Shown here: piece by piece, positions 1 through 64,000 of the stretch
How the letters are laid out: each line of letters starts with the position of its first letter
Position numbering within the stretch: the stretch's first letter is position 1
Origin: a virus
Length of the DNA stretch: 64,000 bases
Reading direction: 5' to 3' (one strand)
Virus record (IMG/VR): IMGVR_UViG_3300013118_000772
Program-made: the position numbers and the translations under genes
The notes under the pieces: model-generated
What the model saw: only the letters and a program-made list of their open reading frames with translations
The model's database searches: none
Told to the model about the DNA's origin: nothing

Positions 1-15
1 AATAGATTAATCTAA

Positions 16-1044
16 TTATATATTGCCTAAATGTTCTATTGTTTTGAATAGAGTAGAATCAATAACTAACTGTTCTGTGACACCTTCTAATAGGTCTCGA
101 TCTGCTTCTCTAAATAAAATTGATAATTTACCTAGTTTTTCTATTGTAATTAACTTATTTTTAATAACATAATTATACATTTTAACCAATAAAAATCTAC
201 AATCACCACCTTCCATAATATATTGTTTAATACCTTTTCTGGAAGCGAGCCAATTTTTGTCCTTAAATATAGACTTTACTATGAACAGGAATGTTCCTTC
301 AAAAGTATCCTGATATATATTGTCCATAGTAACTGTGCCATTATTTGCAACTGATTGTAATCTCATTATAGCCTGTCTAATATCGCCGTCACAATTGGAA
401 GATATATAATTTAATCCTTCTTCATTATATTGAAATTCTTCTTTTTTGCAAATATATTCTAATCTATTTTTTATATCTTCGTCCTTTAAAGGCAGAAATT
501 TATAGTTTACACATCTAGATTTTAAAGCATTTATTATTTTTGATATTTCATTGCAACATAATATAAACCTACAATTGGAAGAATATTTTTCCATTATTCT
601 TCTTAAAGCATGTTGTCCATCTTTTGTCATTGAATCTATTTCATCAAGCAAAATAATCCTAAATTCTTTCATTATAGGCATAGATTTAGATATATGTTTT
701 ATTTTTTCTCTAACAGTATTTATACCTCGTTCATCAGATGCGTTTAGTTCTGTAAAATTTACTTCAAACGTTTTACCCATTAATTCCTTTGATATAGCAT
801 GGGCTGCAGTAGTCTTTCCAACTCCAGGTCGACCGAAGAATAATAAATGATCAAAAGATCTTTTTTTAATTATAGACTTTAAGTCTGTTATTATATGTTC
901 CTGACCACATATTTCATCTACTTTTTGTGGACGATATTTTTCTACTAAAATTTCCATTTTTTTCACCTTTATTTCTTTTGTAAAGTAAACAACCATAACA
1001 AGCCTTTTCACAATACTCATTTTCTTTAAATGGACATAATCCAT
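16..1044 (-). CDS. rfcS: Replication factor C small subunit (AAA+ clamp loader)
   Basis: Walker A GRPGVGKT, Walker B LLDEID, SRC sensor motif (LKSRC), N-terminal EKYRPQKVDEI box typical of RFC; real start probably the internal Met near 957 (MEILVEKYRP). Confidence 0.85.
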   Translation of the reverse strand: MDYVHLKKMSIVKRLVMVVYFTKEIKVKKMEILVEKYRPQKVDEICGQEHIITDLKSIIKKRSFDHLLFFGRPGVGKTTAAHAISKELMGKTFEVNFTELNASDERGINTVREKIKHISKSMPIMKEFRIILLDEIDSMTKDGQHALRRIMEKYSSNCRFILCCNEISKIINALKSRCVNYKFLPLKDEDIKNRLEYICKKEEFQYNEEGLNYISSNCDGDIRQAIMRLQSVANNGTVTMDNIYQDTFEGTFLFIVKSIFKDKNWLASRKGIKQYIMEGGDCRFLLVKMYNYVIKNKLITIEKLGKLSILFREADRDLLEGVTEQLVIDSTLFKTIEHLGNI

Positions 1045-1996
1045 TTTGAATTAAAGTACTTTGAACAGGAAACATATATTTATCTTTTCCATAAAGATAA
1101 TGAGGTTGTCTTTCATCTTTCATACAATGCCTAAATTTAGCCGGATTTAAATACTTTCTTAAAATTTCTACAGCTTCACCAAAAGTATAACAATTATCGC
1201 GCAATCCTATTATAACTATTCTTCTTTCATTCCAGCCAAGATTGCCTTTTGATAAAAGCATTTTTATGCAATCAGGAAGTAATGGAGATAAATCTGCAAA
1301 GTCTTCACTGTCCAGGTTTATACTTGATCTATCAAATTCTATATTATTCATTATATCAGTATCAAACTCTTCTATGTTCCAATATTTATGACCAAATCCA
1401 TTGTAAAAAAATCTTTGATATTTAGCTAATTCAAATATGGTTTTTTCACCTAAATTAATTATTTTTTCATCTAAAGGTATACAAAATCTTTTAGCAGTAG
1501 GTTTGTGATTATAAGTATTATCCACACGATGAATTCTAGCAATATCACCTTTAACTTGTTTATCCATTTTAATATCTAATTCTTCACAAAGCCAAGTCTG
1601 AGCATTAAATACACATTGTTTTTTATTGTTTATAAAAGAATTTGGTTCAGTAGCTATAATTATATCATAAGCGGAACCAGTACATCTTGGAAAATGTAAA
1701 ATTTTACGTTCCTTACACCAATTGTGAATTTTTATTAAATTTTCATAGGCATCTACATGATACGTGTAACCATTATCAACTATCTTTTTATCGAGATCAA
1801 AGTAAATCCGATCAATTATAGCTGTTTCATAAATTGGAAATGGATATGGTTCTCTAAATTTGGAAAAGTTATAAACATTAGTATATATGCTAGAAGTAGG
1901 AGAGTTGGCATTAACGAAGTTAATAAACTGTCTAGTATTTCGTACTACTGTTCTTTTTGGGTTACATATTTCACGAGGAAACCTTAAATTATACAT
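914..1996 (-). CDS. Archaeo-eukaryotic primase (AEP/PriS-like primase-polymerase) with C-terminal Cys cluster
   Basis: AEP motif I IYFDLD, motif III-like ARIHRVDNTYNHK, C-terminal CEKACYGC zinc-finger-like cluster; sits beside RFC and polB. Confidence 0.5.
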   Translation of the reverse strand: MYNLRFPREICNPKRTVVRNTRQFINFVNANSPTSSIYTNVYNFSKFREPYPFPIYETAIIDRIYFDLDKKIVDNGYTYHVDAYENLIKIHNWCKERKILHFPRCTGSAYDIIIATEPNSFINNKKQCVFNAQTWLCEELDIKMDKQVKGDIARIHRVDNTYNHKPTAKRFCIPLDEKIINLGEKTIFELAKYQRFFYNGFGHKYWNIEEFDTDIMNNIEFDRSSINLDSEDFADLSPLLPDCIKMLLSKGNLGWNERRIVIIGLRDNCYTFGEAVEILRKYLNPAKFRHCMKDERQPHYLYGKDKYMFPVQSTLIQNGLCPFKENEYCEKACYGCLLYKRNKGEKNGNFSRKISSTKSR

Positions 1997-2142
1997 AGTT
2001 TATTTACCTCTATTAGCTTTTTAGATCTATTTATAATATCTTTTTTAATAGCTTCTGCTAGTTCTTTATTTCTTCTAATTTTAATATCTTGCATAGCTTT
2101 TAAGCTAAAATAAACCCCTGTTGGACAAGCACATCTTATCAT

Positions 2143-2232
2143 TATTCACATCTTCCATATCCACAAATTATGCAACTTTTACATCCTTCTCGATGTACTA
2201 ATTGACATCCACAATCCGGGCATTTTTCCATT
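2143..2232 (-). CDS. Small Cys-rich zinc-ribbon peptide (29 aa)
   Basis: Manual translation MEKCPDCGCQLVHREGCKSCIICGYGRCE; below ORF-track size cutoff. Confidence 0.2.
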
Positions 2233-2240
2233 TTAATTTT

Positions 2241-3155
2241 CTATCTTAATACGACATTCATACAATTATCTTTATAATTGCACCATTTGCAGTTTTCAAA
2301 TGAAGCATTAGCTGGCCACATTCCTGTATCTAAACATATTTTAATTTTATTCCTAACTTTGTCAATATCATCTAATAGTTTTTTTACATCTTCTTTTTTT
2401 AATTCAACATGATAAACATAATTATCAAATGGAAAGTATATAGCTCCAAATTTTATTTCTCCTAAGTCAGGTCGATGGATTTCTACTATTGCTTTATACC
2501 ATAATAAATCCTCTTCATAATTTTTACATTTGCTTTTTGTTGGCTTTCCGGTTTTATTATCCACGACAACTAAATTTCCATTTCTAAAGTTTGGAAACTT
2601 ATCAATAGGTGGAGCAAATGAATCCCCTTCAAAACATTTATGTACTCTATCAGGTATTCCAATAAGTTTTGGATTTTCAGTTTTCATTTTCTTTTCGTTT
2701 ATCAAAGGAATAAAATATTCCATTCCAAAACCTGCTTTATGAACAGCTTTCCATCTTTCAATTTCGAATTTAACTACATTTTTTTTATAATCTGTATTAG
2801 GATGATATTTAAGTTTGCTAATGTTCAATAACTCTCCATTGGATTGAGGCTTAATTATATTAAACAAATTTTCTATAAAATCATGAACATCAATTCCAAT
2901 AGCAAAATATGGGTTAAAGGGTTGTTCAATATCATCTATATAGTTAAATTTAAATGCTAAAGGACAATGTTCGAAAAGGTATTTTTTACTTTTACTAATA
3001 TACATTAAATAGTCGTAATTTTTCATATAGTTCACCTTTTCTTTTATCAATTCTCTTTCCACAATATAAACATGAAACAGTCTTTGCTTGTTTAAACCTA
3101 AATGAATGTAGGTAAAATATTTCTTTACAATGATAACATTTAATTTCCTCTCCAA
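2241..3155 (-). CDS. Cas4-like PD-(D/E)XK nuclease with four-Cys cluster
   Basis: N-terminal Cys in YLFEHCP and C-terminal CKWCNYKDNC (C-x2-C-x5-C) as in Cas4/RecB-family exonucleases; acidic motifs IGIDVHD, GIPDRV; start may be internal Met (MKNYDYLMY). Confidence 0.5.
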   Translation of the reverse strand: MERKLNVIIVKKYFTYIHLGLNKQRLFHVYIVERELIKEKVNYMKNYDYLMYISKSKKYLFEHCPLAFKFNYIDDIEQPFNPYFAIGIDVHDFIENLFNIIKPQSNGELLNISKLKYHPNTDYKKNVVKFEIERWKAVHKAGFGMEYFIPLINEKKMKTENPKLIGIPDRVHKCFEGDSFAPPIDKFPNFRNGNLVVVDNKTGKPTKSKCKNYEEDLLWYKAIVEIHRPDLGEIKFGAIYFPFDNYVYHVELKKEDVKKLLDDIDKVRNKIKICLDTGMWPANASFENCKWCNYKDNCMNVVLR

Positions 3156-3169
3156 CCATTTTTATTTAT

Positions 3170-5716
3170 TCAATAATCAAAAAGACTTTGTTGTCCTTTT
3201 AAATCCAAAATCGACCAGCCCAATCCTTCAAAGATTCGCTCCATCTTACTAGTAGTTGCCTCTTTTACATGTTTGTCATAATCTAATATAGATTTTTCTG
3301 GGATATCATCATTGTTTCTAAAAGCTATTACATCTGTTTTTTGCATTCCTGGAACTCCCCTTACATATATTAATAAAAACTTTTCACCAACTTGAATATT
3401 TAGTTTAAGATTTTTATTTGAAAAAATAACTCCTCTGACTGTTGGTATATTTGTTTGATATTCATTTAATGGCTTTTTTAGTGGAGTAGGTAATCCTATT
3501 TCCTCAAAGCTATACTTATCGTTTCGTATATCTTTTTCCACATTTCTGACATATTTAACTATATTTTCTTTTGATTGTTCCTCTTCAATTAGCATTTTAA
3601 AAACACATTTCTGTGTTTTTCTTGCTATTATGGATTGATCAGATCTTACAACTTCAAATCCTACTATCTGCATTTTGCTAATTTCTTTACCTTTATAATA
3701 GGATAAGAGTCCAGCATATCTTTTCTTAGCTTGACCAAAAAATATTCTTTTATATGCTTTTTCAAAATTAATTTTGAAGTAATGCTGTTTACAGTTAAAT
3801 AGATTAGCAAAATCATCATAACTATCTTGTAAAAATTCAGCTATTTTATTTCCTTCTTCTAGTACTGGAATAAGCTCATTTTCCTGATATTTGGCTTTTA
3901 AAAAATTTGAATCTGTGTCCCCGTATAATGTATCATAATTATTTTTACTAGCTATATATCTGTTCCATAACACTGAATTCCTTCCAACAAAAGTAGTCGC
4001 TGCTGCTATATCTGGCATATATAACCTAAATCCATAATACCCTAACGTCCCATAAAATGAATTCATTAAGATTTTAAATGCAAATTGTTTAAATTCTAAT
4101 CTAATATATTCTGGACTATTATAATCATACTTATCTCTTTCTGCTTGTATATTTATTCTTTCATCGAATAAATATTCTAACATTCCTGGTAGGAATCCTT
4201 TTTTATCTTGACTAAAATAAACATTTTTATTTCTTACATGTTTTGATATAGTGGCAGGGAGCTCTATTTTAAAATCTTGTTTATGTAAATCCCAATTTGC
4301 TTTGAAAAATTCATCAAAAGCTGAACTAATTTTATCGTACCATCTATTATCAAATTTCTCCCCGTCCTTTGAAGAAATCATAAAGGTTGAATGATCTAAA
4401 TAAGGAATTTTTAAATGAACTGAATTTTCATTTCTCTTATCTTGCAAGGTTTCTGGACTAGCATTTAATGAAGAAATTATTTTAGGATACAATGAGGTAT
4501 AATCAAATACTACCGAGTTTTTATGTATTCCTTTTTTTGGTTTTAAAACAAATGCTCCGGCAAAACTTTGTTTTCTATGATGTTTTTTAGTAGGATGAAC
4601 AAATTTACCTTTTGTAAAGTGAAGCATAAATGAATCTACTACTCTTGAGTTATTAAACACATCATTAAAAGAACATTTACTTAATCTTCTTGTTTCATCA
4701 AATGTCTGAACAATCTTCTTTTTCTTTTCTATCCTATAAACTAACATTGTATCTTTTTTATTATAGGCAATGAATTTATCTAAATCATCCTGCCAAAGGC
4801 TATGTAAGCTTCCTGCATATTTTATTTTTTTTTCACCTAGTTCATGACTTGCGACATTATCTAATCTATAACTATCTAATTCTCCATATTGCATTTTTCT
4901 ATAAGCTTCTAGCATATCAAAAATAATTCTTCCTTTAACTAATACATCTCCATACTTATTTGTTAAAGCTACATTCATAGGTGATAACCTTCTATAATCC
5001 ATTCCTATACTATTCATTCTGTTAATAATATAGGCCATATCAAAATCTTTAACGTTCCACCCACTAAACATATCACAATCTGTTTTCTGGACGTATTTTA
5101 TAAATGATATTAACATATCTCGTTCATTATCAAAAAATAAAGTGAAATCTTTATACTTATAATCTTCTTCATTAACAGTTTTAAAACTAACTGTACCATT
5201 ATTAACAGTTTTCCTTTGAAGGTCTTGTCTCCAGACAAAAGTAATACATTTCTTATCCATATTATTAAAACATGTAATAGCATTTATTGGATCACTTGCA
5301 TGTTCTATATCTGGAAATCTATTATTGGAAGCAACTTCAATATCAAGATAGGTAACAGAGAGAGGGACTCCTTTTAAATCATTATATTTATCTATTATAT
5401 ATCTGGTAGGATATAAAACATCTGCCTCAAAACTTTCATCTACTTTTTCCCTTAATTCTTTAACATAGGCAGGAATTTTTGTAATAACTTTTACTACATT
5501 CCTTCCTTTTATATCTTTATATTTTACTTCTTCTATTTTTAATACTCTTTTATCCTTTCTTAATTTTTCAACTTCGTTTTTTAAAATATAAAAATATGGC
5601 TTAAAATCATTATCTCTTATTATTCTTCTTTCACCTTTTTCGTTTCTACCAAATATTACTATGGTAGGAACTTCATTAGTTACTTCATACTCTACTTGTA
5701 TAGGAGTTACAGCAAT
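3170..5716 (-). CDS. polB: Family B DNA polymerase with 3-5 exonuclease domain
   Basis: Exo I LDIEV (in the upstream extension), Exo II NVKDFDMAY, Exo III YNKKD, motif A DYTSLYPKII, motif B KILMNSFYG, motif C YGDTDS. The ORF track starts at Met 5260, but the frame continues 152 codons upstream with clear archaeal PolB N-terminal similarity (FKPYFYIL). Proposed start is ATT at 5714-5716 behind SD AGGTGA. Confidence 0.85.
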   Translation of the reverse strand: MAVTPIQVEYEVTNEVPTIVIFGRNEKGERRIIRDNDFKPYFYILKNEVEKLRKDKRVLKIEEVKYKDIKGRNVVKVITKIPAYVKELREKVDESFEADVLYPTRYIIDKYNDLKGVPLSVTYLDIEVASNNRFPDIEHASDPINAITCFNNMDKKCITFVWRQDLQRKTVNNGTVSFKTVNEEDYKYKDFTLFFDNERDMLISFIKYVQKTDCDMFSGWNVKDFDMAYIINRMNSIGMDYRRLSPMNVALTNKYGDVLVKGRIIFDMLEAYRKMQYGELDSYRLDNVASHELGEKKIKYAGSLHSLWQDDLDKFIAYNKKDTMLVYRIEKKKKIVQTFDETRRLSKCSFNDVFNNSRVVDSFMLHFTKGKFVHPTKKHHRKQSFAGAFVLKPKKGIHKNSVVFDYTSLYPKIISSLNASPETLQDKRNENSVHLKIPYLDHSTFMISSKDGEKFDNRWYDKISSAFDEFFKANWDLHKQDFKIELPATISKHVRNKNVYFSQDKKGFLPGMLEYLFDERINIQAERDKYDYNSPEYIRLEFKQFAFKILMNSFYGTLGYYGFRLYMPDIAAATTFVGRNSVLWNRYIASKNNYDTLYGDTDSNFLKAKYQENELIPVLEEGNKIAEFLQDSYDDFANLFNCKQHYFKINFEKAYKRIFFGQAKKRYAGLLSYYKGKEISKMQIVGFEVVRSDQSIIARKTQKCVFKMLIEEEQSKENIVKYVRNVEKDIRNDKYSFEEIGLPTPLKKPLNEYQTNIPTVRGVIFSNKNLKLNIQVGEKFLLIYVRGVPGMQKTDVIAFRNNDDIPEKSILDYDKHVKEATTSKMERIFEGLGWSILDLKGQQSLFDY

Positions 5717-5835
5717 TTTAGCTCACCTTCTATATTTTTTAGCATTGATCCACAGAAAGGACATTGGACATAATTATCTTTTACATCAAATCTTAATGGC
5801 TTTTTGCATTTTGGACAATTTCTTTTTACATACAT
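5707..5835 (-). CDS. Zinc-ribbon peptide (42 aa) between dpdA-like gene and polB
   Basis: Manual translation MYVKRNCPKCKKPLRFDVKDNYVQCPFCGSMLKNIEGELKLL; CPKC...CPFC; SD AGGTGA 5 nt upstream of ATG; 3' end overlaps polB N-terminal frame. Confidence 0.4.
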   Translation of the reverse strand: MYVKRNCPKCKKPLRFDVKDNYVQCPFCGSMLKNIEGELKLL

Positions 5836-5844
5836 TTAAATCAC

Positions 5845-7005
5845 CTAATAATCTAATAATCCTGCTGTATTGACTTTACCATTATCTTTTGAAAAATGAG
5901 ATTGAAATTTAACACATGCTTTATCAAATCCCTTATCTAAACTATAATCTATAAATTCAATAGCTAATTGTACTTCTTTATCAAAAAATTTACGTATGAA
6001 GTTTCTGTAAACTTCTTTATCATCTTTAAGACTATTACAAAGTTTAGTATATTGAATCAATTGATAAAGATTATGCAATGATATTATACCACCAGGTGCA
6101 CTACCTTGTGAGGATAACATATTTATACTATCAATTTGACTACATACAGGACACATGCAAGGTATATTTTTTATATTTGCTTTATTTGCCTGACCAAAGA
6201 ATAATTCCATTTTACCAAAATATAAAGGAAGAAAATATTTTCTTTGCATTGATCCCTGAGCCCAAGCACTGCTATCTGCAGTAATATTATCTACATATCT
6301 TGCTAAGTAAGCTAAAACAGGAATTGTTCTACTTCCACTGACAGCTAAAAAATGAAAGTTATTACTATGACCTTTATTGTACATATACATACCTTGGTAG
6401 GCTAATAACATTGGCTTTGCCTCTGGTTTACATCCAAACGACCAACCTGTTTTTGTCATATTAGGATATTTTGAAGCCATATTATACCAGTCGTCCATTT
6501 TTCTTTTATTAAATCCATAACCTTGAAAAATATTATATAGTTTTAAAGGTCTTTCAGGATTAGATTCTAAATATTTAGTATATAAATCTTCTGCTATTTT
6601 AAAATTTTCATTGCTAATATTCATAGACTTTTTCCATGCTTTTTCATCCGCATCAAAAGGAGGATAATCTAAAGGAAAACCAATATCACAATTTTCAACT
6701 TGCCAATCAAAAACTTCTTTTGGGTCTATTTCTATATCCTGACCTTTCCATTCTTTTAGGCTCATATTTTGAAATCCGCCACTATCCCCCATAAAAATAA
6801 TATCATCTTTTATTTTTAATAACTTTCGTATATTTTCTTTTTTCATACCATAATGAGCGGAAATTAAAATATAAGGATATTTAAATAAAGATTCTTTCTT
6901 CCACCATGTTAGGTCTTTTTCACCATCTTTAAAATGACCAGAAATTCGTTTATTTGTACTACATGCGCCAGGAACTTCTGCTGGAACGAAATTAAAGTTA
7001 CCCAT
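5845..7005 (-). CDS. dpdA: tRNA-guanine transglycosylase family enzyme, DpdA-like candidate DNA 7-deazaguanine transglycosylase
   Basis: TGT catalytic motif MGDSGGFQNMSL and zinc site CMCPVCSQ...H; 386 aa with no PUA domain; embedded in a preQ0 synthesis operon with no queF/queA or tRNA context. Confidence 0.7.
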   Translation of the reverse strand: MGNFNFVPAEVPGACSTNKRISGHFKDGEKDLTWWKKESLFKYPYILISAHYGMKKENIRKLLKIKDDIIFMGDSGGFQNMSLKEWKGQDIEIDPKEVFDWQVENCDIGFPLDYPPFDADEKAWKKSMNISNENFKIAEDLYTKYLESNPERPLKLYNIFQGYGFNKRKMDDWYNMASKYPNMTKTGWSFGCKPEAKPMLLAYQGMYMYNKGHSNNFHFLAVSGSRTIPVLAYLARYVDNITADSSAWAQGSMQRKYFLPLYFGKMELFFGQANKANIKNIPCMCPVCSQIDSINMLSSQGSAPGGIISLHNLYQLIQYTKLCNSLKDDKEVYRNFIRKFFDKEVQLAIEFIDYSLDKGFDKACVKFQSHFSKDNGKVNTAGLLDY

Positions 7006-7006
7006 T

Positions 7007-8353
7007 CTATTTCAACTCCTTTCTTATTGCATAAAGTTCATTTTCAAAAAATTCAAATATATCATCAGGAAGTATTATTACATGGTCGTCGTCTATTTGT
7101 ATGTCAAATATCTCTTGATGCCATACAGGGTCAATCCTTCCTAATGTTTGGTACTTATTTGAATATACATAAGCAAGTGTTTCTGCTTCCTTTTTTCCAT
7201 CTTCTGAATTAAAAATAGCATCTAAGTCATCTGTATTAAGTATTTCCCTATGACTACTTAATCCAATTCTTTCTGGGTCTTCTTTTAATCCTTCTAGCAT
7301 AAAAGCTATTCTTTGGCATTTGTCACATTCATCACAAGGAAGCCACATTCCGTTTTTACTTTTCTTTGGAGTAAAACAACTCATTTGATATTGATATAGA
7401 TTAAATATATCATTTCGTATGAATATCTTTTGAATTGCTGATTCTGATAAATTATACACTAATGAAAATACTTGCATATTAGTACCGATTTCTTTAAGAT
7501 AATGACTTATCTTCCTTTCAAAATGGGTTGATTGATCAAAATTATGACCAAGTATTTCATGACCTTTAAATTCAAATGGAACAGTACAATCAAATTCATT
7601 TCCAAAAACTAGATTTCTAATTCCATTAATATTGCAATAAGCCAATTCAATAAAAGCTAGAATAGGTAAATATAAATTATTCTTACCCCATTTAGGTGCA
7701 ATGAAATCAAAAATTTCAAATATATTGGTTTGTATTTTATCTGACCAGGGAATTGCTTTATACATCATTTCACTTGGATCAAATCGATTATCATCAATAA
7801 ATAGAGGATAAGTTCTATAATTCAACTTTTGTAAAGTAGTAAAAGTCATTGTACTTTCTTTACCTCCACTCATGCTAATAGCATATTTATCTTCTTTATT
7901 TAGCTTATATTTAATGGGATCTAATAAAGGAAATTTTTCATATCCTTCCAAGTTAATATCTTTAAATTCTTTGAATTTATTTGTGAATGTAGTTCTCATT
8001 TGGAAATCTAGATCCAAAAGAAATGAATGATCTAATGAATTTAATTTAAATAGATGTCCTTTACTTAATGATTCCCAATTAGTTAAACATTCATTTTTAG
8101 TAAATAAACCTATATTTAATAATTGAACGTGAACTGACATAGCTAATAATTTTAGACTAATCTTACTATTTTCTAAATTACAATATTTTGGAAAGTTAAT
8201 ATAAATTGGTATAATAATAGAATCATTGTTGTACTGTAACATATATTTACAAGTAAATATATTTTTCATAATTTTTAAATCAAATAATGTTACTCTATTA
8301 AATTTAAAATTAGGATTTTCTTCTATATGTTTAATTAATTCTTTTTTATTCAT
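7007..8353 (-). CDS. QueC-family PP-loop ATPase paralog with about 150-aa N-terminal domain of unknown function
   Basis: Variant PP-loop ISMSGGKEST and QueC-like C-terminal zinc cluster C-x13-CDECDKC; start ATG overlaps queC stop (ATGA). Confidence 0.6.
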   Translation of the reverse strand: MNKKELIKHIEENPNFKFNRVTLFDLKIMKNIFTCKYMLQYNNDSIIIPIYINFPKYCNLENSKISLKLLAMSVHVQLLNIGLFTKNECLTNWESLSKGHLFKLNSLDHSFLLDLDFQMRTTFTNKFKEFKDINLEGYEKFPLLDPIKYKLNKEDKYAISMSGGKESTMTFTTLQKLNYRTYPLFIDDNRFDPSEMMYKAIPWSDKIQTNIFEIFDFIAPKWGKNNLYLPILAFIELAYCNINGIRNLVFGNEFDCTVPFEFKGHEILGHNFDQSTHFERKISHYLKEIGTNMQVFSLVYNLSESAIQKIFIRNDIFNLYQYQMSCFTPKKSKNGMWLPCDECDKCQRIAFMLEGLKEDPERIGLSSHREILNTDDLDAIFNSEDGKKEAETLAYVYSNKYQTLGRIDPVWHQEIFDIQIDDDHVIILPDDIFEFFENELYAIRKELK

Positions 8354-9078
8354 TTAGTTAACCTCTTTGCCCTTCTAGCTAATGCAGCTAAAAAATCTTC
8401 TCTTTCATCTTTTCTTGACATTAATTTTTTATTTGCTTCCTCAGTTAGATTTTCAAATGGATCTTTTTCAAATATTTCATGATAGCTTATATTATTTAAC
8501 TCCAAAGCTACTGCTTTTCTTATACATGCTCTACAAACACCACATTCATGTATTTTGCCACTATAACAACTTCTAGCAAAATGTTTTAGATGTGAAACAA
8601 TGCCACCATTAGCTATATATTGCTTAACTATTTGTGCTTTAGTCAAGTGTTTAAATGGCATCTTAATACTAAAAGGGTAATTTTTTTCAAATACTTTATG
8701 TTTATCTATGGCAAAATAATTTAACATTCCTTCTACTTGTGCTTTGAAAATAAAATCCTTATCTTTTGTGCTATCTCCAGCAGTAAAACCCATATAAATT
8801 TCATTTCCATAATTAGCTGCAATTAAAGTCATAATAGAATTTCTATGAGGTATTATTTTATTTTCCATTTCCCATTCTACTAAAGGTAGTTTAAGTATTC
8901 TAACTTTATCTTTTATTTCTTCTGGCATAGCACTTAAATTTTCAAGTTCAATTTTATTGTCTTCTGTTTCTAAATCAAAAAAGATAATTTCATCATATAT
9001 ATCATTAAACAATAAACACCAGCTGTCTAGTCCACCAGAAAATAATAATATCTTTTTAACTTTTAAACTGTCCTGCAT
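8350..9078 (-). CDS. queC: 7-cyano-7-deazaguanine synthase
   Basis: PP-loop LFSGGLDS, zinc motif CYSGKIHECGVCRAC (C-x7-C-x2-C-x2-C), 242 aa. Confidence 0.85.
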   Translation of the reverse strand: MQDSLKVKKILLFSGGLDSWCLLFNDIYDEIIFFDLETEDNKIELENLSAMPEEIKDKVRILKLPLVEWEMENKIIPHRNSIMTLIAANYGNEIYMGFTAGDSTKDKDFIFKAQVEGMLNYFAIDKHKVFEKNYPFSIKMPFKHLTKAQIVKQYIANGGIVSHLKHFARSCYSGKIHECGVCRACIRKAVALELNNISYHEIFEKDPFENLTEEANKKLMSRKDEREDFLAALARRAKRLTK

Positions 9079-9431
9079 TTTATCTTTCCTCCTGAAAGTT
9101 CTCTTATTCCAAAATTTATTTCTTTATCATTATCTATATATTCGTCTATATGATATATTTCACAAAATGCTTTTTTGAATTGAACTACATAAGTATTATG
9201 CCACATCTTTAAAGGATTGTAAATTATCTTTATTTTGTCTGGATTCATTCCAAATCTTTTCAACGTTTTAAGAGTAATTTTTTTATCTTTATAATTTCTA
9301 GCTGTTATAATTATTTTAATATCTTCTATATTTACCTTTGGATTTAACCTATTAAATCTCTTTTTTAACCAATGATTTTTAAATTTAGATATAATTATAG
9401 TCCCATCCAAATCATAAGCTATTTTTTTCAT
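9063..9431 (-). CDS. Small HAD-superfamily phosphatase (possible nucleotidase)
   Basis: HAD motif I AYDLDGTI (DxDGT) at N-terminus; 122 aa. Confidence 0.5.
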   Translation of the reverse strand: MKKIAYDLDGTIIISKFKNHWLKKRFNRLNPKVNIEDIKIIITARNYKDKKITLKTLKRFGMNPDKIKIIYNPLKMWHNTYVVQFKKAFCEIYHIDEYIDNDKEINFGIRELSGGKIKCRTV

Positions 9432-9805
9432 CTTAATCCTTTTTCTAATAAAAAATTTATTATATCATCCAAACCTTCGAAAATTATACTTGAATAATTT
9501 ATTAACCATGGACTTCTCCATTCATCATGAACAAAAACATAAACTTTCTTTCTCAAGCTTTTGGCATAAAACATTTCCATTGCTGTACCCCAACCAGGTT
9601 TTGTTCCGTCAACAATTAAAATATTGGATTGTCTAATATGTTTTCTATCTTTATTAACAATAGCTCTATGTTTACCTTCTTGATATTTATAATCCATTGG
9701 ATTTATTATTTTAAATTTTTTTCTAAGTTTAATTTTAACTCTTCTTCTCCAACTTTCCCTGAAGGGATCACCATCAAGAGTTCCACTGAGATATATTGTT
9801 TTCAT
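9428..9805 (-). CDS. Nucleoside 2-deoxyribosyltransferase / Rcl(DNPH1)-like protein
   Basis: N-terminal IYLSGTL and central LIVDGTKPGWGTAMEMFYA resemble NDT/Rcl family signatures (YLAGP...D-G-T-x-x-E-x-G-x-A); 125 aa. Confidence 0.4.
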   Translation of the reverse strand: MKTIYLSGTLDGDPFRESWRRRVKIKLRKKFKIINPMDYKYQEGKHRAIVNKDRKHIRQSNILIVDGTKPGWGTAMEMFYAKSLRKKVYVFVHDEWRSPWLINYSSIIFEGLDDIINFLLEKGLR

Positions 9806-9874
9806 TAATCCTCACCTACATCTACTGACATAATATTTCCATAATCATCTTCTACAAAGATAATATTTGGGTAG

Positions 9875-10474
9875 TTATCTTCCATTATGAACCCCATTAG
9901 CAAATCTTAAAAATTCCGCTCTTGTTTCTAAATTGTCTTTAAACGCTCCTCTTAGTTCAATTGTGGTCATATATCCCTCTTTTTTAACTCCTCTTATTGA
10001 TTTGCATAAATGTTTTGCTTTTAAAACCAATGCCATGCCATACGGTTGATTATTTTTTCCATTACTCAACTCTTGCCATAAGTAATCTAAAATATCTTTT
10101 GCTAATCGTTCTTGTATTTGTAATCTAGCTGAAAAATAATCTACTACTCTTGCAACTTTACTCAACCCCAATAATTTTCCATTAGAATTTGGTAAATAAG
10201 CAAAATAATAATTCCCTAAAAACCCAATAATATGATGCTCACAAAAGCTATTAAAATTTCCTTCGTCCATAATCATTTGATCATATGTTACACCATCTTT
10301 TCCATTTCTGAATGTAGTTACTTTTGGTAGTTGTTTTGGATCATATCCTCTAAATATTTCTTTCCACATATTAACTACTCTTTTAGGTGTATCTTTTAAA
10401 CCTTCACGATTTGGGTCTTCGCCTATAAACTCTAACATGCTTCTAACAATCCACCTCATATTATCTTCATCCAT
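9875..10474 (-). CDS. folE: GTP cyclohydrolase I
   Basis: FCEHHIIGFLG and LLGLSKVARVVDYFSARLQIQERL match FolE core; 199 aa. Confidence 0.8.
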   Translation of the reverse strand: MDEDNMRWIVRSMLEFIGEDPNREGLKDTPKRVVNMWKEIFRGYDPKQLPKVTTFRNGKDGVTYDQMIMDEGNFNSFCEHHIIGFLGNYYFAYLPNSNGKLLGLSKVARVVDYFSARLQIQERLAKDILDYLWQELSNGKNNQPYGMALVLKAKHLCKSIRGVKKEGYMTTIELRGAFKDNLETRAEFLRFANGVHNGR

Positions 10475-11092
10475 TTATTTTCCCCTCCGTTTAACTCCCC
10501 ATACATCTACATGTAATCTTGGGCTATATCTTATTTTATGTTTGATACAAAAATCCCAAACTTTTCTTGATATTTTTTTATTTTTTTCTTTATCAGATGT
10601 AGTCAATGGCATTAATAATGATGCTTTTTTTGCCATTTCTTTATTAACTTTATCCAGATCAGATGCTATTTTAATATCATAAAAATATCCAAGCCAAAAA
10701 TTATTATAACTCATTAATTGCATCACTCGATTTAATGTATTTGCATCTTTTGGAGATACGCTAATATAATCAAAATAAGATAATTTATCCCTAGTTAATA
10801 AATCTCCATTAGTTTCTAAATGATGACTAAAACTAGGGAGCTGGCTAATTATTTGTGTCATTTCTATAAACTGTAAAAGTCCCTCACCTCCAGTCCAAAC
10901 TACTGTATCTGTCCCTGATTTTTTTATAGTATTGATAATTTTTTTAATGTTAATTTCATCTCCTTCTTTATGATATTTTGTATCACACCAAGAACATGAT
11001 CTGTTACAGCCGCTTAACCGAATAAAAATAGCTGGAATTCCTACAAATTTTCCTTCGCCTTGTAATGAGACAAACATTTCGTTGATTTTCAT
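10475..11092 (-). CDS. queE: 7-carboxy-7-deazaguanine synthase (radical SAM)
   Basis: N-terminal MFVSLQGEG and radical SAM cluster CNRSCSWCDT; 205 aa. Confidence 0.85.
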   Translation of the reverse strand: MKINEMFVSLQGEGKFVGIPAIFIRLSGCNRSCSWCDTKYHKEGDEINIKKIINTIKKSGTDTVVWTGGEGLLQFIEMTQIISQLPSFSHHLETNGDLLTRDKLSYFDYISVSPKDANTLNRVMQLMSYNNFWLGYFYDIKIASDLDKVNKEMAKKASLLMPLTTSDKEKNKKISRKVWDFCIKHKIRYSPRLHVDVWGVKRRGK

Positions 11093-11328
11093 TTCTTTTT
11101 ACCTTTATCCGGGTTAGTCCTATCCCTGGTTATAGTAGTTATGTGCTTTATAATTATCTTCCTTTTGTCAGTCATAATAACAATATTTAAATGATTAAAG
11201 TTCATGCCTCTTATTTTACCTTTAATAGATATTACTTCTTTCCCTTCAAGATATTTAACTTCACATTCCTTACCAATGAATCTTTTTATCTCATCTAAAT
11301 ACGGGTTAACTTCTTTTCCCTTCATCAT
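11089..11328 (-). CDS. Hypothetical small basic protein, possibly Sm-like fold
   Basis: 79 aa; GKIRGMNFNHLNIVIMTD loosely resembles an Sm1 motif; lies between queE and queD. Confidence 0.25.
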   Translation of the reverse strand: MMKGKEVNPYLDEIKRFIGKECEVKYLEGKEVISIKGKIRGMNFNHLNIVIMTDKRKIIIKHITTITRDRTNPDKGKKK

Positions 11329-11770
11329 TTATATTCACCTCTGCATAACAAGTTGGAGTTTCATATAGTCTTATTCTTGAAAGTTTTAAATGCCTCGGTA
11401 GATTTATATCTAAAACATCAAATATATAATTAACCATATTTTCAGCAGTAACATTTTCTTTTAATCTTAATACTTTCTGATCAATTTTTTCTTCCAAATA
11501 TTTAGCAATATCTTCGTCTACGATAGATAAACTATTTATAATTAATGCATGATCAAATTTATCTACTACATATTCTTTAACTACTTCCTTAAAATCTCCA
11601 AAATCTATTACCATTCCATCATCTGATTCAAAAAATTTAAATTTATCTTGTATCAATCCCATTACTTCTACTTCTAATAAATAACTATGTCCATGAATTG
11701 ACCTACATTTTCCTTTATGGTTAACTAATCTATGTGCACATTCCCATCTAAATATTTTACATATTTTCAT
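11306..11770 (-). CDS. queD: 6-carboxy-5,6,7,8-tetrahydropterin synthase
   Basis: CAHRLVNHKGKCRSIHGHSY (Cx-HGH zinc motif); ORF-track start at 11869 is probably an over-extension; likely start MKICKIFRWECAHR. Confidence 0.8.
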   Translation of the reverse strand: MKICKIFRWECAHRLVNHKGKCRSIHGHSYLLEVEVMGLIQDKFKFFESDDGMVIDFGDFKEVVKEYVVDKFDHALIINSLSIVDEDIAKYLEEKIDQKVLRLKENVTAENMVNYIFDVLDINLPRHLKLSRIRLYETPTCYAEVNINDEGKRS

Positions 11771-11975
11771 TTTTATCCCTCTTATAATGTTCTGAAAAAA
11801 TTGCTTTATGATGAGCTTTTGAATGTTTATTGCATTCATTACATTGATATTTCCAATGATAATTATCAATACAATCTTGTCTTAATGTAAGAAATGTTTT
11901 TTTATTTTGACAATCATCACATCTGCCAAATAATCTAATTCCTAATAAATGTAATGTAACCATTTTATTCATCAA
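11757..11975 (-). CDS. Zinc-finger protein (72 aa)
   Basis: CDDCQNKK...CNECNKH Cys pairs; overlaps only the doubtful 5' extension of queD. Confidence 0.3.
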   Translation of the reverse strand: MMNKMVTLHLLGIRLFGRCDDCQNKKTFLTLRQDCIDNYHWKYQCNECNKHSKAHHKAIFSEHYKRDKNENM

Positions 11976-12792
11976 CTACTCCGGTAACCATATATCTTAC
12001 TGATATATCTTGTTCCTCTTTTAATACCCATAACGCGCTATTTGGAGCAGTATAAATCTTTACATCTCCTTTTAAAGCGGAGAATATATTTTCAAATCCA
12101 TAAGCATACTTATTGTTTAGTTCTATTGAATCAATTTCTGCTGGTATGATAGACTTAATCATTCCCATATTGGTTTTAAGACTCCCAACTTCTACTTTTA
12201 AAATTTTTTGACCGTTTTTATCTTCTATTGAAAATGGATAATATGAAGATCCTACTACTTTGCTGTCTGCTATTATTTCCATAAAATCTTCTGCTTTAAC
12301 ATTTATTGTATTGTCTAATCTTGTACTTTCCTTTCCTTCCTGTATAGCAACTAAGCTTTTCCCATTATCTTTAAATTGCCAAATTTTATTCAATAATTCA
12401 GCTACTTTATAAGTTTCTATATTATCCTTTGCAACTGTTATTATTTTAACTAACTTAGGTGGATCATTTCTTTGTATTCTTATAATAGCATCATTTTGAT
12501 AAATCAACACCTTATCCTTTGGCTTAAAACGAGATAGATATTTCATAAAACTTTCAATATCTCCAATTGTAATAGTTCCTGGTTCTAAAACTGTAGCATT
12601 CATTCTAACATTTACAAATAATTTATTAGTTTCGTCAATTGCATTAGTTTCTATATAATTATTTAAAAGATTAATTACACATTCTTTAACTACATTTGAT
12701 GATACTTTTCCTTCTTCTGTCTCTCCTCTACATGCTACTAAATCTATGAATTTATTAAATTTTGAAATTTCTATCTCTATCTTTGCCATCAT
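11965..12792 (-). CDS. Possible sliding clamp (PCNA-like), weak
   Basis: 275 aa, size and two-half architecture compatible with PCNA, C-terminal ALWVLKEEQDISVRYMVTG resembles PCNA C-terminal strand; next to other replisome genes; no strong motif. Confidence 0.3.
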   Translation of the reverse strand: MMAKIEIEISKFNKFIDLVACRGETEEGKVSSNVVKECVINLLNNYIETNAIDETNKLFVNVRMNATVLEPGTITIGDIESFMKYLSRFKPKDKVLIYQNDAIIRIQRNDPPKLVKIITVAKDNIETYKVAELLNKIWQFKDNGKSLVAIQEGKESTRLDNTINVKAEDFMEIIADSKVVGSSYYPFSIEDKNGQKILKVEVGSLKTNMGMIKSIIPAEIDSIELNNKYAYGFENIFSALKGDVKIYTAPNSALWVLKEEQDISVRYMVTGVVDE

Positions 12793-12797
12793 TTCAC

Positions 12798-13640
12798 CTA
12801 CTTCTTTATTGGAATATCACCAAGAATTATACTAGGTTTTATTCCTTTTTCTGTTACTAAAATTTTAGTATTATTTTCTAATGATGCTTGTGTCACCCTT
12901 AATTGTTCAAGTTTTTGTGATCTGCCTTTAAATGATTTTTCAATCAAATCAAAAGCTTTTGCCTGACCTTCCGCTTTTAGAATTGAAGCTTGTTTATTCC
13001 CTTCCGCTTTTTTAATTTCAGCTCTTCTCATTCCATCTGCTTCTGTTTCAAGAGCATTTGCTGTATCCAATGCTGCAATCTTCTTTTGTTCTGCTTTAAC
13101 TACTTCATTCATTGCGTTTTGAACATCTTGTGGAGGCTCAATTTTTTGAAGTTCAACTCTTAAAACTTCAACTCCATAAGTTTCTGTTTCTTTATCTAAT
13201 ACTTTTTCTACTTTATTATTTATTTCTGCTCTTTCCTCGTTGGCTTGGGCTAATGTCATTGTTCCTATAACCGATCTCAATGTTGTTCTTGATAAAGAAA
13301 TAAGCTGTTCCTCATAATGATCTACTTGGTATATAGCTTTTTTAATATCATTTATTTTATAATATACTACTGCATCAACTACTGCATTTAATTTATCTTT
13401 TGTAATAACAGTTTGAGGTCTAATATCCACCATATTTTCAGTTATATTAACCATAATACTCTTATCTGCTATTGGTATTACATATTTAAATCCCGAATCT
13501 TCTAGCTTTTTAAATTTACCCCATCTTTCTACTAACATTTTTTCTACAGGTCTGACTATTCTAATTCCACTTACAATAACTGCTACACCAAATCCTCCTA
13601 AAATATATGGAAAAAAACTACTTACCATTCCCATTTTCAT
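12798..13640 (-). CDS. SPFH/band-7 (stomatin/prohibitin-like) membrane protein
   Basis: N-terminal TM helix, SPFH core, Ala/Glu/Lys-rich coiled coil EADGMRRAEIKKAEGNKQASILKAEGQAKA typical of HflC/K-stomatin family. Confidence 0.7.
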   Translation of the reverse strand: MKMGMVSSFFPYILGGFGVAVIVSGIRIVRPVEKMLVERWGKFKKLEDSGFKYVIPIADKSIMVNITENMVDIRPQTVITKDKLNAVVDAVVYYKINDIKKAIYQVDHYEEQLISLSRTTLRSVIGTMTLAQANEERAEINNKVEKVLDKETETYGVEVLRVELQKIEPPQDVQNAMNEVVKAEQKKIAALDTANALETEADGMRRAEIKKAEGNKQASILKAEGQAKAFDLIEKSFKGRSQKLEQLRVTQASLENNTKILVTEKGIKPSIILGDIPIKK

Positions 13641-13679
13641 TCACCTTTTCTTTCTTTTTAATTTTTCTTTTAACTATTT

Positions 13680-13877
13680 TTAACATTTATAACTACCTCC
13701 TAAAATTTTCTTACATTCAGGACAACCCAATAATATCGCGCGATCATATTCCCTGTCATTACTAAACGCCTCTACAAATAAAATTGTATCTGTTTCTAGA
13801 TTACAGAAAGGACATTTTAATTTAATTTTTTCTGTCTGAATATCTTTTATTTTTTCTTTATTAACAAATAAACTCAT
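13680..13877 (-). CDS. Zinc-ribbon protein (65 aa)
   Basis: CPFC ... CPEC. Confidence 0.35.
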   Translation of the reverse strand: MSLFVNKEKIKDIQTEKIKLKCPFCNLETDTILFVEAFSNDREYDRAILLGCPECKKILGGSYKC

Positions 13878-13886
13878 TCTCTCACC

Positions 13887-14114
13887 TCAATAATATGTTT
13901 CATAAAATTTGCCAATTTCCCCAATACATTTACATGATTTACATTTTAAAGTTTTACTTATCTCTTTTATTAATTTACCTTTATCTATATCATATCTTCC
14001 TGTATAACTACAATTACCACATTGAAGATCAACTCTATAAATGTCGGATGGAACTATCCCAAAAAAGTCTTGTAACTTTTCTAAAAATTTCATTCCTTTT
14101 CCTCTTTTTGCCAA
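13887..14114 (-). CDS. Zinc-finger protein (75 aa)
   Basis: CGNC ... CKSCKC. Confidence 0.35.
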   Translation of the reverse strand: MAKRGKGMKFLEKLQDFFGIVPSDIYRVDLQCGNCSYTGRYDIDKGKLIKEISKTLKCKSCKCIGEIGKFYETYY

Positions 14115-15007
14115 ATTGTATTGTCCTTACTAAATCTCAATCCATTCCACTTGGCAGTGGTTCCATTCTTATCATGTCTAATCTCAGCGACGGTATAAAT
14201 TTTTCCTTCCAACGCAATATTGGTTTTACTTTTTTCTATTTCAGCTTTAAGATAAACTGTTCTACCTCCAGATTTATCTTCTTTAATTTCTCTAAAACAT
14301 CTCACACGTTGATATAACATATCCGGTGTTTTTTTCTGCCAATCAGGAATCATATTTCCATCTTCATCATGTTTCATATGTGTTATGAAGAATCGATCAA
14401 GATCCATTAATTTAATTTGCTCAAGTATATCCATGTATTTTTTATTTCTATTTTTCCAATATCTATAATCTATTCCGGAAGTAACATCTTTATTTAACTC
14501 CTCTCGCATGCTATATTCACATATCTTCAAAAATTTATCTAATCCATCAAATATAATAGCCTTAATTTTTAGTTCTTCCATATTTCTTTCTATATAATCC
14601 AAAGCCGCTTTTAATTTAGCAAAAGTAGCTTCATAATCTACATTTTTTACTTCATTTCTTACAAGTGGATTTTTAATAATTATATTTGGATCATTGTCAT
14701 GAAATATAACCTTTAAAGGCGCACAACCTCCATCTAAGTCAAAAATAACTATTTTCATTCCATCTTTTATTTCCTGTTCAGTACGACAATCCATAGCTAT
14801 TCCAGACTTTGCTGTTCCATCATATCCATATAAAGCACAGCATATATTGGAGGATGATTTTTCTATCTTTCCAAATAGCCAATCTTTTATTTTATTATCA
14901 TCATATATGGTTTTTCTTAATTTTTCAATTCTTTCATCACTATTTTTATCTTCTGTCTTTTTTGCTTCCTGACTTACTAAATTATCCCAATCTGACATTT
15001 GCATCAC
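14090..15007 (-). CDS. Hypothetical protein with degenerate P-loop-like motif
   Basis: 305 aa; GYDGTAKSG and hhhhD segments KIVIFDLDG / AIIFDGLDK suggest a RecA/AAA-like NTPase but with non-canonical Walker A. Confidence 0.4.
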   Translation of the reverse strand: MMQMSDWDNLVSQEAKKTEDKNSDERIEKLRKTIYDDNKIKDWLFGKIEKSSSNICCALYGYDGTAKSGIAMDCRTEQEIKDGMKIVIFDLDGGCAPLKVIFHDNDPNIIIKNPLVRNEVKNVDYEATFAKLKAALDYIERNMEELKIKAIIFDGLDKFLKICEYSMREELNKDVTSGIDYRYWKNRNKKYMDILEQIKLMDLDRFFITHMKHDEDGNMIPDWQKKTPDMLYQRVRCFREIKEDKSGGRTVYLKAEIEKSKTNIALEGKIYTVAEIRHDKNGTTAKWNGLRFSKDNTIWQKEEKE

Positions 15008-15009
15008 CT

Positions 15010-16260
15010 CTAAAATGGATCCTCATCCATTATAACTTCTTTTTTCTTAGGAACTTCTCGAACTACTTCTTTTACTTCTGGAGTTTTTTGTACGGGTGTT
15101 TCTTCTTTTGGTTTTTCTTTATTATCATCCATTAATAATTCCTTTTCTGTCATCTTTTTTACTTCAACCCTTGGAAATTTCCAATCGGGATAGGCAAATA
15201 AGCCGCTGGTGAATAATATCAATCTAATATCTCCATCATCACCAGGAGGGGGTAACCAGGGGCGGCCTATTGCCATCACTTTACTATTTTGGGCAAAATC
15301 AATAGACTTTTCTAATTCTTTATCTGCTAAGCATAAAACATTAGCATCATCTACTGAGTCAGATGTGCTACATAAATGAACTTTTATTCTATTTTTATTA
15401 TCAGGCATAAAATTCTGATAAACACATAGCGCATCAGGTATAACTATTATGTTATTAAATTTATCAGGCATTGGACTAGAATCAGGATTTGATTTCTTCT
15501 TTTCAATCCAATTATTAATTTCTTCCCATGTAGTCATATTGTCTTTCAAATAATTAGTAATTAGACCAGTTATACCTAATTTTTTAATTCCTTCTTCCAT
15601 ATATTCATTTGTCGTGGGTAAGAACTCTGTTCTATTTGAATATAGTTCATATATATTAGAATTATCTTCACTATTATTCATAGCTTTAAATGTAGTTATT
15701 TGACCTTTCTTTAAATCGCCACCACACGCATCTCCATCTAACCTTAAAGTAAATCCCTTTACTGATTCTTCATTTACAGGACTACAAACACCATATACAT
15801 TTTGAGTCATGCTTCTATCAGAAGTAGGCATATCTTGTCCTGCCATTTTACTTGGCTGACCATTAATTTTTAATTTAGGCCATAGAGGTATAATTTCACC
15901 TTGTTCTTCTCTTACTATTCCATTATCAAAAACATCTTGAAGAATTGAATTATCACCAGTTTGTTCTGATCTATCCTTCGCTTTATTATATTTATCTAAT
16001 TGATTATTTCTAATATTAAATAATGGATCTCTTGGCTCATCATTTCCAATAATCACTCCAAAAAAAGAAACAGCTCTACTTAAAAATTGACGCTTATAAT
16101 CTATTTTTAGTCTTAATTTTGATTTAGCATTAATATCTTCTTCTTTTTGATTAGGAAATAAACTTTTCATTTCCTGCTTAACTTCCTCAAATTTCTTTTC
16201 CAATTCATTGACCGGCACATTTAATTTCACTGACCATTCTTTTAGAAATTTATTATCCAT
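15010..16260 (-). CDS. Hypothetical protein (416 aa), acidic C-terminal tail
   Basis: Long ORF co-directional and abutting neighbors; no recognizable motif. Confidence 0.4.
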   Translation of the reverse strand: MDNKFLKEWSVKLNVPVNELEKKFEEVKQEMKSLFPNQKEEDINAKSKLRLKIDYKRQFLSRAVSFFGVIIGNDEPRDPLFNIRNNQLDKYNKAKDRSEQTGDNSILQDVFDNGIVREEQGEIIPLWPKLKINGQPSKMAGQDMPTSDRSMTQNVYGVCSPVNEESVKGFTLRLDGDACGGDLKKGQITTFKAMNNSEDNSNIYELYSNRTEFLPTTNEYMEEGIKKLGITGLITNYLKDNMTTWEEINNWIEKKKSNPDSSPMPDKFNNIIVIPDALCVYQNFMPDNKNRIKVHLCSTSDSVDDANVLCLADKELEKSIDFAQNSKVMAIGRPWLPPPGDDGDIRLILFTSGLFAYPDWKFPRVEVKKMTEKELLMDDNKEKPKEETPVQKTPEVKEVVREVPKKKEVIMDEDPF

Positions 16261-16441
16261 TTTTAATTTCCTCCACTTTTTCTGGCTTTATTAATGTCTC
16301 TTTTTTATCTATTTTACCTTTAAATTCAAGAACAATATCCTCTTGTGCTTTTATTCCATATTTATTTCGAATATCAGATAGAATAGTAACTTGATTAATG
16401 TCATTTACTTTTGCTCTGAATTCTGTTTCTTTTAATTTCAT
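16253..16441 (-). CDS. Hypothetical small protein (62 aa), first gene of minus-strand block
   Basis: ORF with stop-start overlap to downstream gene; SD-like GGAGGA upstream on minus strand. Confidence 0.3.
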   Translation of the reverse strand: MKLKETEFRAKVNDINQVTILSDIRNKYGIKAQEDIVLEFKGKIDKKETLIKPEKVEEIKNG

Positions 16442-16544
16442 TTACATTCCTCCTAATTTAGAACTTTTAGAATTACTTTTTGCCATAAAATAAATTAAAT
16501 TAATGTTATATTTAAATTTATTGTATTCAGGTATATACCTCAAC

Positions 16545-16568
16545 TAAATCATTAAATCACTAAATCAT
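16545..16568. repeat. Tandem 8-bp repeat TAAATCAT/TAAATCAC/TAAATCAT in divergent promoter region
   Basis: Direct reading of the 16441-16718 intergenic spacer. Confidence 0.6.
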
Positions 16569-16718
16569 TAAAAAAACAATAAATTTAAATAGTTGATTAA
16601 TTTTAAATAAAATTAGGATAAAAAATGAGAAATAAGAAATCAAATCTAGAAAATCACAATAATAATATTAATAATAATCTATTTTATAATAGGTCAAAAA
16701 TGACAAGGAGGACAGTAA

Positions 16719-17756
16719 ATGCAATTAAAATTAATATTTGGTAAAACAGGAGTAGGAAAGACACATTATGTAATTGAATGGTCTAATATTAATAATAAAA
16801 ATCTAAGAATAGTTAATCCTTATGATTTTAACAAAAAAAGTAATCCATTTACAATTTTATTAAACAGAGATATTTCCGGAAAAGAGATAATATATCTTTT
16901 TGATGATATAGATTGCATGAGTAAAAAAATACAAAATGATTTAATTAAACTAGTAGAACTGGATAAAGGTAAAGACATAGTAATTTTTCTAACTGCAACC
17001 AATCCAAAAAAAATAAAGAAAGAACTACAAAGATTATGTAGCATAATGACAATTAATCCTAAATCTAAAGATGAGATTAAAGAAATTTTAAGAAAGAAAT
17101 TTTCAAATAATATGGGAAAATCATCAGAAGTATTTGAAGAAATAATAGAATTTTCATCATCTAAATGTCATAGTGATTTAAGAAAAGCGTTTCAATTAAC
17201 TATGTATCAAAAATCAACAGCATACGATGCAAATAAATTGGAACATGACAATTTAGAAGCTATCAAATTAATTTTATATGAAGAAGATAGATATTTAGTA
17301 TATAATTATATAAGGCAGCTTTCTATTAGTGGTTTATATGTATGGCTTTATGAGACATTTTCAAATAGTCAAAATGAAAAAATGATATATATGTTAAAAG
17401 AAATGGACAAAGTTTTATATAATACCAAAAAAGATTATATATATTCATTTTTAGCTTTTTCATTGACAGTTCAAAAAGAAAAGATGATAATAAAACTTCC
17501 TAATAAAAATAAATTAAATGAAATAGAATCAAGCATAATTAATAAAATAAAAAACGAATATAAATGTTCGAAGAAAGAATGTTTGATGTACCTTAACTTA
17601 ATAAAGACATTAAAAGAAAATAAAAAATTCATGGAACCTTTATCAAAAAGACTTTCATTGAATAAGAAAGAAAGAAACTTTCTAGGATTGGAAGAAAAAA
17701 TTATAATTAAAGAAAGAAGAAAGATTGTAAAAACTAATACCTTATTAAACTATTAG
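16719..17756 (+). CDS. AAA+ ATPase, clamp-loader/RFC-like or initiator-like
   Basis: Walker A GKTGVGKT, Walker B YLFDDID; no SRC motif; 345 aa. Confidence 0.5.
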   Translation: MQLKLIFGKTGVGKTHYVIEWSNINNKNLRIVNPYDFNKKSNPFTILLNRDISGKEIIYLFDDIDCMSKKIQNDLIKLVELDKGKDIVIFLTATNPKKIKKELQRLCSIMTINPKSKDEIKEILRKKFSNNMGKSSEVFEEIIEFSSSKCHSDLRKAFQLTMYQKSTAYDANKLEHDNLEAIKLILYEEDRYLVYNYIRQLSISGLYVWLYETFSNSQNEKMIYMLKEMDKVLYNTKKDYIYSFLAFSLTVQKEKMIIKLPNKNKLNEIESSIINKIKNEYKCSKKECLMYLNLIKTLKENKKFMEPLSKRLSLNKKERNFLGLEEKIIIKERRKIVKTNTLLNY

Positions 17757-17767
17757 GTGAAAGAAAA

Positions 17768-19201
17768 ATGGATTGTGTAAAATATCTGGAACAATTAGAT
17801 AATGAGAGTTCAACAAATAAAAAAATAGAAATTTTAATTAATGGACTTAAAAATAGTAGTGATTTAGAGGAATATTTAAGATTAACATTTGGAGAAAGAA
17901 TATTTAATGTTGCTTCCAAAACTATTTCTAATTCGTTAGATATAAAAAATAAAACTAGTCATTCTGATATAGGATCTAAAATTGAATGGTGGCTAGAAAA
18001 TAAATCTGGTCAATCTAACTTGTTAATATTTTCAGGAATACAAAAAAAGAAAGAATATAAAGAATATAAAGAATTTAAAAATTTACTTAGTGAGTTAGAA
18101 GATATAAGGGGCTTAGATGCTCAGAATTTAATAAGGAACTTCTTCTTGAATTGTAAATCTAAAGATGCAAAATGGTATTCAAGATGTTTAGTTAAAGATC
18201 TTTCATGTGGAATTTTGACAAAAACAATAAATAAAGCTTTTAAAACACTCAACTTAAAAGAAATTGAATCATTTAACGTAGCTTTATATGAAAAGATAGA
18301 CGGATATGATATTAATATAGATTATTCCATCCAAAAAGATAGACTAATTTCAAAATTAAATGAGTCAGTTACAATGCCTATATATGCTGAACCTAAATAT
18401 GATGGAGTTCGATTAATAGTTAGAAACTGTATATTTGGAAGAAATAGAAAAACAGAGGCAATAACAAGAAACGGTAAAAAAATCGAAACTGTATATTTCT
18501 TACAAAGAGAATTCGATAGAGTTTTTGAAGGAATTAAATTAGAACTTGATGGAGAATTAATGGCAAAGGACTTTCAAACATTAATGACTCAGGTACATAG
18601 AAAAAATGATTTAAGTATGACTATGCCAAGACAATATATAGTTTTTGATATTAGGACATATAAGGGTAATGATATAACTTATTTAAGATATGAAGAAAGA
18701 AGAAAGATTTTAGAAGATATATTTAGCAATATTCAATCTGATATAATTTTATTGGTCAAAAATAAAAAACTAGAAAATGCAGAAGATGTATGTGATATTT
18801 ATGAAAAGTCAGTAAAAGCAAAATATGAAGGTATTATGCTAAAGTTTAATGTTCCTTATGAAAAGGAAGATAAACGAAATAACGGAATTAAATTAAAACC
18901 AATTAAAACAGCTGATTTGGAAGTATTTGATTTTGTAAAAGGAGAAAAAGGTAGACATTCTGGAAAAATATCTAGTCTTATGGTAATTGATAAATCAACA
19001 ACAGTCATTAGCAAAGTAGGAAGTGGATTAACGGATGATATAATTGAAAAAATAACTAATGATCCTGATAAATATAAACATACTATTGTAGAAATATGCT
19101 ATGATTCAATTACAAAACCAAATGAAGAAGGTAAAAAAAGTCTAAGATTTCCTAGATTTATATCATTTAGATTTGATAAAAATGAGGCAGATAGCCTTTA
19201 A
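17768..19201 (+). CDS. lig: ATP-dependent DNA ligase
   Basis: Adenylation motif I EPKYDGVR (KxDGxR); 477 aa with a long C-terminal region after the adenylation domain. Confidence 0.8.
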   Translation: MDCVKYLEQLDNESSTNKKIEILINGLKNSSDLEEYLRLTFGERIFNVASKTISNSLDIKNKTSHSDIGSKIEWWLENKSGQSNLLIFSGIQKKKEYKEYKEFKNLLSELEDIRGLDAQNLIRNFFLNCKSKDAKWYSRCLVKDLSCGILTKTINKAFKTLNLKEIESFNVALYEKIDGYDINIDYSIQKDRLISKLNESVTMPIYAEPKYDGVRLIVRNCIFGRNRKTEAITRNGKKIETVYFLQREFDRVFEGIKLELDGELMAKDFQTLMTQVHRKNDLSMTMPRQYIVFDIRTYKGNDITYLRYEERRKILEDIFSNIQSDIILLVKNKKLENAEDVCDIYEKSVKAKYEGIMLKFNVPYEKEDKRNNGIKLKPIKTADLEVFDFVKGEKGRHSGKISSLMVIDKSTTVISKVGSGLTDDIIEKITNDPDKYKHTIVEICYDSITKPNEEGKKSLRFPRFISFRFDKNEADSL

Positions 19202-19215
19202 AGCAAGAGGTAAAA

Positions 19216-19497
19216 ATGGAACAAAACTTAATAAATAATCTTTTAGAAGAAAATAATATATTGGAATGTTATAATCTAGATTATGATTTAATATTGGATT
19301 GGGAAGATAATTATCCACTACTAGTTTTATGGTACATCTTAGAAGAAGACAGTCCTACAGTTAAACTTATTTACAAACATATAGATAATAAATGGACATT
19401 GGTTGGAAGAGAAGTAGATTATACGATAAGCTTATATAAAGAGGTGAAAAAACAAAATGATAGCCGAGGTAGAATACATAGTGAGAAAAAAGATTAA
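19216..19497 (+). CDS. Hypothetical protein (93 aa)
   Basis: ORF in gene-dense co-directional array. Confidence 0.3.
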   Translation: MEQNLINNLLEENNILECYNLDYDLILDWEDNYPLLVLWYILEEDSPTVKLIYKHIDNKWTLVGREVDYTISLYKEVKKQNDSRGRIHSEKKD

Positions 19498-19843
19498 TGT
19501 TGAATGCAATGACTTTAATGACGTATTGCGAGCATTAAGTGAAATGAATTGGGTTGAGGAAGGAAGAGTCTTGCATAGAAAGCCAGAGATTATCCAAAAG
19601 ATAATAATAGATGACGAAATAGCAGAATATAATTCAAGAAAAGAAAAACTGATAATGAAAAAAGAGAAAAAGGAAAATCCATTTAAAAACGAAAAGGAAT
19701 GGATGGAAGAATGGAATAAAAGAACAGAAACAAACAGAAAGGAAAATCTATTATGGTCTTATGATAAATGTAAATTAATAGCAAGACAAAGCATGCCTGA
19801 CTTTCCAAATGAGAAAAGGTATAATTGGGAACCAGAATACTAA
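19457..19843 (+). CDS. Hypothetical protein (128 aa), Lys/Glu-rich
   Basis: ORF in co-directional array, overlaps neighbors at ends. Confidence 0.3.
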   Translation: MIAEVEYIVRKKINVECNDFNDVLRALSEMNWVEEGRVLHRKPEIIQKIIIDDEIAEYNSRKEKLIMKKEKKENPFKNEKEWMEEWNKRTETNRKENLLWSYDKCKLIARQSMPDFPNEKRYNWEPEY

Positions 19844-21420
19844 AAATGAAAAAGGAAAAAAAATTTGATATTGATACTGATAACATAATATCACCTTGGG
19901 AAAAAGCTGAAATTGATAAGGCTAAAAAATTAGAAAAATTGCAAGAAGAATATTTTGAAAGACAGATAAGAGAGAAGGAAGAAAAGAAGAAAAGGAAGAA
20001 ATTATCAGAAACAAAAATTACAAAATCCGAAAAGAAAAAATTAGAAAAAGAAGCAGATGCGATTAAAAAATTATATGTTCTTGATTATTGGATGAGATGT
20101 TTTAAAAGAGTTAGTTATTGCAATGAAATAGCAGGTCAAGCATTATTTCATGTTGCTTTAGGTCAAGCATTAAACAATTTTAAAATTAAATTGGAAGATG
20201 AAAGCGAACTTGATTGGAGATTACATTTTTGTTGGTTGCAAAATAGCGGAGCTGGAAAAGGTCGTGCAATGAACTTTGTAAGCCGAGTCATGAGACATCC
20301 TAACTTTCCAAAATTAGAATTTCAAAAAAATAAATTAATACCACGTAAATATCGTTGTCATAAAGTCGGTAGAATGAACGCCGCGTCATTATTAAATACA
20401 TATCTTATAGGTAAACATGGAGTAATAGAAAAAGATGAAAATAATTTGGAAAAAATTAAATATGGCATAATGGAAAGCAACGACTTTATATTTTCAGAGG
20501 AAGCCAGAATATTACTTGAAGGAGGAAGGGAAAGTATGGAACTTCAGGAAATATTCATGACAGCAATTGAAACATTGGGCACAATCAATAACGAATATAC
20601 AAAGACATTAACTAATTATGAAAAAACACTCACAACCAGATGTACCGCTAGTTTTGCTCTTACAACAAGACCTTTTGGAAAGATTAAAAAGACATTAGTA
20701 GAAAGTGGAATGATACCGAGATTTATATTCTATGCTAGACGACTAACTTTTGAAGACAGACTTGAAATGAATAAAATGTCAAGCTTTGCATTTAAAACAA
20801 AAAAGGATGATATGCCTTTTACTCATGATTTAAATGAATTAATAGGAAAATTAAACGAAGTAGTCAAATTTGCCAATTCTAATTACATAGATTTTGATCA
20901 GGATAAAATAGATGATTTATTATCATATTTACATGAAAAAATGCAATGGTTTACAATGGATATTGAGAATACTATTCCTTCTCAGGATAATAGGGATATA
21001 TTGCAAACCTTTGTAAGTAGATATAAGGAAAATATGGTTAAAATGGCTCACCATTCAGCTGTAATGAGATTAAGTAAACTTGTAGAAAAGCAAGACCTTC
21101 AATACGCTTTTGATTTCTTTGATAAATTATATGAAAGTCAAAAAATATGGGTTGGATTAACTATAAAAGAAGAATGGGAATCAAGAAAAGAAGATTTAGA
21201 TATGATAAATGAAATAGAAAAAATAATCAAAAAAGATCTTAATGAGATATTAGAAAAGAAGGAATTAGTAAAGCTATTGGCTAAGAAATTTAATAAAAGT
21301 GTTAATACTATGTATCATCATTTAAATAAATATCAAAAGGGCGGAAATCCTTTAATAAAAGAGGTGAAGATAAAAGGAGATGATGGAAAAAGTCGTTCTA
21401 TCATCAAACTTGTAGATTAA
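19825..21420 (+). CDS. Divergent MCM-like AAA+ helicase
   Basis: Degenerate Walker A NSGAGKGRAMNFV (vs MCM GDPGTAKSQ), sensor-1 like TTRCTASFALTTRP (vs NARCSVLAAANP), arginine-finger like IPRFIF (vs SRFDLIF), EIFMTAIE (vs AIHEAMEQ). Confidence 0.45.
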   Translation: MGTRILKMKKEKKFDIDTDNIISPWEKAEIDKAKKLEKLQEEYFERQIREKEEKKKRKKLSETKITKSEKKKLEKEADAIKKLYVLDYWMRCFKRVSYCNEIAGQALFHVALGQALNNFKIKLEDESELDWRLHFCWLQNSGAGKGRAMNFVSRVMRHPNFPKLEFQKNKLIPRKYRCHKVGRMNAASLLNTYLIGKHGVIEKDENNLEKIKYGIMESNDFIFSEEARILLEGGRESMELQEIFMTAIETLGTINNEYTKTLTNYEKTLTTRCTASFALTTRPFGKIKKTLVESGMIPRFIFYARRLTFEDRLEMNKMSSFAFKTKKDDMPFTHDLNELIGKLNEVVKFANSNYIDFDQDKIDDLLSYLHEKMQWFTMDIENTIPSQDNRDILQTFVSRYKENMVKMAHHSAVMRLSKLVEKQDLQYAFDFFDKLYESQKIWVGLTIKEEWESRKEDLDMINEIEKIIKKDLNEILEKKELVKLLAKKFNKSVNTMYHHLNKYQKGGNPLIKEVKIKGDDGKSRSIIKLVD

Positions 21421-21422
21421 AA

Positions 21423-21893
21423 ATGGATGAGAAAAAAACATTAATTGACAGAATAACAGAATATGGATTTCTTTTTATTGTAGGAGCAATATTAATAATA
21501 ATAATTATTTCTTCATATAATTCATATTTCAACTATTGTAAAAACAATCCATTATCTGATAAATGTGAATGTGCAGAATATAAAAATATATTTATTACAA
21601 ATAACACTAGAAGAACTGAACATTGTTTTGGATTTCCTTCTGAGTTATATACTGAAGAAGAATTTTCAAAATATGCTCAGGATATAGAAGTAAATGCATA
21701 TAATAATGCTAATATATCAGATCATGGAATATTTTATAGATATATATTTAATTATGAGGATACAGCATATTTTTGCGTGGCTTTTACAGGAGATGTAATT
21801 AATATAACCTTTATGAATCAAACAGCTTCTCATGTTAACCATACATCTATGCTTGATAAAGTAAAAACTTGCGTTAAAATAAGGAGGAAATAA
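21423..21893 (+). CDS. Hypothetical membrane protein (156 aa)
   Basis: N-terminal TM helix; several NxT/S sequons. Confidence 0.35.
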   Translation: MDEKKTLIDRITEYGFLFIVGAILIIIIISSYNSYFNYCKNNPLSDKCECAEYKNIFITNNTRRTEHCFGFPSELYTEEEFSKYAQDIEVNAYNNANISDHGIFYRYIFNYEDTAYFCVAFTGDVINITFMNQTASHVNHTSMLDKVKTCVKIRRK

Positions 21894-21895
21894 AA

Positions 21896-22381
21896 ATGTT
21901 ATTACTAGATGACGATAAAATGTTAATATATTTACTTTGCGCTTTAATAGTTATTAATGTTATATTAGGAGCTATATTATCTATCAGAATAGCTAATTTA
22001 GGCGGTCCTGATGAAATACAATTAAATGTTAACCATAGAATAGATCCTCCTGACGAATTTCAAGGAATAAAAATTAACGATTTTATGATAGTTTCACAGA
22101 GATATGCAGAAACACATACATATGATATCAATGAATTTAATTGTGTTAATTACTCAGCAGGAATAAAAATGATTGCAGATGAACTTGATTTACCGGTAAG
22201 AATTATACAAGGATGTCCTTATAATGTAACGAAAAACAACACATGTCATCAATGGGTTCAATTTTTATTAGATGTTGAACCTCAAAATGCATACTCACCT
22301 AATTATGACGATAAATATCCTATCCAAAAAGTAATAATTGATTTTGATGAAAAAATTAAAGATTTTGATAAAAATGACTGA
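21896..22381 (+). CDS. Hypothetical membrane protein (161 aa)
   Basis: N-terminal TM helix. Confidence 0.35.
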   Translation: MLLLDDDKMLIYLLCALIVINVILGAILSIRIANLGGPDEIQLNVNHRIDPPDEFQGIKINDFMIVSQRYAETHTYDINEFNCVNYSAGIKMIADELDLPVRIIQGCPYNVTKNNTCHQWVQFLLDVEPQNAYSPNYDDKYPIQKVIIDFDEKIKDFDKND

Positions 22382-22580
22382 TATAATAGAAGAAATTTTA
22401 ATGAGTAAAACTCATAATTTAAATGAAATTGACGAAATTTTTGATAAATATAAAACGGGTCTTTGTGATTTTGGAGTGATTATTATCGATCAAAATATGC
22501 GTTATGTTTTAAGATTAAAAGGAGATAGTTTAACCGAATATGAATTCTTCTTTTCTTATGATTTATCATCATTAATTTAA
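22338..22580 (+). CDS. Hypothetical protein (80 aa)
   Basis: ORF overlapping the 3' end of upstream gene. Confidence 0.25.
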   Translation: MILMKKLKILIKMTDIIEEILMSKTHNLNEIDEIFDKYKTGLCDFGVIIIDQNMRYVLRLKGDSLTEYEFFFSYDLSSLI

Positions 22581-22610
22581 TATTTTAATAAACTAATATG
22601 ATAATAATGA

Positions 22611-22726
22611 TTTTTTAAAATATTTTTAAACTTTTTAAAAACATTTTAAAAACGTCATAAAATAGCTGTTTTTAGACGAATTATTTTTTAAAATGTTTTT
22701 AAAAAGTTTAAAAATATTTTAAAAAA
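22611..22726. repeat. 42-bp perfect inverted repeat (22611-22652 / 22685-22726) around a 32-nt loop
   Basis: Arms TTTTTTAAAATATTTTTAAACTTTTTAAAAACATTTTAAAAA and its exact reverse complement; loop carries AAAATAGCTGTTTTT, which recurs at 22866-22880. Confidence 0.8.
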
Positions 22727-22894
22727 GCCAAAAAACCCCTGTTTCTACTATAGCAAAAATTTATGATTTTTATATATGAAAATTTTTTAAAATGTATTAA
22801 AAACATTTTAAAATATATATTAAATTTTTTAAAAATTCATTAAAAACTGTCTACTATTTTTAAAAAAAATAGCTGTTTTTGCCATTTTTAGCGG

Positions 22895-22920
22895 TTGAGG
22901 TCATGACCTCGGCTTTTTTT
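22895..22920 (+). terminator. Palindrome TTGAGGTCATGACCTC followed by T7 run (hairpin plus U-tract; possible terminator or protein-binding palindrome)
   Basis: GAGGTCATGACCTC is a perfect 14-bp palindrome at 22897-22910; TTTTTTT at 22914-22920. Confidence 0.4.
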
Positions 22921-23240
22921 ATTTTTACCAAAATTTTTAAAATTTTTTAAAATTTAAAACCGAATTTTAAAAAATTTTTCATATATAAGTTATATATGAA
23001 AATCATTGATTTTTAAAATTTAAAATTTAAAAATAATTCCCAAAATCCCTTATAAAGACCTTGATTTCACGTGGAACACTGCTGGGGGTCAACCTTTTTT
23101 AATTTTTAATTTTAAAAATTATTTTTTATTAATTTATTATCATATATGACATTATAAAATTTTAAAAAAATAAATAAATAATTATAATAGAATATATATT
23201 TTAAAAAAATATAGAAATCATTAAAAACAATGAAATTTAA

Positions 23241-23255
23241 TTGAGGTCATGACCT
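23241..23255. repeat. Second copy of 15-bp palindromic motif TTGAGGTCATGACCT
   Basis: Identical to 22895-22909; located 346 bp downstream, just upstream of a box-A-like TTTAAATA. Confidence 0.6.
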
Positions 23256-23269
23256 AACACCAAAAAATA

Positions 23270-23277
23270 TTTAAATA
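23270..23277 (+). promoter_or_regulatory. Archaeal box A-like TATA element TTTAAATA
   Basis: Matches TTTAWATA consensus; 38 bp upstream of the small ORF starting at 23315. Confidence 0.35.
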
Positions 23278-23314
23278 AACTAATATTTTAATAAATATAA
23301 TAAATAAATTAAAA

Positions 23315-23494
23315 ATGAGAATAATAGACCTTTATGATTTGGAAAGAAAAACTGTCCAATCAGAGAAATTTAAAAAAGGATTAATGGCAGATATAGAAAG
23401 TGTAGCTAAAGTTCAATTTGAAGATAATAAATTTGATAAATTTATAGTTAAATTTAGATTAGAAAAAATTGAAAAACCTGAGGGATATTTTTAA
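23315..23494 (+). CDS. Hypothetical small protein (59 aa)
   Basis: Manual translation MRIIDLYDLERKTVQSEKFKKGLMADIESVAKVQFEDNKFDKFIVKFRLEKIEKPEGYF; first ORF after the repeat region. Confidence 0.25.
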   Translation: MRIIDLYDLERKTVQSEKFKKGLMADIESVAKVQFEDNKFDKFIVKFRLEKIEKPEGYF

Positions 23495-23495
23495 A

Positions 23496-23831
23496 ATGAT
23501 AAAAGAAATCAAATGGAAATGGTTATTATTAAAAACAAGGTTAGGATTATCTAAAATAGATTATATGGATAAATATATGAAAAAGAACTACTGTAGATTT
23601 GGTATACATAATATTAGAAATTCAAATATCTCTTTTGGAGGATTGGGTCAACGGATGAAACATATTAAGTTTATTAGATGTAAACATTGTAAGTATTTAT
23701 TTTTTGCTAAAAAGTCAGACAAAGAAAGATATGAAAAATATCAAGAAAAGACTAAAGGAACATACTCTGCTTTATTTACTAGTCCTTCGAGTGGAAAACT
23801 GGAACACCGTAAGCCGTCGGTAGACAAGTAA
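23496..23831 (+). CDS. Basic zinc-finger protein
   Basis: CRFG...CKHCKY; ORF-track TTG start at 23469 is probably an over-extension; ATG at 23496 (MIKEIKW) follows the stop of the preceding small ORF. Confidence 0.35.
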   Translation: MIKEIKWKWLLLKTRLGLSKIDYMDKYMKKNYCRFGIHNIRNSNISFGGLGQRMKHIKFIRCKHCKYLFFAKKSDKERYEKYQEKTKGTYSALFTSPSSGKLEHRKPSVDK

Positions 23832-23891
23832 CTTAGAGATATTCCGGTCAGATTAGTGGTATTTTAAATAGTAAATACAGAGGTAAAAGAA

Positions 23892-24113
23892 ATGGTACAA
23901 ATATCAGTTAAAAATAATACATATGTGGATTTAAATATTCTAAGAACGGATGGAGTGGTTGCAAGGGAAGGTCAGACCGTATCTTGGGATGCTGTAATAT
24001 CATCGCTTATTCAAGTAGCTCAAAAAAATAAGGAAGATTATTTAGAAGTAATAAAAACCAAATTGGATAAAGGTGAAGAAAAGCTAAAGTCGGAGGAAAA
24101 GAAAAATGAATGA
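23892..24113 (+). CDS. Hypothetical protein (73 aa)
   Basis: SD GAGGT upstream; ORF. Confidence 0.3.
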   Translation: MVQISVKNNTYVDLNILRTDGVVAREGQTVSWDAVISSLIQVAQKNKEDYLEVIKTKLDKGEEKLKSEEKKNE

Positions 24114-24303
24114 AGCTATTAAATTAGAGGTTATTGTAAAAGAAAAAGACGGACATAAACTAGAATTTGAAACTGAATTAGATAATCAAGTTATTGTTTT
24201 AAAATTAGATAATAATGAAATATGTCGTTTAGATTGGTCAAGCCTTCGAGAGGGGGTAGATAGAATGAAAGAAATCTGGCCTAAGAAAGAAACTAAAAAA
24301 TAA
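24106..24303 (+). CDS. Hypothetical protein (65 aa)
   Basis: ATGA start-stop overlap with upstream ORF. Confidence 0.3.
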   Translation: MNEAIKLEVIVKEKDGHKLEFETELDNQVIVLKLDNNEICRLDWSSLREGVDRMKEIWPKKETKK

Positions 24304-24429
24304 ATTCATGCTAGCCATTACCGGGAAGCTTGGCGAGGTGACAGTTGGTGGCTATACTACTGGATTACTGAGCTTCCCAATTTTAATAAGAGGTAAAAGA
24401 ATACACAGAAATATTGGAGCCAATAAAAA

Positions 24430-24780
24430 ATGACTAAGAAAAAGGTTAAACCTATTTTGCTAAAAACTAAAAAAAGTTCTAATAAAAAAGGACCAATCTC
24501 TAAGTTTTTTGATATGACAGTTTATGAATTTTTGGTAGAGTTAATATTATTTATTATTGTATTGACTATTTCATCATTATTATATTATTTTACAATATTT
24601 ATGCTTGGATTTATTACTTTGTTCCTTCTTTGGTTTTTTGGAAATTCAAATATGGGGATAAATTTATTTCTTTTCGATGATGTTAATATATTTAATATAA
24701 CTAACATTATTAGAGTTGCTATGTTTTTAATTATATTTGTAAAAGTTTTACTCAAAATAAAAGGTGATAAAAATAATTAA
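24430..24780 (+). CDS. Hypothetical membrane protein (116 aa, 2-3 TM)
   Basis: Hydrophobic helices; basic N-terminus. Confidence 0.35.
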   Translation: MTKKKVKPILLKTKKSSNKKGPISKFFDMTVYEFLVELILFIIVLTISSLLYYFTIFMLGFITLFLLWFFGNSNMGINLFLFDDVNIFNITNIIRVAMFLIIFVKVLLKIKGDKNN

Positions 24781-25495
24781 CTCAATGGCTAAAGGAAAAG
24801 GATATGAACGCGAAATAGTTAATAAACTTAAAGAAGGATTTAAAATACCCTTTCATAGAGTTCCGATGTCGGGTGGTTTCCAAACTATTCAAAATACTAC
24901 CGACTCTAGATTTTCAGGAGATGTTTTTACTGAGGATAAAGAGTTTAATGATAAATATGACGTTGTAATAGAATGTAAAAAAATAGGATATGTTTTAGAT
25001 GTTGAAAGTATAGCTTTAGCAAATCAAGAAAAGAAAAATTGTACTATATATGGTTGGATTAAACAATGTAAAAGAGAATCAAATGATAAGAATTTTTGGT
25101 TAATATTCTCATGGAATAGATTAAAATGTGATATTATTATTAGGGGATTAAATTTAGGTGGTGGGGATTGGCATATCTTCCCACCATTAACTCTTAAATA
25201 TTTTATAAGTAAAGAATTAGAAAAAGATTTTGGTGATAGAAAAAGCGTATTTATTAATAAGATAGATGATGTAGATGATGTCAATGATGAGGTAAGAAAA
25301 AACTTTGAACAAAAACATGGAATGTCTATGAAGAATTATTTTAAAGCCAATAAATTTATATATAGAGCTAAATATAGTTTATTAAATGAAATATCTAATA
25401 AGAGAAGTGAATGGATAGAGGAAAATAAAAAGTTAATAGGTCTTACTGAATTTGTATGGTTCCATATTATGAGTAAAGAAGAAAGGGAAAAATAA
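24764..25495 (+). CDS. hjc: Holliday junction resolvase Hjc-like nuclease with C-terminal extension
   Basis: N-terminal KGKGYEREIVNKL...GF...RVPMSGG...SGDVF...YDVVIECKK follows the Hjc G-x-ER / SG / D / E-x-K pattern; 243 aa vs about 130-140 for canonical Hjc. Confidence 0.5.
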   Translation: MIKIINSMAKGKGYEREIVNKLKEGFKIPFHRVPMSGGFQTIQNTTDSRFSGDVFTEDKEFNDKYDVVIECKKIGYVLDVESIALANQEKKNCTIYGWIKQCKRESNDKNFWLIFSWNRLKCDIIIRGLNLGGGDWHIFPPLTLKYFISKELEKDFGDRKSVFINKIDDVDDVNDEVRKNFEQKHGMSMKNYFKANKFIYRAKYSLLNEISNKRSEWIEENKKLIGLTEFVWFHIMSKEEREK

Positions 25496-25535
25496 AAACT
25501 TAAAATTTTACAGTCCTTAATTGGATAAATAAATT

Positions 25536-26630
25536 ATGGAGGTAAAGGAAATGAAAAAGATAATTGGAATTCTATTGGCATTAATGACAGTAATGCCAAT
25601 GGCTTTAGCTGGACCGTGGGTTTCCATAGGATTAATTGGAACTGAAGGCCTAAGTTATGAAGAGGAAAAATTCAAACCATACATCTTTTTGAACACCAAT
25701 GGTGGAAGAGAATTATTTGACGACCCATACGGTTTCTATGAGAATGGAAACATTGAGTCAAGACCAAATAGCTATGCTTTCACAGGAGAGCAAGTTCAAT
25801 GGACAGTTTTGGTTTGGGATAAAAACGGTGTGGAAAAAGTGAGTGATGTTTGGGCAGGATGGGTAGATCAAGTCAATGGTCCATTAGATCCAGAAAAACA
25901 AGTTAATTGTTGGGTGGATACATTATGTGCAGACGGAGATGACCTAACTACTTGTGGATATCCAAACGTTAGAAGAGATGGGGATCAAGAACCTCAATCA
26001 ACCTTTAACTCAGATACTATGCAAGAGTATGTATGTACTCTTACTATAGAAGAGAGTTGCCATGGTCAGAAATGGGTAGGTGTAAAGGTAGAAGATTTGG
26101 ATGAATTAACAGACACTATGAACGAAGCAGAAAGCTGGTTTTGTAACCCAGTTCTTGATCTATATGTAAGTGGATCAATTGACTTTGGAACACTTGGACC
26201 TGGAGAACAAGCATCATCTTCATTTAGTATTGAAAATGCAGCGGAAGCAGGTAGTGGTGCTATGGTTGTAGTTGCTATTTCAGGCAAAGACTTCTATGAT
26301 CCAACATCAAGTGGTGCAAAATGTCCTTCAACAAACGTATTAGATATGCAAGGAGATGGACTTGACTTTAGTACAGGATTCTGGTACAGTGCGGTTCAAG
26401 GTGTCAATAGTGTTGGACCAAAAAGAATCCCTTATCAAGGAGCAAGTAGCATTCAAGACGCAGATCCAATCTTTAGTACCAGCAATGGACTAACACCGAA
26501 ATGGACGGGAACTTTAAATACAATGTCACCTGGCAGTGAAATGTCAATGACATTAAACCTTGGAATCCCTCAACCATGTAACGGTCAGTTCACAGATGGA
26601 CAGATCTACTTGTATGCTTGGGCAGTATAA
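25536..26630 (+). CDS. Secreted structural protein (candidate major virion protein)
   Basis: Signal peptide MKKIIGILLALMTVMPMALAG; GC-richer coding; strong SD GGAGGT; followed by a T-rich tract. Confidence 0.45.
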   Translation: MEVKEMKKIIGILLALMTVMPMALAGPWVSIGLIGTEGLSYEEEKFKPYIFLNTNGGRELFDDPYGFYENGNIESRPNSYAFTGEQVQWTVLVWDKNGVEKVSDVWAGWVDQVNGPLDPEKQVNCWVDTLCADGDDLTTCGYPNVRRDGDQEPQSTFNSDTMQEYVCTLTIEESCHGQKWVGVKVEDLDELTDTMNEAESWFCNPVLDLYVSGSIDFGTLGPGEQASSSFSIENAAEAGSGAMVVVAISGKDFYDPTSSGAKCPSTNVLDMQGDGLDFSTGFWYSAVQGVNSVGPKRIPYQGASSIQDADPIFSTSNGLTPKWTGTLNTMSPGSEMSMTLNLGIPQPCNGQFTDGQIYLYAWAV

Positions 26631-26665
26631 ATAAATAATTTTTTATTTTTTTATTTTTTAATTAA
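26631..26665 (+). terminator. T-rich tract (archaeal-type terminator candidate)
   Basis: ATAAATAATTTTTTATTTTTTTATTTTTTAATTAA immediately after stop codon. Confidence 0.4.
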
Positions 26666-26674
26666 AGAGGAAAA

Positions 26675-26974
26675 ATGGGAGATAGATTTATATTGGAATT
26701 AGATTGTGCTTATTGTAATAAATTAAATGATGAAATTTGGTTTGCACCAACTTGTAATGTTTATACTTATAAATGTATATTTTGTAATAAAGTTAATTTT
26801 ATTCATGAGGGTATGAATGAATTTAAATCAAAAAAATGTGAAGATGTAAAATATCATGAGGTGAAAGAAAGCTTTTTAAAGGCGACTAATGTTACTTGGA
26901 ATGAGGATGAAATAAGAAGTAGTTGTAATGATTCCTATATTTACATAAAAGAATCAAATCAAGAGGTGAAATAA
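26675..26974 (+). CDS. Zinc-ribbon protein (99 aa)
   Basis: CAYCNK ... CIFCNK. Confidence 0.35.
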   Translation: MGDRFILELDCAYCNKLNDEIWFAPTCNVYTYKCIFCNKVNFIHEGMNEFKSKKCEDVKYHEVKESFLKATNVTWNEDEIRSSCNDSYIYIKESNQEVK

Positions 26975-27766
26975 ATGAAAAAATCTGGGATTTTATTAGT
27001 TTTATTATTATTAGTTAGTAGCATAACATATGCAGAAGAAGGAATGAGAGTTACATTAGAAACTCCTTCTGTTACGTTTAGATCAACGGAAAATAAACCA
27101 TTAATGCAGGGCAGTGTTGTCGAACATTATATAAGGGTAGTAAATAAAAATAACTTTACTATTAGTGTTGAGTTAAAACCAGAAGCAGGTCTAGTTATAG
27201 AATTTCCAAATAATGATTACGCTGAGTTAAAACCAAACACAACTAAAGTTTTTCGGTACTTAATTACTATCGACTCTCCAGGATCTTATAGTTCAGGAGT
27301 TTATGTTGTTTATTCGACCAAAGTTTATGATAGCCCAACCGTGCCTTTAATGGCTAGAATTAATTTCGTTAACATTAAAAAGAATCCTGATTATATAAAA
27401 GCAATGGAAAGTAAAGTTGTTCCTGCCGAGATTGAAAAATCAAATGAAACAGATAATAAAATTATTGGAGGGGATACAGATGATTATGGGTGTTTATTAA
27501 CTGCAGGATATAGATGGTGTGATACAAAGCAAAAATGTTTAAGAACATGGGAAGAAGATTGTCCTGGTGGCATAGTTGAAGAGGATAAAAATAATACCAT
27601 GGAAGTAATCAATGAAATGGACATAAATATAGTTGACAAAACATCTAATTTAGTTAGAGTTACTTTATTATTATTTTCAGTATTATTTATTTATTTTTTG
27701 TACATAATTATAAATAATAAAATAAAAAAGGGTAAAAATAAAAATGGTACAGTAGTAATAGGATAA
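26975..27766 (+). CDS. Secreted protein with C-terminal TM anchor and basic tail
   Basis: Signal peptide MKKSGILLVLLLLVSSITYA; C-terminal LLLFSVLFIYFLYIII then KKGKNK. Confidence 0.45.
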   Translation: MKKSGILLVLLLLVSSITYAEEGMRVTLETPSVTFRSTENKPLMQGSVVEHYIRVVNKNNFTISVELKPEAGLVIEFPNNDYAELKPNTTKVFRYLITIDSPGSYSSGVYVVYSTKVYDSPTVPLMARINFVNIKKNPDYIKAMESKVVPAEIEKSNETDNKIIGGDTDDYGCLLTAGYRWCDTKQKCLRTWEEDCPGGIVEEDKNNTMEVINEMDINIVDKTSNLVRVTLLLFSVLFIYFLYIIINNKIKKGKNKNGTVVIG

Positions 27767-27966
27767 TGGGTCAAGAAGAAATTATAACGTTTTTATCAAA
27801 ATTAAAAGATTCTGATAATTGGTTTAGTTCAAAACAGATTAGCACATCTATAAATATTGGGCTTAAATCAACTCAAATAGCATTAAGGAGGATGAGAATT
27901 AATAAATCGATATTATTCAAAAAATCATCTAATAAATATCATTATTTTTGGGGTGTATCATTTTAA
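27766..27966 (+). CDS. Small winged-helix DNA-binding protein
   Basis: ISTSINIGLKSTQIALRRMRINKSIL resembles an HTH recognition helix region. Confidence 0.35.
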   Translation: MGQEEIITFLSKLKDSDNWFSSKQISTSINIGLKSTQIALRRMRINKSILFKKSSNKYHYFWGVSF

Positions 27967-27974
27967 GAAATAAA

Positions 27975-28379
27975 ATGTCAAATAAACCAACTTTTCAAGA
28001 ATTAATGGGTAAAAGAATACTGAAAAATAAATGGAACATCTGCATAACACGCATTAAAATTCTATATCCTAAATTTAATCCACTTGATATTTCTATTCTT
28101 TTAATATGTCATGAAAGAATGTTAAATAACGAAAATAACTTTTTTTATTCTACAAAGCTAATGTGGGAACTTAATATGGCTCCGACACATTATAAGGATA
28201 TGAAAGATAGTTTAAATAAATTATATAAATATGGTTTAATAGAAGAAAAAATTATATCAAAAAGAAGATATCCTTGTGTAGCATATTGGATAAATAAAAA
28301 AGGTAGTATTATTATATCTGAAATAATAAATAACTGTAAGGTGGTAAAGAATGTTAAAGAAAATAATAAAACAAATTAA
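27975..28379 (+). CDS. Winged-helix transcriptional regulator (MarR/PadR-like)
   Basis: wHTH-like core LDISILLICHERMLNN...STKLMWELNMAPTHYKDMKDSLNKLYKYGLIEEK; ORF-track start 27948 likely an extension. Confidence 0.4.
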   Translation: MSNKPTFQELMGKRILKNKWNICITRIKILYPKFNPLDISILLICHERMLNNENNFFYSTKLMWELNMAPTHYKDMKDSLNKLYKYGLIEEKIISKRRYPCVAYWINKKGSIIISEIINNCKVVKNVKENNKTN

Positions 28380-28857
28380 TCCAATTAAATTCATTACAAA
28401 GTCGATTAGAGCTAGTATAGCTTGGAAATTTGTAATGGATAAAAGTGGAGATAAATTACTGGATATTGGATGTGATGATGGTTTTTTTATTAAAGGTTTT
28501 TCCAATTTAAAAACTTATGGAAAGGATATTATTTATGGTGACGATGTCGAAGATGGATTGGATTTTTCTAATAATTATTTTGATTATATAACTATGTTAG
28601 CTGTTATAGAGCATTTCATTGATTTCAACAAAGTTATAAAAGAATGTAAACGAGTTTTGAAAAAAGGAGGATTATTAATTATAACTACTCCATTTAAAAA
28701 AGCTGATAAATTCATTAGACTTTATTCAAATTTAGGAAATGATCATGTTAAGTATTTTAACTTAACAGATTTTATTAATATGAAGGGATTTATTTTATTA
28801 GATTATGGAAAATTTGAGCTTGGTTTAAATCAGTATGTTATTTTGAAAAGAAAGTAG
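28351..28857 (+). CDS. Class I SAM-dependent methyltransferase
   Basis: Motif I LLDIGCDDGFF, post-I acidic residue, motif LKKGGLLIITTP; 168 aa; substrate unknown. Confidence 0.6.
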   Translation: MLKKIIKQINPIKFITKSIRASIAWKFVMDKSGDKLLDIGCDDGFFIKGFSNLKTYGKDIIYGDDVEDGLDFSNNYFDYITMLAVIEHFIDFNKVIKECKRVLKKGGLLIITTPFKKADKFIRLYSNLGNDHVKYFNLTDFINMKGFILLDYGKFELGLNQYVILKRK

Positions 28858-28907
28858 TAGTTTGTTTCACATAAAATTGATTATAAAAGGGTCAATTAAT
28901 AATTAAA

Positions 28908-28915
28908 TTTAAATA
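28908..28915 (+). promoter_or_regulatory. Box A-like TTTAAATA element
   Basis: 62 bp upstream of 28977 start. Confidence 0.3.
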
Positions 28916-28976
28916 TTAACATTTTTTAAATATATTTTAATTATAAATAACATACCAGTCATAATGGAGGGGTTTA

Positions 28977-31232
28977 ATGGATAAACTTAGTCAATTAAGG
29001 AGATTTTGGGGGTTATACATTCTTTTTATAATATCTATAATAGGCATTTTACTAATTAACCAAACAAAAGCTGAGGAGGTTATATATACCAGAGGAGATT
29101 TCCTTACTTTAGTAGAAAATACTGAAAATTGTTTCAATTGTCATACAATATATAGAATTTGTAAACCAAGAGAATTAACATCTAATGACGCTAATTTTCT
29201 TATTAGGTTTTATAAAAATACAGGTAGTGAGATAGTTAAAAACTATAATATAAGAGTTTGGAAAAACGTATCCAAAACAGGTTTAGCTACTGATTATGAT
29301 AATGTGCAAATGAATTATACTTGTATAACTGATTCTTTTAATTATACTACTAATCCAAACTATGCATGGTGTTATGCACCTAATGGAACAACAATATTTG
29401 AACATGATTTTGATGGCGGTAATATTCCTTCCCAGTCAATATGGTGGGATGAACAAATCGAAGTTGGGCAACATAATACAACTTATCAAGAAGAGGAATG
29501 GGATACTGTTACTAAGCTACAAGTTAAAAATGCAGTAATAAATGCCCCTATTGGAACTTGCTGGGATGTTAAAATATCAGGAAAATTAAATTGGGCTGAT
29601 AGCGTAGACAATATTGTAGAATTTGCCGGATTTAATTATACTGAATATTCATGGTGGAATAATACATGGGCTAATAGAAAAAATATAACTATGACTAATA
29701 CTCATGCTCAAACATTAACAGATTATCCTTGTAATTTTACTATTGATGGAGCATCATTAATTAGTAGTAATCAACTACAAGCTGATGCAGATGATTTTAG
29801 AATTATAGATTTAAATGGAAATAGTCTAAACTGGGTTAATACATCTTCACTTAATAATGCCAATGCTGATATATGGTTTAGATGTAATATTAGTTCCTCT
29901 AGTTCAACAGATTATTCAATATACTATAACAATAGTTTAGCAACTTCAAATACAAGGACTAATACATCACATGTAATGGGAATGATGCTAACATCAGATA
30001 CTAGATTATTGGCACATTTAGATGAAGGTACAGGTTCATCTATTTTAGACGAAGATAATGGTTTAGTAGGAACAATTTCTGGAGCGACATGGAACACATC
30101 AGATTGTAGAATAAGTAATACATGTTTACATTTCGATGGTGTTAATGATTATGCTTATTGGGCAGATAATGCAGTATATGATATGCAAGCTATGGACTTT
30201 ACTTTGGAAGCTTGGGTTATGCCTTTATTAGATGCTGAATCGGATTCAGGTATTGGTATTATAACAAAAAGAAAGGATGGCTCTTCAAATAGAAACAATT
30301 ATGCTATGACCTTAGATGAGGATAGCGATATAATTGGTATGAATTATCAAGGAGGAACTACCTGGGTTACTGTAACTAATTCCGTTGTTACTGTTCCAAA
30401 TACATGGTATCATATTGCCATTGTATATGATGAATCAGGTAACACTTGCAAATATTATATTAATGGTACTTGGATTGGTCCGGCTGATAGTTGTACTACT
30501 TCACCTACATCAAATGATGCTAACGTTGCTTTAGGTATTTTGCAAACAGATAATGTTCCGGGATCTGATCATATACATCATATTAAACTAGATGATGTTA
30601 GAATTACTCAAGCAGCTTTGACAAGTAACCAAATTAATCATAGTGCTATGGCTTATATTATAACATCTGCTTTTGGAGGAGAAGAAAGTATGCCAGTTAA
30701 TAATGCTCCTACATTAAATACAACTATTATTACTCCTACAATAACACATGCTGGAGATGCATTATCCTGTAATGCATCAGCTAATGATGATATTAATACT
30801 TCTTTAACTATTGAATGGAGATGGTTTAATGGAAGTAATGAGTATGCTTTTGGAAATGCCACAAGTAAAGCAGTTGATATAAGTAACTATTTATCAAGTG
30901 TTGGCGCGGATGTAACAGATTTTATGGAAGTTTGGAATTGCTCAGTACGAGCTTATGACGGTAACAGTTATTCGGCATATAAGTCAAGTAAAATAACTGT
31001 TTATGAAAAGATAAACGGAACAGTAATTGATTCAGCAAGTACTCCAATAAATGGAGCGGTAGTCTTTATTGTTCATCAAACTAATATGAGTTATTTTGTA
31101 AATACTACCACTGATGGTGATGGAAAATATGCTTTAACAGCTACACAGGGAGGAAATTATACAGTTGTTTCATTTGATCCAACTAACTCAACAAGAATGG
31201 GAGATGTTAAACCATTTGTAGAGGTAAGTTAA
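28977..31232 (+). CDS. Large secreted glycoprotein with LamG/concanavalin-like domain (candidate receptor-binding protein)
   Basis: Signal-anchor; LamG-like segment CLHFDGVNDYAYWADN...FTLEAWV...WYHIAIVYDESGNTCKYYINGT; many NxS/T sequons; shares a CN..IE(W)RWFN...GN.S module with the 45107-50344 protein. Confidence 0.55.
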   Translation: MDKLSQLRRFWGLYILFIISIIGILLINQTKAEEVIYTRGDFLTLVENTENCFNCHTIYRICKPRELTSNDANFLIRFYKNTGSEIVKNYNIRVWKNVSKTGLATDYDNVQMNYTCITDSFNYTTNPNYAWCYAPNGTTIFEHDFDGGNIPSQSIWWDEQIEVGQHNTTYQEEEWDTVTKLQVKNAVINAPIGTCWDVKISGKLNWADSVDNIVEFAGFNYTEYSWWNNTWANRKNITMTNTHAQTLTDYPCNFTIDGASLISSNQLQADADDFRIIDLNGNSLNWVNTSSLNNANADIWFRCNISSSSSTDYSIYYNNSLATSNTRTNTSHVMGMMLTSDTRLLAHLDEGTGSSILDEDNGLVGTISGATWNTSDCRISNTCLHFDGVNDYAYWADNAVYDMQAMDFTLEAWVMPLLDAESDSGIGIITKRKDGSSNRNNYAMTLDEDSDIIGMNYQGGTTWVTVTNSVVTVPNTWYHIAIVYDESGNTCKYYINGTWIGPADSCTTSPTSNDANVALGILQTDNVPGSDHIHHIKLDDVRITQAALTSNQINHSAMAYIITSAFGGEESMPVNNAPTLNTTIITPTITHAGDALSCNASANDDINTSLTIEWRWFNGSNEYAFGNATSKAVDISNYLSSVGADVTDFMEVWNCSVRAYDGNSYSAYKSSKITVYEKINGTVIDSASTPINGAVVFIVHQTNMSYFVNTTTDGDGKYALTATQGGNYTVVSFDPTNSTRMGDVKPFVEVS

Positions 31233-31537
31233 TGATAATTAAAAAAAAGTTATTAATTAGTATTATTTTAATAAATATATTAGCAAGTGGGGTATATGTA
31301 ATTGGATATACTGCACCTGGAAAAGCGGCAGCTAATTTAATATTAGAAGGTGGATATACTGCACCTTCAAGAGTTAATACAATTTTGACTTTAGGAATAG
31401 AAGGATTAGCTATAAGCTGGGTCACTCCAGATGGTAATGATAATCATACACAAAATAGTTTTAAAAAATATGAGTTCACGGTCACTTGTAATAGTGCAAG
31501 TTGTGGTAATGTAAATGTAACTTTAGATCCTAAATAA
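31232..31537 (+). CDS. Small secreted protein (101 aa)
   Basis: Signal peptide; C-terminal CGNVNVTLDP motif also present in the giant protein. Confidence 0.35.
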   Translation: MIIKKKLLISIILINILASGVYVIGYTAPGKAAANLILEGGYTAPSRVNTILTLGIEGLAISWVTPDGNDNHTQNSFKKYEFTVTCNSASCGNVNVTLDPK

Positions 31538-31610
31538 GATGAAAGATGGATACGATTAAAAATGTCACAAAAAAGTTTAAATTCAACGTTTTTATACTTG
31601 CGGTGATCTA

Positions 31611-34019
31611 ATGAACAAAAAGATTATATTGCTTGTTTTGTTATTAGTAATAATAGGTACTGTCGAGTTTCATGATCTAGTAAGAAAAAAGATTAGGAAA
31701 TCAAAACATTTAGTCGATAAAAACAGCGAAGATATAACTATATTTAGCTCATTTGAATATATTGATAATCAGTTCATTTTTGACGATGGAGATATAGAAC
31801 TAAAATTGATTCCTGTGATTGAAGAGAACGATAACAAAAAGATCAAGCTTAAAAACAAACAAGATAGAGACTGGAAAAGGATCAGACACAAGATAGAAAG
31901 AGACAATAACAAATACAAATTCACTTTAGACTTATCAGGGGTTAGAAAGAACAAAAGAGAAAGAGTACAGAAAGTGTACTTTGATATAGACTGGGATTAT
32001 GATTGGGACATACATATAGAAAACAATACAGTCTTTAGATTTGGACCAAAACACACAAGCGGTAAGTATGAGATGGACTTTCAAGACTTAGTAGATTTAG
32101 GTTATAAAGTAAGAATATATAATAAAACTGTCGAGATAAGCAACCTAAAAGGTAAAAATTTGGATTTAGATCCTGTTATCCATGTTACTACAGGAGACAT
32201 AGAAACAGTTGAGGGCTGTGCATTGGGAGATAACAAGGTTGTAGCAGGATACTTTGATGATACAAGTGATGACTTTAGCTTTCAGATAATATCTACAAAC
32301 GGGACAGTTATTGTTTCTGAAACAGACATAAATGATGCCTTAAGTTTTCATAATTATGCTTCTCAAATTGCAATCTCATGTAAGAATGAAACTTTATGGA
32401 GTGCAACTTATTACAATGCTCCAACAGACAATGTAACTACTGTCTTTTATGACGACACAGGAACACTAAAACATGGTCCTTTTGATATATCTGGAAATCA
32501 AATAGAAAGATTTGCATATTATGTAGGTGTATTTGATTTAAACGTAACAGACTCTGTTGTCTACTATCATGATAATTATTATAGAGATTTTGAATTTATT
32601 ATTCTGGACATATATGGTAATCAGAAATTAGGACCTATAAAAATAGATGATAATATGGGATCTGGTATTCATGGTGCAGACGGAGACGCTTCAAATGAAA
32701 CTAATTTTGGATTTACATATTGTGATGATGCAGACAGTAACAAACCAATTAAAACAGTATTTTATAATAATCAGGGGGATATAACTCTTGGACCTATAAA
32801 AATCTATTTTGGGAGCAGTTATGCGAATGACGAAGCTATGTCTTTAGTTTTTGTGAATGAGACCACATGGGTTCACTTATTTGAATTAGATACTCAAAAC
32901 GATATTTTTCTTAATATTTTTGATATTTGGGGTAATAACTTGGTTGCTAACCAAACCTTAGATACAGAAGTACAGAATGATCCTTCATACAATGATTTGG
33001 CTAGAATTAACAACACTCACTTTGGAGCTTCTTGGAAAGACAGAAACCCCAATAGTCAAGCCCATGTTGTATGTAATCTTCAAGGAACCTGTACAAATGA
33101 CAACAGCGTAATAACAACAGGCGGTAATAATAGAGACAACGCAATAGTAAGCTCACAACTAGCAACAGGACCAGAGATATGTAACGATAATTATGTCCAT
33201 TTTGGATCAAACGCTTCAGGTCTATTTATGAGTACACATTATCCTAACGGTACTTTATGGGATGGAGTTTGTATAGAAGAATTAGAAAATTCCTTAAAAA
33301 GCATAGTAACCAATGTACCAGGTTCAGAATTATTCTGGCATAATGGTTCTACTATTAATTACGAATGTGGTTTAATGATAAAAGGACAGACATGTACAGC
33401 TACATTCTGGGTTAATGCCACAGATGATATTAATAGCACACATGAATTTTACGGAATAGTAAGCTCAAGTAGTGGCAGTATAGTAAATGTTAATAGTAGT
33501 AAATTAAATATAACCATTAGAGAAGCAATTTCAAGTTGTACCGATACAACATTCACTTTAAGTTATCCTGGATTTGGATGTGATGATTATGGAAGCACAG
33601 ATGGTTCAGCTGATTGTGAATATTGTGCTTTTGTCGCTTCTGACACTACTGGTGCTACTAATGAAGTAGGAATAAATTGTACTGGACAAAATTCCACAGA
33701 AGCTTTTATAGTAGTTGATAACCAGGGAGATTGTGCTTTAAATATATCAATGCGTATGAATATTGATGTTAATATATCTAAATTTAGATTTAAAGTAAGC
33801 CAAAATGCTACTGGTTGGGAATCTTCTTGTTCCGGTGGAATACCTACTAATGGATGTTTAAATATAGAAGACACCAATTTTAATACTGTGGCTACTAATG
33901 TAACTGACTTAGGAGGTATTATTGACAAGGAAATTTGGATGTATGGAGATTATATAGGAGTTTATCATGTCGACAATGGAACATCATATGGATTAAATAT
34001 GACAGGTGATGAAGGTTAA
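31611..34019 (+). CDS. Large secreted glycoprotein (802 aa), paralogous module shared with giant protein
   Basis: Signal peptide MNKKIILLVLLLVIIG; segment LFWHNGSTINYECGLMIKGQTCTATFWVNATDD parallels FYHNGTEINYECGTLNHNESCIASFWVNATGE in 45107-50344. Confidence 0.5.
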   Translation: MNKKIILLVLLLVIIGTVEFHDLVRKKIRKSKHLVDKNSEDITIFSSFEYIDNQFIFDDGDIELKLIPVIEENDNKKIKLKNKQDRDWKRIRHKIERDNNKYKFTLDLSGVRKNKRERVQKVYFDIDWDYDWDIHIENNTVFRFGPKHTSGKYEMDFQDLVDLGYKVRIYNKTVEISNLKGKNLDLDPVIHVTTGDIETVEGCALGDNKVVAGYFDDTSDDFSFQIISTNGTVIVSETDINDALSFHNYASQIAISCKNETLWSATYYNAPTDNVTTVFYDDTGTLKHGPFDISGNQIERFAYYVGVFDLNVTDSVVYYHDNYYRDFEFIILDIYGNQKLGPIKIDDNMGSGIHGADGDASNETNFGFTYCDDADSNKPIKTVFYNNQGDITLGPIKIYFGSSYANDEAMSLVFVNETTWVHLFELDTQNDIFLNIFDIWGNNLVANQTLDTEVQNDPSYNDLARINNTHFGASWKDRNPNSQAHVVCNLQGTCTNDNSVITTGGNNRDNAIVSSQLATGPEICNDNYVHFGSNASGLFMSTHYPNGTLWDGVCIEELENSLKSIVTNVPGSELFWHNGSTINYECGLMIKGQTCTATFWVNATDDINSTHEFYGIVSSSSGSIVNVNSSKLNITIREAISSCTDTTFTLSYPGFGCDDYGSTDGSADCEYCAFVASDTTGATNEVGINCTGQNSTEAFIVVDNQGDCALNISMRMNIDVNISKFRFKVSQNATGWESSCSGGIPTNGCLNIEDTNFNTVATNVTDLGGIIDKEIWMYGDYIGVYHVDNGTSYGLNMTGDEG

Positions 34020-34067
34020 ATCATACTCATGAAATCATGAGAATAAACAAGAAGGAGGGATAAAAAC

Positions 34068-34643
34068 ATGAAAATAAAGAAAAGTTTAGTAGCTATTATG
34101 GCTATGGTTATATTAGCTACTGCAGTAATTGCAGTTAGTTATGAAGATGTGACTGTAACATACGTTATTCCAGCAGATATTGCTTTTTCAACATCTTACG
34201 CTGGAAGTTGTGGAACAAGTGATTTCGCATGTAGAGAAAACGATGGATCATATCAAGGGACGCAAAGCCAAATAAATATAACACAGACAGATGGAACAGT
34301 GTGTCAAGCAGCAGCAACACCAGCTGTACAGTTTACAAACGACGGAAATACGCCAATAAATATAACAGCAAGGTTGACTAGTTCACAGGTAGCTGGAGTA
34401 GTATTAAAAGCTTCAGAAGCTTATGCAGGATATGAATCAAGTTGTAATGAGTACAACATGTCCAATGCTACAGCTTGTGTAAATGTAACTGCTGCCAATT
34501 TTTTGGTGTTAACAGATGACATTGCAGCTAGTGGAACAAGCGATGTATATTTCTGGTGTGACTTCAGTAACTTTAATTCTGGAGCAGCTACAACAGGAAT
34601 AACAAGAACAATGACATTGAACTCAACACAAGAAACTGCATAA
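34068..34643 (+). CDS. Secreted/membrane structural protein (191 aa)
   Basis: Strong SD AAGGAGGGA; N-terminal TM/signal MKIKKSLVAIMAMVILATAVIAVS; Thr/Ala/Ser-rich. Confidence 0.45.
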   Translation: MKIKKSLVAIMAMVILATAVIAVSYEDVTVTYVIPADIAFSTSYAGSCGTSDFACRENDGSYQGTQSQINITQTDGTVCQAAATPAVQFTNDGNTPINITARLTSSQVAGVVLKASEAYAGYESSCNEYNMSNATACVNVTAANFLVLTDDIAASGTSDVYFWCDFSNFNSGAATTGITRTMTLNSTQETA

Positions 34644-34679
34644 ACAAATTATTTTTTTAATTTGTTTTTGTATACGTAG

Positions 34680-34991
34680 GTGAAAAAAATGAAAAAGTTG
34701 CAACGTATATCAACTGTTATAATAGTTGACAACAGAACACAGGGAGAAAAGTTAAAGGACGAAATAACTAACTTTATCAATAACAGTTATAAAAAAGGAA
34801 TAAATGAAATTAAGTGCTTAATTAAAAAAGATAAATCGTTTACTAGGTTATCTATTTTAATTTTGGTAGATTCAAATGTATTAAATGCTAGACAAATACA
34901 AAACTCAGTAGAAGCATATACAAAAATGAATTTTAATATATCAGAAGAACATATAGAAGCCCATTTTAGAACGGTTTACAATAGAACATGA
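34680..34991 (+). CDS. Hypothetical protein (103 aa)
   Basis: ORF with GTG/ATG start in co-directional array. Confidence 0.3.
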   Translation: MKKMKKLQRISTVIIVDNRTQGEKLKDEITNFINNSYKKGINEIKCLIKKDKSFTRLSILILVDSNVLNARQIQNSVEAYTKMNFNISEEHIEAHFRTVYNRT

Positions 34992-35001
34992 GGTGAAATA
35001 G

Positions 35002-35436
35002 ATGAGTGAAGAAAAAAAGAAATCAAAGATGGACAATAAATCCCGCAAAATGGTCATCATTGCTGCCATAGTTACTATACTAGCTGTAGTTTTAGTGTTA
35101 GCTTTTACTGGATCATTTGGTAAAATTTTTGTTGATAATAAAATACCAGAAGATGTTGATCCAACAGATATTATAGAATTAAAAGACAAGCCTGTTAAAA
35201 ATGATCTAAATGAAAATAAAAGGCCAGGATGTGGAAATGGAATAGTTGATGAAGGGGAAACATGGACAAACTGTAGAGATGATTTAAATAAGGATTGTGG
35301 AAACGGGATATGTGAGGAATGGGAGACATATGTCAATTGTGGGGATTGTCCTTATTGTATTGATGATAGATTTGACGAAGTTGATCTCGACAATGAATGT
35401 TCCATTATTGAAGAAGGAAAAGATAAATATAAATGA
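35002..35436 (+). CDS. Membrane-anchored protein with two Cys-rich CGNG repeats
   Basis: Signal-anchor then CGNGIVDEGETWTNCRDD and CGNGICEEWETYVNCGDC (resembling the Myxococcus-type Cys-rich repeat C-G-N-G-x-x-E-x-G-E-x-C-D-D). Confidence 0.4.
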   Translation: MSEEKKKSKMDNKSRKMVIIAAIVTILAVVLVLAFTGSFGKIFVDNKIPEDVDPTDIIELKDKPVKNDLNENKRPGCGNGIVDEGETWTNCRDDLNKDCGNGICEEWETYVNCGDCPYCIDDRFDEVDLDNECSIIEEGKDKYK

Positions 35437-36368
35437 GGTGTTTAAGGATGAAAGAAACTAAAAAACTTTTCAGTATAGCTATATTATTTATTTTAGCTTT
35501 ATCAACTATTATTTTAAGTGGTTGCACTGAAAAGGATGGAGATAGTCTATCTGATTTGGAATTAGCAGAAGACATTAGAACTAGATTAAAAGAAACTTAT
35601 CAACCAGATAGAAGTTTATATGGAGAAGGCAGTTACGTTAATAATGAAGGCAAAACAATTAAATTCAATATAGTAGATGCTTTTAGGGATTTACCTGAGA
35701 TGAAAGAAGATATGTGGTATGCACGATATTTATTTACGAACATGAAATTTGAATCAAAAACAATTTGCAATTTTTCTGAGAGCTATTATCTGCAACCCGA
35801 ATTTTATGCAAATACTTTTTATCGAATGGAAGGAGATAAAATTTTAGGTGGAATAAACTATTGGAAAACACCTAAGTTCAGAAATACAGAAGGTGGATTT
35901 GGAACATATCCTGCAGATCAAGTTCATGTAGTCAAACCTGGAAGTAATTATAAATTCTGTTCTTACTTTAGAGCAGGATATGGAGTAGAAGGATGGCAGG
36001 TAATTGGATTGAAAGAGGAAAGACCTGAGATGAAAGTTGAAATTGATGGGACGGTATACGAAAGTAAAGAAGATACTGAAGGAAAAATAAAATTTTGGCT
36101 AGATAATCATGAAGTGGTATTAGGTCCAGCGTATCCAAGATTTTCAAATAACGAAGATGGCTCATGGGCAGATAAAATAAATATTTACGTAGAAATAGCA
36201 GAGGATATTGAACCTGGCCTTTATGTAATTGGTTATGATGTAACATCTGGAACAGAAGAAACAATTGGTTATTTAGTAGACAAATACACTGATAAAAAAG
36301 TTACATCATTGGGAATGATGAAAGTTGGAAGACCTCAACTTCGAATGGGGTTATTGATAAGAGAGTGA
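35433..36368 (+). CDS. Putative lipoprotein (311 aa)
   Basis: Lipobox-like LSGCTEKDG after signal peptide. Confidence 0.45.
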   Translation: MRCLRMKETKKLFSIAILFILALSTIILSGCTEKDGDSLSDLELAEDIRTRLKETYQPDRSLYGEGSYVNNEGKTIKFNIVDAFRDLPEMKEDMWYARYLFTNMKFESKTICNFSESYYLQPEFYANTFYRMEGDKILGGINYWKTPKFRNTEGGFGTYPADQVHVVKPGSNYKFCSYFRAGYGVEGWQVIGLKEERPEMKVEIDGTVYESKEDTEGKIKFWLDNHEVVLGPAYPRFSNNEDGSWADKINIYVEIAEDIEPGLYVIGYDVTSGTEETIGYLVDKYTDKKVTSLGMMKVGRPQLRMGLLIRE

Positions 36369-37009
36369 TAAATGTGAAATATAAATTTTTTTTATTTTTA
36401 TTTTTTATTTTACTTGCTTCAACTTCTGTTTATTCAATTTTAAATAATAAAATATATTACATCATACCAGGCGTAGACGAATACTTAATGGCCATAATTG
36501 ACTATCGCCCTGATATTAATGTAGGAAATAATAGATGGATCAATTTATCAATTTATATGCAAGGAATAGATGAACCATCTGAATTTAGAAATATAACTAA
36601 TGCTACTATTTTATCAAATATGACAGCTCCAGATGGCTCGATTTATTTAATTAACTTTTCAAATGTTACTACAGGATTTTACAAAACAAATTTCACTTTT
36701 CTAAACGAAGGGATTTATTTTATGGATTTATTGATTTCTGAAAGTGAAAAAGGATATACAATTAATAGAGTTTATTTTTACGCTGGAAATTTAACCGAAG
36801 CTTATCAAGGTGGAATTGGTGGGCTTCCAGGGATATCGCTAAGCTTGTATCAAAGTGAAAAAGAAAGGGCAGATGTCGCAGAAAGGAAGATTTCTAGTCT
36901 AAGAGACTTCATTATACTGTTAATTATTCTATTGACGCTAATAGGCTTCGTAGTGATAATAGCTGTTCAAATCTTTAAAAAGCGCAAAACCCTGATAATT
37001 AATAATTAA
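36365..37009 (+). CDS. Secreted glycoprotein with C-terminal TM anchor (214 aa)
   Basis: GTG start overlapping upstream stop; signal peptide; C-terminal IILLIILLTLIGFVVIIAVQIF then KKRK. Confidence 0.4.
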   Translation: MINVKYKFFLFLFFILLASTSVYSILNNKIYYIIPGVDEYLMAIIDYRPDINVGNNRWINLSIYMQGIDEPSEFRNITNATILSNMTAPDGSIYLINFSNVTTGFYKTNFTFLNEGIYFMDLLISESEKGYTINRVYFYAGNLTEAYQGGIGGLPGISLSLYQSEKERADVAERKISSLRDFIILLIILLTLIGFVVIIAVQIFKKRKTLIINN

Positions 37010-37010
37010 A

Positions 37011-37018
37011 TTTAAATA
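37011..37018 (+). promoter_or_regulatory. Box A-like TTTAAATA element
   Basis: 44 bp upstream of 37062 start. Confidence 0.3.
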
Positions 37019-37061
37019 CCCGTTATTAAATTATTAAAATATAAGGCGAAAAGGTGAGTGG

Positions 37062-38660
37062 ATGAAAGAGAAAATCATTATATTATTTTGCATATTTTTA
37101 TTACTGCAAATTAATTTTTCAAGTGCAGCTAATTTAACATACAACTTTTCTAACGAAATTAACTTGCTATTTGATGAAAGTTTTTCACGTCAAATAAATT
37201 ATTCATGTTATAATATTACCACTAATAACAGCGACTTTTATTACCGTCAAGAAAATATTACAGTACAAATTAATAAATCCAGTCTAGTTAGGATAGATGG
37301 TGCGAAATTAGTTTACCTTAATAATAAAGAGTTTAAGGATAATGAAAGTAGTTTCATAATTCAATTAGATAATTTCAATAAATCAATGTCAATAAATTTA
37401 GTCAATTACACGGATGATTTTGTTATCGTTAATTTTGATAGTGATTTTGAATATCCTGAGAATTTGTTACTTAATTTGTTTAACAAAAACTTTTCGATAG
37501 AAGTTTTTCATAGTCAACAAATTTTTATTCCGTTCGAATTGGATTACAGCTTATTAAATAAGTCTAACGTTAGAAATAAAAAGATAAATGTTACTTTATT
37601 TTATAATCTTACAAACTTAAATAATACAGGAAATATAACTTTCTTAGTTGGTAAAACAGAAAAGCCAGAAATAAATTTAGCTAAGGATCTTTTAGCGTAT
37701 AAAGTTAATGATATAATTTTAGAAAGAATAAATATTGAATCAAAGGTTCCAATTGTTAACGTTTCAATAGATTCAAGTGATAATATTACATTTCGATCAA
37801 CTATATTAAATGATGAAGTTTTAGTTTACATTGAACCTAATAAAACTGGAATATACAATTTTAATTATACTGTAACAGATTTCTTTGGAAATCAAAATAC
37901 TATAAATTCAATGATTGATGTTTCCTCATATGGAAATTATTTTTTTCGCGATTTAACTATTCCTAGTTTAAAGATGGGAGAGGAGATGAAAATACTTATA
38001 TTTGAAAACGATAGATCAACATCTTTGCAATTTACTCCTTCAAAATTGGAATTTGTTCCAAGTAATATATCTATTTATAATATGTTAAATAAAACTATTT
38101 ACACATCTGTTGATATTTTTCTAAGTGATGAATCAGGAAACAATTACTATCTAAAAGAAAATAAAACATCAACAACGCTAAGAGATAAAGTATATCTAAA
38201 CATTAAAATGATAGATCCTGGCACTTTCAAAGGAAATATAAATATTTTATCAGCTGATGAAATAGATACCAATGACAAATTTAGCATATCGATAAAGTCC
38301 GGAAATGTAAGTATTTTTGAAAAACAGGAAATAAACGTCAATGGAATAATAACAACTTGTGAGTTATCAGATCCTTTGAATTTATATAATTCTAATCGTA
38401 GATGTTGGGTAGATTTTCCATTAACTGAAGAATCAATGTCAAATAATTTAATCATATTAACTGAGAGAGATTTTAACTCATATGAAAGTTCAAATAGAAA
38501 AGATAAAGAATTGATTAAAGAACATGGAGAAAATGAAACCAGAAAGCAGAAAGATTATAAGATTATATTTATTATTTTATTTTTATTTGCATCATCTGGA
38601 TGGATTTATACAGCTATACCTAAAGATTGGGTAGTATTAAGAAAGAAAAAGTTTTTTTGA
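37062..38660 (+). CDS. Secreted glycoprotein with C-terminal TM anchor (532 aa)
   Basis: Signal peptide; very dense NxS/T sequons; C-terminal TM then RKKKFF. Confidence 0.45.
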   Translation: MKEKIIILFCIFLLLQINFSSAANLTYNFSNEINLLFDESFSRQINYSCYNITTNNSDFYYRQENITVQINKSSLVRIDGAKLVYLNNKEFKDNESSFIIQLDNFNKSMSINLVNYTDDFVIVNFDSDFEYPENLLLNLFNKNFSIEVFHSQQIFIPFELDYSLLNKSNVRNKKINVTLFYNLTNLNNTGNITFLVGKTEKPEINLAKDLLAYKVNDIILERINIESKVPIVNVSIDSSDNITFRSTILNDEVLVYIEPNKTGIYNFNYTVTDFFGNQNTINSMIDVSSYGNYFFRDLTIPSLKMGEEMKILIFENDRSTSLQFTPSKLEFVPSNISIYNMLNKTIYTSVDIFLSDESGNNYYLKENKTSTTLRDKVYLNIKMIDPGTFKGNINILSADEIDTNDKFSISIKSGNVSIFEKQEINVNGIITTCELSDPLNLYNSNRRCWVDFPLTEESMSNNLIILTERDFNSYESSNRKDKELIKEHGENETRKQKDYKIIFIILFLFASSGWIYTAIPKDWVVLRKKKFF

Positions 38661-38674
38661 GGTGGAAAGTTTAA

Positions 38675-39154
38675 ATGGCAAAAGTGGTAGTAGAAGATTT
38701 AGTAGTAGGAATAATTGCAATGTTTCATAAAAAAGAAAGAGCCCCAGGTAAGGAAGGAAGGTTCCATATTTTTTGTAAACCTGCTAAAGTAGGCGGATTT
38801 GCTGGAAAGCCATTTAGGTTGCCAGGAGCTATATCTCCAAAAGGGATGTTAGAAGTTCCAGCAACATCATGTGAAGATGGATTTGGAAGGATTATTATAT
38901 TTAGTTATGGAGATGATGAAAGATATCCACCTATCATTACTGGCGCAATAAAAGAAAAAATAGGAGAAACAATAAAAAGCTTAGAAAGAATGTCTTTAGA
39001 AATGGGAGGCAAAACTTCGGCTCTAGAAGCTAAAAAACGATTATTTAATAGAAGTAAAGATGAAGAAATCGAAAAAGCAACTAAAAGAAAAAATAAATAT
39101 AATAAAAAAGGCTCACAGGGATTTCTTCCATATGATAGAGAATCGAATTATTGA
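38675..39154 (+). CDS. Hypothetical protein with basic C-terminal tail (159 aa)
   Basis: GC-richer ORF; C-terminal KRKNKYNKKG. Confidence 0.35.
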   Translation: MAKVVVEDLVVGIIAMFHKKERAPGKEGRFHIFCKPAKVGGFAGKPFRLPGAISPKGMLEVPATSCEDGFGRIIIFSYGDDERYPPIITGAIKEKIGETIKSLERMSLEMGGKTSALEAKKRLFNRSKDEEIEKATKRKNKYNKKGSQGFLPYDRESNY

Positions 39155-39166
39155 GGTATATAAAAG

Positions 39167-40306
39167 ATGAAAGAATATTCAAAGAAAATAAACTATGATA
39201 AAGCTCAAATGCTAAATGATGAACTAGATTATTTGGAAAAATTTAATATTACACCATATAAACTGAAAAAATTTGAAAATAAAATAAATGCAATTATTAC
39301 CTCAATTGATGTAGATGTAAGAAGTAACACTGATTTTTTAAATGAATTAAAACTAGAAATAGATGAAGAAATAAAAAAACCTTATATGAAAGATGATTGG
39401 TCACAAGATCCATGGTATAAACTTTTTAAAAAACAAAATAATTTATTTAATTTGTTAGTAAGAATTAATGCTTTTAAAACTTGGATGATTAGATTTTTAG
39501 TTTTAAGCAATAATATGATATCTGAATATACAGAACATTTGAACGAAGAGTATGTTGACTTGAAAAAGATAGAAACAAAAGCGGATATGATGGAAAAGTT
39601 ATTAGAAATAGAAAGAAAAAAGGTAGACAGATTAGGTGAGACAAAGGAAAGTAAAGATTCATTTAATATGTTAAAGGATCAAATAAGTAATCAAAATGAT
39701 TCAGTAGCTAATATTGTAAACGATATAAGTTTATTAAAAGAATATATAGAAAAAGCAGCTAAAAAAGAAGCAGAATATAAGATAGAAAAATTAAAAACAG
39801 ATGAATTGGATAAGAAATTACCTGATAAAGAAGAGGATAAAATAGAGCCAAAAGAAATTGAAATCATTACGGTAACAAAAGATGAAGAACTTCAACCGGA
39901 TAAAACTGAGATCGTCAAAGTTCCTATAGTAAAAGAGATAGATAATGAACCAAAAACAAATGACATTGAAATAATAAAAGATGGAGATTTTGAATCATTA
40001 GAAAAGGCACAGAAGTTTTTCGATGAATTTGCATCAGAAATAGAAGGAGAAACGGAAGCAGAAGGAGATAGTATATATATTAGAATTGAAAATGCTGAAG
40101 ATATGGAAAATTTATTACAGTTAAATCGTTCAGATTATAAAACAGAAAAAGATAAAAAAGAATTGTTAGAATTTTTAGCTTTAAATCATAATGATTTTCT
40201 TTATACAAGAGATGCCTTGGCACAGTTTTTAAATTGGAACGCAAGACAAGTTTCTATTTGGATTACCAAGCTAGAATTATGGAGTAAATTGGAGGTAGAA
40301 AGTTAA
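39167..40306 (+). CDS. Acidic coiled-coil protein (379 aa)
   Basis: Glu/Lys-rich heptad-like sequence, possible scaffolding or tape-measure-like role. Confidence 0.4.
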   Translation: MKEYSKKINYDKAQMLNDELDYLEKFNITPYKLKKFENKINAIITSIDVDVRSNTDFLNELKLEIDEEIKKPYMKDDWSQDPWYKLFKKQNNLFNLLVRINAFKTWMIRFLVLSNNMISEYTEHLNEEYVDLKKIETKADMMEKLLEIERKKVDRLGETKESKDSFNMLKDQISNQNDSVANIVNDISLLKEYIEKAAKKEAEYKIEKLKTDELDKKLPDKEEDKIEPKEIEIITVTKDEELQPDKTEIVKVPIVKEIDNEPKTNDIEIIKDGDFESLEKAQKFFDEFASEIEGETEAEGDSIYIRIENAEDMENLLQLNRSDYKTEKDKKELLEFLALNHNDFLYTRDALAQFLNWNARQVSIWITKLELWSKLEVES

Positions 40307-40308
40307 TC

Positions 40309-40617
40309 ATGGGTTCGAATATTTGGATGGTTCATACTCAGTTAGGAAGTGAAATGCAATCTAAATATTTTGGAAAATTTAATTCATGGAGACCATATTT
40401 AATGATAAAAATAAATGCCAAAATTCCAGTTACTGATAACCTAATAAGAAATATTATCGAATTTAGCAAGGAAAAAAGAAAAATAAAAGGCATATCATAT
40501 AAGAGATATTTCAGATTAAGAGATAATGAAACTTTTGAATTTAGATATGGTCCAGTAAGACATAGTTGGAATTTAAAAAGATTATATAGTACGAAATTTA
40601 AAATCATTAAAATATAA
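40309..40617 (+). CDS. Hypothetical protein (102 aa)
   Basis: ORF in co-directional array. Confidence 0.3.
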   Translation: MGSNIWMVHTQLGSEMQSKYFGKFNSWRPYLMIKINAKIPVTDNLIRNIIEFSKEKRKIKGISYKRYFRLRDNETFEFRYGPVRHSWNLKRLYSTKFKIIKI

Positions 40618-40618
40618 A

Positions 40619-41248
40619 ATGGTAACAAAAACATTAAGAAATATTATACTTTCAGCTTTTGGAATATTTTTTGTAATTATACTTCTTAGAGTTACTAATG
40701 GACTTGAACATATATGGAAATTTATAGATAGATTTGGTTCATATATATTATTGCTAGCTTTATTAGTATCGATAGGAATAGCTGCTTATTTCTATTTTTA
40801 TAAGAAAACAAAGCAAGAAAATCAAGATCAAGTCAAAAAATCATGGGAATTCATATGTAATTGGTGGGATGAAACAATGGGAATGTCAGAAGGACTTAAA
40901 TTGGAAGATTCTTTCATGAAAGAAGGATATTATGATTCAAGTCAAGGACAAACGGAAAGATTTTTTGGATGGAATGTAACTAAAATGAGTACATCAGAAA
41001 GAATAATTTTCATAGTAGGAACCAGTCCTTTTAGAGTAGTTAGATTTATTAACAGACCCAACATTGGAGAACAGGAAGATCCTTTCGAATCTTTTTATAG
41101 TGTCCCACCTAAACCTGTGCCAGGATTTAATGATTTTGCTATGCAGAAATATGCTGAAATGGAAAGAAGAAAAAAGGAAACTCCAGAAGAAAATGATGAT
41201 GCTGTTGATCCTTTATCTGGGGATTGGGTAGATGGAGGGGACTTATAA
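40619..41248 (+). CDS. Membrane protein (209 aa, 2 TM)
   Basis: Two N-terminal hydrophobic helices; acidic C-terminus. Confidence 0.35.
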   Translation: MVTKTLRNIILSAFGIFFVIILLRVTNGLEHIWKFIDRFGSYILLLALLVSIGIAAYFYFYKKTKQENQDQVKKSWEFICNWWDETMGMSEGLKLEDSFMKEGYYDSSQGQTERFFGWNVTKMSTSERIIFIVGTSPFRVVRFINRPNIGEQEDPFESFYSVPPKPVPGFNDFAMQKYAEMERRKKETPEENDDAVDPLSGDWVDGGDL

Positions 41249-42626
41249 TATGGTTATTGAAAATTTATTTATCGGTAAAAAGGAATTTTTATCATACCAG
41301 AAAGTTTTTAATGCCAATGAATCTGTTATAACTGACATGGTAAGATTTCAAAAACCCGAAATTAAATATTCGATGAGTGCTATTCCTATTGGAAGGATTA
41401 GAAAGAGTTTAAAGCCACATGTAATTGATTTATCCCATTCAAAAAGAATATTAATATTAGGTATGACAGGGAGCGGAAAATCCGTTCTATGTGGAAGTAT
41501 CATGGATAGATTTAAAAAATCTGGGGGGTTATTAAGTATTTTTGATCTTAAAGGAGAATATATAGTTAAATCTGTTCCTTTAAAGGATAAATTTTCTGAT
41601 AAATATATAACCAATGCTAATGGAGAAAAGGTCAGAACATATTTGTTTAATGAGGAAACTCCTCAGGGTTTTGAGTTAAAAAGTTATTATCCTGTTTTTC
41701 TTAAAAATATAATGGCTGGATCAACATTAAAAGATAAAAATAGACCTTTATTTGAAAATGAATCTTTATGTCAATTTGGAATGGAAAGTTTAACCAAAAC
41801 AGATTTTTTTACTTTTTTTGAAACTATCACTAATAGAAATTCATCGTATTTTGAATATTTAGAAGAACTATGGTTGGGCATTGAAAGAGATAGTCTTTCT
41901 ACATGGGAAGACATAGTTAGTTTTATTGAAGATCATGATGTATTTAGTAAAAGTACTAGAAAAAATCTTATTAGAAATCTGACCATTTTAAAGGATAATG
42001 AAGTGCTTGGAAATGCTTATGATCCTCCAGACTTAATAACTGATTTAAAAGAAAATAGAATAGGAATTCTTAATTTAAAGGGTATAATCAATTTACCTGT
42101 TACAACTAATCCTGCTCTAGTATATGTAAATATATTACTACGTAAAATTTATAATTCTAAAGTAATAGGAGATGTTAGTACCAAAAAACATAATTTAATC
42201 TTTGTAGATGAAGTAAATAAATTTGTCCCTAGATTAGGAAGTACCCCTTCAAAGGATGAATTTTTAAAGTTATTGGATTTAGTAAGAAGTGAACATATAA
42301 GTATGATGTATTCTACTCAGGATTGGAGAAGAATCCCTGAAACTCTAATAAAACAAGCTGATTATGTTTTCTTACCATTTAACATTGATTTAGATGATTT
42401 AGCTGAAATAGTTAAATTAGTTTTACCATCAGAATATCATACTCCTCAAACTTTTAAAACTAAAATGTCTCACCTTCAATCTATGATGAAGATTTATAAA
42501 GATGGAAGAAGGGATTGGTTAATGATAGATAAGATAAATAAGAAAAGGGTTTTCTTTACGCCAGTTTTGCCCCTTTCTTATTTTCTAGAGGAAGGAGAAA
42601 AAGCAGAAAATGTACTTTCATCTTGA
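41232..42626 (+). CDS. HerA/FtsK-type P-loop ATPase, candidate genome-packaging ATPase
   Basis: Walker A LILGMTGSGKS, Walker B LIFVDEVNKF; 464 aa. Confidence 0.6.
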   Translation: MEGTYNMVIENLFIGKKEFLSYQKVFNANESVITDMVRFQKPEIKYSMSAIPIGRIRKSLKPHVIDLSHSKRILILGMTGSGKSVLCGSIMDRFKKSGGLLSIFDLKGEYIVKSVPLKDKFSDKYITNANGEKVRTYLFNEETPQGFELKSYYPVFLKNIMAGSTLKDKNRPLFENESLCQFGMESLTKTDFFTFFETITNRNSSYFEYLEELWLGIERDSLSTWEDIVSFIEDHDVFSKSTRKNLIRNLTILKDNEVLGNAYDPPDLITDLKENRIGILNLKGIINLPVTTNPALVYVNILLRKIYNSKVIGDVSTKKHNLIFVDEVNKFVPRLGSTPSKDEFLKLLDLVRSEHISMMYSTQDWRRIPETLIKQADYVFLPFNIDLDDLAEIVKLVLPSEYHTPQTFKTKMSHLQSMMKIYKDGRRDWLMIDKINKKRVFFTPVLPLSYFLEEGEKAENVLSS

Positions 42627-42927
42627 CCTTTCAAAAACGAGAATAGAAATATGTGTAGCTTTTATAGATGTATGGGCTCAATTGGATAAAAAATATTTTA
42701 ATTTAAGAGAAATTGCTAGAATAACTGATTTAGATTATGTTTCTACTCTTTATAGAGAAAAAGACTGGTTAATAAAAAGTAAAATATTTTTAATTAACGA
42801 AGATAGAAATAAATATAGTGTTAGTTTTAAAAATATGGCTTATGTTCTTTTTGTAGAGAGCAATTTAGGCAATTTATATTACCTTTCACATAAATTTCTT
42901 GATTTGCCTAAAAATATAGAAAATTAA
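42610..42927 (+). CDS. Hypothetical protein (105 aa)
   Basis: ORF overlapping ATPase 3' end. Confidence 0.3.
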   Translation: MYFHLDLSKTRIEICVAFIDVWAQLDKKYFNLREIARITDLDYVSTLYREKDWLIKSKIFLINEDRNKYSVSFKNMAYVLFVESNLGNLYYLSHKFLDLPKNIEN

Positions 42928-42975
42928 ATTTTTTAATAAATTCTATTCTAAAATTATAAAAATTTAATAAACATA

Positions 42976-42983
42976 TTTAAATA
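42976..42983 (+). promoter_or_regulatory. Box A-like TTTAAATA element
   Basis: 71 bp upstream of 43054 start; strong SD GGAGGGGGT precedes the ATG. Confidence 0.3.
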
Positions 42984-43053
42984 ATAATCAATATTATAAT
43001 AATATAAAGGTAAAACCTTTAGAAATTCTATAAACTAGGAGGGGGTAAAAAAT

Positions 43054-44115
43054 ATGAATACGAAAGGGGAAATGTCCACCGGCAAAGCTATTATACTGTT
43101 AGCAGTTTTAGTAGTTGGCTTGGTAGGATATATGGTATATGATGATATTTCGGCTGAAACGCCTGAATTTACCATTAATGTACCAACATCGGGTGGCATT
43201 GGAACCACAGGAGAAGGTGGAGGAGTTATTTGTCCTGACACTATGCAAACAGCGTTCAGTGGAGATGCATTAAATCCATTAAACAGTTCAGCATCAGAAT
43301 ATGTAGCAAGTGCATGGAAACTTGTCCCAGGTGGAGACTTTAGTGAATTCACATCTTATACGTCAGCAGCAAGTTCAACAAGAACTACAGCTGTAAACTT
43401 AAAATGTGGAAAAAGCTACATGCTTTATCCGACAGTAGCATCACAAGATACTGTAAATTCAGTTGATCCAGTTGATCTTGGTCAACTGTCAGGAAACACT
43501 AAAGCGAAAGTAATTAACGTACCGAAGCTGTCTTTGTTAAAAGCAACTGCTTATGACAATTTAGGAAGATCTTTTGTCTATGACTCAGCAGATGCAAGTA
43601 ACTCAGATTATGAGAACTTTGGTGGAACCTGGAAAAGTACAACAGATAACGCAACTGCAACAGCAATGACTTCAGCAAGTGTCCTTGACTGGTCTTTTAC
43701 CGTGATTACCCAAACAGGTAGTGCACAATTTGGTAATAAAGACCTTGGAACTTATGTAGCTGTTGATGCAGATAAAACAGATTTCAACATTCCACAATTG
43801 TGGCTAGATGGAATCAAGTTAACTGATGTAAAAGGAACAGGAGAAGTCAATAATAACGACGAAGCAACATTAAGTGCTTATGAGTACATCTTTAAGTTAC
43901 CTGCTGACTTAACCCAAACACCTCACGTGATAAGGTTATATGCAGATCCTAAATCTGGTGTAGATCCAGACGTGGATATTAAGCTTAGAACAGTAGGAAA
44001 AGCATATTATGTGCAAGGAGATGGATACACAGTTGGGAAAGCAATCTTTAAAGATACAGACTCATCTGAAATTTTGACTGCTACAGCGCAGACAATGACC
44101 ATTGATATCTCATAA
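43054..44115 (+). CDS. Candidate major structural protein (353 aa) with N-terminal hydrophobic anchor
   Basis: MNTKGEMSTGKAIILLAVLVVGLVGYMVY N-terminus (pilin-like signal possible), Thr/Ser/Ala-rich, GC-richer, very strong SD, followed by long T-rich tract. Confidence 0.45.
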   Translation: MNTKGEMSTGKAIILLAVLVVGLVGYMVYDDISAETPEFTINVPTSGGIGTTGEGGGVICPDTMQTAFSGDALNPLNSSASEYVASAWKLVPGGDFSEFTSYTSAASSTRTTAVNLKCGKSYMLYPTVASQDTVNSVDPVDLGQLSGNTKAKVINVPKLSLLKATAYDNLGRSFVYDSADASNSDYENFGGTWKSTTDNATATAMTSASVLDWSFTVITQTGSAQFGNKDLGTYVAVDADKTDFNIPQLWLDGIKLTDVKGTGEVNNNDEATLSAYEYIFKLPADLTQTPHVIRLYADPKSGVDPDVDIKLRTVGKAYYVQGDGYTVGKAIFKDTDSSEILTATAQTMTIDIS

Positions 44116-44131
44116 GAATGTGTTGTAAATA

Positions 44132-44155
44132 TTTTTTATTTTTTTTATTTTTTAT
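44132..44155 (+). terminator. Long T-rich tract (terminator candidate)
   Basis: TTTTTTATTTTTTTTATTTTTTATT a few bases after stop codon. Confidence 0.4.
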
Positions 44156-44248
44156 TAATAAAATCTAGTAAATTTATTTTTTTTATTCATTTAAGACGTT
44201 AAAAAATAATTAAATTTATAAAAAGATTAAATAATTATTATATTTAAT

Positions 44249-44395
44249 ATGGAAAGATTAAATTTTGGGGATAGTGTTACCGTTAATGTAATTAGAAATT
44301 CTAGTTCAGGCAAAATAGTTTTGATTTTGGCAATATTTTTAATCATCATTATATCATCATATTTAGTTTACAAAATATCTAAAAGGAAAGAATGA
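44249..44395 (+). CDS. Small TM peptide (48 aa)
   Basis: Manual translation MERLNFGDSVTVNVIRNSSSGKIVLILAIFLIIIISSYLVYKISKRKE. Confidence 0.25.
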   Translation: MERLNFGDSVTVNVIRNSSSGKIVLILAIFLIIIISSYLVYKISKRKE

Positions 44396-44399
44396 TAAT

Positions 44400-44573
44400 A
44401 TGGATTTATTTCAAAGGATTTTAAGATCGCTGGGTATATCTATCATATTTATTATTTTAGGTATAATATTTTCAAGTAGCATAACATTAAGCTGGTTATT
44501 TGGAATTTTTATATTCTATTTAGATTTTGTAATTAGAAATGATTTGGAAAAATTAATGGAGGGAGTTAAATGA
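44400..44573 (+). CDS. Small TM peptide (57 aa)
   Basis: Manual translation MDLFQRILRSLGISIIFIILGIIFSSSITLSWLFGIFIFYLDFVIRNDLEKLMEGVK; ATGA overlap with next gene. Confidence 0.25.
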   Translation: MDLFQRILRSLGISIIFIILGIIFSSSITLSWLFGIFIFYLDFVIRNDLEKLMEGVK

Positions 44574-45094
44574 AAAAGCCAAATAAATTTTTAGGCATTA
44601 GCATGGGTATGGCTCTTATACTAGTTTTAGCTTTAGGAGCTATTCAAAGTAACAAAACTGTGCCTAATGGAGAAGAGGTGAGATATTATTCCAACGTTTG
44701 TGCATATAAAAACAATGTGTTGATAGATTGCAATAGTAATGTTGTAACTAACACAGGAAAGGATTTTATTAAAACCTCAATTGGACAGGGAGCATCTAAT
44801 AACGTAAGTGAATTAGCTATTGGAAATGGGACAACTCCAGTTGTAGCAAGTACTAGTTTAGATGGAGAAAAAACAGCAAATGGACTTGAAAGAGTTAATG
44901 GTACTTATTATAACAATGGAGTAGGAAATTGGAGTATTGTATACACATGGACATCAACAGCTGATGCACAAGTATTAAATACTACAGGTCTTTATGCTAT
45001 TGGTGGTAACTTGTTTGCTGGTACAACATTTACTGAGACAACATTGCAGACTGATGACCAAATAACAATTAACTATACAATATCAGTAAGTTAA
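44570..45094 (+). CDS. Secreted structural protein (174 aa)
   Basis: N-terminal signal/anchor MKKPNKFLGISMGMALILVLALGA; Thr/Asn-rich. Confidence 0.45.
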   Translation: MKKPNKFLGISMGMALILVLALGAIQSNKTVPNGEEVRYYSNVCAYKNNVLIDCNSNVVTNTGKDFIKTSIGQGASNNVSELAIGNGTTPVVASTSLDGEKTANGLERVNGTYYNNGVGNWSIVYTWTSTADAQVLNTTGLYAIGGNLFAGTTFTETTLQTDDQITINYTISVS

Positions 45095-45106
45095 GAGGTG
45101 TAGCTA

Positions 45107-48100
45107 ATTGAAACGGCTTCCCTCCTTAAAAAAAAAGTATTTTTTGTTTTTTTATTAGTTTTTACTCTTTCTAATTTTGTATTTGCCGAGAAAGGAATTA
45201 ATTGGATAGATGAAAATAATGAGATAACCATATACAGTTATCCTGTTAATTATTTAGATGAAAATACTTATAAGCCAATTAATACTACTATAATTCAATC
45301 AGACGTTTGTGATTTTGATTATTGTGTAAGAAGTGGAATTTATTACGTAGATTTTAAATCAAATTCTAACTTAAATAATATAGTTAAATTTATCTATAAA
45401 GGGCAAACAATTTATTATACTCCAGAAAAATTACAATATATAGTAAATAATAAAAAAAGTCTAATTGCTAATCCCTCTAAGGTGACAGGAATTTCAGAAG
45501 GTAATAAATTTATTTATCCTAAAATATATGGTGAAGGATTAGACTTAAGTTATGATTATGAAAATACTTTTCTAAAAGAACAGTTAATTATTGACCGATT
45601 TGATAGATTGCCTGAACCTGGTAACCAGTTAACAAAAGACAATGAAGAAATTTACTTAAGTTTAGAATTTGAATTGGATACTAATGATAATGTGAATAAT
45701 AAATTTAGAGATAAAGAAAGCAAAGTCTTATGGGATAAGCAATCATTAAGGGAGTTTAAAAAAATAGAAGTTTTAAACGAAAATAATGAAGTATTGACCT
45801 TTCTTCCTGAACCTTATGCTATTGATTCAAAAGGAAATAAAATTAAACTACAATATCAATTTAAAAAAGAAGGTCAAAAGTTAATCATATCTATTTTAAC
45901 TCCATATAGTTGGATATCAGATATTAAAAGAGTTTATCCTATCTATATAGATCCTTCTACGACTTTAAATTATAATAGTGGTGGAATGGATTCTGAGATT
46001 GATAGTGATACTCCTAATTCCAATTTTGGTTCAGCTACTAACATGGAAGTTTATGAAGTTGATGTTTCGAGATCATTAATTTGGTTTAATATGTCTTCAA
46101 TTATGGAAAAAGCAGTTTATAGCTCAAGTATGACTATATATAAAGAAAGTGGTTCACTTGCTACTATTACAGTTTACGTGCATAGAATACTTAACGAATG
46201 GATAGAAAATCAAGTAACCTGGAACAATAGGAAAACAGGCACTGCTTGGGATACTGCAGGTGGAGATTTTAGTTCAATAGCAGAAGTATCTCTAAAAGAA
46301 TATTTTGGATCAGGCTGGCACACATGGAATATGACAAATGTAACTAAGGATATTGTTAAAGGCGTATATACTAACTATGGTTGGATTTTAACAGACAATC
46401 CAACCGTGTACCAAGTTAGACTTTCCACACAGGATAATACTATTGGAGGAGATATAAGAAGACCATATATGACAGTTAATTATTATGATTCAGTAACTAT
46501 AGATTCAGCATTAATGTTTCCAAATAATCCTTTATCATCAGATAACATTACATGTAATACAACTCCTGTAGCTGATGCTAGTACAGTTAAAATAGAATTT
46601 AGATGGTTTAATTCCACACATGAGTTATTATATGGCAACGTTAGTGGAGTTAGTAATAATACAAATTCTTTAATAACCACACTTGGAAGTGGAAATTATA
46701 CCACAGGTAATACTATAAACTGCTCATTAAGAGGATATTATAATTCCGATATTGGAGGATATAGTGATTGGAAATCATCATTGAAAACTATTAGTAGTCA
46801 ACCTCCTACTTGGGATGAAATAATAACATCTGTAAACATAAATCATAGTAATAACTTAAGTATTCAATTAAATGCCACTGATCCTGATTTAGACGCTTTA
46901 ACGTGGAACATAAATGAGTCAATGGCAACCATTAACCAAACTGGATATTTATTTGATAATCCAGCTATAACTGACTATGGAAATTACTCTTTGCAAATTA
47001 ATGTTACTGATGGATCTAATACTATAGAAATGAACATTAGTTATGAGGTAATAAATAACCAACCATTAATAGATAATTTAGATGTTGGTCCTCAGAGTGA
47101 CCTACTACCTACTGAACTACATGATCTTGTCTGTAATTATAATATTAGTGATGTTGATTCTGATAATTTAAATATATCTTTCGATTGGTATAATAATGGT
47201 GCTAGTCAGAGTATTAATAATGGAACTTTAGGATACGGAAATACTAGTATAGGTGAGTTATGGAATTGTAGCATAAATATAACTGATACTGTTCTTAGTA
47301 ATTATCAACAATCTAGCTCAGTTGAGATAAAAAACTTTTATGGTAATTTTAGCGTTGACTGGATAACTCCAACTGTTAATTCCACTCATGGATATTATAA
47401 GTTAATATTATATCAATATAATATAAGCTGTATAAATGGATATACTTGTGGTAATGTAAATGTTACTCTTGATCCAATTACAACTTATAAGTTTAACTCT
47501 ACATATGAAAATATAGACTTTTTTGCTTATGAAAAAGAAGGAACAGGTGGAGATATATATGCTGCTGCAACCGTCAATATAACTCTAAATCCTAATTTAG
47601 ATAGCAATGATGGAAGTTTCCTTCCTTCCTCATCTGGTGGTGGACATAGTTTACAAAGATTTATTGCTTGTGTAAATGAGAAAATAGATAGAATAGAAAA
47701 TATAACATGGATGTACGATGGATCTTCTTCCTCCGGGGTAGGAGATGATATGATAATGTTTATTTACAACTTTACCAATTCTAGTTGGGATTATTTTGAT
47801 ATAATAGAAATTGATTATGATATAACACTTGAATATAATAGTAGCTCAACCGATGATTTAATAAATGATTCTGGATGTTTGTTAATGGAAATTGCAACTG
47901 ATGAAATAGGTTCCTCCATTAAAACAGATTATGTTCAATTAAGTGTGGAATATACAGAATTTAAAGGTTTAATTGATAATGACCCAAACTCAGAGCCATT
48001 TTATCATAATGGAACTGAAATAAACTATGAGTGTGGAACATTAAATCATAACGAGAGTTGCATTGCTAGTTTTTGGGTCAATGCTACAGGAGAAACTGAT

Positions 48101-50344
48101 TTATATGAATTTTTCACTATTATATCTTCAAATTATACAAACATGGTAGATGTTGAATCTAGTTTTTTATATATTAATTTAACTGTTCCAATTGTTAATA
48201 ATCGTTCTGGTTTTGAAAATATGGTCCTTGCTGATGTATCTGGTGATTTGAAAGATATTAGTAGATTTAAATTTGATTCATTATCCTCTAATGATTTTTT
48301 TATCAGTAAACTATTGGCTGATAGAAATATTTTTGATTCTTCTTTAACCGGTGAGATATTATATAGATTATCTAATATATTTCGATCCAAAGAAGATTAT
48401 AATAGTTTAAATGATGAATTATATAAAAGTAGGTCATTAAGATTATTTACTTATGATAAAAGTAATATAAATGAAATTTTAGTTAATGAATTTTGGTATA
48501 AAAGATATATTAATAACCTAATTTCATACGATGATTATTTAAATGTATTATTACTTACTGAAAGAAACATAGATAGTTCCATTTCAATAACCGATTTTAA
48601 TAATAAAATATATATGACAAAATTTAATGTATACGAAGTCGAATCATTACAAGACTTTATTGATAAAGAAGCTTTGTTTAATAGAAAGTTATCTGATATA
48701 GTCACTATAAATGAGCTAGATAATATATTATACTCATATAAAAGAAATAATATAGAATATATTTCATATGGAGAATTTTTAAATGATTTATCTATTCATT
48801 TTATTGAAACAGAAGATAGTTCAGGTATAGAAGATAATATTAAAAGAAAAATAGGATTACTACTAGATGAAGAATTGTCTATTAATGATATTAGATTGTT
48901 GTTACTAGGTTTAAAAAGAGATGGATTAGAAAGCATTTCCATATCTGAATTATTAACAAAAACATCGTTTTTCAATAGTGATATTTTGGATTCTTTTAGT
49001 ATATTTGATCAACTGATAAAAAATAAAGTTATATTAAGAAGATTAGATTTAGTTTTGAATATAAATGAAGATTCATTTTTTAAAAGCAATATATTTAGAT
49101 TTTTATATGAAGATATTTCAATTCAAGAATATATTAATAGAATAGGAGTATTTAAAAGAAATATTTTTTCATCAATTGATATTATAGATATAGAAAAAGT
49201 AATAAATCAAAAGAAACGATTAGGTTATGATTCAATAGAAGTGTTGGAACTACTAGATAATTTAGGTTTATATGATAGAGATAGTCAAGATTCAATTGAT
49301 TTGTTAGAGGAACTGGAAAGAAAGGGAATTTTAAGTAGCTCAATTTTCGATTCTGTTTCCTTATCTGAACTAGAAAAAATAATTAATAACTATAATCGAA
49401 ATAAACAATTAAGTGTAAATATAAATGAAATTTTAGATGATTTAGGATTATTTAATCCAAACATATCAGAAGAAGTAAATGTAATAGATATATCATCAAT
49501 TTTATATAACTTGTTTAGATACGGTGATGATCAGGTAATTTTAACAGAGGATTTCAGCTTTATAGATATTTTGTATTACAAATTTCCTTTATATAATGAT
49601 ATTTTAGTTAATGATGATATAATAAGAAATTCAGATTTTCAAAGATTGTTAACTGATGCTCTTTCTTCTAACGACAATATAAATAGATATTACTCTACTA
49701 TTATGATTTTTTATGATCTAGTACAAATACTTCCATCTGCTAATGTTAATAATTTATTTTTTAATTCAATTAATTTAAATATTGATCTATTTGATATAAC
49801 CAAAAGCATGAGTTTATTTTCGAGAAATATTGATTCCAATTTTGGATTATCAGAATCAATAAACAAAGCAATTAATTTTAACAGAAAACTTTTTGAAAAT
49901 TTATCCAGCTTGGATTTTATAACCAAAAGAAGAGTTTCATTTAGAAATATTAATTCTTTTATAAACATCAATGAATTTATAAATAAAACTAGAAGTGCAG
50001 TTTCACCCGTATCAGTAATAACTCCTACTTCTAGTAGTCCTTATGAACAATATAAGATGGAGGTTTTTATTAATGAAACAATGCCAGTAGAAATAATTGT
50101 ATTGGGAAAAGGAATTTTAGTTCCACCTGAATGGGCAAGAATAGTAAACAATGTTAAATGGCTATTTCAAAAAGAAAATATTGGAATTTTAATTCCTCTT
50201 TTAATATTAATTTTAATTGTTATAACAGGATCAGTATTTGTATTAATAAAAAAGAAAGTTAAAAGTAAAGGTAAAAGAGTAAAAGTTAAAAGGAAGAAAA
50301 ATGATAAAGTTAGATATATCAAACGGCGTAATAATGTTAAATAG
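45107..50344 (+). CDS. Giant surface glycoprotein (about 1745 aa): N-terminal signal peptide, beta-rich glycosylated domains, C-terminal degenerate tandem repeats, C-terminal TM anchor
   Basis: ORF track begins at GTG 45482, but the frame is open from 45104 and encodes a textbook signal peptide (KKKVFFVFLLVFTLSNFVFA then EKG). Proposed ATT start at 45107-45109 behind SD GAGGTG. C-terminal IGILIPLLILILIVITGSVFVLI then KKKVKSKGKR. Confidence 0.55.
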   Translation: METASLLKKKVFFVFLLVFTLSNFVFAEKGINWIDENNEITIYSYPVNYLDENTYKPINTTIIQSDVCDFDYCVRSGIYYVDFKSNSNLNNIVKFIYKGQTIYYTPEKLQYIVNNKKSLIANPSKVTGISEGNKFIYPKIYGEGLDLSYDYENTFLKEQLIIDRFDRLPEPGNQLTKDNEEIYLSLEFELDTNDNVNNKFRDKESKVLWDKQSLREFKKIEVLNENNEVLTFLPEPYAIDSKGNKIKLQYQFKKEGQKLIISILTPYSWISDIKRVYPIYIDPSTTLNYNSGGMDSEIDSDTPNSNFGSATNMEVYEVDVSRSLIWFNMSSIMEKAVYSSSMTIYKESGSLATITVYVHRILNEWIENQVTWNNRKTGTAWDTAGGDFSSIAEVSLKEYFGSGWHTWNMTNVTKDIVKGVYTNYGWILTDNPTVYQVRLSTQDNTIGGDIRRPYMTVNYYDSVTIDSALMFPNNPLSSDNITCNTTPVADASTVKIEFRWFNSTHELLYGNVSGVSNNTNSLITTLGSGNYTTGNTINCSLRGYYNSDIGGYSDWKSSLKTISSQPPTWDEIITSVNINHSNNLSIQLNATDPDLDALTWNINESMATINQTGYLFDNPAITDYGNYSLQINVTDGSNTIEMNISYEVINNQPLIDNLDVGPQSDLLPTELHDLVCNYNISDVDSDNLNISFDWYNNGASQSINNGTLGYGNTSIGELWNCSINITDTVLSNYQQSSSVEIKNFYGNFSVDWITPTVNSTHGYYKLILYQYNISCINGYTCGNVNVTLDPITTYKFNSTYENIDFFAYEKEGTGGDIYAAATVNITLNPNLDSNDGSFLPSSSGGGHSLQRFIACVNEKIDRIENITWMYDGSSSSGVGDDMIMFIYNFTNSSWDYFDIIEIDYDITLEYNSSSTDDLINDSGCLLMEIATDEIGSSIKTDYVQLSVEYTEFKGLIDNDPNSEPFYHNGTEINYECGTLNHNESCIASFWVNATGETDLYEFFTIISSNYTNMVDVESSFLYINLTVPIVNNRSGFENMVLADVSGDLKDISRFKFDSLSSNDFFISKLLADRNIFDSSLTGEILYRLSNIFRSKEDYNSLNDELYKSRSLRLFTYDKSNINEILVNEFWYKRYINNLISYDDYLNVLLLTERNIDSSISITDFNNKIYMTKFNVYEVESLQDFIDKEALFNRKLSDIVTINELDNILYSYKRNNIEYISYGEFLNDLSIHFIETEDSSGIEDNIKRKIGLLLDEELSINDIRLLLLGLKRDGLESISISELLTKTSFFNSDILDSFSIFDQLIKNKVILRRLDLVLNINEDSFFKSNIFRFLYEDISIQEYINRIGVFKRNIFSSIDIIDIEKVINQKKRLGYDSIEVLELLDNLGLYDRDSQDSIDLLEELERKGILSSSIFDSVSLSELEKIINNYNRNKQLSVNINEILDDLGLFNPNISEEVNVIDISSILYNLFRYGDDQVILTEDFSFIDILYYKFPLYNDILVNDDIIRNSDFQRLLTDALSSNDNINRYYSTIMIFYDLVQILPSANVNNLFFNSINLNIDLFDITKSMSLFSRNIDSNFGLSESINKAINFNRKLFENLSSLDFITKRRVSFRNINSFININEFINKTRSAVSPVSVITPTSSSPYEQYKMEVFINETMPVEIIVLGKGILVPPEWARIVNNVKWLFQKENIGILIPLLILILIVITGSVFVLIKKKVKSKGKRVKVKRKKNDKVRYIKRRNNVK

Positions 50345-50485
50345 TAACCCGGAAAAAATAGCTATAATTTTGGGTATAATTTTCATTATTTTACTTTGGA
50401 TTTGGATTATGTGGCAAAAATCAAGCTAATAAATAATAAAATTTTTAATATTCAACAATAAATATTATTAATATACGGGGTAAAA

Positions 50486-51250
50486 ATGGAAGAATATGAA
50501 ACTATGGGGTCAGAATTCTCAAAGGAAAAAATTCATTATTTACTATTTTTATTAGGTGTTTACGCTATAATGTTCTTTTTTTACATTGGATTAGCTGATC
50601 CAGCTCAACGAGATTTTTTAATGTTTTATATAGTTTTCGGTTTCATATTAGGAGTAGTTCCATTTTTGTTAGATTTAATTTTTAATAATAATAAGGATTT
50701 GCCTTTGGAAACATTAAGCTACGAAAAGACATCCATTTTTCCAATAGTAAATACTGTTTGGTTTCAACATGCTACATCAATAATAATGTCAATATTTATG
50801 TTTTTAAAAATAAAAGTCACTGGAGAAGCATTTGTTAAAGCTCCTTCATTTCAAGTTAATGTTCCTGTTATACAAAATTTCATACCTGCAATAAATAAAT
50901 TTTCTGGAGCATTGATTAGCGGTATATGTGGAGGAGTGATAGAAACTATTGTATTTTGGGGCTTCTTTTTTCCTACTATTTACGCATTAATGAAAAGTCA
51001 AGATTTTGGGGATATGTTTAGTTTTATATTTGCTACTATATTGATATCTACTGGATTTGTAGCATATCATTGGTGGAAATATGGATATATATTAACTGCA
51101 TTGATAGTAGTATTCTTGTTTGCTATTATACAAAGCTTTTTAGCTTATATATATAGAAGTACATTTCCATTAATTTATACCCATTTTATAAATAATTTTA
51201 CTGTCCAGCTATTTGTATTAGCAGCTTATAGTTTGGTGATAATAACATGA
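50486..51250 (+). CDS. CPBP-family (CAAX protease / Abi-like) intramembrane metalloprotease
   Basis: Polytopic; motifs GVIETIVFWGFF (E-containing motif 1), FVAYHW (FxxxH), THFINNF (HxxxN). Confidence 0.4.
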   Translation: MEEYETMGSEFSKEKIHYLLFLLGVYAIMFFFYIGLADPAQRDFLMFYIVFGFILGVVPFLLDLIFNNNKDLPLETLSYEKTSIFPIVNTVWFQHATSIIMSIFMFLKIKVTGEAFVKAPSFQVNVPVIQNFIPAINKFSGALISGICGGVIETIVFWGFFFPTIYALMKSQDFGDMFSFIFATILISTGFVAYHWWKYGYILTALIVVFLFAIIQSFLAYIYRSTFPLIYTHFINNFTVQLFVLAAYSLVIIT

Positions 51251-51555
51251 CATATAAGCGAGTTTTAATAGTTTTTTTATGTATTTTAATGTTAGCTTCT
51301 TTAGTAAATGCTAATCTGAGTTTGAGAAACATTTTTATAAAAAAGGAATTAAACACAACAGATGAGATAGTGAAAGATGTTGAACAAAGTATTAAAAATC
51401 TTAGTCTTTTAAATAAAATCTTATTTTTCATACTTTTAGCCCTGACGATATTTTTTATGTTTTTTGCCATAAAATATGGATTTAAAGTTTTATTTTTCCT
51501 TTTATTGGTTATCCTTTTAATAGCTATAATGATATATATATCAAAGGTATTATAA
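51247..51555 (+). CDS. Small membrane protein (102 aa)
   Basis: Signal peptide plus C-terminal TM. Confidence 0.3.
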   Translation: MTYKRVLIVFLCILMLASLVNANLSLRNIFIKKELNTTDEIVKDVEQSIKNLSLLNKILFFILLALTIFFMFFAIKYGFKVLFFLLLVILLIAIMIYISKVL

Positions 51556-54203
51556 TGAAAAAAAGAATCAAAAAGTTAATTAAATATATTTTTATAATTT
51601 GCATTCTATTTTTGACCACTGTTTCAGCAGTTCATTCTTATGAAGTTAAAAGAGGATCAAACTGGATTGAAGAATGTAATAAGGACATATGCACTAAATC
51701 CATCTATTTAAACGATATAAATACCAAAAATAAATATGGAATATATAAACCAATAAATGAAGTTTATAAACTTCAATCAAAAACAACAGAAACACTTCAA
51801 CTTATTGGAAAAAATTCTAATACTAATATTACCTTTAGAGGTCTTAATCCAGCTGGAAACGAAATGAACATTAATAGTATAAATGGATTTAATATAGATC
51901 TTCAACAAAAAGCTAAAAGTTATAAATGGGGTTATAGTTTAAAGTTGCCTAATAATAAATTCAAAGCCAAAATATTTATTGAATCAGATAATTTTATTAA
52001 AATATTTAATAATGATATATATGTTGATGGATCAATTATTTCATTTAAAGATGTTCTACCTTATGGATATTTATATGAAATTATAGATTTCAATGATAAG
52101 ACAGCTACTTTGGAAATAACAAAAAATTGGACTAAAAATAATATTAAAAGCAATAGTAATATATATATCGATCCTACTGTAGAATATAATTATACGGTTA
52201 CTGGAGCTTATGCATATTGTGATATAGTATATCAATCATCGCCTCCACCTGATAATGGTCCTAGCATTGGACCAGGAACACAATATTATTTAAATAAATC
52301 CGGTGATTCAAGTTTAGATACAAGTGATAATAATAGAGGAGATTGTGGATATTTAATTTCAGAGAGTCATCATATATGGCAATTTGACTTTTTCTTGGAT
52401 GAAAATCCAAGTATTATATCAGAAATAAACATAACTAGTGAATTACTTAGTAATGCAATAGGAACAGATATTTACTCATATTTTTGGAATTATAGTAACA
52501 ATTCATGGACATTATTAAGTCAGGATAGTGTTTGGCACACAGGTGATAAAACATTAAATCTAACTATTAATTCTGGAATAGAAGATGCAATTAATTCCAC
52601 AACTGGATTATTTACATATGCTATACATAGTTATAAAATCTCGTCCAGTTCTGGAGTTTATCCAGATTTAGTTAAATTAGATGTAACTTATGGAAACCCT
52701 AATAGTGGTAATGTAAGCGAGTTAATTTCTACTACAGATGTTATTGAAAATAAATTTTTAGGAAAAAGAACTTTGAGTGAATTAGTATTGTTTTCAGAAT
52801 CAGTAACAAGAACAATTGGTTTTGCATATGTAAATTTTACTTATAATATCACTCCAATTTCACCTATACCTTTTAACTCAAGTGGTTATTCCTTTACTAT
52901 TACTTGGAATACCACTGGTCAGTCTTTAGATTATACATATGCTAATATTACATATCAAAATGGAACATTAATTAATAGTACGACTGATAAAGAAATTACA
53001 TTAAATAATTTATCTATTAACAATTACTATATAACTTTATGGTCTAATACTACAAGCAATAATATTAGCACTTTTAAAGATGCATGGTACATAACAGATC
53101 AATATGATCCAAAATATTTAAACACAACACTTACTGGTTCACCATACTTAGTAAATAGTGCTTTACAAATTTTTATTAATGCCTCAGATGACGAAAGTAG
53201 CATATCCAGCGTATTTATAGATATATCAGATCCAAATGGAGTTATTTATGGAAATCTAACAACTATTTTAACTTCTGGATTGTGGAAAAAAAGCTATGTT
53301 CCTAACGTGGCAGGAACATGGAATATTAATATGATTTATATATCTGACAATGCTAGTAATTTAATAAAAATAGATCCTAATGTTACCTTTGTTGTTACGT
53401 CTCAATCAACACCTTCTCCAGGTGGGGTAAATCCAGCTGTAACTTCTGAATCAGAGGATGGAAATGGGACATTTAAAATATCACCTAGTGATATTATGGA
53501 TTTAGTAGCAAAGCCTGATGCTTACTTTTCAGTAGATGTAGCTTTAAAGTCAGATAATCAATTTAAATCACTAGTAAGAGTTAAAATTTTTGATCCTTGT
53601 AATTTATATCGAAACTTTTCAAGTTCAGTTAATCCTAATTCACAAAGTTATTTTATAATTGATCCATTTGAAAAAGAAGTTTTTACATTTAACTTTTACA
53701 TGCCCCCAGAATACAATAAAACTAATTGTGGAATAAAACTAACATTTGAAGAAAAGCAAGGATTTACTAAAATACTAACTATTAGAGTTTTAAACAGCCC
53801 ATTTGTATCTACAATTAAAAGATTTTTAACTATTATATATTATCCTATTAAATTTGTAAAAGATGGTGACTCAGTCAATTTGCTAACCCCAGATAGCTTT
53901 GCTGAGTTTCCATCTATTGTTGATCTTACAATTCCATTTTTTGGATCAGTAATAATAATAATTTCGTTTTTTATAATTAGATTTTTATTATATAGATTTA
54001 TAAAAGACCTTAGATTAGATGAAAATAGAAAAACATTAACATTAATAGCGATGGGTATTTCTATACTACCATTCATAATAATGTTCTTCCCTTTTACTAT
54101 TACATGGGTCACTTCTAGTAAGGTTATTGGTATATTTTTCATCATTGCTACTATGGGAATAGTGTGGTCTCTATTTGTTATACCTAAACCAAAATATGGT
54201 TAA
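51555..54203 (+). CDS. Large secreted glycoprotein with C-terminal TM helices (882 aa)
   Basis: Signal peptide MKKRIKKLIKYIFIICILFLTTVSAVHS; very many NxS/T sequons; three C-terminal hydrophobic helices. Confidence 0.5.
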   Translation: MKKRIKKLIKYIFIICILFLTTVSAVHSYEVKRGSNWIEECNKDICTKSIYLNDINTKNKYGIYKPINEVYKLQSKTTETLQLIGKNSNTNITFRGLNPAGNEMNINSINGFNIDLQQKAKSYKWGYSLKLPNNKFKAKIFIESDNFIKIFNNDIYVDGSIISFKDVLPYGYLYEIIDFNDKTATLEITKNWTKNNIKSNSNIYIDPTVEYNYTVTGAYAYCDIVYQSSPPPDNGPSIGPGTQYYLNKSGDSSLDTSDNNRGDCGYLISESHHIWQFDFFLDENPSIISEINITSELLSNAIGTDIYSYFWNYSNNSWTLLSQDSVWHTGDKTLNLTINSGIEDAINSTTGLFTYAIHSYKISSSSGVYPDLVKLDVTYGNPNSGNVSELISTTDVIENKFLGKRTLSELVLFSESVTRTIGFAYVNFTYNITPISPIPFNSSGYSFTITWNTTGQSLDYTYANITYQNGTLINSTTDKEITLNNLSINNYYITLWSNTTSNNISTFKDAWYITDQYDPKYLNTTLTGSPYLVNSALQIFINASDDESSISSVFIDISDPNGVIYGNLTTILTSGLWKKSYVPNVAGTWNINMIYISDNASNLIKIDPNVTFVVTSQSTPSPGGVNPAVTSESEDGNGTFKISPSDIMDLVAKPDAYFSVDVALKSDNQFKSLVRVKIFDPCNLYRNFSSSVNPNSQSYFIIDPFEKEVFTFNFYMPPEYNKTNCGIKLTFEEKQGFTKILTIRVLNSPFVSTIKRFLTIIYYPIKFVKDGDSVNLLTPDSFAEFPSIVDLTIPFFGSVIIIISFFIIRFLLYRFIKDLRLDENRKTLTLIAMGISILPFIIMFFPFTITWVTSSKVIGIFFIIATMGIVWSLFVIPKPKYG

Positions 54204-54256
54204 AATGTTATTTTTTTAATAAAAAAAGACCATTTTTTTAATAAAAAATAATAAAA

Positions 54257-54264
54257 TTTAAATA
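54257..54264 (+). promoter_or_regulatory. Box A-like TTTAAATA element
   Basis: 63 bp upstream of 54327 start. Confidence 0.3.
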
Positions 54265-54326
54265 GTTTCTTCTTTAATAGTATATTTATAAAAATTTTTA
54301 TGATAATTATTCTGGAGGTCTAAAAT

Positions 54327-54524
54327 ATGAAAGTTGAAGTAAGAGTTGCGAATATTAAAACTAAAAAAGGTAGAGGTCTTTATACTGTGGGTGTAATATT
54401 GTTCGGAAGACATGGTAAAAGAGTGGGTACTATTTATAAAGGTAGATTCAAAAGTAAGATAAAAGCAGAAAAGAAAAAAATGGAGTTAGACGATCTATTG
54501 GATATAAAACTAAACAGGAGCTAA
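54327..54524 (+). CDS. Small basic protein (65 aa)
   Basis: SD GGAGGT; Lys/Arg-rich; possible nucleic-acid binding. Confidence 0.35.
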   Translation: MKVEVRVANIKTKKGRGLYTVGVILFGRHGKRVGTIYKGRFKSKIKAEKKKMELDDLLDIKLNRS

Positions 54525-54528
54525 TAAA

Positions 54529-56430
54529 ATGATATCCTCAAAATCACTTATAGTTGTTATTTTTATTTTACTAGCTTTTTCTTTAGGGGGCTTATTTATA
54601 TTTAAACCTTTTGAAGCATCTATATTTGAATCTGGAACAGTCAATCAAGTACAAAAAACTTGTCCTGTAAATCATAAATGTTTTGCTAGACCTATTTTAG
54701 ATTGTACAAGTCCAGATATCGAACAGAAAGTAGTATTTAGAACTAATAGCAAATGGATAGCTTTTGATTGGGATGAAGATGGAGATCTTGATTGTTTTTC
54801 AAATCACGTAAATCCATCTCCTCGGTATAATATTGATTGGAATAGTAAATTTTTAATTCCTTTTGATTCACCAATCTGGAAAGGACAAGTAATGTATGCT
54901 TATGCAAATTGGGTATTTATATCAAATAAGGATGCTAGTTCATCTGGCTATGGAGCAACAGATAGATTTTTTGCTGGATCTGGTTGTGAATTATCTTCCA
55001 CACCTACAAGCAATGGATTTTACGAAGTTTTAGAAGGAGAACAGAATACATACAATTGCATTAAAGCAATAAAAATTGATGGTCAACTTCAAGATTACAT
55101 TTCTTGGAAAAGTGATAATCCTACACTTGCCGAAGGATATTCTCCTTCAAATTATGAATATGAATTATCACAAAGTCAAACTTTTGAGTATGCAGGTGAT
55201 TTTTATTGGGACGCAATACTTTTGGAAGAAATAATTAATGAATGTTCCATACCTGATGGTAGATCATTAGAAATTGGCAAATCAACATGTTATAATAATA
55301 ACGTAGTTAAATGTGATATAGAGAGCTTTACAGGAAATATAAAGCTTAAGACAGAAAAATGTTTGGAAGAAAATAAATGTAATCAAAATACTTTTACTTG
55401 TGAACCACCTTATACAGTAAATGTAAAACTTAATGATGAAGTAGCAAATGAAAATGATTTTAAACAAATTGAAAGAGGAAGTAAAATAAATTTGGAAGTA
55501 GAGGTAATTGATTATAGCACAAGATCAAATACAGTGAGTGTATTTATTTCAGGAACTTCTATAAGTGACGCAGATTTTTCATCAAGAGAGTTAAGAAAAT
55601 TTACTTTGGATACACCAATAACTGTTGGTAAATATTATCTAACAGTCAACATTGATCATGAAGAAGGAATATTCAGTAAGGAATATCCAATAGATATTAT
55701 AGAACCAATTATAATCGATTTCACCTCGCCAAGCCATATCCAGTATGATAATAAGCCTATTGAAGTAGTGGCTTTTACTTATACTGGGTTTGGCACTTCT
55801 GAGTCAGTAGTTGATATTAAATTTTCAGCTATTTACGAAGGAAGGTCAGTAGAACCAATAAAGGTTATTCCTAAAGCAACTAGTTTCGAGGTTTTTTATA
55901 ATTTAGTTGGTAATGGCGACCTTTATATTCAAGCACAAGTTCAAAGGGAAAAAGGAGGGATTTTATCTGATTGGACAAAACCATATCATGTAGTTGTCAA
56001 AAAAGCTATAATAGAAGTTAAACCTGAGTTTATTAATAATTTAGGAATAAGTACACATACTAATTACTTTACAACAAGTATAGCTGGAGAATTAATAGAA
56101 ACTGATAATATAGTTGAAGTATCACAACACGGTAGAATAGTAGCGTCATATAATCCGGTAAGGGTAAGTAAAGGAAGATATAAATTTGATCATTACTTTG
56201 ATGAGGCTGGTACTTATACAGTATTTATAAGCAGTAGATCAGGAATAATTACTGGATGTTTAAAAAATTCAGGTTCGCTACAATGTGATGGAGAAAAAAT
56301 ATCTATTGTCAAAGGAGGTAATATTGATCCTAATGATGATGTAGTTAAAACCAATCCTTTATTATACTTAGTTATAATAGTATTTTCAGTAGCAATAATC
56401 TATTTAATATATATGTTGAGGAACAAATGA
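54529..56430 (+). CDS. Secreted protein with C-terminal TM anchor (633 aa)
   Basis: Signal peptide; Cys-containing extracellular region; C-terminal LLYLVIIVFSVAIIYLIYML then RNK. Confidence 0.45.
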   Translation: MISSKSLIVVIFILLAFSLGGLFIFKPFEASIFESGTVNQVQKTCPVNHKCFARPILDCTSPDIEQKVVFRTNSKWIAFDWDEDGDLDCFSNHVNPSPRYNIDWNSKFLIPFDSPIWKGQVMYAYANWVFISNKDASSSGYGATDRFFAGSGCELSSTPTSNGFYEVLEGEQNTYNCIKAIKIDGQLQDYISWKSDNPTLAEGYSPSNYEYELSQSQTFEYAGDFYWDAILLEEIINECSIPDGRSLEIGKSTCYNNNVVKCDIESFTGNIKLKTEKCLEENKCNQNTFTCEPPYTVNVKLNDEVANENDFKQIERGSKINLEVEVIDYSTRSNTVSVFISGTSISDADFSSRELRKFTLDTPITVGKYYLTVNIDHEEGIFSKEYPIDIIEPIIIDFTSPSHIQYDNKPIEVVAFTYTGFGTSESVVDIKFSAIYEGRSVEPIKVIPKATSFEVFYNLVGNGDLYIQAQVQREKGGILSDWTKPYHVVVKKAIIEVKPEFINNLGISTHTNYFTTSIAGELIETDNIVEVSQHGRIVASYNPVRVSKGRYKFDHYFDEAGTYTVFISSRSGIITGCLKNSGSLQCDGEKISIVKGGNIDPNDDVVKTNPLLYLVIIVFSVAIIYLIYMLRNK

Positions 56431-57512
56431 AAAATAAAATATTATTGATAATAACTTTATTATTAATTATACCTTCAATTACTGCTTATATGCCAGAAAC
56501 ACATGACTACATAAATATAGAGGGATTTGAAAAAGTACCTAATAGCCCTGGTGGGGTTATTGTAGGAAACCACATGGATGACTTCCTGGCTTGTAATCTT
56601 TTATCTGACATAAGTGTATTTTATTATTTTAGTGAAGGATTTTCCAGTATAGGTCAAGTTTATAAAGATACACATGATGTGGAGCTATGTCGGAGAATGA
56701 TGCAACTTGCTGGAAGTGATGAAGTCAAACTTGCTTGTGCTTATGGAACTTGTGCTCATCATGTCCAAGATTCTGTAGCTCATAATAATTTAGTTCCAGA
56801 TATGATTTTAAATACTGGAATGCCTAATGGTTTTATTCATGTCTTTACAGAAGAAGATGTTAATGATAATATAGTTAAAAGAAATGCCATGTTAAGAAAC
56901 AATGTAAAAAATGCCTTAAACAGTAGAGCACCTGTTCATAAAGATATGTTTAGACAAGCTTTAGTAAATTCAGAAGCAACACAGGCTATCAATTTTGATA
57001 GTATGTATGATAAGTTTGTTGATACCGTAGCTGGCAGTTCAACATATAGTCCCGGTTTCAAAGGATTTACAGCTATTCCAGGTGACATGCATGTTACATT
57101 ATTATTATTATTTACTCTTTCAATAACATCAGTAGTATTATTACTTAAAAGATCAAACAATTTATTCGGTAAAATGCTTATAGGAATAGGGATTATAATA
57201 GCTGTATTTATTATATCATTATATATAATGTTCCTAACTAACACTTTATGGATGGCATTCCAAGCCGTTAGTACACCTGTTACAGCAGTTTTAAATATAC
57301 CCAATATGGAATCATATATAATTAAATCAGTAGATAATACAGCCAATTTACTTAATTATGGATTAAATTTTGCACTTACCGTACAAGATCCAGCAGGTGA
57401 AAGTCAACTTACTTTAGCCACAGAAGCAGGAAGAAGTACAAGACTTATAATAGAAATGTTAATAGGAATACTTGTTGCATTAACAGTATATTTAGCGTTA
57501 AAGAAAGAATAG
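56427..57512 (+). CDS. Membrane-anchored metallohydrolase, zinc phospholipase C / P1-nuclease-like (tentative)
   Basis: Signal peptide then THDY, GNHMDD, CAHHVQDSVAHNN (H-x3-D-x3-H-N-N resembles the H-x3-D-x5-H-x-A-N Zn site of Zn-dependent PLC/S1-P1 nucleases); three C-terminal TM helices. Confidence 0.3.
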   Translation: MKNKILLIITLLLIIPSITAYMPETHDYINIEGFEKVPNSPGGVIVGNHMDDFLACNLLSDISVFYYFSEGFSSIGQVYKDTHDVELCRRMMQLAGSDEVKLACAYGTCAHHVQDSVAHNNLVPDMILNTGMPNGFIHVFTEEDVNDNIVKRNAMLRNNVKNALNSRAPVHKDMFRQALVNSEATQAINFDSMYDKFVDTVAGSSTYSPGFKGFTAIPGDMHVTLLLLFTLSITSVVLLLKRSNNLFGKMLIGIGIIIAVFIISLYIMFLTNTLWMAFQAVSTPVTAVLNIPNMESYIIKSVDNTANLLNYGLNFALTVQDPAGESQLTLATEAGRSTRLIIEMLIGILVALTVYLALKKE

Positions 57513-57522
57513 GAGGAATTTA

Positions 57523-59208
57523 ATGAAACTTAATAAAACCAGTTTAGGATTAATTTTAATATTATCAATTATGTTAATTATTAGTGGATGTAGCACTGAG
57601 TTAAGTATAGCTAGTAATGAGTTTAAATTACCTCCCTATCCTCCTGAACGTAAAGTAGTTGAGCCTGTCTGGGGAACTATGTATTGCAAATACTCAGAAA
57701 ATTTATATGAAAGTTCCAAGTTAGGAATGAATAAATGTACTGAAGAAGTTTGTGGTGGAAATTATGACCCTGGATTGTTCGAAGATAAGGATAATAAATA
57801 TGTTTATTATTCCATAGTTAATTGTCCAATAGAAGCAGGATCAAGAGAATGTACTTTTAGTTTTGATAATTTTAAATGCCCAGCAAATACTTTCAAATAC
57901 ATGGCCATTGGTAAAAGAGGATCACCAGAAAAAATAGAAGATAATTTTAATGACAATTTAAGAATTAATGATGACAATGTACTTGTACAGATTTTTTGTC
58001 AAACAAATTTTTTAAATATTCGTAAAGAAATGACCTCTGCACCTGTTTTAGTAGTTGAACAGGATAAAAGGGGGATTTGGATTGAAACAGAAGGATTTGG
58101 AAGACAAGGTTGGATGAGTGGCTCATTCCCAGATTGTAGATGGGCAAGTTCAAATTACGTTAGTGAATTAATTAAAACCCAAAAGAAAGACAGTGACATT
58201 GATGTAATGTCTCATATTAAATGGGACGAAAGTATTGACCTTAATGTAGGATGGAGAGAAGTGCCTGCAGTTGGAAATGTCAATATAATGGGTAAATATA
58301 AAAATAAAGATGTAGTTTGTAGAGTAAGTGCAACACACGGTGGATCAGAATTATTAGAGGTTCAAGAATTTTCCACTAAAGGTGATAGAGATTATTATTT
58401 TATGGCTGGAAATATTTTAGATGCCGGAGCTGATTATTGTTGTAGTAATAACCAATGTTCAAAAGGTTTAGTATGTGAAGATTATAAATGTGTACGGGAT
58501 GCAGAATGTGAATCTGGAGAGTGTAATTGGTGGCAAAAAGGTCAGACCATTAGTAAAGATAGATGTATACATATAAATGGAGTATCTAAATTAGAAACAG
58601 TTAAATGTGATAATGATGCCTGTGTACAAAATTCATATGAAAAAGTAGCTTGTTGTCAAAATGATTGTCCAGCAAATTATGAATGTGATTATGATGTAGG
58701 ATGTGTATATGTTGGTAATAAAGTAGATTGTCCTACTGGATATTGTTGTGAAAAAGATCATGTCAAATATACTCAACAGAATTGTGCATCTAACTTAAAA
58801 TGTTGCATCGGAGATACACCTGATGATAATAAATTAGGGATATGTAAAGTTTCATGTGATATTGATAAAGAAATATGTGATGACGGAGAAGATAATGACG
58901 GCGATGGTTTAGTTGACTTAGCTGATCCTGATTGTAAAAAAAATGATCCAGCCATTAATCTTATTTGGATTATATGGATGATGACTATATTGGGCTTAAT
59001 AGGAGGAATATTTTTAGTCTGGAATAGTGAAGATGAAATATGGATCAAAGCAATAAAGGTAATACTATTAACCGCAGTAGGGGGTATTCTGGGTACAATA
59101 GTTGTGGTAATAATAAAAGCTATTATTACCCTTCTATTGGCACTTAAATTAGCATTAGCTCCATTGGCTAAAATAACAGATTTTTTAAGTAAAATATTTG
59201 GAGGTTGA
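57523..59208 (+). CDS. Cys-rich lipoprotein with DxDxDG calcium-binding-like motif and C-terminal TM helices
   Basis: Lipobox-like IISGCSTE; more than 40 Cys; EICDDGEDNDGDGLVDLADPDC; C-terminal hydrophobic helices. Confidence 0.45.
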   Translation: MKLNKTSLGLILILSIMLIISGCSTELSIASNEFKLPPYPPERKVVEPVWGTMYCKYSENLYESSKLGMNKCTEEVCGGNYDPGLFEDKDNKYVYYSIVNCPIEAGSRECTFSFDNFKCPANTFKYMAIGKRGSPEKIEDNFNDNLRINDDNVLVQIFCQTNFLNIRKEMTSAPVLVVEQDKRGIWIETEGFGRQGWMSGSFPDCRWASSNYVSELIKTQKKDSDIDVMSHIKWDESIDLNVGWREVPAVGNVNIMGKYKNKDVVCRVSATHGGSELLEVQEFSTKGDRDYYFMAGNILDAGADYCCSNNQCSKGLVCEDYKCVRDAECESGECNWWQKGQTISKDRCIHINGVSKLETVKCDNDACVQNSYEKVACCQNDCPANYECDYDVGCVYVGNKVDCPTGYCCEKDHVKYTQQNCASNLKCCIGDTPDDNKLGICKVSCDIDKEICDDGEDNDGDGLVDLADPDCKKNDPAINLIWIIWMMTILGLIGGIFLVWNSEDEIWIKAIKVILLTAVGGILGTIVVVIIKAIITLLLALKLALAPLAKITDFLSKIFGG

Positions 59209-59536
59209 AATGTCTGACGAAGGAAGTTTATTAGGGGCAGTTGGTTGGATGTTATTACTATTACTTTTGTTAGGATGGATACCAATCTTAGGAGCTTTAA
59301 TTGCAGGATTCGTAGGTGGTAGAAAAGCTTATACTGTAGGCAAGGCTATATTAGCTTCTTTAATAACTGCATTTATAATAGCTATTCCTGGAATATTGTT
59401 AATATCATTACTAACAGGATTATTTGGAATAGAAACATTCCTCACAATTGGATTAGGATTATCATTGGTATTGGTATTGGCTTCATCAATATTAACTATG
59501 ATAGGAGCAATTATAGGAGCTTTAACAGCTGATTAA
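59198..59536 (+). CDS. Polytopic small membrane protein (112 aa)
   Basis: Gly/Leu/Ile-rich helices; GC-richer. Confidence 0.35.
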   Translation: MEVEMSDEGSLLGAVGWMLLLLLLLGWIPILGALIAGFVGGRKAYTVGKAILASLITAFIIAIPGILLISLLTGLFGIETFLTIGLGLSLVLVLASSILTMIGAIIGALTAD

Positions 59537-59548
59537 AGGAGGATTAAA

Positions 59549-59734
59549 ATGAAAAACAAAATTTTAGGAACAGGAGGATTAGCAATATTAGCTTTAAACA
59601 ACTGGATAGCTAAAATGGTATTTGGAGGATGTATGAGTGCTAATATTAAATGTGTCACTTATGGAAACTGGCTATCATGGGGTTTAGCAATAACAGGAAT
59701 AGGTTTAGCTTTAATATCAATATGGATGGATTAA
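59549..59734 (+). CDS. Small membrane protein (61 aa)
   Basis: SD AAGGAGGA; two hydrophobic helices. Confidence 0.35.
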   Translation: MKNKILGTGGLAILALNNWIAKMVFGGCMSANIKCVTYGNWLSWGLAITGIGLALISIWMD

Positions 59735-59796
59735 TTATATCTATTTATTAAAATTAATGGCTTAAATCAAATATATAAAAGTAATGGAGATATAAT

Positions 59797-60177
59797 ATGG
59801 GAGTAAAAGAACTTGGATTGGCATTAGCTATTTTAATCATGTTCCTAGCATTTGCTGGATTCACTGCTTATGAAGTAGGACAGAATAGTGTAGATAAATG
59901 TGTAGACACTGGTAAAAAACCATGGGAATGTGGAGATGAAGCAAAAGCACCAGCAGCAATAGTTTTAGTTATATTAGGATTAATAGCTATTACAATAGGA
60001 ATTTTAATAAAAGATGTTAGTGCTATAAGCGGAGGATTAATATTTGGAGGAGCAATATCTTTACTTGCATCAATAATAATATACTGGGAAGATATGACAG
60101 GAATAATAAAAATCTTCATAAGTTTTGTAACACTTATGGGATTAATAGCAATTGGATGGTTTAAACTGAAAGATTGA
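59797..60177 (+). CDS. Membrane protein (126 aa, 4 TM)
   Basis: SD GGAGAT; hydrophobic helices. Confidence 0.35.
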   Translation: MGVKELGLALAILIMFLAFAGFTAYEVGQNSVDKCVDTGKKPWECGDEAKAPAAIVLVILGLIAITIGILIKDVSAISGGLIFGGAISLLASIIIYWEDMTGIIKIFISFVTLMGLIAIGWFKLKD

Positions 60178-60203
60178 ATAAATATATTAATGGAGGGATA
60201 AAA

Positions 60204-60308
60204 ATGCCTAAGAAAAATAAAAGAATGAGCCCAGCTCAAAAGAAGAAAATTGCCAAGTCAATGAGAAAAGCTTGGAAAACACGTGGCAAATTTGTAGGAA
60301 GAAAGTAA
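60204..60308 (+). CDS. Very basic peptide (34 aa)
   Basis: Manual translation MPKKNKRMSPAQKKKIAKSMRKAWKTRGKFVGRK; SD GGAGGGA upstream. Confidence 0.25.
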   Translation: MPKKNKRMSPAQKKKIAKSMRKAWKTRGKFVGRK

Positions 60309-60344
60309 GCTACTTAGGTGGCTCTTCTTTTTATGGACTAAAAA

Positions 60345-60533
60345 ATGGGATTTGAAATAAAACTAAATGAAGTAATAGCTGTCTTTGCCGGTATAGGTCT
60401 ATCAATTGGAGGATGGTTTATAGCCTCACCTTTAAAAGATTTTATTACTGAAAAGGTTAAATTTACATGGGCTCTTCCTGTAATAGGGATAGTTATTATA
60501 TGTGCAGTGTTATATTTTTACAATAAAAAATAG
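60345..60533 (+). CDS. Small membrane protein (62 aa)
   Basis: Two TM helices. Confidence 0.3.
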   Translation: MGFEIKLNEVIAVFAGIGLSIGGWFIASPLKDFITEKVKFTWALPVIGIVIICAVLYFYNKK

Positions 60534-60540
60534 GGGTATA

Positions 60541-61053
60541 ATGACATTTGAGATAAAAGATTTTATATTGGCAGCAATATTTGCGTTATTAGGACTTTTA
60601 ATTAGTTCTAAAATTGTTACCTTATTTGTAGATGGATTAGGACCCGTAACTGGATTTTTATTTACATCAGCAGTAGTATTAATTATGCTATTAATATTAT
60701 CTTGGCTTGAATTGATTATATTTAAATTTAAAGCAGATGGAATTATAAAAGGAATTGGATTATTATTAATTACCATATCATTTTTTATTGTTACTTCACA
60801 ATCAAGTTGTTATCAAAATCTAGTAATGGAAAAAGATTGTGATATATGTTCAACCTATTTTCAATCATCAGACGGAGCAGTTTGGCATTTATGGAGTAGT
60901 TTAATTCCCGTTTATACCACAACAGCATCTGGTCTTCAATTAAATCTAGTCAAGTTGCAATTAGTAAGAATATTAACTTATGTATTAACACCGTTTATAT
61001 TAGCATTTTTAGGGGGAATTCTTATAAAAGGATCACCCGAGATGGAATACTAG
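60541..61053 (+). CDS. Membrane protein (170 aa)
   Basis: ATG at 60541 (MTFEIKDF) after upstream stop at 60533; ORF-track start 60502 overlaps upstream gene. Confidence 0.35.
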   Translation: MTFEIKDFILAAIFALLGLLISSKIVTLFVDGLGPVTGFLFTSAVVLIMLLILSWLELIIFKFKADGIIKGIGLLLITISFFIVTSQSSCYQNLVMEKDCDICSTYFQSSDGAVWHLWSSLIPVYTTTASGLQLNLVKLQLVRILTYVLTPFILAFLGGILIKGSPEMEY

Positions 61054-61062
61054 GAGGAGAAA

Positions 61063-61236
61063 ATGAAAGGTTGGTTAAAAGCAAGTGTAATTATAATATC
61101 TATATTAATAATAACTATTGGAATGGTTTGTTCAGATGCTTGTGGTATAAGAGAGGCAGGATGTCCAAGTATAGGTATGATACCTGGTGGAAGTTCAACA
61201 GGTGGAACATGGGGTTTAGGTTGTGATTGTGATTAG
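61063..61236 (+). CDS. Small secreted Cys/Gly-rich peptide (57 aa)
   Basis: Manual translation MKGWLKASVIIISILIITIGMVCSDACGIREAGCPSIGMIPGGSSTGGTWGLGCDCD; SD AGGAGGAGA; replaces spurious minus ORF 61115..61309. Confidence 0.35.
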   Translation: MKGWLKASVIIISILIITIGMVCSDACGIREAGCPSIGMIPGGSSTGGTWGLGCDCD

Positions 61237-61245
61237 GAGGTAAAT

Positions 61246-61341
61246 ATGGCAAGAAAATTAACAAAATATAATAAACATATACAAAAGGAAATGAAAAAAG
61301 GTAAAACATTTAAACAAGCAGCTAATTGCTGGAAAGGTTAA
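61246..61341 (+). CDS. Tiny basic peptide (31 aa)
   Basis: MARKLTKYNKHIQKEMKKGKTFKQAANCWKG; SD GGAGGT. Confidence 0.2.
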   Translation: MARKLTKYNKHIQKEMKKGKTFKQAANCWKG

Positions 61342-61342
61342 A

Positions 61343-61483
61343 ATGACTGAAACAGATAAAAATAAATCACCGTCAGTTGAGTTTCTTTTAACTTACGGTT
61401 GGGCTATACTTGTCGTTTTAATTGTTATTGTAGCATTGGCTTATTTCGGGGTATTAAACCCAGAACGAATATTACCCAATTAG
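61343..61483 (+). CDS. Small TM peptide (46 aa)
   Basis: MTETDKNKSPSVEFLLTYGWAILVVLIVIVALAYFGVLNPERILPN. Confidence 0.25.
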   Translation: MTETDKNKSPSVEFLLTYGWAILVVLIVIVALAYFGVLNPERILPN

Positions 61484-61520
61484 TCAGGAGAATAAAAGAT
61501 AGAAATAGAGGCAGATTAAA

Positions 61521-61838
61521 ATGAATGAAATAGAAAAAAGGTCAGTAAAAGCAGCTAAAGAAATATCTAAAAAAATAGCGCAAGACCCTTCTGAATGGGT
61601 CAATAGATATGGATTTAATATAACTGGTAAGGGATACGTTGTTTTTAATGATTCAGGTTTGGATGAAGTAGATTATATTTTAGATAAAAATAAGCTAAGC
61701 GAAAGAAAGCTGGGCTCTTTTGAAAAATGGGAAAAAGGTCAAGATATAGTCTATATCGAAATAACCAAACAACTCAAGTTATTGGTTGGAAATTTAGATT
61801 CGTTTATTAGAAAACATAAGGAGATGCACTTTTGTTAG
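61521..61838 (+). CDS. Hypothetical protein (105 aa)
   Basis: ORF. Confidence 0.3.
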   Translation: MNEIEKRSVKAAKEISKKIAQDPSEWVNRYGFNITGKGYVVFNDSGLDEVDYILDKNKLSERKLGSFEKWEKGQDIVYIEITKQLKLLVGNLDSFIRKHKEMHFC

Positions 61839-61852
61839 GATGGGATGATTAA

Positions 61853-62260
61853 ATGACAAAACTAATATTAAAACATGAAGATAGAAATAGAGGCATATTA
61901 TTTTACATAAGAAAAATCTATTCTTATTCTACTATAATTGGCATTTATGGTGAAAGCAAAAAATCATTTAAATATAAACTAAATAATGGAAAATTAAACT
62001 TAAACATTAAAGACATTCCTTCAATAGTTACTAGTAAAATATATGTACTTAATAATGGAGATTCAATTGAAACAAAGATTATACTAGATGGTGGAATTAT
62101 TTCATATCAAGTTTTAAGAAATGGAATTGAGTTAAAAAAACAGTTAAGAAAAACAGCCAAAGATGAATGGTACGATACTCATGAAGATTTTTATGTCATA
62201 TTTCATAACTATAAAAACAAAAATAGATTTGCTTACGAAATAATAATGAATGAAAAATGA
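61853..62260 (+). CDS. Hypothetical protein (135 aa)
   Basis: ORF. Confidence 0.3.
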   Translation: MTKLILKHEDRNRGILFYIRKIYSYSTIIGIYGESKKSFKYKLNNGKLNLNIKDIPSIVTSKIYVLNNGDSIETKIILDGGIISYQVLRNGIELKKQLRKTAKDEWYDTHEDFYVIFHNYKNKNRFAYEIIMNEK

Positions 62261-62565
62261 AAGAATTTAAAGTTGAAAACTATGATAGGTTCATTTATCT
62301 GGTTAGTAACAATGAACTACCTACATTTGAAATGATAATTATACATTTAATGAACGAAACAAAATCATATAAAGTAGTTATAGAAGAGTGGTTTGAAGAT
62401 TGTCTTGAAAGTCGAGATGAAGGAAGAACAACCACAAAAAATATAAGAAATTCATATTTATGGTTAATGGAATCAGAAACAGGATTAAGAAGTGATTTAC
62501 ACAGATATATATCAAATGCCAAAGGAAGTACCTATGGTAGCTCATATATAATGCAAAAAATATAA
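62257..62565 (+). CDS. Hypothetical protein (102 aa)
   Basis: ATGA overlap with upstream ORF. Confidence 0.3.
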   Translation: MKEFKVENYDRFIYLVSNNELPTFEMIIIHLMNETKSYKVVIEEWFEDCLESRDEGRTTTKNIRNSYLWLMESETGLRSDLHRYISNAKGSTYGSSYIMQKI

Positions 62566-62566
62566 A

Positions 62567-62962
62567 ATGTCAATAGAAAAAACTAAACGGAATTTACATG
62601 GCTTTATTAGAAATAGAAGTCAAACTAATAAAGTTACACTTCAAACACTTAGATTATGGGCTGATTATAATAATATATCTAGAAAGGATATGGGTCATGC
62701 TTTGCAACTGTTAAAAGAAAATAATTCAGTATATTATAGCCAAAAATATGGATGGATGGTTAGAGGAAATAATTTAATAGGTAGATATTTTAAAATAATA
62801 GACAATGCAGGGGAAGCTTTTGTAGGTCAAATTATCGGCAAAGACACTTATAAAATATTAAGAAAAATACCTCTTACCTCCCCATGGATTTATAGTAAAT
62901 TATCACGATATGATGGAAAAATAAAAAAAGGAGATATTATTAAAGGAGATAAATTAAAATGA
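62567..62962 (+). CDS. Hypothetical protein (131 aa)
   Basis: ORF. Confidence 0.3.
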   Translation: MSIEKTKRNLHGFIRNRSQTNKVTLQTLRLWADYNNISRKDMGHALQLLKENNSVYYSQKYGWMVRGNNLIGRYFKIIDNAGEAFVGQIIGKDTYKILRKIPLTSPWIYSKLSRYDGKIKKGDIIKGDKLK

Positions 62963-63246
62963 ACGATTTATGGAAACTACCAGTTTCAATAGTAATAGAT
63001 TTAATAGGAGGAGTACCTTCGTTATTAGGTTTATTAGGAATATCTGTAACAGGTGGATTGAGTTTTTTAGCATCAGAGGCATTTGATTTAATATGGGCTC
63101 CTTTGAGTGCAATTATGGTTTATTTTATTTACGAAGGGGATGGTGTTGTTACATCAATTCAATTTATTGAAGAGCTATTACCATTGGGAGTAACTGATCT
63201 ACTTCCAACTGCTACAATAGCATTTTTTATGTCAGGTAAAAATTAA
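62959..63246 (+). CDS. Small membrane protein (95 aa)
   Basis: Two hydrophobic helices; ATGA overlap. Confidence 0.3.
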   Translation: MNDLWKLPVSIVIDLIGGVPSLLGLLGISVTGGLSFLASEAFDLIWAPLSAIMVYFIYEGDGVVTSIQFIEELLPLGVTDLLPTATIAFFMSGKN

Positions 63247-63256
63247 GGAGGTTAAA

Positions 63257-64000
63257 ATGGAAAAATGGCATTACGCGTTAACGTTTATAGTAACAGTTCT
63301 TGCTGCTGTATTTTCAGGTTTCTTAAATCATTCATTAGGTTATAGTGTTTTTAACTTAGGAATGGTTGATGGGGATATTTGTACAGCTAGTTATAAACCA
63401 AGTTGGAATGGAGGAGAAATTGGTTGCAATATAGGAAGAGGGGGAATACCCACCGGATTATCAGATGCTGATTATTTAGGTTACTTAGCAGGTGGAAGAG
63501 CTGGATATGAAGAATATTTAAATAACAATAATATCATACCAGATGTTAGTAGGTGTGAAATAACTGTTCAAATGGGTACTTGTTATGATGGATGCCTTGA
63601 ATTTGATGAAGAAGGTAAATGTGTTTATTTCCAAAGTGGATGTACAGCATTACCAGATGAGTTATATAATATACCAAAAGATGAGATATTATATGGAACA
63701 TTTAAAGAAACAGGAAATAAAGGCACAAGTAATTACTTCGTACAAATGAGTTCAGGTGGTAAACCTTATTATTATCATAAAGATTATAAATGTGTTTTAG
63801 ATAATATATATCCAACTGATTTAGGATTACCTACTGAGGAAATGATTTATACTATAAAAGCAAAAATATTGCCAGCACCTATACCAGGTCAATGTGATGT
63901 AGCTTCGGATTGTAGTATATTGGAACAACCAGAAGATATTAATGGAAATTGGGGCTGTGTAAATAATAATTGTGTTTGGATCTCAGGTGGAAGTGATAGT
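63257..64000 (+). CDS. Cys-rich secreted protein, 3'-truncated by window end
   Basis: SD AAGGAGGT; N-terminal TM MEKWHYALTFIVTVLAAVF; many Cys; runs off the end of the window. Confidence 0.4.
   Translation, partial: MEKWHYALTFIVTVLAAVFSGFLNHSLGYSVFNLGMVDGDICTASYKPSWNGGEIGCNIGRGGIPTGLSDADYLGYLAGGRAGYEEYLNNNNIIPDVSRCEITVQMGTCYDGCLEFDEEGKCVYFQSGCTALPDELYNIPKDEILYGTFKETGNKGTSNYFVQMSSGGKPYYYHKDYKCVLDNIYPTDLGLPTEEMIYTIKAKILPAPIPGQCDVASDCSILEQPEDINGNWGCVNNNCVWISGGSDS

Follow-up and report, generated by a model that had tools for sequence, protein, structure and literature searches.

A putative deoxynucleotide enzyme of the NDT/DNPH1 superfamily encoded within viral 7-deazaguanine DNA modification cassettes

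Introduction

In the current model of 7-deazaguanine modification of viral DNA, the base is synthesized by FolE, QueD, QueE and QueC and is then exchanged into the DNA post-replicatively by DpdA. A conserved putative deoxynucleotide enzyme encoded in the cassettes is not accounted for by this model. The question is raised here by a viral DNA of 64,000 nucleotides (IMG/VR record IMGVR_UViG_3300013118_000772; the whole stretch is referred to as the window), in which two small open reading frames (ORFs) separate queC from folE. A first-pass annotation, made from the sequence alone, had described their products as a small HAD phosphatase and a protein resembling nucleoside 2-deoxyribosyltransferases (NDTs) and Rcl, and had suggested that the two act as a pair in a nucleoside-level, pre-replicative route that complements or replaces DpdA. 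What are these two proteins, and how is either of them related to the deazaguanine genes that surround it?

Results

Organization of the cluster

The two ORFs were found exactly where they had been placed, between queC and folE at 9428-9805 and 9063-9431 on the minus strand, and the neighbouring genes are read from the same strand:

11306-11770 (-): QueD (6-carboxytetrahydropterin synthase); PF01242, E 3.6e-30
10475-11092 (-): QueE; PF04055 and Fer4_12 (Pfam)
9875-10474 (-): FolE (GTP cyclohydrolase I), directly upstream of the 125-aa gene; PF01227, E 1.9e-50
9428-9805 (-): ORF of the NDT/DNPH1 superfamily, 125 aa; MKTIYLSGTLDGD...DGTKPGWGTAMEMFYA...
9063-9431 (-): ORF with HAD-like motifs, 122 aa; starts MKKIAYDLDGTIII
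8350-9078 (-): QueC-type PP-loop ATPase, 242 aa; PF06508, E 3.2e-16; phrog_1550, E 1e-23
7007-8353 (-): second PP-loop ATPase, 448 aa, with SGGKES, MurL-like/DUF6395-like; NF041275 MurL, E 2e-7
5845-7005 (-): divergent DpdA-type DNA guanine transglycosylase (TGT superfamily); PF01702, 28.8 bits against a cut-off of 26.3

The operon order is therefore QueD-QueE-FolE-(125 aa)-(122 aa)-QueC-PP-loop-DpdA. The 125-aa and 122-aa ORFs overlap by 4 nt (ATGA) and are translationally coupled, the 122-aa ORF overlaps the start of QueC by 16 nt, and both the 125-aa ORF and QueC have a Shine-Dalgarno-like sequence before the start (GGTGAGG and GGAGG, respectively). The QueD frame can be read up to 11869, and gene calls on sister contigs give it 154 aa. 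The identical gene order recurs on independent metagenome contigs (69-77 kb); in GenBank phages, a DNA search for near-identical copies of the cluster gave no match.

All five core genes of the canonical phage cassette (FolE-QueD-QueE-QueC/Gat-QueC-DpdA; Hutinet 2019, Cui 2023) are encoded together in the window, as judged by Pfam. The DpdA-type gene is further supported by TIGR00432 (E 1.9e-10) and TIGR00449, and is 32% identical to a DpdA-like gene from a second metagenomic lineage (L086). A search for its place among the named subfamilies DpdA1-4 gave only matches at ∼25% identity, to TGT-domain proteins of jumbo phages. Every deazaguanine-modified virus encodes a DpdA (Cui 2023), and the window fits this rule. 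The PF05014 gene (the 125-aa ORF), the small HAD-like gene and the second, MurL-like PP-loop gene are all absent from the cassettes described in Hutinet 2019 (main text and text supplements) and in the main text of Cui 2023, which agrees with the earlier view that the combination lies outside the canonical cassettes.

Family and fold of the 125-aa protein

The 125-aa protein matches PF05014 (Nuc_deoxyrib_tr) over residues 4-95 with a score of 37.9 bits (gathering score 28.8; E 2.2e-9), and the precomputed Pfam match of an identical database protein agrees. Its AF2 model (pLDDT 93.1, pTM 0.88) consists of five beta-alpha units forming a flavodoxin-like, five-stranded parallel sheet. The top Foldseek matches of this model were the NDTs 7o62 and 2a0k and DNPH1 (TM up to 0.83), and the first 50 were NDT, DNPH1 or BcmB throughout (E down to 6e-8). 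Word-based protein searches returned only the query itself for both small proteins, and the NDT-like homologues came from an exhaustive search. The subfamily has ∼675 cluster representatives. A profile of this subfamily matched YtoQ, TbNDT and Rcl in the PDB.

The Tyr5/Asp53/Glu77 triad is intact and aligns with the triads of Rcl, TbNDT and DmtZ. Across 102 representatives, Y5, D53, E77 and W100 are each conserved in 101, and P36 and R20 in all 102; the key residues of the window protein are Tyr5, Pro36, Asp53, Gly71, Glu77, Ser98 and Trp100. Profile and structure searches thus both uphold the NDT/Rcl-like assignment. Judged by these searches and the model, the protein is a genuine member of the NDT/DNPH1 superfamily and is predicted to be catalytically competent.

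The NDTs (class I PDT and class II NDT; 7o62, 2a0k, 1f8x) are the best structural matches, with a TM of 0.83 for 7o62. They have in common with the 125-aa protein the PF05014 domain, a proline after beta2 and the covalent glutamate chemistry, the last of these being predicted for the 125-aa protein, whereas the subfamily is shorter (125 aa versus ∼155). DNPH1/Rcl has a matching fold (Foldseek TM 0.74-0.78) and the same triad, but the sequence identity is only 13-16%, and DNPH1 is a eukaryotic enzyme that sanitises hmdUMP whereas the 125-aa protein is viral. The best profile-to-PDB sequence match was YtoQ, an NDT-like protein of Bacillus (PDB 8of6; E 4.6e-8), which shares the W-x-T-A-M and G-P-M motifs but has Asp in place of the nucleophilic Glu (WNTAMDA) that the subfamily retains. 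In the portions available of the literature mentioning YtoQ, we found neither functional information nor a link to viruses or deazaguanine.

Substrate pocket of the subfamily

In true NDTs, which act on nucleosides, the 5′-OH is held by an Asp six residues before the catalytic Glu (E-6) and a C-terminal Asn; in the hydrolases and in DmtZ these positions carry small uncharged residues (PMC12884076). The phosphate of Rcl substrates is contacted by Ser87, a Ser from the second subunit and the backbone of Ile18-Arg19-Gly20 (PMC3834327). In the subfamily the 5′-OH-binding Asp and Asn are both absent: the E-6 residue is Ser in 83 of the 102 representatives, Gly in 15 and Thr in 3, with no case of Asp. 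Where Rcl has Ser, the window protein has Gly71. The C-terminal Ser98 is present in 87 of the 102 and in the window protein, and the loop reads G8-x-[IML]10-x-G12, or G8-T-L10-D-G12 in the window. As aligned, a Ser at E-6, a C-terminal Ser and a G-x-I-x-G loop at the putative phosphate site are common to the subfamily consensus and DNPH1/Rcl (PMC3834327). In sequence, the consensus at the putative phosphate-site positions is PSWGTAME, S98 and G8-P-I10-x-G12; in the profile-PDB alignment these positions fall on QPS87LGVGYE and GSIRGG of Rcl, and the E-6 residue of the T. brucei NDT is Asp. Pro36 after beta2 is invariant; a proline stands at the aligned position of TbNDT, the 7m5h NDT and YtoQ, and an Asp at that of Rcl.

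On these alignments the residue pattern is of the deoxynucleotide type (Ser or Gly at E-6, Ser98 and a Trp100 lid) with the transferase proline kept. In the DmtZ work, the Tyr of the triad is stated to shut out ribo substrates (PMC12884076). A dNMP-type pocket of this kind, without Asp/Asn 5′-OH binders and with Ser/Gly sites and the G-x-I-x-G loop, would make prior dephosphorylation of the substrate unnecessary. Pro36 is a transferase hallmark said to keep out water, and so argues for transfer over hydrolysis.

As aligned, the same hybrid pattern is found in DmtZ, a phage dAMP hydrolase and 2-deoxyribose-5-phosphate (dR5P) transferase described in 2026 (Gordonia phage Ghobes AOE44404.1; DmtZ-DutZ of Arthrobacter phage Wayne; PMC12884076), which is likewise a phage-encoded NDT-superfamily enzyme in a pathway for non-canonical-purine DNA. 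Both are small, single-domain proteins with a Tyr/Asp(Asn)/Glu triad, a proline after beta2, no Asp/Asn 5′-OH binders and a Ser-x-Trp lid ∼21-23 residues past the Glu. The relatedness is nevertheless at superfamily level only: hhalign with Ghobes DmtZ gave an E of 0.0019 and a probability of 14% over 104 aligned columns, and this weak alignment sets Y5/Y6, D53/N77, E77/E103 and W100/W124 in register. DmtZ has Asn77 and Asp12, whereas the subfamily has an invariant Trp19-Arg20 and a near-invariant His104. The genes also differ in company, PurZ0/DutZ for DmtZ and FolE/QueD/DpdA for the subfamily, and in the purine concerned, A/Z for DmtZ and presumably G/7-deazaG for the subfamily.

Neighbourhoods of the subfamily in other genomes

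A gene for QueD, QueE, FolE, QueC, DpdA or phrog_15826 (a second, short family with no Pfam match, counted as a class separate from DpdA) lies within 3 kb of the NDT-like gene at 50 of 80 IMG/VR loci. Clustering at 70% identity or above left 36 non-redundant viral lineages, of which 23-24 are deazaguanine-linked; three deazaguanine-linked sequences served as seeds for the sample, and these proportions may be biased. The other 12-13 lineages have no deazaguanine genes in the available flanks and only replication genes nearby (AAA_24, RNaseH-like, PD-(D/E)XK, DnaB, primase). Deazaguanine genes are also absent from the available flanks of five of seven unbiased representatives, and none was seen near the closest representatives (P0002, P0003, P0005 and P0025).

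Within the linked cassettes, many independent lineages have the NDT-like gene inserted between QueD on one side and FolE or DpdA on the other, with stop and start codons that overlap; both gene orders occur. It directly adjoins FolE in 10 of the 11 cluster types that contain FolE. Since many cassettes have no FolE (QueD-NDT-DpdA), the two genes may adjoin through inherited synteny and not through functional coupling. Nearly all linked cassettes include a DpdA or DpdA-like gene, so the suggestion that an NDT-based route might replace DpdA is not sustained. In three lineages (L023, L110/L111 and L114) a Gpt-like phosphoribosyltransferase (PRT; VDDIxDSGxT) is encoded beside the NDT-like gene, fused to FolE in two of them and otherwise adjacent to it; the window has no PRT gene.

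Two isolate phages, Aminobacter phage Erebus and Rhizobium phage RHph_X3_2, carry the NDT-like gene inside a 7-deazaguanine cassette, as does a Cellvibrionaceae MAG; tblastn found the protein in only five phage records. The Erebus homologue is QJD54350.1 and that of RHph_X3_2 is QWY83379.1. A 79-aa ORF of the window was considered as a homologue of the small ORFs beside QueE in Erebus and RHph, and the alignment was unconvincing. The canonical, experimentally studied deazaguanine phages 9g, CAjan and Rosebush appear to do without the gene. Archaeal chromosomal homologues occur in housekeeping nucleotide and repair contexts (HD, Macro, endonuclease V).

The placement of the NDT-like gene in the deazaguanine cluster is not accidental. 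We found no description of a link between an NDT-like enzyme and deazaguanine cassettes in the literature searched, and the recurrence points to an undescribed connection that ties the modification of DNA with deazaguanine to the pool of deoxyguanylate.

The 122-aa HAD-like protein

The 122-aa protein contains D7-L-D9-G-T11, I-I-T43-A-R45, K86/K87 and D100-N-D102, which stand in the order of HAD motifs I-IV, K86/K87 and D100-N-D102 being candidates for motifs III and IV. In the AF2 model motif I follows a predicted strand at 4-7 and T43 of motif II a strand at 39-42. Residues D7, D9, G10, I41, I42, T43 and R45 are invariant over five homologues; the candidate motif IV region is D-N-N in the homologue P0152 (44% identical) and E-D-D in remote relatives. 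No HAD family match to the protein or its relatives was found in Pfam or NCBIfam at E≤1, and PDB sequence and profile searches gave no match. PHROG matches were weak (PNK, E 0.0014; phrog_1238, E 0.024) and were not reproduced with P0152. The model is poor (pLDDT 64.7): Foldseek with it returned nothing at E≤0.001, and another fold search points to RNase-H-like folds. Of the earlier description as a HAD hydrolase, the motifs, motif I included, can be retained, but neither profile, PDB nor fold searches add to them. The protein is HAD-like at motif level only, and its membership of the HAD family is unproven. The idea of a minimal PRTase, prompted by one annotator's naming of a Stenotrophomonas homologue as a phosphoribosyltransferase, was rejected when hhalign against the L110 PRT showed no similarity.

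Homologues of recognisable identity were found in one other lineage only (L086/L090), where the gene lies upstream of QueC, a PP-loop gene and DpdA, and where the NDT-like gene is absent. A 118-aa gene upstream of the HAD-like gene in L086 was considered as an NDT homologue and rejected; it encodes a CxxCxxCC protein. A scan of viral contigs for further homologues found none, and a metagenome scan recovered the L086 lineage again. The 448-aa PP-loop protein is 29% identical to a 373-aa protein of L086 (E 7e-44), and its gene travels with QueC and the 122-aa gene. None of ∼90 other NDT-like loci encodes the 122-aa protein. The proposed HAD-NDT gene pair is not borne out: rather than accompanying the NDT-like enzyme, the 122-aa protein forms a separate element of a QueC and PP-loop sub-module, putatively a small cap-less phosphatase. 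Its remote relatives adjoin myo-inositol-1-phosphate synthase, which suggests sugar-phosphate substrates. In Stenotrophomonas myoviruses there is a looser trio of a QueC-like protein, an unrelated ∼400-aa protein and a small HAD-like protein.

Discussion

The reading that we prefer, tentatively and with rather less than even confidence, is that the 125-aa protein is a DNPH1/DmtZ-like glycosidase or transferase directed at dGMP, an accessory to viral 7-deazaguanine cassettes that couples deoxyguanylate to 7-deazaguanine synthesis. Glu77, placed by Tyr5 and Asp53, would attack C1′ of a 2′-deoxypurine 5′-monophosphate, most plausibly dGMP from the breakdown of host DNA. A covalent 2-deoxyribose-5-phosphate-enzyme intermediate would form and free guanine would leave. 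A Gpt-type phosphoribosyltransferase, presumably host-encoded here and virus-encoded in some relatives, could then re-salvage the guanine to GMP and so to GTP, the substrate of the adjacent FolE. Deoxyguanylate would in this way become feedstock for preQ0/7-deazaguanine, and DpdA would insert the product into DNA. That the substrate is dGMP, with a 5′-phosphate and a 2′-deoxy sugar, and whether the intermediate passes to water or to a base acceptor, are predictions from sequence in which the substrate, its phosphate status and the hydrolase or transferase outcome each hang on a few aligned positions.

A possible but unlikely alternative is a DmtZ-like pre-replicative route, in which dR5P is moved from dGMP to a free 7-deazaguanine base (preQ0, CDG or a derivative) and the modified dNMP is raised by host kinases to a dNTP for the viral PolB, complementing DpdA. 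A nucleotide-level base swap between dGMP and a 7-deazaguanine base has a biochemical precedent by analogy in DmtZ, with which Z-genome phages both hydrolyse dAMP and pass dR5P on to base Z (PMC12884076). The subfamily has the hybrid pattern of DmtZ (triad, P36 in 102/102, small uncharged phosphate-site residues, Ser-x-Trp lid), the gene is embedded among those for making the acceptor base, and Hutinet 2019 explicitly left room for ‘undetected 2′-deoxyribosyltransferases’. However, nearly every linked cassette already has a DpdA or DpdA-like gene and needs no second route of insertion, Cui 2023 reports every known 7-deazaguanine DNA modification to be post-replicative, the hhalign match to DmtZ is weak, and recycling of guanine to GTP accounts better for the PRT::FolE fusions. 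Nor did the scanned ORFs (110 aa or longer, first 45 kb of the window) include a dNMP kinase, dGTPase, MazG or Dut-like pool-editing gene; PurZ and Dut-like genes were absent from these ORFs and from the cluster.

It is improbable that the protein is a generic enzyme of the replication module, such as a general dNMP hydrolase or an anti-defence nucleotide degrader, whose co-location reflects the clustering of nucleotide-metabolism genes. The lineages with only replication genes nearby, and the four closest representatives, would fit such an enzyme. Its repeated, codon-overlapping insertion at one site of the cassette (QueD on one side, FolE or DpdA on the other), in both gene orders, would not, given also the low base rate of DpdA cassettes (∼180 viruses known in 2020, according to Kot et al.).

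We see little likelihood in a salvage or clean-up role, in which the enzyme would hydrolyse 7-deaza-dGMP from degraded modified DNA and so return the scarce base to DpdA or clear the pool of the modified nucleotide, much as DNPH1 clears hmdUMP. DNPH1 sanitises modified dNMPs, salvage of base Z was proposed by the DmtZ authors (PMC12884076), and both the linkage to DpdA and the archaeal homologues near endonuclease V, HD and Macro genes are compatible with it; but a lytic cycle should degrade little modified DNA, and the tight adjacency to FolE and the PRT fusions would be left unexplained.

The nucleoside-level route of the first-pass annotation, with a HAD phosphatase converting dGMP to dG, an NDT exchanging guanine for a preQ0-type base and kinases rebuilding the dNTP, is very unlikely: the two genes are adjacent and coupled, the HAD-like motifs are correctly ordered relative to the predicted strands and true nucleoside transferases exist in the superfamily, but the 122-aa protein follows QueC and the PP-loop gene rather than NDT-like loci, neither statistics nor structure supports its HAD membership, its relatives suggest sugar-phosphate substrates, no deoxynucleoside kinase turned up among the window ORFs scanned, and the NDT-like subfamily lacks the 5′-OH binders and has instead the Ser/Ser positions (Gly71/Ser98 in the window protein) and the G-x-I-x-G loop typical of the dNMP-binding DNPH1.

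As a candidate source of additional, so far undescribed derivatives of 7-deazaguanine we point to the trio of QueC, MurL-like PP-loop protein and small HAD-like protein, which occurs in the window, in another metagenomic lineage and, in its looser form, in the Stenotrophomonas myoviruses. The function of the NDT-like gene is directly testable in its two cultured carriers, Erebus and RHph_X3_2. If the enzyme is a DmtZ-like transferase, there would be a further, pre-replicative route, and 7-deazapurine deoxynucleotides could be made with a new biocatalyst. We think it unlikely, though conceivable, that many viruses have such a polymerase-mediated route to 7-deazaguanine DNA beside DpdA; if they do, this would overturn the present view, by which 7-deazaguanine always enters DNA after replication. 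On a rough estimate, heavy replacement would use an amount of GTP comparable to the GTP pool of the cell. If the enzyme is instead the dGMP glycosidase that we favour, it would show that viruses re-route the deoxyguanylate of host DNA into GTP and so meet the large precursor cost of the modification.

Operon organization and the virus

The deazaguanine genes of the window lie in a tightly packed operon on the minus strand, at ∼5.8–11.9 kb. The operon map, with its Pfam-confirmed flanking genes, bears out the two ORFs that the first-pass annotation had placed between FolE and QueC.

Operon and replication genes of the window (coordinates, strand, gene)
11306–11770/11869, minus: QueD (Pfam)
11089–11328, minus: 79-aa ORF between QueD and QueE, 4-nt overlaps, no family assignment
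10475–11092, minus: QueE (Pfam)
9875–10474, minus: FolE (Pfam)
9428–9805, minus: 125-aa ORF (PF05014), the NDT-like gene
9063–9431, minus: 122-aa ORF, HAD-like motifs
8350–9078, minus: QueC (Pfam)
7007–8353, minus: 448-aa PP-loop protein (SGGKES motif)
5845–7005, minus: DpdA-type transglycosylase (Pfam TGT)
3170–5260, minus: family-B DNA polymerase
16–1044, minus: RFC-like clamp-loader subunit
17768–19201, plus: ATP-dependent DNA ligase
41232–42626, plus: HerA/FtsK-type ATPase

The 125-aa and 122-aa ORFs overlap at an ATGA, and the first 16 nt of QueC lie within the 122-aa ORF. QueC and the 125-aa ORF each have a Shine-Dalgarno-like sequence ahead of the start codon. Gene content is identical on independent metagenome contigs of 69–77 kb. 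FolE and the NDT-like gene are separated by a micro-ORF of 26–30 codons (9803–9896, minus), whose stop overlaps the NDT-like start (TAATG) and which was gene-called on the sister contigs L004 and L005. An ORF of ∼83 aa also adjoins QueE in phages Erebus and RHph_X3_2, with an unconvincing alignment to the 79-aa ORF.

The virus is low in GC (27%) and has archaeal-type replication genes (RFC-like ATPase, PolB, ATP-dependent ligase and HerA/FtsK-type ATPase). The closest cellular homologues of its NDT-like protein are from archaeal MAGs (Asgard, DPANN), and no Pfam match to terminase or portal was obtained at 35–45 kb. It is probably a virus of archaea and may lack a tail. At ∼16300–16700, the coding strand switches divergently and the GC skew changes sign; this region may be a promoter or origin, and the lowest GC of the window (0.226) is at 16–18 kb.

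The 125-aa protein belongs to the NDT/DNPH1 superfamily

The 125-aa protein scored 37.9 bits against PF05014 (gathering score 28.8). Foldseek and profile matches agree, upholding its earlier assignment as NDT/Rcl-like (NDT, nucleoside 2′-deoxyribosyltransferase). An exhaustive HMMER search gave 675 cluster representatives at E ≤ 1e-3; among the 150 of these that were listed, most are 110–160 aa long and a minority are longer. The AlphaFold2 model, made with an alignment of 102 representatives, had a pLDDT of 93.1, and its best 50 Foldseek matches were all nucleoside 2′-deoxyribosyltransferases, DNPH1/Rcl or the CMP glycosidase BcmB, with 7o62 at the top (TM 0.83). The family profile matched YtoQ (4.6e-8), T. 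brucei NDT, Rcl, MilB/BcmB and DNPH1. The catalytic residues Tyr5, Asp53 and Glu77 were each kept in 101 of the 102 representatives, where Pro36, Arg20, Gly8 and Gly73 were invariant and Trp19, Trp100, Thr74 and Met76 nearly so. The protein is a true member of the NDT/DNPH1 superfamily, with an enzymatic activity predicted from sequence and model.

Nucleoside transferases hold the 5′-OH with Asp/Asn (PMC12884076), and dNMP hydrolases bind the 5′-phosphate via small uncharged residues and backbone amides (PMC3834327; PMC12884076); in Rcl, the phosphate binders are Ser87, a Ser of the partner subunit and Ile18-Arg19-Gly20 (PMC3834327). In the 102 representatives, the position six residues before the Glu is Ser (83), Gly (15) or Thr (3), without a single Asp; in the window protein it is Gly71, ahead of Glu77. 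Ser98 is present in 87 of the 102 representatives, and the β1 loop reads G-x-[IML]-x-G. In profile-PDB alignments, these positions of the family line up with QPSLGVGYE and GSIRGG of Rcl, whereas T. brucei NDT has Asp six residues before the Glu. The conserved Tyr favours 2′-deoxy substrates (PMC12884076). Pro36 aligns with a Pro that is conserved in the transferases but absent from Rcl.

This hybrid of dNMP-type residues and transferase Pro is common to the family and DmtZ, an NDT-like enzyme of phages that acts on dAMP as a hydrolase and can also move 2-deoxyribose-5-phosphate (dR5P) onto 2-aminoadenine (February 2026; PMC12884076). The hhalign match to DmtZ of Ghobes was weak (E 0.0019, probability 14%), yet it aligned Tyr, Asp/Asn, Glu and the Ser-x-Trp ‘lid’ with their counterparts in the family. 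Judged by these residues, the 125-aa protein is a putative deoxynucleotide glycosidase/transferase of the DNPH1/DmtZ type in function; membership of the DmtZ family proper is not established.

Association with deazaguanine genes

By tblastn, the gene order is QueD-NDT-FolE in Aminobacter phage Erebus, where the genes overlap, and QueE-x-NDT-QueC in Rhizobium phage RHph_X3_2. Profile searches found QueD, QueE, FolE, QueC, DpdA or a short DpdA-like family in the flanks of 50 of the 80 loci returned by an IMG/VR pattern scan that was seeded with deazaguanine-linked sequences. When loci were collapsed at at least 70% identity and one further locus (L074) was added, 23–24 of 36 lineages were linked to such genes. 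The usual orders were QueD-NDT-FolE-DpdA, QueD-NDT-DpdA, QueE-NDT-DpdA and P15826-QueD-NDT. The NDT-like gene was directly beside FolE in 10 of the 11 FolE-containing cluster types, with gaps of ≤124 nt and in both orders, and a Cellvibrionaceae MAG has a full QueE-QueC-QueD-NDT-FolE...DpdA arrangement. In a small set chosen without bias, two of the seven representatives looked up had further cassettes: QueD-QueE-PRT-FolE-NDT-GatQueC-MTase... (L110/L111) and QueC-PRT::FolE-NDT-DpdA-like (L114). The PRT is a minimal Gpt-like phosphoribosyltransferase (VDDIxDSGxT) that is beside or fused with FolE in three lineages.

PRT genes adjoining an NDT-like gene
L114:1566–2477, fused to FolE
L023:8359–9285, fused to FolE
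L110:4040–4426, immediately upstream of FolE

The ‘DpdA’ calls fall into two classes. Phrog_887/7068 proteins, which are queuine-tRNA-ribosyltransferase-like, are true DpdA. Phrog_15826 proteins are ∼210 aa long, carry an LDNGA[FY] motif and have no match in Pfam; they were recruited by the DpdA profile (L009:1155–1784, L041:4047–4709, L048:2788–3462, L052:3183–3833). They adjoin QueD and the NDT-like gene in ∼20 IMG/VR loci, and may be a short, undescribed DpdA-like family.

Against the association, replication genes alone were near the NDT-like gene in about one third of lineages, and archaeal chromosomal homologues have other neighbours. No deazaguanine genes were seen in the available flanks of the window protein's closest relatives, and the seeding of the IMG/VR scan likewise counts against the association. 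At archaeal MAG loci L095:6334–9514 and L097:3240–5224, the neighbours are HD-domain, Macro-domain, GNAT/ATPase, endonuclease V and CTP-dependent riboflavin kinase genes, which suggests a housekeeping nucleotide-pool role for the cellular subfamily. One locus scored ‘not deazaguanine-linked’ (alignment A5) has a neighbouring gene of Vut_1/YhhQ, the family of preQ0/preQ1 transporters.

The 122-aa protein and the second PP-loop protein

The 122-aa protein has motifs that fit a HAD enzyme at predicted strand ends (DLDGT after strand 1, IIITAR after strand 2), together with K86/K87 and a D-N-D after strand 4. Pfam, NCBIfam and PDB searches gave no HAD match. In PHROG, weak matches with polynucleotide kinase (E 0.0014) and ‘phosphoheptose isomerase’ (E 0.024) families were not repeated when the search was run with the homologue P0152. 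The AlphaFold2 model, from a two-sequence alignment, was poor (pLDDT 64.7) and gave no significant Foldseek match. The first-pass call of a HAD hydrolase is thus borne out by motifs but not by profile, PDB or fold searches.

P0152, the sole clear homologue (44% identical), is from a second viral lineage (L086/L090), in the order CxxCxxCC protein-[120 aa]-QueC-PP-loop-DpdA-like, without an NDT-like gene; the DpdA-like protein is 32% identical to that of the window. A remote relative in Stenotrophomonas Menderavirus phages (FDIDGV, IIITGR and FEDDP motifs; pairwise E 1.4e-5) sits between myo-inositol-1-phosphate synthase and QueC-like genes. After the QueC-like gene come genes for a 403-aa protein and a QueE-like protein, and FolE is two genes upstream.

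Remote relatives of the 122-aa protein (DIDGV...IITGR...FEDDP)
L104:6877–10572, Stenotrophomonas phage vB_SmaM_Bhz51
L105:3119–5378, Caulobacter phage Cr30, beside inositol-phosphate synthase only
L106:3399–5375, Ralstonia phage RP13, beside inositol-phosphate synthase only

These neighbourhoods suggest that a deazaguanine pathway includes or adjoins an inositol-related step. The genomic context makes a phosphatase role plausible for the 122-aa protein, which would likely act with QueC and the PP-loop protein, or in a sugar-phosphate step, and not with the NDT-like enzyme. It was found in none of the ∼90 other NDT-like loci and keeps company with QueC/PP-loop genes in L086/L090, and the proposed HAD–NDT ‘pair’ is not supported.

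The 448-aa PP-loop ATPase has a C-terminal CDECDKC motif and weak similarity to MurL (E 2e-7) and DUF6395. It is conserved 3′ of QueC and the 122-aa protein in L086/L090 (29% identical); the same slot in the Stenotrophomonas phages holds a ∼400-aa protein that is unrelated and shows no detectable similarity to it. The 448-aa ATPase is a candidate for making a new derivative of 7-deazaguanine.

Possible roles of the NDT-like enzyme

Glu77 would attack C1′ of a 2′-deoxypurine 5′-monophosphate, freeing the base and forming a dR5P–enzyme intermediate, a first half-reaction that is common to the two leading readings. The likeliest use, which we hold tentatively, is supply: dGMP from host-DNA breakdown would be cleaved to guanine by the 125-aa enzyme, guanine would pass via a Gpt-type PRT to GMP and on to GTP, which would feed the adjacent FolE, with DpdA-mediated exchange as the last step. 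Supply explains the FolE adjacency, the PRT::FolE fusions and the housekeeping homologues. By a rough estimate, GTP use under heavy replacement would be about a cell's GTP pool, which fits.

In the main rival reading, a 7-deazaguanine base would resolve the intermediate, as Z does with DmtZ, to give a modified dNMP for incorporation by the polymerase. The transferase Pro and the DmtZ-like residue pattern argue for this, but DpdA is ubiquitous in linked cassettes, a scan of ORFs ≥110 aa in the first 45 kb of the window revealed neither a kinase nor a dGTP-exclusion gene, and all known 7-deazaguanine DNA modifications are post-replicative according to the literature; we consider it unlikely. The first-pass route, a HAD step followed by a nucleoside-level base swap, is the least supported and very improbable, given the dNMP-type residues and a 122-aa protein that is probably not the partner of the NDT-like enzyme.

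Overall, the first-pass observation was confirmed in part and its interpretation partly supported. The literature that was searched gave no link of deoxyribosyltransferase, PF05014 or NDT to deazaguanine or DpdA beyond unrelated mentions and a generic remark that undetected 2′-deoxyribosyltransferases cannot be ruled out (Hutinet 2019). The 125-aa protein represents a new variant or subfamily within a known superfamily, and its pathway context is conserved and previously undescribed. The hypothesis on its role is a specific one with a recent biochemical precedent, and two cultured phages make it testable.

Follow-up and report, generated by a model that had tools for sequence, protein, structure and literature searches.

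A repeat-dense, AT-rich intergenic hub as a candidate control region between two operons of a circular, apparently archaeal-type virus-like element

The DNA analysed here (the window, 64,000 nucleotides) belongs to an element that we rebuilt as a circle of ~76.9 kb. The element has a G+C content of 28% and two gene clusters in opposite directions, and its genes include those for a PolB, an archaeal-type RFC, a helicase with an MCM fold, an ATP-dependent ligase and an integrase. The closest named homologues of the RFC are archaeal (239 bits to P. furiosus RFCS vs 67 bits to T4 gp44). Sigma-70-like sites are not enriched, with 139 found and 137 in shuffles. The element is best read as a new circular archaeal-type virus-like element. 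As further host clues, tRNA genes and Rfam matches were looked for in the region adjoining the integrase, and neither was found. One relative, L037, carries a bacterial-type Pol III alpha, which weakens the case for an archaeal host. With a bacterial host, the TATA/BRE reading of the promoters proposed below would fail. The element DNA has no match in the phage collection, and its MCM-fold protein has none in IMG/VR, the GTDB genomes or, by tblastn, the phage collection. A metagenome scan for close relatives returned short contigs only.

Positions 22581-23314 form the region that we call the hub. This 0.73-kb gap (734 bp, 15.5% GC) is gene-free, as the earlier note had described it, with no ORF of at least 40 aa. 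No other genuine (ORF-free) intergenic gap of the window is as long, and the hub begins 1.2 kb past the end of the MCM-fold gene. The least stable 60-, 120-, 300- and 700-bp duplex windows of the 76.9-kb genome all lie in the hub, the 60-bp and 120-bp ones in an almost pure A+T stretch at 23095-23240. At the left boundary, AATATTTTAATAAACTAATATGATAATAA (22579-22607, plus strand) matches the TATA-proximal segment of the hub promoter (23266-23294) at 26 of 29 positions. The two copies of this direct repeat (family D12, 90% identity) are 687 bp apart, one at each edge of the hub. A G+C-containing segment (22727-22752, plus strand) holds the 9-mer AACCCCTGT (22734-22742), which has three copies in the genome; by our own estimate from base composition, ~0.14 would be expected.

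Independent assemblies of two samples agree exactly in the hub sequence. This identity is weak evidence because the strains are ~99.98% identical overall. In ENA scaffold L001, 23209-23844 appears to be replaced by 100 bp. We rejected this as a natural variant; the stretch is a run of N, a scaffolding gap, and the full sequence over it is present in the second sample. The contigs L003, L004, L005 and L064 end inside the inverted repeat described below, and these ends are read as assembler breaks at the repeat rather than as physical genome ends.

The first two downstream ORFs (23315-23831, plus strand) encode a 59-aa protein, without a Shine-Dalgarno motif, and a Cys-rich 111-aa protein. Both ORFs, to which no function is assigned, are found in two independent assemblies and are presumably driven by the hub promoter. 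A search for regulators among the neighbouring small proteins gave zero Pfam matches. For a 73-aa protein the protein database gave no homologues, and the single-sequence model of this protein (pLDDT 55.7) is too poor to use. The earlier note had placed a "late module" downstream of the hub, where no capsid, portal or terminase families were recognised; a putative packaging ATPase is located at 41232, 18 kb from the hub.

A 42-bp inverted repeat (22611-22652 and 22685-22726) with 100% complementary arms and a 32-nt spacer is present as previously noted. In 200 dinucleotide shuffles of the hub, the longest perfect inverted repeat measured 12.5±1.6 bp, with a maximum of 18. Three of the four longest perfect inverted repeats of the window fall in the hub. 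As single-stranded DNA, 22605-22732 folds with -41.4 kcal/mol (z = -11.9). The hairpin continues into the spacer through CGTC/GACG pairing and a near-palindromic 15-mer, and the whole 116 bp (22611-22726) is therefore a quasi-palindrome. The spacer carries AAAATAGCTGTTTTT at 22659-22673, whose only other exact copy in the window is at 22866-22880 (plus strand); GCTGTTTTT, noted with this second copy, also occurs upstream of two promoters in L037. Each 42-bp arm contains four T4-6A3-5 units ~10.5 bp apart, and the 40-nt arm module recurs twice more in degenerate form (75-85% identity to the arms) at 22775-22845 (families D1-D3, I2 and I7). The arm pattern has no match in IMG/VR.

Two known kinds of element were considered for the quasi-palindrome and rejected. 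A MITE does not fit the flanks (ATAATGA and GCCAAAA), which show no target-site duplication, and there is no other copy in the genome, the relatives or IMG/VR. A telomere-resolution site was rejected on the lack of target duplication, the single copy and the 32-nt spacer, with which the repeat is not a true palindrome. Of all features of the hub, the perfect identity of its two 42-bp arms is explained least well. It may come from hairpin-templated homogenisation or from selection for a cruciform.

The hub is also rich in short T/A units. There are 17 TTTTAAAA units in 22613-23206, out of 39 in the window, bearing out their reported abundance; local dinucleotide shuffles give 2.6±1.5 (maximum 8). 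Their spacings cluster at 11, 20-21, 31, 42 and 53 bp, and the phasing over the whole 440 bp is marginal (~99th percentile of random placement). The local spacing at multiples of the helical repeat speaks for protein binding or curvature, rather than for simple stop signals. Runs of at least five T number 21 on the plus strand and 18 on the minus strand of the hub, ~5x the genome density. Sequence and repeat comparison also located the near-palindrome TTTTCATATATAAGTTATATATGAAAA described before, at 22976-23002, a shift of one base from its earlier coordinates. It shares the 14-mer TTATATATGAAAAT with 22770-22783.

The palindrome TTGAGGTCATGACCT has two exact copies in the window, at 22895-22909 and 23241-23255, in agreement with the earlier note. 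Copy 1, 313 nt past the last gene of the MCM/ligase operon, is part of the hairpin GGTTGAGGT-CATG-ACCTCGGCT, which is followed by T7-A-T5 (22893-22926, plus strand). The hairpin (22893-22914) has 9 pairs, 4 of them G-C, and a 4-nt loop, with T7 (22914-22920) directly after it. Within the 64 kb, the coding strand has no strong hairpin-plus-T-run other than this one (22893-22920), and shuffles of the 3-kb stretch scanned (21,500-24,500) gave 0.4 such sites. Judged by its sequence, the site has the features of an intrinsic terminator and may act as one for the MCM/ligase operon. Runs of 5-6 T residues terminate transcription by archaeal RNA polymerase (PMC2253867; PMC8716108). On the minus strand, the hairpin site precedes ATGGCAAAAA (22885), a mimic of the leader of the divergent-gap promoter described below. 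After copy 1 on the plus strand, ACCAAAA-TTTTTAAAA (22927-22942) is a possible second BRE/TATA-like element by comparison with 23259-23277.

Copy 2 of the palindrome forms the upstream half of a putative composite promoter (23241-23277, plus strand), in which TTGAGGTCATGACCT is joined by an A-rich, BRE-like AACACCAAAAAATA and the TATA box TTTAAATA (23270-23277), 14 nt downstream of the palindrome. The TTTAAATA box is directly preceded by ACCAAAAAATA, the arrangement of an archaeal BRE/TATA promoter, in which an 8-bp TATA box follows an A-rich BRE and lies ~25-30 nt ahead of the start. The composite layout is TTGAGGT-N4-ACCT, then 12–14 nt, then TTTAAATA. It is found at three operon starts: 23241-23277 (plus strand), 16543-16509 (minus strand), where it heads the minus-strand replication-gene operon, and L053 20164-20198, left of the window. 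All three copies are intergenic and correctly oriented upstream of the first ORF. TTGAGGT-N(18-24)-TTTAAATA has 2 matches in the window vs 0.01 expected. AGGT-N4-ACCT has 4 vs 0.72 expected, 3 of the 4 in the two main control gaps. In two sister promoters the TATA box starts 30-31 nt from an ATG, by our reading the spacing expected for leaderless archaeal mRNAs. A bacterial sigma-70 reading of the composite was rejected by inspection; the hexamers and their spacing misfit in the three copies.

The minus-strand copy belongs to a sister control region in a divergent gap (16509-16591), which contains the palindrome AGGTATATACCT (16529-16540) and four tandem 8-bp units (TAAATCAN). The two divergent TTTAAATA boxes of this gap together make up an inverted repeat of 16 nt. 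The first instance of another promoter class, an exact 22-mer, is at 28,894. The suggestion that the hub is an early/late switch fits these data poorly: the hub promoter shares its upstream element with the replication-operon promoter, and a distinct class is seen only from 28.9 kb. The hub is probably not such a switch.

Parts of the composite promoter recur in relatives. The promoter core (A)ACCAAAAA..TATTTAAATAA occurs in intergenic gaps of L037 (twice), L047 (twice) and L036. The 15-mer palindrome has 29 matches in IMG/VR, each a single copy. In L035, with 57% MCM identity, the syntenic gap is directly followed by a homologue of the 73-aa gene. The palindrome is conserved in this gap, which holds TTGAGGTCTGACCTCGG and a second AGGT-N3-ACCT, and its palindrome-to-TATA spacing differs from that in the hub. 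Alignment of the hub with the L035 gap gave nothing above shuffles except the palindrome, whose conservation has a chance probability of ~1e-9 by our own estimate from base composition. The matching gaps of L035 and L049 contain AT-rich inverted repeats (24-nt arms, 92%) around short G+C palindromes, and an 11-mer particular to L035, TTTTAACTAAT, recurs five or six times in the L035 gap, in both orientations. All relatives keep the divergent gap beside the MCM operon (16.3-16.7 kb). L036 and L047 have no comparable hub after the MCM gene.

We propose that the hub is a boundary and control region between two co-directional operons, and put the probability of this reading at about one half; its promoters, starts and terminators are predicted from sequence. 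A dimeric DNA-binding regulator, viral or host, would bind the palindromes and co-regulate the promoters that share them. Within the hub, the hairpin/T7 and the numerous oligo-T runs would end transcripts of the MCM/ligase operon. The T4-5A4-5 arrays could provide oligo-T stops on both strands and so act as a bidirectional insulator, and could also supply easily melted or curved DNA beside the promoters. The hub may have grown through duplication and shuffling of promoter modules, as proposed below by analogy with the PeSLs of T4-like phages. It does contain duplicated promoter pieces: the 29-mer of family D12 at both edges, and the palindrome with ATGGCAAAAA on the minus strand. A simple terminator-plus-promoter takes ~100 bp, not 734 bp, and the control model requires no perfect 42-bp inverted repeat.

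The earlier note had favoured a replication origin, with a transcriptional switch or a cluster of terminators as its second option. The repeats on which it built are real, and the evidence now favours the transcriptional alternative. As an origin, or one of two, the hub would use the quasi-palindrome and the T4A4 arrays as unwinding element and initiator iterons, with the MCM loaded here. It has the AT richness and low stability of an unwinding element, being the least stable duplex of the genome at scales of 60-700 bp. Its perfect inverted repeat has cruciform potential, its iterated units are spaced at helical-repeat multiples, and transcription alone leaves both unexplained. The gaps in L035 and L049 have the same design with different sequence, a pattern typical of origins. 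The genes for MCM, ligase and clamp loader adjoin the hub; the MCM-fold gene is equally close to the 16.5-kb divergent gap by way of its operon start.

The skew of the rebuilt circle argues against an origin here. The cumulative GC skew has its minimum at 16,577 and its maximum at 64,863, and the AT skew turns at 16,527 and 64,462, with a monotonic slope over 20.9-24.9 kb and no inflection at 22.6-23.3 kb. The GC minimum at 16,577 lies in the divergent gap beside the MCM operon, 6 kb upstream of the hub, although skew is confounded by gene orientation. That gap is conserved in all relatives and has its own inverted repeat and tandem 8-mers. L036 and L047 lack the hub. The palindromes of the hub are accounted for as promoter elements, and no match to the Orc1/Cdc6 family was found among the ORFs scanned. 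One mini-ORB-like box, TTCACGTGGAAC followed by 7 nt and GGGGG (23066-23089, plus strand), matches the Pyrococcus mini-ORB at 10/12 positions (motif TTCCAGTGGAAC from PMC1904270). We rejected an ORB reading of it: this is a single match, 8 equally good ones occur genome-wide, which is chance level, and there are no repeated ORB boxes. The T4A4 units are repeated, but they are not a known target of an initiator. An origin at the hub is an unlikely reading, and we keep it in play because the perfect inverted repeat and the locally phased arrays are not fully explained. A more specific form of it is rather doubtful. It would make the hub a new type of viral origin for an Orc1-independent, virus-encoded MCM, with the 116-bp A/T-only, cruciform-forming quasi-palindrome of helically spaced T4A4 iterons as the loading site. 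This site would be coupled to the palindrome-regulated promoter, so that transcription and initiation are jointly controlled.

The T4A4 arrays and the inverted repeat could instead be a platform for an architectural, partition-like or packaging protein, as centromere-like 10-11-bp iterons or a bent pac-type site. The 17 TTTTAAAA units, with their 11/21/31/42-bp spacings and symmetric clusters, resemble the layout of plasmid R1 parC, in which iterons lie on both sides of the promoter. The different 11-mer at the matching place in a related genome suggests co-evolution with a sequence-specific protein. Such a platform is nevertheless improbable: no ParA/ParM/ParB-like or small-terminase gene was recognised nearby, the element carries an integrase, the putative packaging ATPase is far off, and phasing over the whole region is only marginal.

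The same low standing is given to the view that most of the hub is a by-product, left as a recombination scar of promoter/terminator modules and low-complexity A/T in which the terminal promoter alone is functional and the inverted repeat is a recent inverted duplication. The flanking 26/29 direct repeats of promoter-proximal sequence, the degenerate extra arm copies, the shortened minus-strand copy of the divergent-gap leader and the failure of the relatives' matching gaps to align outside the palindrome are all consistent with a scar. A scar fits poorly with the recurrence of the architecture in relatives and with the conservation of the palindrome; the identity of the hub in the two assemblies also counts against it, although this says little for strains so similar. 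A small non-coding RNA, such as a hairpin RNA of 116 nt or a transcript with its 3' end at the T-run at 23095, is highly improbable: the region folds as RNA far better than shuffles (z = -7.3) and has G+C islands followed by T-runs at 22880-22920 and 23040-23100, but there is no Rfam match at the gathering score (the best by E-value, a miRNA model, has 22 bits vs a cutoff of 90), shuffles fold as well as the G+C island (z = +0.78), and the T5-6 runs throughout the hairpin arms should stop the archaeal polymerase.

Almost nothing is known about cis-regulatory DNA in uncultured archaeal viruses. In the control-region reading, the reusable composite of palindrome and BRE/TATA would define a co-regulated gene set in a new MCM/RFC/PolB element, and the second promoter class would mark the probable structural-gene block. 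For replication, the analysis yields two concrete origin candidates, at 16.5 kb and at 22.6-23.3 kb. If the inverted repeat and arrays were an MCM loading site, this would be the first sequence-defined origin for such a virus. Otherwise the hub would be an operon boundary of the ordinary kind, though an ornate one.

The features of the hub can be set beside several known systems. Like the archaeal oligo-dT terminators, including tandem ones (PMC2253867; PMC8716108), it has runs of at least 5 T in series directly after an operon. Unlike the terminators described there, it has ~20 runs per strand and a bacterial-looking hairpin, far beyond the needs of termination. Archaeal chromosomal origins consist of an AT-rich unwinding element flanked by inverted ORB boxes beside orc1/cdc6 (PMC4010727; PMC1904270). 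The hub resembles them in being AT-rich and easily melted, with inverted-repeat symmetry, adjacent replication genes and one mini-ORB-like box with a G-run. It differs in having A/T-only units as repeats, without repeated ORB boxes, an orc1/cdc6 gene or a skew turning point.

The element as a whole resembles the Magrovirus-like archaeal viruses (Aoguangviridae; PMC10768690). Both are circular assemblies of low G+C (31.5% there, 28% here) with their own PolB, RFC small subunit, MCM and ATP-dependent ligase and with two opposite gene clusters. Unlike those viruses of 90-100 kb, the element has 77 kb and an integrase, with no HK97 capsid, portal or terminase recognised. Its MCM-fold protein also has no match in the phage collection. 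The likeness concerns the kind of element, and membership in this group is at most tentative.

The closest parallel for the repeated composite is the PeSL (promoter-early plus stem-loop) cassettes of T4-like phages (PMC2839356; PMC4122927). A PeSL contains a sigma-70 early promoter, whereas the hub has a TATA/BRE-like one beside an archaeal-type replisome, and the likeness is an analogy only. Copies number only 3-4 here, and PeSLs have neither a 42-bp inverted repeat nor T4A4 arrays. PeSL copies mark indel or replacement boundaries between closely related genomes. The strains available here are identical in the hub, and the one apparent replacement among them is the scaffolding gap of L001. 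In both systems, however, a composite of short stem-loop and promoter is reused within one genome, here as three full copies and one with a T-run insert. In both, the composite sits at the boundaries of blocks of small ORFs and is a plausible substrate for module shuffling, and the hub holds duplicated pieces of such modules.

The hub (window 22581-23314), the ORF-free AT-rich gap between the MCM/ligase operon and the next co-directional operon, contains a composite promoter. On the plus strand, TTGAGGTCATGACCT at 23241 is followed by the 14-nt spacer AACACCAAAAAATA and by TTTAAATA at 23270. Another copy lies on the minus strand within the divergent gap (16543-16509; TTGAGGTATATACCT, 12 nt, TTTAAATA), the sister control region at ~16.3-16.7 kb, and a third to the left of the window (20164-20198 of L053, a handle covering parts of the element there; TTGAGGTACATATCT-AACACCAAAAGA-TTTAAATA). 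The joint palindrome/TATA pattern has two matches in the window, with 0.01 expected. AGGT-N4-ACCT has four, with 0.72 expected; three of the four are in the two control gaps, and two of the palindrome's four genomic copies are in the hub. All three composite copies face a first ORF, and in two of them an ATG lies 30-31 nt from the TATA start, the spacing expected of leaderless archaeal messages. The core ACCAAAAA(A/G)TAT(T/A)TAAATAA also occurs in intergenic gaps of L037, L047 and L036, metagenome relatives with homologues of the MCM-fold protein; one copy in L047 lies directly 3' of the MCM gene. The shared layout, the first-ORF orientation and the recurrence in relatives mark the palindrome as an upstream element of promoters, and most simply it is a predicted operator for a dimeric regulator. 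In the divergent gap, a 14-codon mini-ORF (16445-16486, minus strand; MAKSNSKSSKLGGM) begins at a distance of exactly 30 nt from the TATA box and stops just short of the first real gene's Shine-Dalgarno motif; a leaderless upstream ORF is a possibility.

The hub also contains partial copies of this promoter. At 22893-22914, 313 nt 3' of the MCM/ligase operon's last gene, the palindrome makes a 9-pair hairpin followed by T7-A-T5 on the coding strand. Downstream of it, ACCAAAA-TTTTTAAAA looks, by inspection, like the promoter core with T-rich sequence inserted. Read on the minus strand, the palindrome precedes ATGGCAAAAA, a copy of the divergent-gap promoter leader without its TATA box. A 29-mer with the TATA-proximal AAACTAAT box is found at both hub edges (26/29 identity). 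With such copies inside it and at its edges, the hub looks assembled from duplicated promoter modules. The most economical account, to which we assign a probability of about 0.5 on sequence grounds, is that the hub serves as operon boundary and control region. Transcripts of the MCM/ligase operon would be stopped by the hairpin/T7 and about 20 oligo-T runs per strand, the next operon would be driven by the palindrome-regulated TATA promoter, and duplicated promoter modules would be present as leftovers.

The window corresponds to the first 64 kb of a JGI contig of 68.7 kb, and two ENA scaffolds (75.0 and 76.9 kb) are in parts identical to it. Joined, the pieces give a circle of ~76,888 bp (28.3% G+C; end overlap 1.4 kb at 99% identity), with genes running leftward from ~16.3 kb and rightward from ~16.7 kb. 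The left arm encodes PolB, a Cas4-like nuclease, a 7-deazaguanine gene set and an RFC small subunit; genes for an XPB-like helicase and a tyrosine integrase lie farther to the left. The RFC sequence is archaeal in type, with 239 bits against P. furiosus RFCS, 67 bits against T4 gp44 and 290 bits against NCBIfam NF001679, and its nearest named homologues are archaeal (42-45% identity). Since, in addition, sigma-70-like sites are not enriched and the element has almost no hairpin terminators, we read the control signals as archaeal, although the relative L037 encodes a Pol III alpha of bacterial type and strong Shine-Dalgarno motifs fit either domain. The 7-deazaguanine set (window 5845-11092, minus strand, and gene calls on the handles L053/L056) is full, comprising TGT/DpdA-like, QueC, radical-SAM QueE-like, GTP cyclohydrolase I and PTPS genes; together with an accompanying nucleoside deoxyribosyltransferase, it suggests modified DNA. 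To the left of the window, within L053 18491-20222, the integrase gene is followed by an 800-bp gap with no tRNA or Rfam match, in which a G+C-rich hairpin-dense segment (about L053 19740-20100) may be an attachment site.

The earlier note had offered an early/late switch as one role for the hub. The hub promoter proves to be of the same class as that of the replication-gene operon, and another class, represented by the exact 22-mer AATTAATAATTAAATTTAAATA, stands at 28894-28915 and 36997-37018, 5' of a 751-aa lectin-domain gene and a 532-aa gene. This is possibly a late class, and any temporal switch more likely sits at these two promoters than at the hub. The label "late module" for the downstream genes is tentative, since no capsid (HK97 included), portal or terminase family was recognised with Pfam and PHROGs, the whole right arm included; that arm yielded only an FtsK/HerA-type ATPase (41232-42626). 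A Terminase_6 gene is present in the relative L049.

The repeats listed in the earlier note are all present, one coordinate being off by a single base. The perfect inverted repeat is 42 bp long versus 12.5±1.6 bp (maximum 18) in shuffles; with CGTC/GACG pairing and a near-palindromic 15-mer in the spacer it forms a 116-bp quasi-palindrome (DNA folding, -41.4 kcal/mol; z = -11.9). Each arm consists of four T4-6A3-5 units ~10.5 bp apart, and degenerate copies of a 40-nt arm lie at 22775-22845 and 22934-22973. TTTTAAAA occurs 17 times in the hub (39 in the whole window; local shuffles, 2.6±1.5), with spacings clustering at 11, 20-21, 31, 42 and 53 bp, periodicity across the whole region being only marginal. 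The hub is the longest genuine, ORF-free gap, nearly the richest in A+T, and holds the least stable duplex of the genome at every scale tried; its oligo-T runs number about 20 per strand. It also breaks assemblies: ENA scaffold L001 has a 100-N gap (11314-11413) where the window has 23209-23844, and several short contigs (L003, L004, L005, L064) stop at 22625-22738 or begin at 23038. Non-coding DNA has three copies of the 9-mer AACCCCTGT, with about 0.14 expected from our own base-composition estimate: 2113-2121 (+), 22734-22742 (+) and 64852-64860 (-), the last in the convergent gap at the GC-skew peak.

Fifteen homologues of the MCM-fold protein were found (49-60% identity), all of them in metagenomes. 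In every context recovered, the divergent gap beside the ligase/MCM operon is conserved; the DNA 3' of the MCM gene is variable. The relative L035 has a 484-bp gap that is syntenic with the hub, since its first gene thereafter is homologous to the 73-aa gene at window position 23892. This gap carries TTGAGGTCTGACCTCGG, a second AGGT-N3-ACCT, an inverted repeat of 24 nt (92%) around the first palindrome, and five or six copies, in both orientations, of the 11-mer TTTTAACTAAT. The 17-mer shared with the hub has a chance probability of about 1e-9 by our base-composition estimate. In L049/L050, a 580-770-bp gap directly 3' of the MCM gene has a G+C palindrome within a 24-nt inverted repeat. No such hub was found in L036 and L047. 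The design of the hub recurs in relatives; its sequence does not. Replisome parts are swapped among the relatives (L037 1-1608 is the Pol III alpha, fused to UDG; others have PolB), and the MCM-fold gene has an intein in L047/L048 (10001-11962) and a split match in L041. Sequences resembling tRNA genes (GGTTCGATTCC T-arm) at L035 18900-19070, for which ARAGORN made no call, may either contain introns or have degenerated.

Three features go beyond what the control-hub account needs: the arms, which match perfectly over 42 bp, the arrays with their local phasing, and the design of an inverted repeat around a palindrome, which recurs in relatives. They keep two other explanations alive. One, also raised in the earlier note, is that the hub is a replication origin, which these features fit but which we consider unlikely. 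Cumulative GC skew, computed for the rebuilt circle, is lowest at 16,577 and highest at 64,863, and AT skew changes direction at 16,527 and 64,462. The hub shows no inflection, and skew magnitude to its left (17-21 kb) is as high as to its right; both turning points are strand-switch gaps, so gene orientation confounds this test. The single mini-ORB-like box in the hub (motif from PMC1904270) is at chance frequency. By position, conservation and skew, the divergent gap (16261-16718) is the better candidate: it holds the GC-skew minimum, a 16-nt perfect inverted repeat composed of two divergent TTTAAATA boxes, the palindrome AGGTATATACCT and four tandem TAAATCAN units, and its repeat, palindrome and tandem units can be aligned with the divergent gap of L035. 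The other explanation, a protein-binding platform, would draw on the same arms, arrays and design and is improbable. The preferred reading, an operon boundary and control hub, would have an analogue in the PeSL cassettes known from T4-like phages (PMC2839356, PMC4122927).

Follow-up and report, generated by a model that had tools for sequence, protein, structure and literature searches.

Hardly any virus or plasmid of Woesearchaeota or Pacearchaeota is known to have been characterised, and the way in which DPANN cells and the agents infecting them recognise surfaces is the question on which the proteins described here bear. Several described systems can be compared with them. SPEARE-type proteins of Nanohaloarchaeota are very large and chromosomal, and combine LamG-like adhesion domains with protease domains. 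Pleolipovirus spikes of the VP4 type have a signal peptide, a large glycosylated ectodomain, a single C-terminal transmembrane (TM) helix and a short basic tail. Tailed viruses have tail fibres and spikes that present lectin-like heads on Ig-like modules and are mosaic between genomes. Giant surface proteins of DPANN archaea, such as those of 3570 and 2797 aa (P0005 and P0004; MAG GCA_964444505.1), contain DUF2341, which is the usual partner of LamG, and Laminin_G_3. LamG/concanavalin proteins have also been reported in DPANN viruses (PMC11310336).

In this study, a surface-protein locus was analysed in a window of 64,000 nucleotides (IMG/VR virus record IMGVR_UViG_3300013118_000772). The whole element is a circle of ~76.9 kb, which was recovered from several samples (IMG 3300009128 and 3300013119; SAMN10231893 and SAMN10231894) without host flanks and has a GC content of 28%, compared with 32–42% in loci with homologous domains. 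Like the DPANN giants, its proteins carry DUF2341 and Laminin_G_3, share the ~85-aa Ig-like repeat at 38–48% identity, have equally dense sequons and presumably play the same adhesive role; B and C cassettes, described below, also occur in Woesearchaeota proteins. In contrast to those giants, the element distributes its domains over a number of smaller genes on an extrachromosomal molecule of 77 kb, and its own giant protein has two additional features that were absent from the 150 outside proteins: a C-terminal anchor and a stalk of 600 residues made of 20-residue repeats. In predicted topology (signal peptide, large and presumably glycosylated ectodomain, single C-terminal TM helix, basic tail), the giant resembles pleolipovirus VP4, but it is several times larger than such spikes and is made of adhesin domains; no sequence tie to VP4-type spikes emerged, with no relatives in a search of 50,697 phage and archaeal-virus records. 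The likeness to SPEARE proteins, compared by description only, lies in an outside B-cargo-C protein carrying an S8 protease as cargo (P0099); SPEARE proteins are much larger and chromosomal, unlike the proteins of the element. Lectin-like heads, Ig-like modules and mosaicism between genomes are shared with tail fibres and spikes, whereas recognisable HK97 capsid, portal, tail tube and baseplate genes are lacking. The features of the locus are listed in Table 1.

Table 1. Genes and domains of the surface-protein locus and its neighbours; nucleotide positions are those of the window, and residues are numbered within each protein
Feature	Nucleotides	Strand	Residues	Evidence or remark
751-aa protein, predicted secreted	28977..31232	+		Pfam, profiles, sequons, hydropathy
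751-aa: hydrophobic N-terminal signal			7-31	followed by an N-domain of no assigned family
751-aa: DUF2341	29787-29975		271-333	
751-aa: Laminin_G_3	30135-30638		387-554	
751-aa: Ig-like module A	30702-31007		576-677	profile A/A2 8e-19, 2e-19
751-aa: CarboxypepD_reg-like	31011-31169		679-731	
101-aa protein	31232..31537	+		hydrophobic N-terminus, two short GYTAP..N..L.L repeats, module B
101-aa: module B	31412-31531		61-100	profile B 1e-21
802-aa protein	31611..34019	+		own hydrophobic N-terminus, then basic stretch (RKKIRKSK)
802-aa: 'leg' domain			40-189	LDLDP at its end
802-aa: repeat-containing cargo	32178-33278		190-556	internal period ~105 aa
802-aa: module C	33297-33530		563-640	profile C 4e-21
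802-aa: Cys-rich tail			641-802	
191-aa protein, predicted secreted	34068..34643	+		BLASTP to 802-aa tail
FtsK/HerA-superfamily ATPase	41232..42626	+		Pfam DUF87 4e-13; phrog_2666 'terminase large subunit' 1e-12
Giant protein, re-annotated to 1745 aa	45107..50344	+		ATT start 45107 after GAGGTG 45095-45100
Giant: predicted signal peptide			1-27	
Giant: N-'leg'			34-290	
Giant: CBM96	45989-46441		295-445	
Giant: three Ig-like repeats	46502-47338		466-552, 566-650, 651-744	A, Big_9-like, A2
Giant: module B	47357-47479		751-791	
Giant: small cargo X			795-948	
Giant: module C	47963-48196		953-1030	
Giant: ~30 in-register 20-aa repeats	48197-49996		1031-1630	
Giant: TM	50183-50245		1693-1713	basic tail after
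Rce1/CPBP-like intramembrane protease	50486..51250	+		PF02517 8.7e-7, 29.6 bits, cut-off 22.4
882-aa sequon-enriched membrane protein	51555..54203	+		outside the range of the earlier finding

An earlier note on this DNA had described a family of four surface proteins in which short modules recur in different orders, and had named low complexity as the other possible source of the similarity. The peptides that it quoted were all present where it had placed them. The proteins were compared by BLASTP, phmmer --max, Smith-Waterman alignment against 1000 composition-preserving shuffles, and profiles built from outside sequences. BLASTP matched three stretches to the giant: module A of the 751-aa protein (residues 572–675; 29% over 109 aa, E 7e-8), module B of the 101-aa protein (residues 58–100; 41% over 44 aa, E 1e-8) and module C of the 802-aa protein (residues 562–640; 44% over 79 aa, E 5e-15). 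These matches and no additional ones were recovered by phmmer, Smith-Waterman scores lay 15.8, 15.9 and 26.5 SD over the shuffle mean for the three pairs (z 16–26), and the outside-built profiles found the same stretches at E 1e-13 to 1e-25. The three parallels are therefore true homology and not low-complexity artefacts.

The modules do not occur in different orders; their succession in the giant (A, B, C) is the gene order 751, 101, 802. Each small protein has one distinct module in common with the giant, and the three have no mutual similarity by BLASTP, phmmer or profiles, which does not describe a family of four members. The explanation that accompanied the earlier finding, namely that four paralogues of this genome keep trading short modules through recombination driven by host-range selection, agrees with the three significant shared segments and with the wide mosaicism of the larger family, but we consider it highly improbable. 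The modules are collinear without permutation, the small proteins are dissimilar, and identity among window copies is merely 28–44%. For all three modules, the window copies are closer to outside proteins than to one another (ranks 27/63, 7/12 and 5/13), therefore no recent within-genome exchange is visible. Furthermore, assemblies fetched from several samples are near-identical, with identical gene products and DNA identity of 99–100% where aligned. Module shuffling holds across the genomes of the wider family, in which the same domains are combined differently. For example, one outside protein (P0042) combines an 802-cargo-like domain with the Ig repeats of the giant, a domain also present in the 882-aa protein, and a TM tail, and a 917-aa ORF of another locus (L034) joins the N-terminal domain of the giant to another domain of the 882-aa protein.

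The 751-aa protein, which is probably soluble, combines DUF2341, LamG and an Ig-like module. The LamG domain previously attributed to one of the proteins was confirmed as Laminin_G_3 (PF13385; 63.1 bits, gathering cut-off 27.6, E 4.2e-17). The match to DUF2341 (PF10102; 30.2 bits, cut-off 23.4, E 6.4e-7) emerged from a fragment of residues 210–390 and was unlisted in the whole-protein Pfam scan; the homologous stretches of P0057, P0093, L012 and L009 matched the same family. Module A belongs to a family of ~85-residue Ig-like repeats that recur hundreds of times in giant surface proteins; profile searches gave 573–840 instances in ~155 outside proteins. The family includes P0004 and P0005, which are encoded in a cellular genome with archaeal GatD/GatE-type genes. 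Module A has its nearest relatives in cellular proteins, and therefore a role at the cell surface is equally compatible.

Rather than moving freely, modules B and C form the two conserved flanks of one cassette. We defined the B-cargo-C cassette as B then C in one polypeptide, with 156–617 residues of variable cargo between them. Outside the element, 34 B and 34 C modules were detected; where B had any downstream module, the next one was C in 24/24 cases and B in 0/24, with gaps of 156–617 aa. The cargo types included CBM96, LamG-like, S8 subtilase with I9 inhibitor, Gly-rich and repeats. Matches to B and C were found in MAGs of Pacearchaeota (1), Woesearchaeota (3) and Methanosarcinales (1), and in two tailed viruses of IMG/VR (L009, 3300033150_001342; L008, 3300031227_000687). 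The L009 gene lies in the tail module, flanked by portal, HK97 capsid and YqbQ-like baseplate genes, and contains a 751-like N-domain, DUF2341, a LamG-like region, B, CBM96 and C; thus, 751-like, 101-like and 802-like parts occur in one gene in the order of the three genes of the element. The L008 protein has the architecture FN3-B-cargo-C. Unlike in both viruses, the parts in the element are separate genes with apparently separate export signals, and one product is predicted to be membrane-anchored.

That a mobile element should encode mosaic surface proteins with lectin and Ig domains is expected and no surprise; the B/C module pair is previously undescribed. Modules A, B, C and X searched in isolation against Pfam at E up to 5 matched no family, and the B+C profile had no match among PDB sequences and retrieved the 101-aa protein only in a word-index homologue search. 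B and C may be halves of one beta-sandwich into which the cargo is inserted as a domain. The AF2 model of the cassette had pLDDT of ~58–84 in B and C and was poor in the cargo; Foldseek of this model against the PDB gave nothing below E 1e-3, and small cohesin/Ig-like domains aligned across ~290 columns at sub-significant level. One Pacearchaeota protein contains tandem copies of C alone, an arrangement which suggests that C is able to fold independently. Apparently uninterrupted B-C in L024, L027 and L029 proved to be C followed by the B of the next cassette, or C alone, and no natural cargo-free B-C domain was found among the apparent candidates checked.

The giant holds one cassette in a single polypeptide, with profile matches to B at residues 751–791 and to C at residues 953–1014, and the 101-aa and 802-aa genes look like one B-cargo-C cassette split right after B. 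The 101-aa protein ends one residue past the conserved LDP, is the counterpart of the N-terminal part of P0077, P0101, P0109 and similar proteins, and has 57–63% identity in module B to P0101, P0077, P0052 and P0109. The 802-aa protein has a cargo with homologues in P0029, P0042 and P0016; a word-index homologue search with this protein retrieved itself only. Gene decay would also produce such a split, leaving a functionless pseudogene fragment of 101 aa and a truncated remainder. The stop one codon past LDP is consistent with decay, and the homologous gene of L009 is also interrupted, but elsewhere, within CBM96. However, each ORF has its own start and hydrophobic export segment, a GGTGAT motif lies 5 nt upstream of the 802-aa gene, the B module of the 101-aa protein is well conserved, and both gene calls recur unchanged in independent assemblies; decay appears unlikely. 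A bolder proposal, which we regard as doubtful, is that B and C together make up a cargo-display scaffold, with which DPANN archaea and their viruses present exchangeable binding or enzymatic domains. Here, the scaffold would be split into two separately exported polypeptides that rejoin outside the cell by beta-strand complementation, and the B protein would serve as a universal adaptor or anchor for swappable cargo-C heads.

The sequon content was compared with that expected from composition. The 751-aa protein has 28 sequons against 14.8 expected (z 4.1), the 802-aa protein 25 against 11.6 (z 4.7) and the giant 46 against 29.7 (z 3.7), concentrated in residues 400–1030. Dense sequons had been ascribed to all four proteins, which is correct for these three and incorrect for the 101-aa protein (2 against 1.3). 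The excess reaches z 3.7–6.0 in six proteins of the element, whereas the remaining exported proteins have 0–1 sequons, so that the enriched proteins may be N-glycosylated. N-terminal export signals were read from hydropathy only. A signal peptide had likewise been assigned to all four; the giant as listed (GTG 45482) has none, and one emerges only if translation of the frame begins at ATT 45107. The 802-aa protein does have a hydrophobic N-terminus, and the RKKIRKSK stretch after it is unusual for a cleaved signal peptide. Overall, the analysis supported the view that an archaeal element here encodes proteins that are secreted or anchored in a membrane, enriched in sequons and equipped with lectin domains.

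The sequence of the giant upstream of GTG 45482 is coding, as P0002 (45% identity) and P0074 align there. Hydropathy gave hydrophobic segments at residues 10–29 and 1686–1718 only, with a basic tail after the latter, and the giant is probably a type I membrane protein whose predicted N-terminus depends on the ATT start. Its CBM96 domain (PF24517; 40.1 bits, cut-off 26, E 4.2e-10) is predicted to bind carbohydrate. Residues 566–650 scored 16.6 bits against Big_9 (PF17963), under the cut-off of 23.6; in-house profiles connect A, the Big_9-like repeat and A2 to each other, and the related P0099 matches Big_9 at 1.5e-29. A word-index homologue search with the N-terminal half returned itself and P0002 only. 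For five 20-aa repeats, with the repeats of the protein itself as the alignment, AF2 gave a low-confidence model (pLDDT 52.6) with about one helix per repeat, preceded by a short strand in 2/5 repeats. An A9 tract in the gene (45128–45136) was considered for phase variation, which has nothing in its support because the tract is identical in two assemblies.

The element is mobile, circular, integrase-bearing and archaeal. It most likely represents a virus that infects DPANN archaea of the Woesearchaeota/Pacearchaeota type, a host assignment suggested by the distribution of homologous domains; the difference in GC content from the loci with such domains counts against it. Its genes include PolB, an RFC-like protein, ligase, a Cas4-like nuclease, a deazaguanine-type cluster and a tyrosine integrase. 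No close relatives of the element were found in deposited virus or plasmid collections; megablast of 28–51 kb against phages gave no match, and the giant and the 751-aa protein are essentially without relatives in deposited virus genomes. The sole virus-type structural or packaging marker found is the FtsK/HerA-superfamily ATPase, whose gene sits within the block of secreted and membrane protein genes. It provided the single informative match when 20 structural-block proteins were searched against PHROGs. Among the structural-block proteins tested, Pfam and PHROGs revealed no capsid, portal or tail protein and no other component of a virion; apart from that of the ATPase, the few matches were to a family outside the virion (CPBP/Rce1-like protease) or fell short of the threshold. 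Proteins of 174 aa and 353 aa are encoded next to the ATPase, and small hydrophobic proteins poor in Asn at 59.2–61 kb; these are further places where a coat protein might lie. PDB sequence searches with two candidate capsid proteins, of 353 aa and 364 aa, were empty. The Caudoviricetes hallmarks (HK97-fold capsid, portal, terminase) were not detected in the window, and identical scans found them in L008 and L009. Searches for related loci in IMG/VR based on the ATPase and a metagenome scan with the ATPase alignment yielded nothing.

An integrative or conjugative plasmid was also considered, on which the surface proteins would be mating adhesins acting with a HerA/VirB4-like DNA-translocating ATPase and small membrane proteins. 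The integrase, the lack of a recognised capsid gene and the abundance of multi-pass membrane proteins at 54–61 kb are compatible with a plasmid, as are the similarities of the ATPase to CedD, HerA, EccC and TrwB/coupling proteins, which are weak, confined to the P-loop region and far under cut-offs. Nevertheless, the top match of the ATPase is a viral packaging family (phrog_2666, 1e-12), tblastn with it found no match among deposited phages or 72,556 plasmids, no relaxase was seen among the ORFs scanned, and no VirD4-type match reached the family threshold. PolB, RFC-like, ligase, Cas4-like and deazaguanine genes together are typical of large archaeal and bacterial viruses, which also counts against a plasmid, and we judge this alternative very unlikely.

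We tentatively favour, at somewhat less than an even chance, the reading that these genes specify N-glycosylated surface proteins of the adhesin type belonging to a circular DPANN-virus-like element, which act as the attachment apparatus of its particles. The proteins would be assembled from the domain kit of Woesearchaeota/Pacearchaeota giant surface proteins (DUF2341 with LamG, CBM96, Ig-like repeats and B-cargo-C). The giant would be exported via its signal peptide and anchored by its C-terminal helix and basic tail, with the 600-residue stalk holding its Ig repeats, cassette, CBM96 and N-terminal domain off the membrane, while the 101-aa and 802-aa halves of the other cassette would each leave the cell by a separate export signal. 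The lectin-like heads (LamG, CBM96 and repeat cargo) would bind glycans or proteins on the surface of target cells, and the giant would constitute a membrane-anchored spike. A cell-surface binding role is likely, and the term 'host-recognition module' used earlier is plausible.

The same domains could serve the infected cell instead. The proteins would then not be virion parts; a resident or integrated element would display them on the DPANN cell, altering or strengthening attachment to the cell's own host or blocking superinfection, as in lysogenic conversion with adhesins. In favour of this, both module A and DUF2341-LamG are most closely related to giant surface proteins encoded on chromosomes, a tyrosine integrase is present, none of the neighbouring genes was recognised as coding for a virion protein, and the published reading of LamG/concanavalin genes in DPANN viruses agrees (PMC11310336). 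However, the genes are part of a single long series, all in one orientation, that encodes secreted and membrane proteins and includes the packaging-type ATPase, homologous B-cargo-C genes are located within the tail module of a tailed virus, and at least six large sequon-rich proteins, occupying about one quarter of the coding capacity, are much for accessory cargo. Such remodelling of the cell surface is thus possible, although rather unlikely, and attachment of particles is retained as the favoured role.

The complete circular element is new, and the rule of B, any cargo and C recurs in cellular giant proteins and viral tail genes and is absent from Pfam and the PDB. This rule marks the sites at which binding or enzymatic heads are exchanged and makes the cargo domains easy to enumerate, and these domains are candidates for glycan-binding or protease assays.

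Further genes adjoin the set described earlier. The 191-aa protein has no Pfam family match, and its residues 91–145 resemble residues 704–757 of the 802-aa tail (30% over 56 aa, E 3e-5 in a single-comparison BLASTP); this segment is a fourth shared module, unlisted in the earlier note. The 802-aa tail alone gave a weak match to DUF7356. The gene of the Rce1/CPBP-like protease is directly downstream of the giant, and its product is a possible processing partner of this C-terminally anchored protein. Domains of the 882-aa protein recur in P0042, P0074, P0056 and the 917-aa ORF of L034, and this protein is placed in the same mosaic network because its domains are common to the same outside proteins.

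Comparison of every ORF in the window by all-against-all BLASTP and phmmer --max yielded exactly three significant similarities, in which the giant protein shares module A with the 751-aa protein, module B with the 101-aa protein and module C with the 802-aa protein (see table). The peptides quoted in the earlier note are all present in the window, and the parallels drawn from them reflect homology; the low-complexity alternative fails, because the local alignment scores of the three pairs were 16–26 SD over composition-preserving shuffles, and the aligned columns include an invariant W, P, H and four C. The earlier observation of a domain-shuffled, hyper-glycosylated surface protein family is largely real, but its description is inaccurate. 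Modules had been described as recurring in different orders, whereas A, B and C of the giant follow the order of genes 751, 101 and 802 and are collinear, and these three proteins showed no similarity among themselves by BLASTP or phmmer --max. A LamG domain was confirmed in one member. The 751-aa, 802-aa and giant proteins contain more sequons than expected from their composition, as do the 214-aa, 532-aa and 882-aa proteins (z 3.7–6.0), but three other exported proteins at 54.5–59.2 kb carried 0–1 sequons versus 4–6 expected.

Modular recombination, as previously proposed, was found as mosaicism at the family level across genomes and not as recent exchange within this genome, of which there was no sign: for each of A, B and C, a window copy resembles outside proteins more closely than its counterpart in the window. 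The mosaicism across genomes is clear. The outside protein P0042 (L019) combines a signal peptide, a domain like the cargo of the 802-aa protein, repeats of the Big_9-like and A2 types, a domain also present in the 882-aa protein, and a TM segment with a basic tail. P0074 (L020) matches giant residues 34–741, and its gene is followed by a 751-like DUF2341 gene. Contigs L034 and L035 encode a fusion of the giant N-terminal domain with a different part of the 882-aa protein; both also carry P0010 and a 1444-aa LamG protein whose Ig repeats are 47–48% identical to those of the giant. An exhaustive HMMER search (query giant residues 440–1048, E up to 1e-3) returned 618 proteins of up to 4,676 aa, most of which aligned to the first 320 query residues, many in several stretches. 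According to profiles from these matches, A, a weakly Big_9-like segment and A2 form one Ig-like repeat family of approximately 85 residues (573–840 instances in approximately 155 proteins), with three repeats in tandem in the giant and one in the 751-aa protein. P0004 and P0005, which rank among the best matches, come from a single archaeal MAG with GatD/GatE-type genes, where their chromosomal neighbourhoods are ordinary; P0005 contains Big_5, DUF2341, LamG and SBBP domains.

Modules B and C, which matched no Pfam family or PDB sequence, are, by their distribution, parts of one arrangement and not independent modules. Both occur in six listed matches (P0052, P0067, P0077, P0099, P0101 and P0109), always with B first and C 331–412 residues later. 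Pattern scans revealed more copies in IMG/VR (L008, L009), in metagenome contigs, and in species-representative genomes of one Pacearchaeota (kingdom Nanobdellati, i.e. DPANN), three Woesearchaeota and one Methanosarcinales MAG. Profile scoring over all copies gave 34 B and 34 C: B with any downstream module was followed by C in 24/24 cases (gap 156–617 aa) and never directly by another B, and the ten B without a partner C were all located at fragment ends. The six proteins came from a query with both modules, whereas the loci were each fetched through one pattern, so that the partner module there constitutes independent evidence. The cargo between B and C comprises CBM96, S8 subtilase with I9 inhibitor, LamG-like, glycine-rich, jelly-roll-like or repeat domains, and several such cassettes are strung together in giant Woesearchaeota proteins. 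C probably folds independently, since it occurs alone in tandem in a Pacearchaeota locus (L010). Giant residues 751–1030 form one cassette with a small cargo, the end of which (DYVQLSVEYTE) resembles on sequence inspection the RPYLNITYS ending of the CBM96 domains of relatives. In an AF2 model of giant residues 740–1035, B (4 strands) and C (6 strands) were predicted with moderate confidence and the cargo with none; Foldseek returned non-significant matches only, in which small cohesin/Ig-like domains span B to C.

The cassette appears to be split between two genes in the window. The 101-aa protein ends in B, one residue past the conserved LDP, and the 802-aa protein, which starts 74 nt later behind a GGTGAT motif, carries cargo and C; their combined architecture is that of one family member cut right after B. 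Independent assemblies gave identical calls for both genes. The B of the 101-aa protein is 57–63% identical to N-terminal parts of P0101, P0077, P0052 and P0109, and the 802-aa cargo, which has internal repeats of approximately 105 residues, is homologous to N-terminal domains of P0029, P0042 and P0016. Part of the Cys-rich tail of the 802-aa protein is repeated in the 191-aa protein of the next gene (30% over 56 aa, E 3e-5), a fourth shared module that was absent from the earlier note. In the tailed-virus contig L009, one gene encodes a 751-like N-domain, DUF2341, a LamG-like region, B, CBM96 and C in an order that mirrors genes 751, 101 and 802. This gene has portal and HK97 capsid genes on one side and a YqbQ-like baseplate gene on the other, and is interrupted inside CBM96, whether by frameshift, genuine split or sequencing error.

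Signal peptides had been assigned to all members; the giant has none when read from GTG 45482, but gains one once its frame, open from 45107, is extended to ATT at that position. It then reads KKKVFFVFLLVFTLSNFVFA|EKG and spans 1745 residues, and the added N-terminal stretch is shared by P0074 and by P0002 (from residue 43, at 45% identity). This ATT, 6 nt past GAGGTG, is the sole in-frame start for the signal peptide, with no ATG, GTG or TTG, and the A9 tract within the signal-peptide codons is identical in two assemblies. In residues 1031–1630, a unit of exactly 20 residues recurs approximately 30 times, always in register and free of indels (consensus approximately xxRNIxDSISIxDxINKxxx), with BLOSUM autocorrelation peaks at lags 20, 40, 60, 80 and 100 well over shuffles. 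This stretch is nearly sequon-free despite abundant Asn, Ser and Thr across the whole protein, and had no relative among 150 outside proteins. Low-confidence AF2 modelling of five repeats gave approximately one helix each, with a short strand before it in two of five. Beyond the repeats, which we read as a stalk, lie one TM helix and a basic tail of 32 residues. The gene directly after this C-terminally anchored protein encodes an Rce1/CPBP-like intramembrane protease, which matched no named NCBIfam subfamily and by analogy is a possible sorting or processing enzyme for the giant.

The 64-kb window makes up the beginning of JGI metagenome contig 3300009128|Ga0118727_1001204 (68,749 bp). Two ENA samples hold near-identical, mutually permuted contigs of 75,009 and 76,885 bp; the left flank of one contig and the right end of another match at 99% over 1,403 bp, and this overlap closes the map to a circle of approximately 76.9 kb. 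GC content is approximately 28%. No tRNAs are present, and the PolB shares no more than 28% identity with its counterparts in haloarchaeal tailed viruses. The 353-aa and 174-aa proteins encoded after the ATPase both have hydrophobic N-termini; the former had no match in Pfam, PHROGs, NCBIfam or PDB sequences and the latter none in Pfam.

Table. Coordinates of features (window positions unless a contig or residues are named)
Feature	Position	Strand	Content
Deazaguanine-type cluster	5845-11869	-	TGT/DpdA-like, 448-aa PP-loop-like protein, QueC, nucleoside 2-deoxyribosyltransferase, GTP cyclohydrolase I, radical-SAM QueE-like, PTPS/QueD; typical of 7-deazaguanine DNA modification
GC-skew sign change	16400-16720		candidate replication origin
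Minus-strand arm and out-of-window continuation		-	PolB, Cas4-like nuclease, RFC-like AAA protein, XPB-like helicase, SPFH protein
Remainder of circle	L015 11040-19417 (scaffold_491)		RFC-like clamp-loader AAA protein, XPB/ERCC3-like helicase, tyrosine integrase (strand opposite to minus-arm continuation), many small ORFs
Plus-strand arm	run at ~25-63 kb	+	ATP-dependent ligase, then near-unbroken run of secreted/membrane proteins around one FtsK/HerA-type ATPase
751-aa	28977-31232	+	N-domain, DUF2341, LamG, Ig repeat, CarboxypepD_reg-like
101-aa	31232-31537	+	export segment, two short GYTAP repeats, B
802-aa	31611-34019	+	own hydrophobic N-terminus, 'leg' domain ending LDLDP, repeat cargo, C, Cys-rich tail
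802-aa Cys-rich tail	33531-34016	+	
191-aa	34068-34643		
ATPase group	41232-45094		FtsK/HerA-type ATPase, 105-aa ORF, S/T-rich beta-type 353-aa and 174-aa proteins
Giant start region	45095-45136	+	GAGGTG, ATT 45107, A9 tract 45128-45136
Giant	45107-50344	+	
Giant repeats	48197-49996	+	
Intramembrane protease	50486-51250		
882-aa	51555-54203	+	
Exported/membrane proteins	54529-59208		633, 361 and 561 aa
Small multi-TM proteins	59198-61053, 62959-63246		
L009 interruption	L009 10546-10601		
Module A	751-aa residues 572-675		vs giant 29% over 109 aa, E 7e-8; window copies 28% identical, rank 27 of 63; best outside copies 40-42%
Module B	101-aa residues 58-100		vs giant 41% over 44 aa, E 1e-8; window copies 42% identical, rank 7 of 12; outside copies up to 63%
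Module C	802-aa residues 562-640		vs giant 44% over 79 aa, E 5e-15; window copies 44% identical, rank 5 of 13; outside copies up to 56%

The proteins belong to the DPANN adhesin-like surface-protein repertoire, of which they are new and strongly diverged members, and are carried by a novel 77-kb element; an attachment apparatus is the best-supported reading of their function. That this apparatus belongs to a virion is given slightly less than an even chance. A virus is favoured by the replication and DNA-modification gene set, and by circular genomes of constant size in several samples with no host flanks; the match of the ATPase to the packaging ATPase phrog_2666 ('terminase large subunit', 1e-12) and the presence of this cassette in the tail modules of genuine tailed viruses point in the same direction. 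However, no capsid, portal or tail families were found among the proteins scanned. A search of 50,697 phage records found no relatives of the ATPase, giant or 751-aa protein, and 72,556 plasmid records contained none of the ATPase. The main rival is that the proteins aid symbiont adhesion, as a survey reads the LamG/concanavalin genes found in DPANN viruses (PMC11310336). Four points add to the earlier picture: the rule that B and C flank a cargo, the division of this cassette between the 101-aa and 802-aa genes, the re-annotated giant gene, and the stalk of 20-residue repeats in its product.

Several minor features were also observed. GC skew changes sign near 16.5 kb, where the two transcription arms diverge. 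Among the exported or membrane proteins after the 882-aa gene, the 561-aa protein contains 35 cysteines, and a weak Zn-phospholipase-C-like match was obtained for the 361-aa protein. The small, very hydrophobic, Asn-poor (0–2%) multi-TM proteins form a run in which no family match was found, and could be abundant membrane or coat components. L034 and L035 (JGI 3300033155 and 3300033143) are nearly equal in size (64,134 and 64,251 bp) and encode, in an array of uniform orientation, large ORFan surface proteins (600–1444 aa) with domains common to the giant (N-terminal domain and Ig repeats) and the 882-aa protein; they may represent a related element type.
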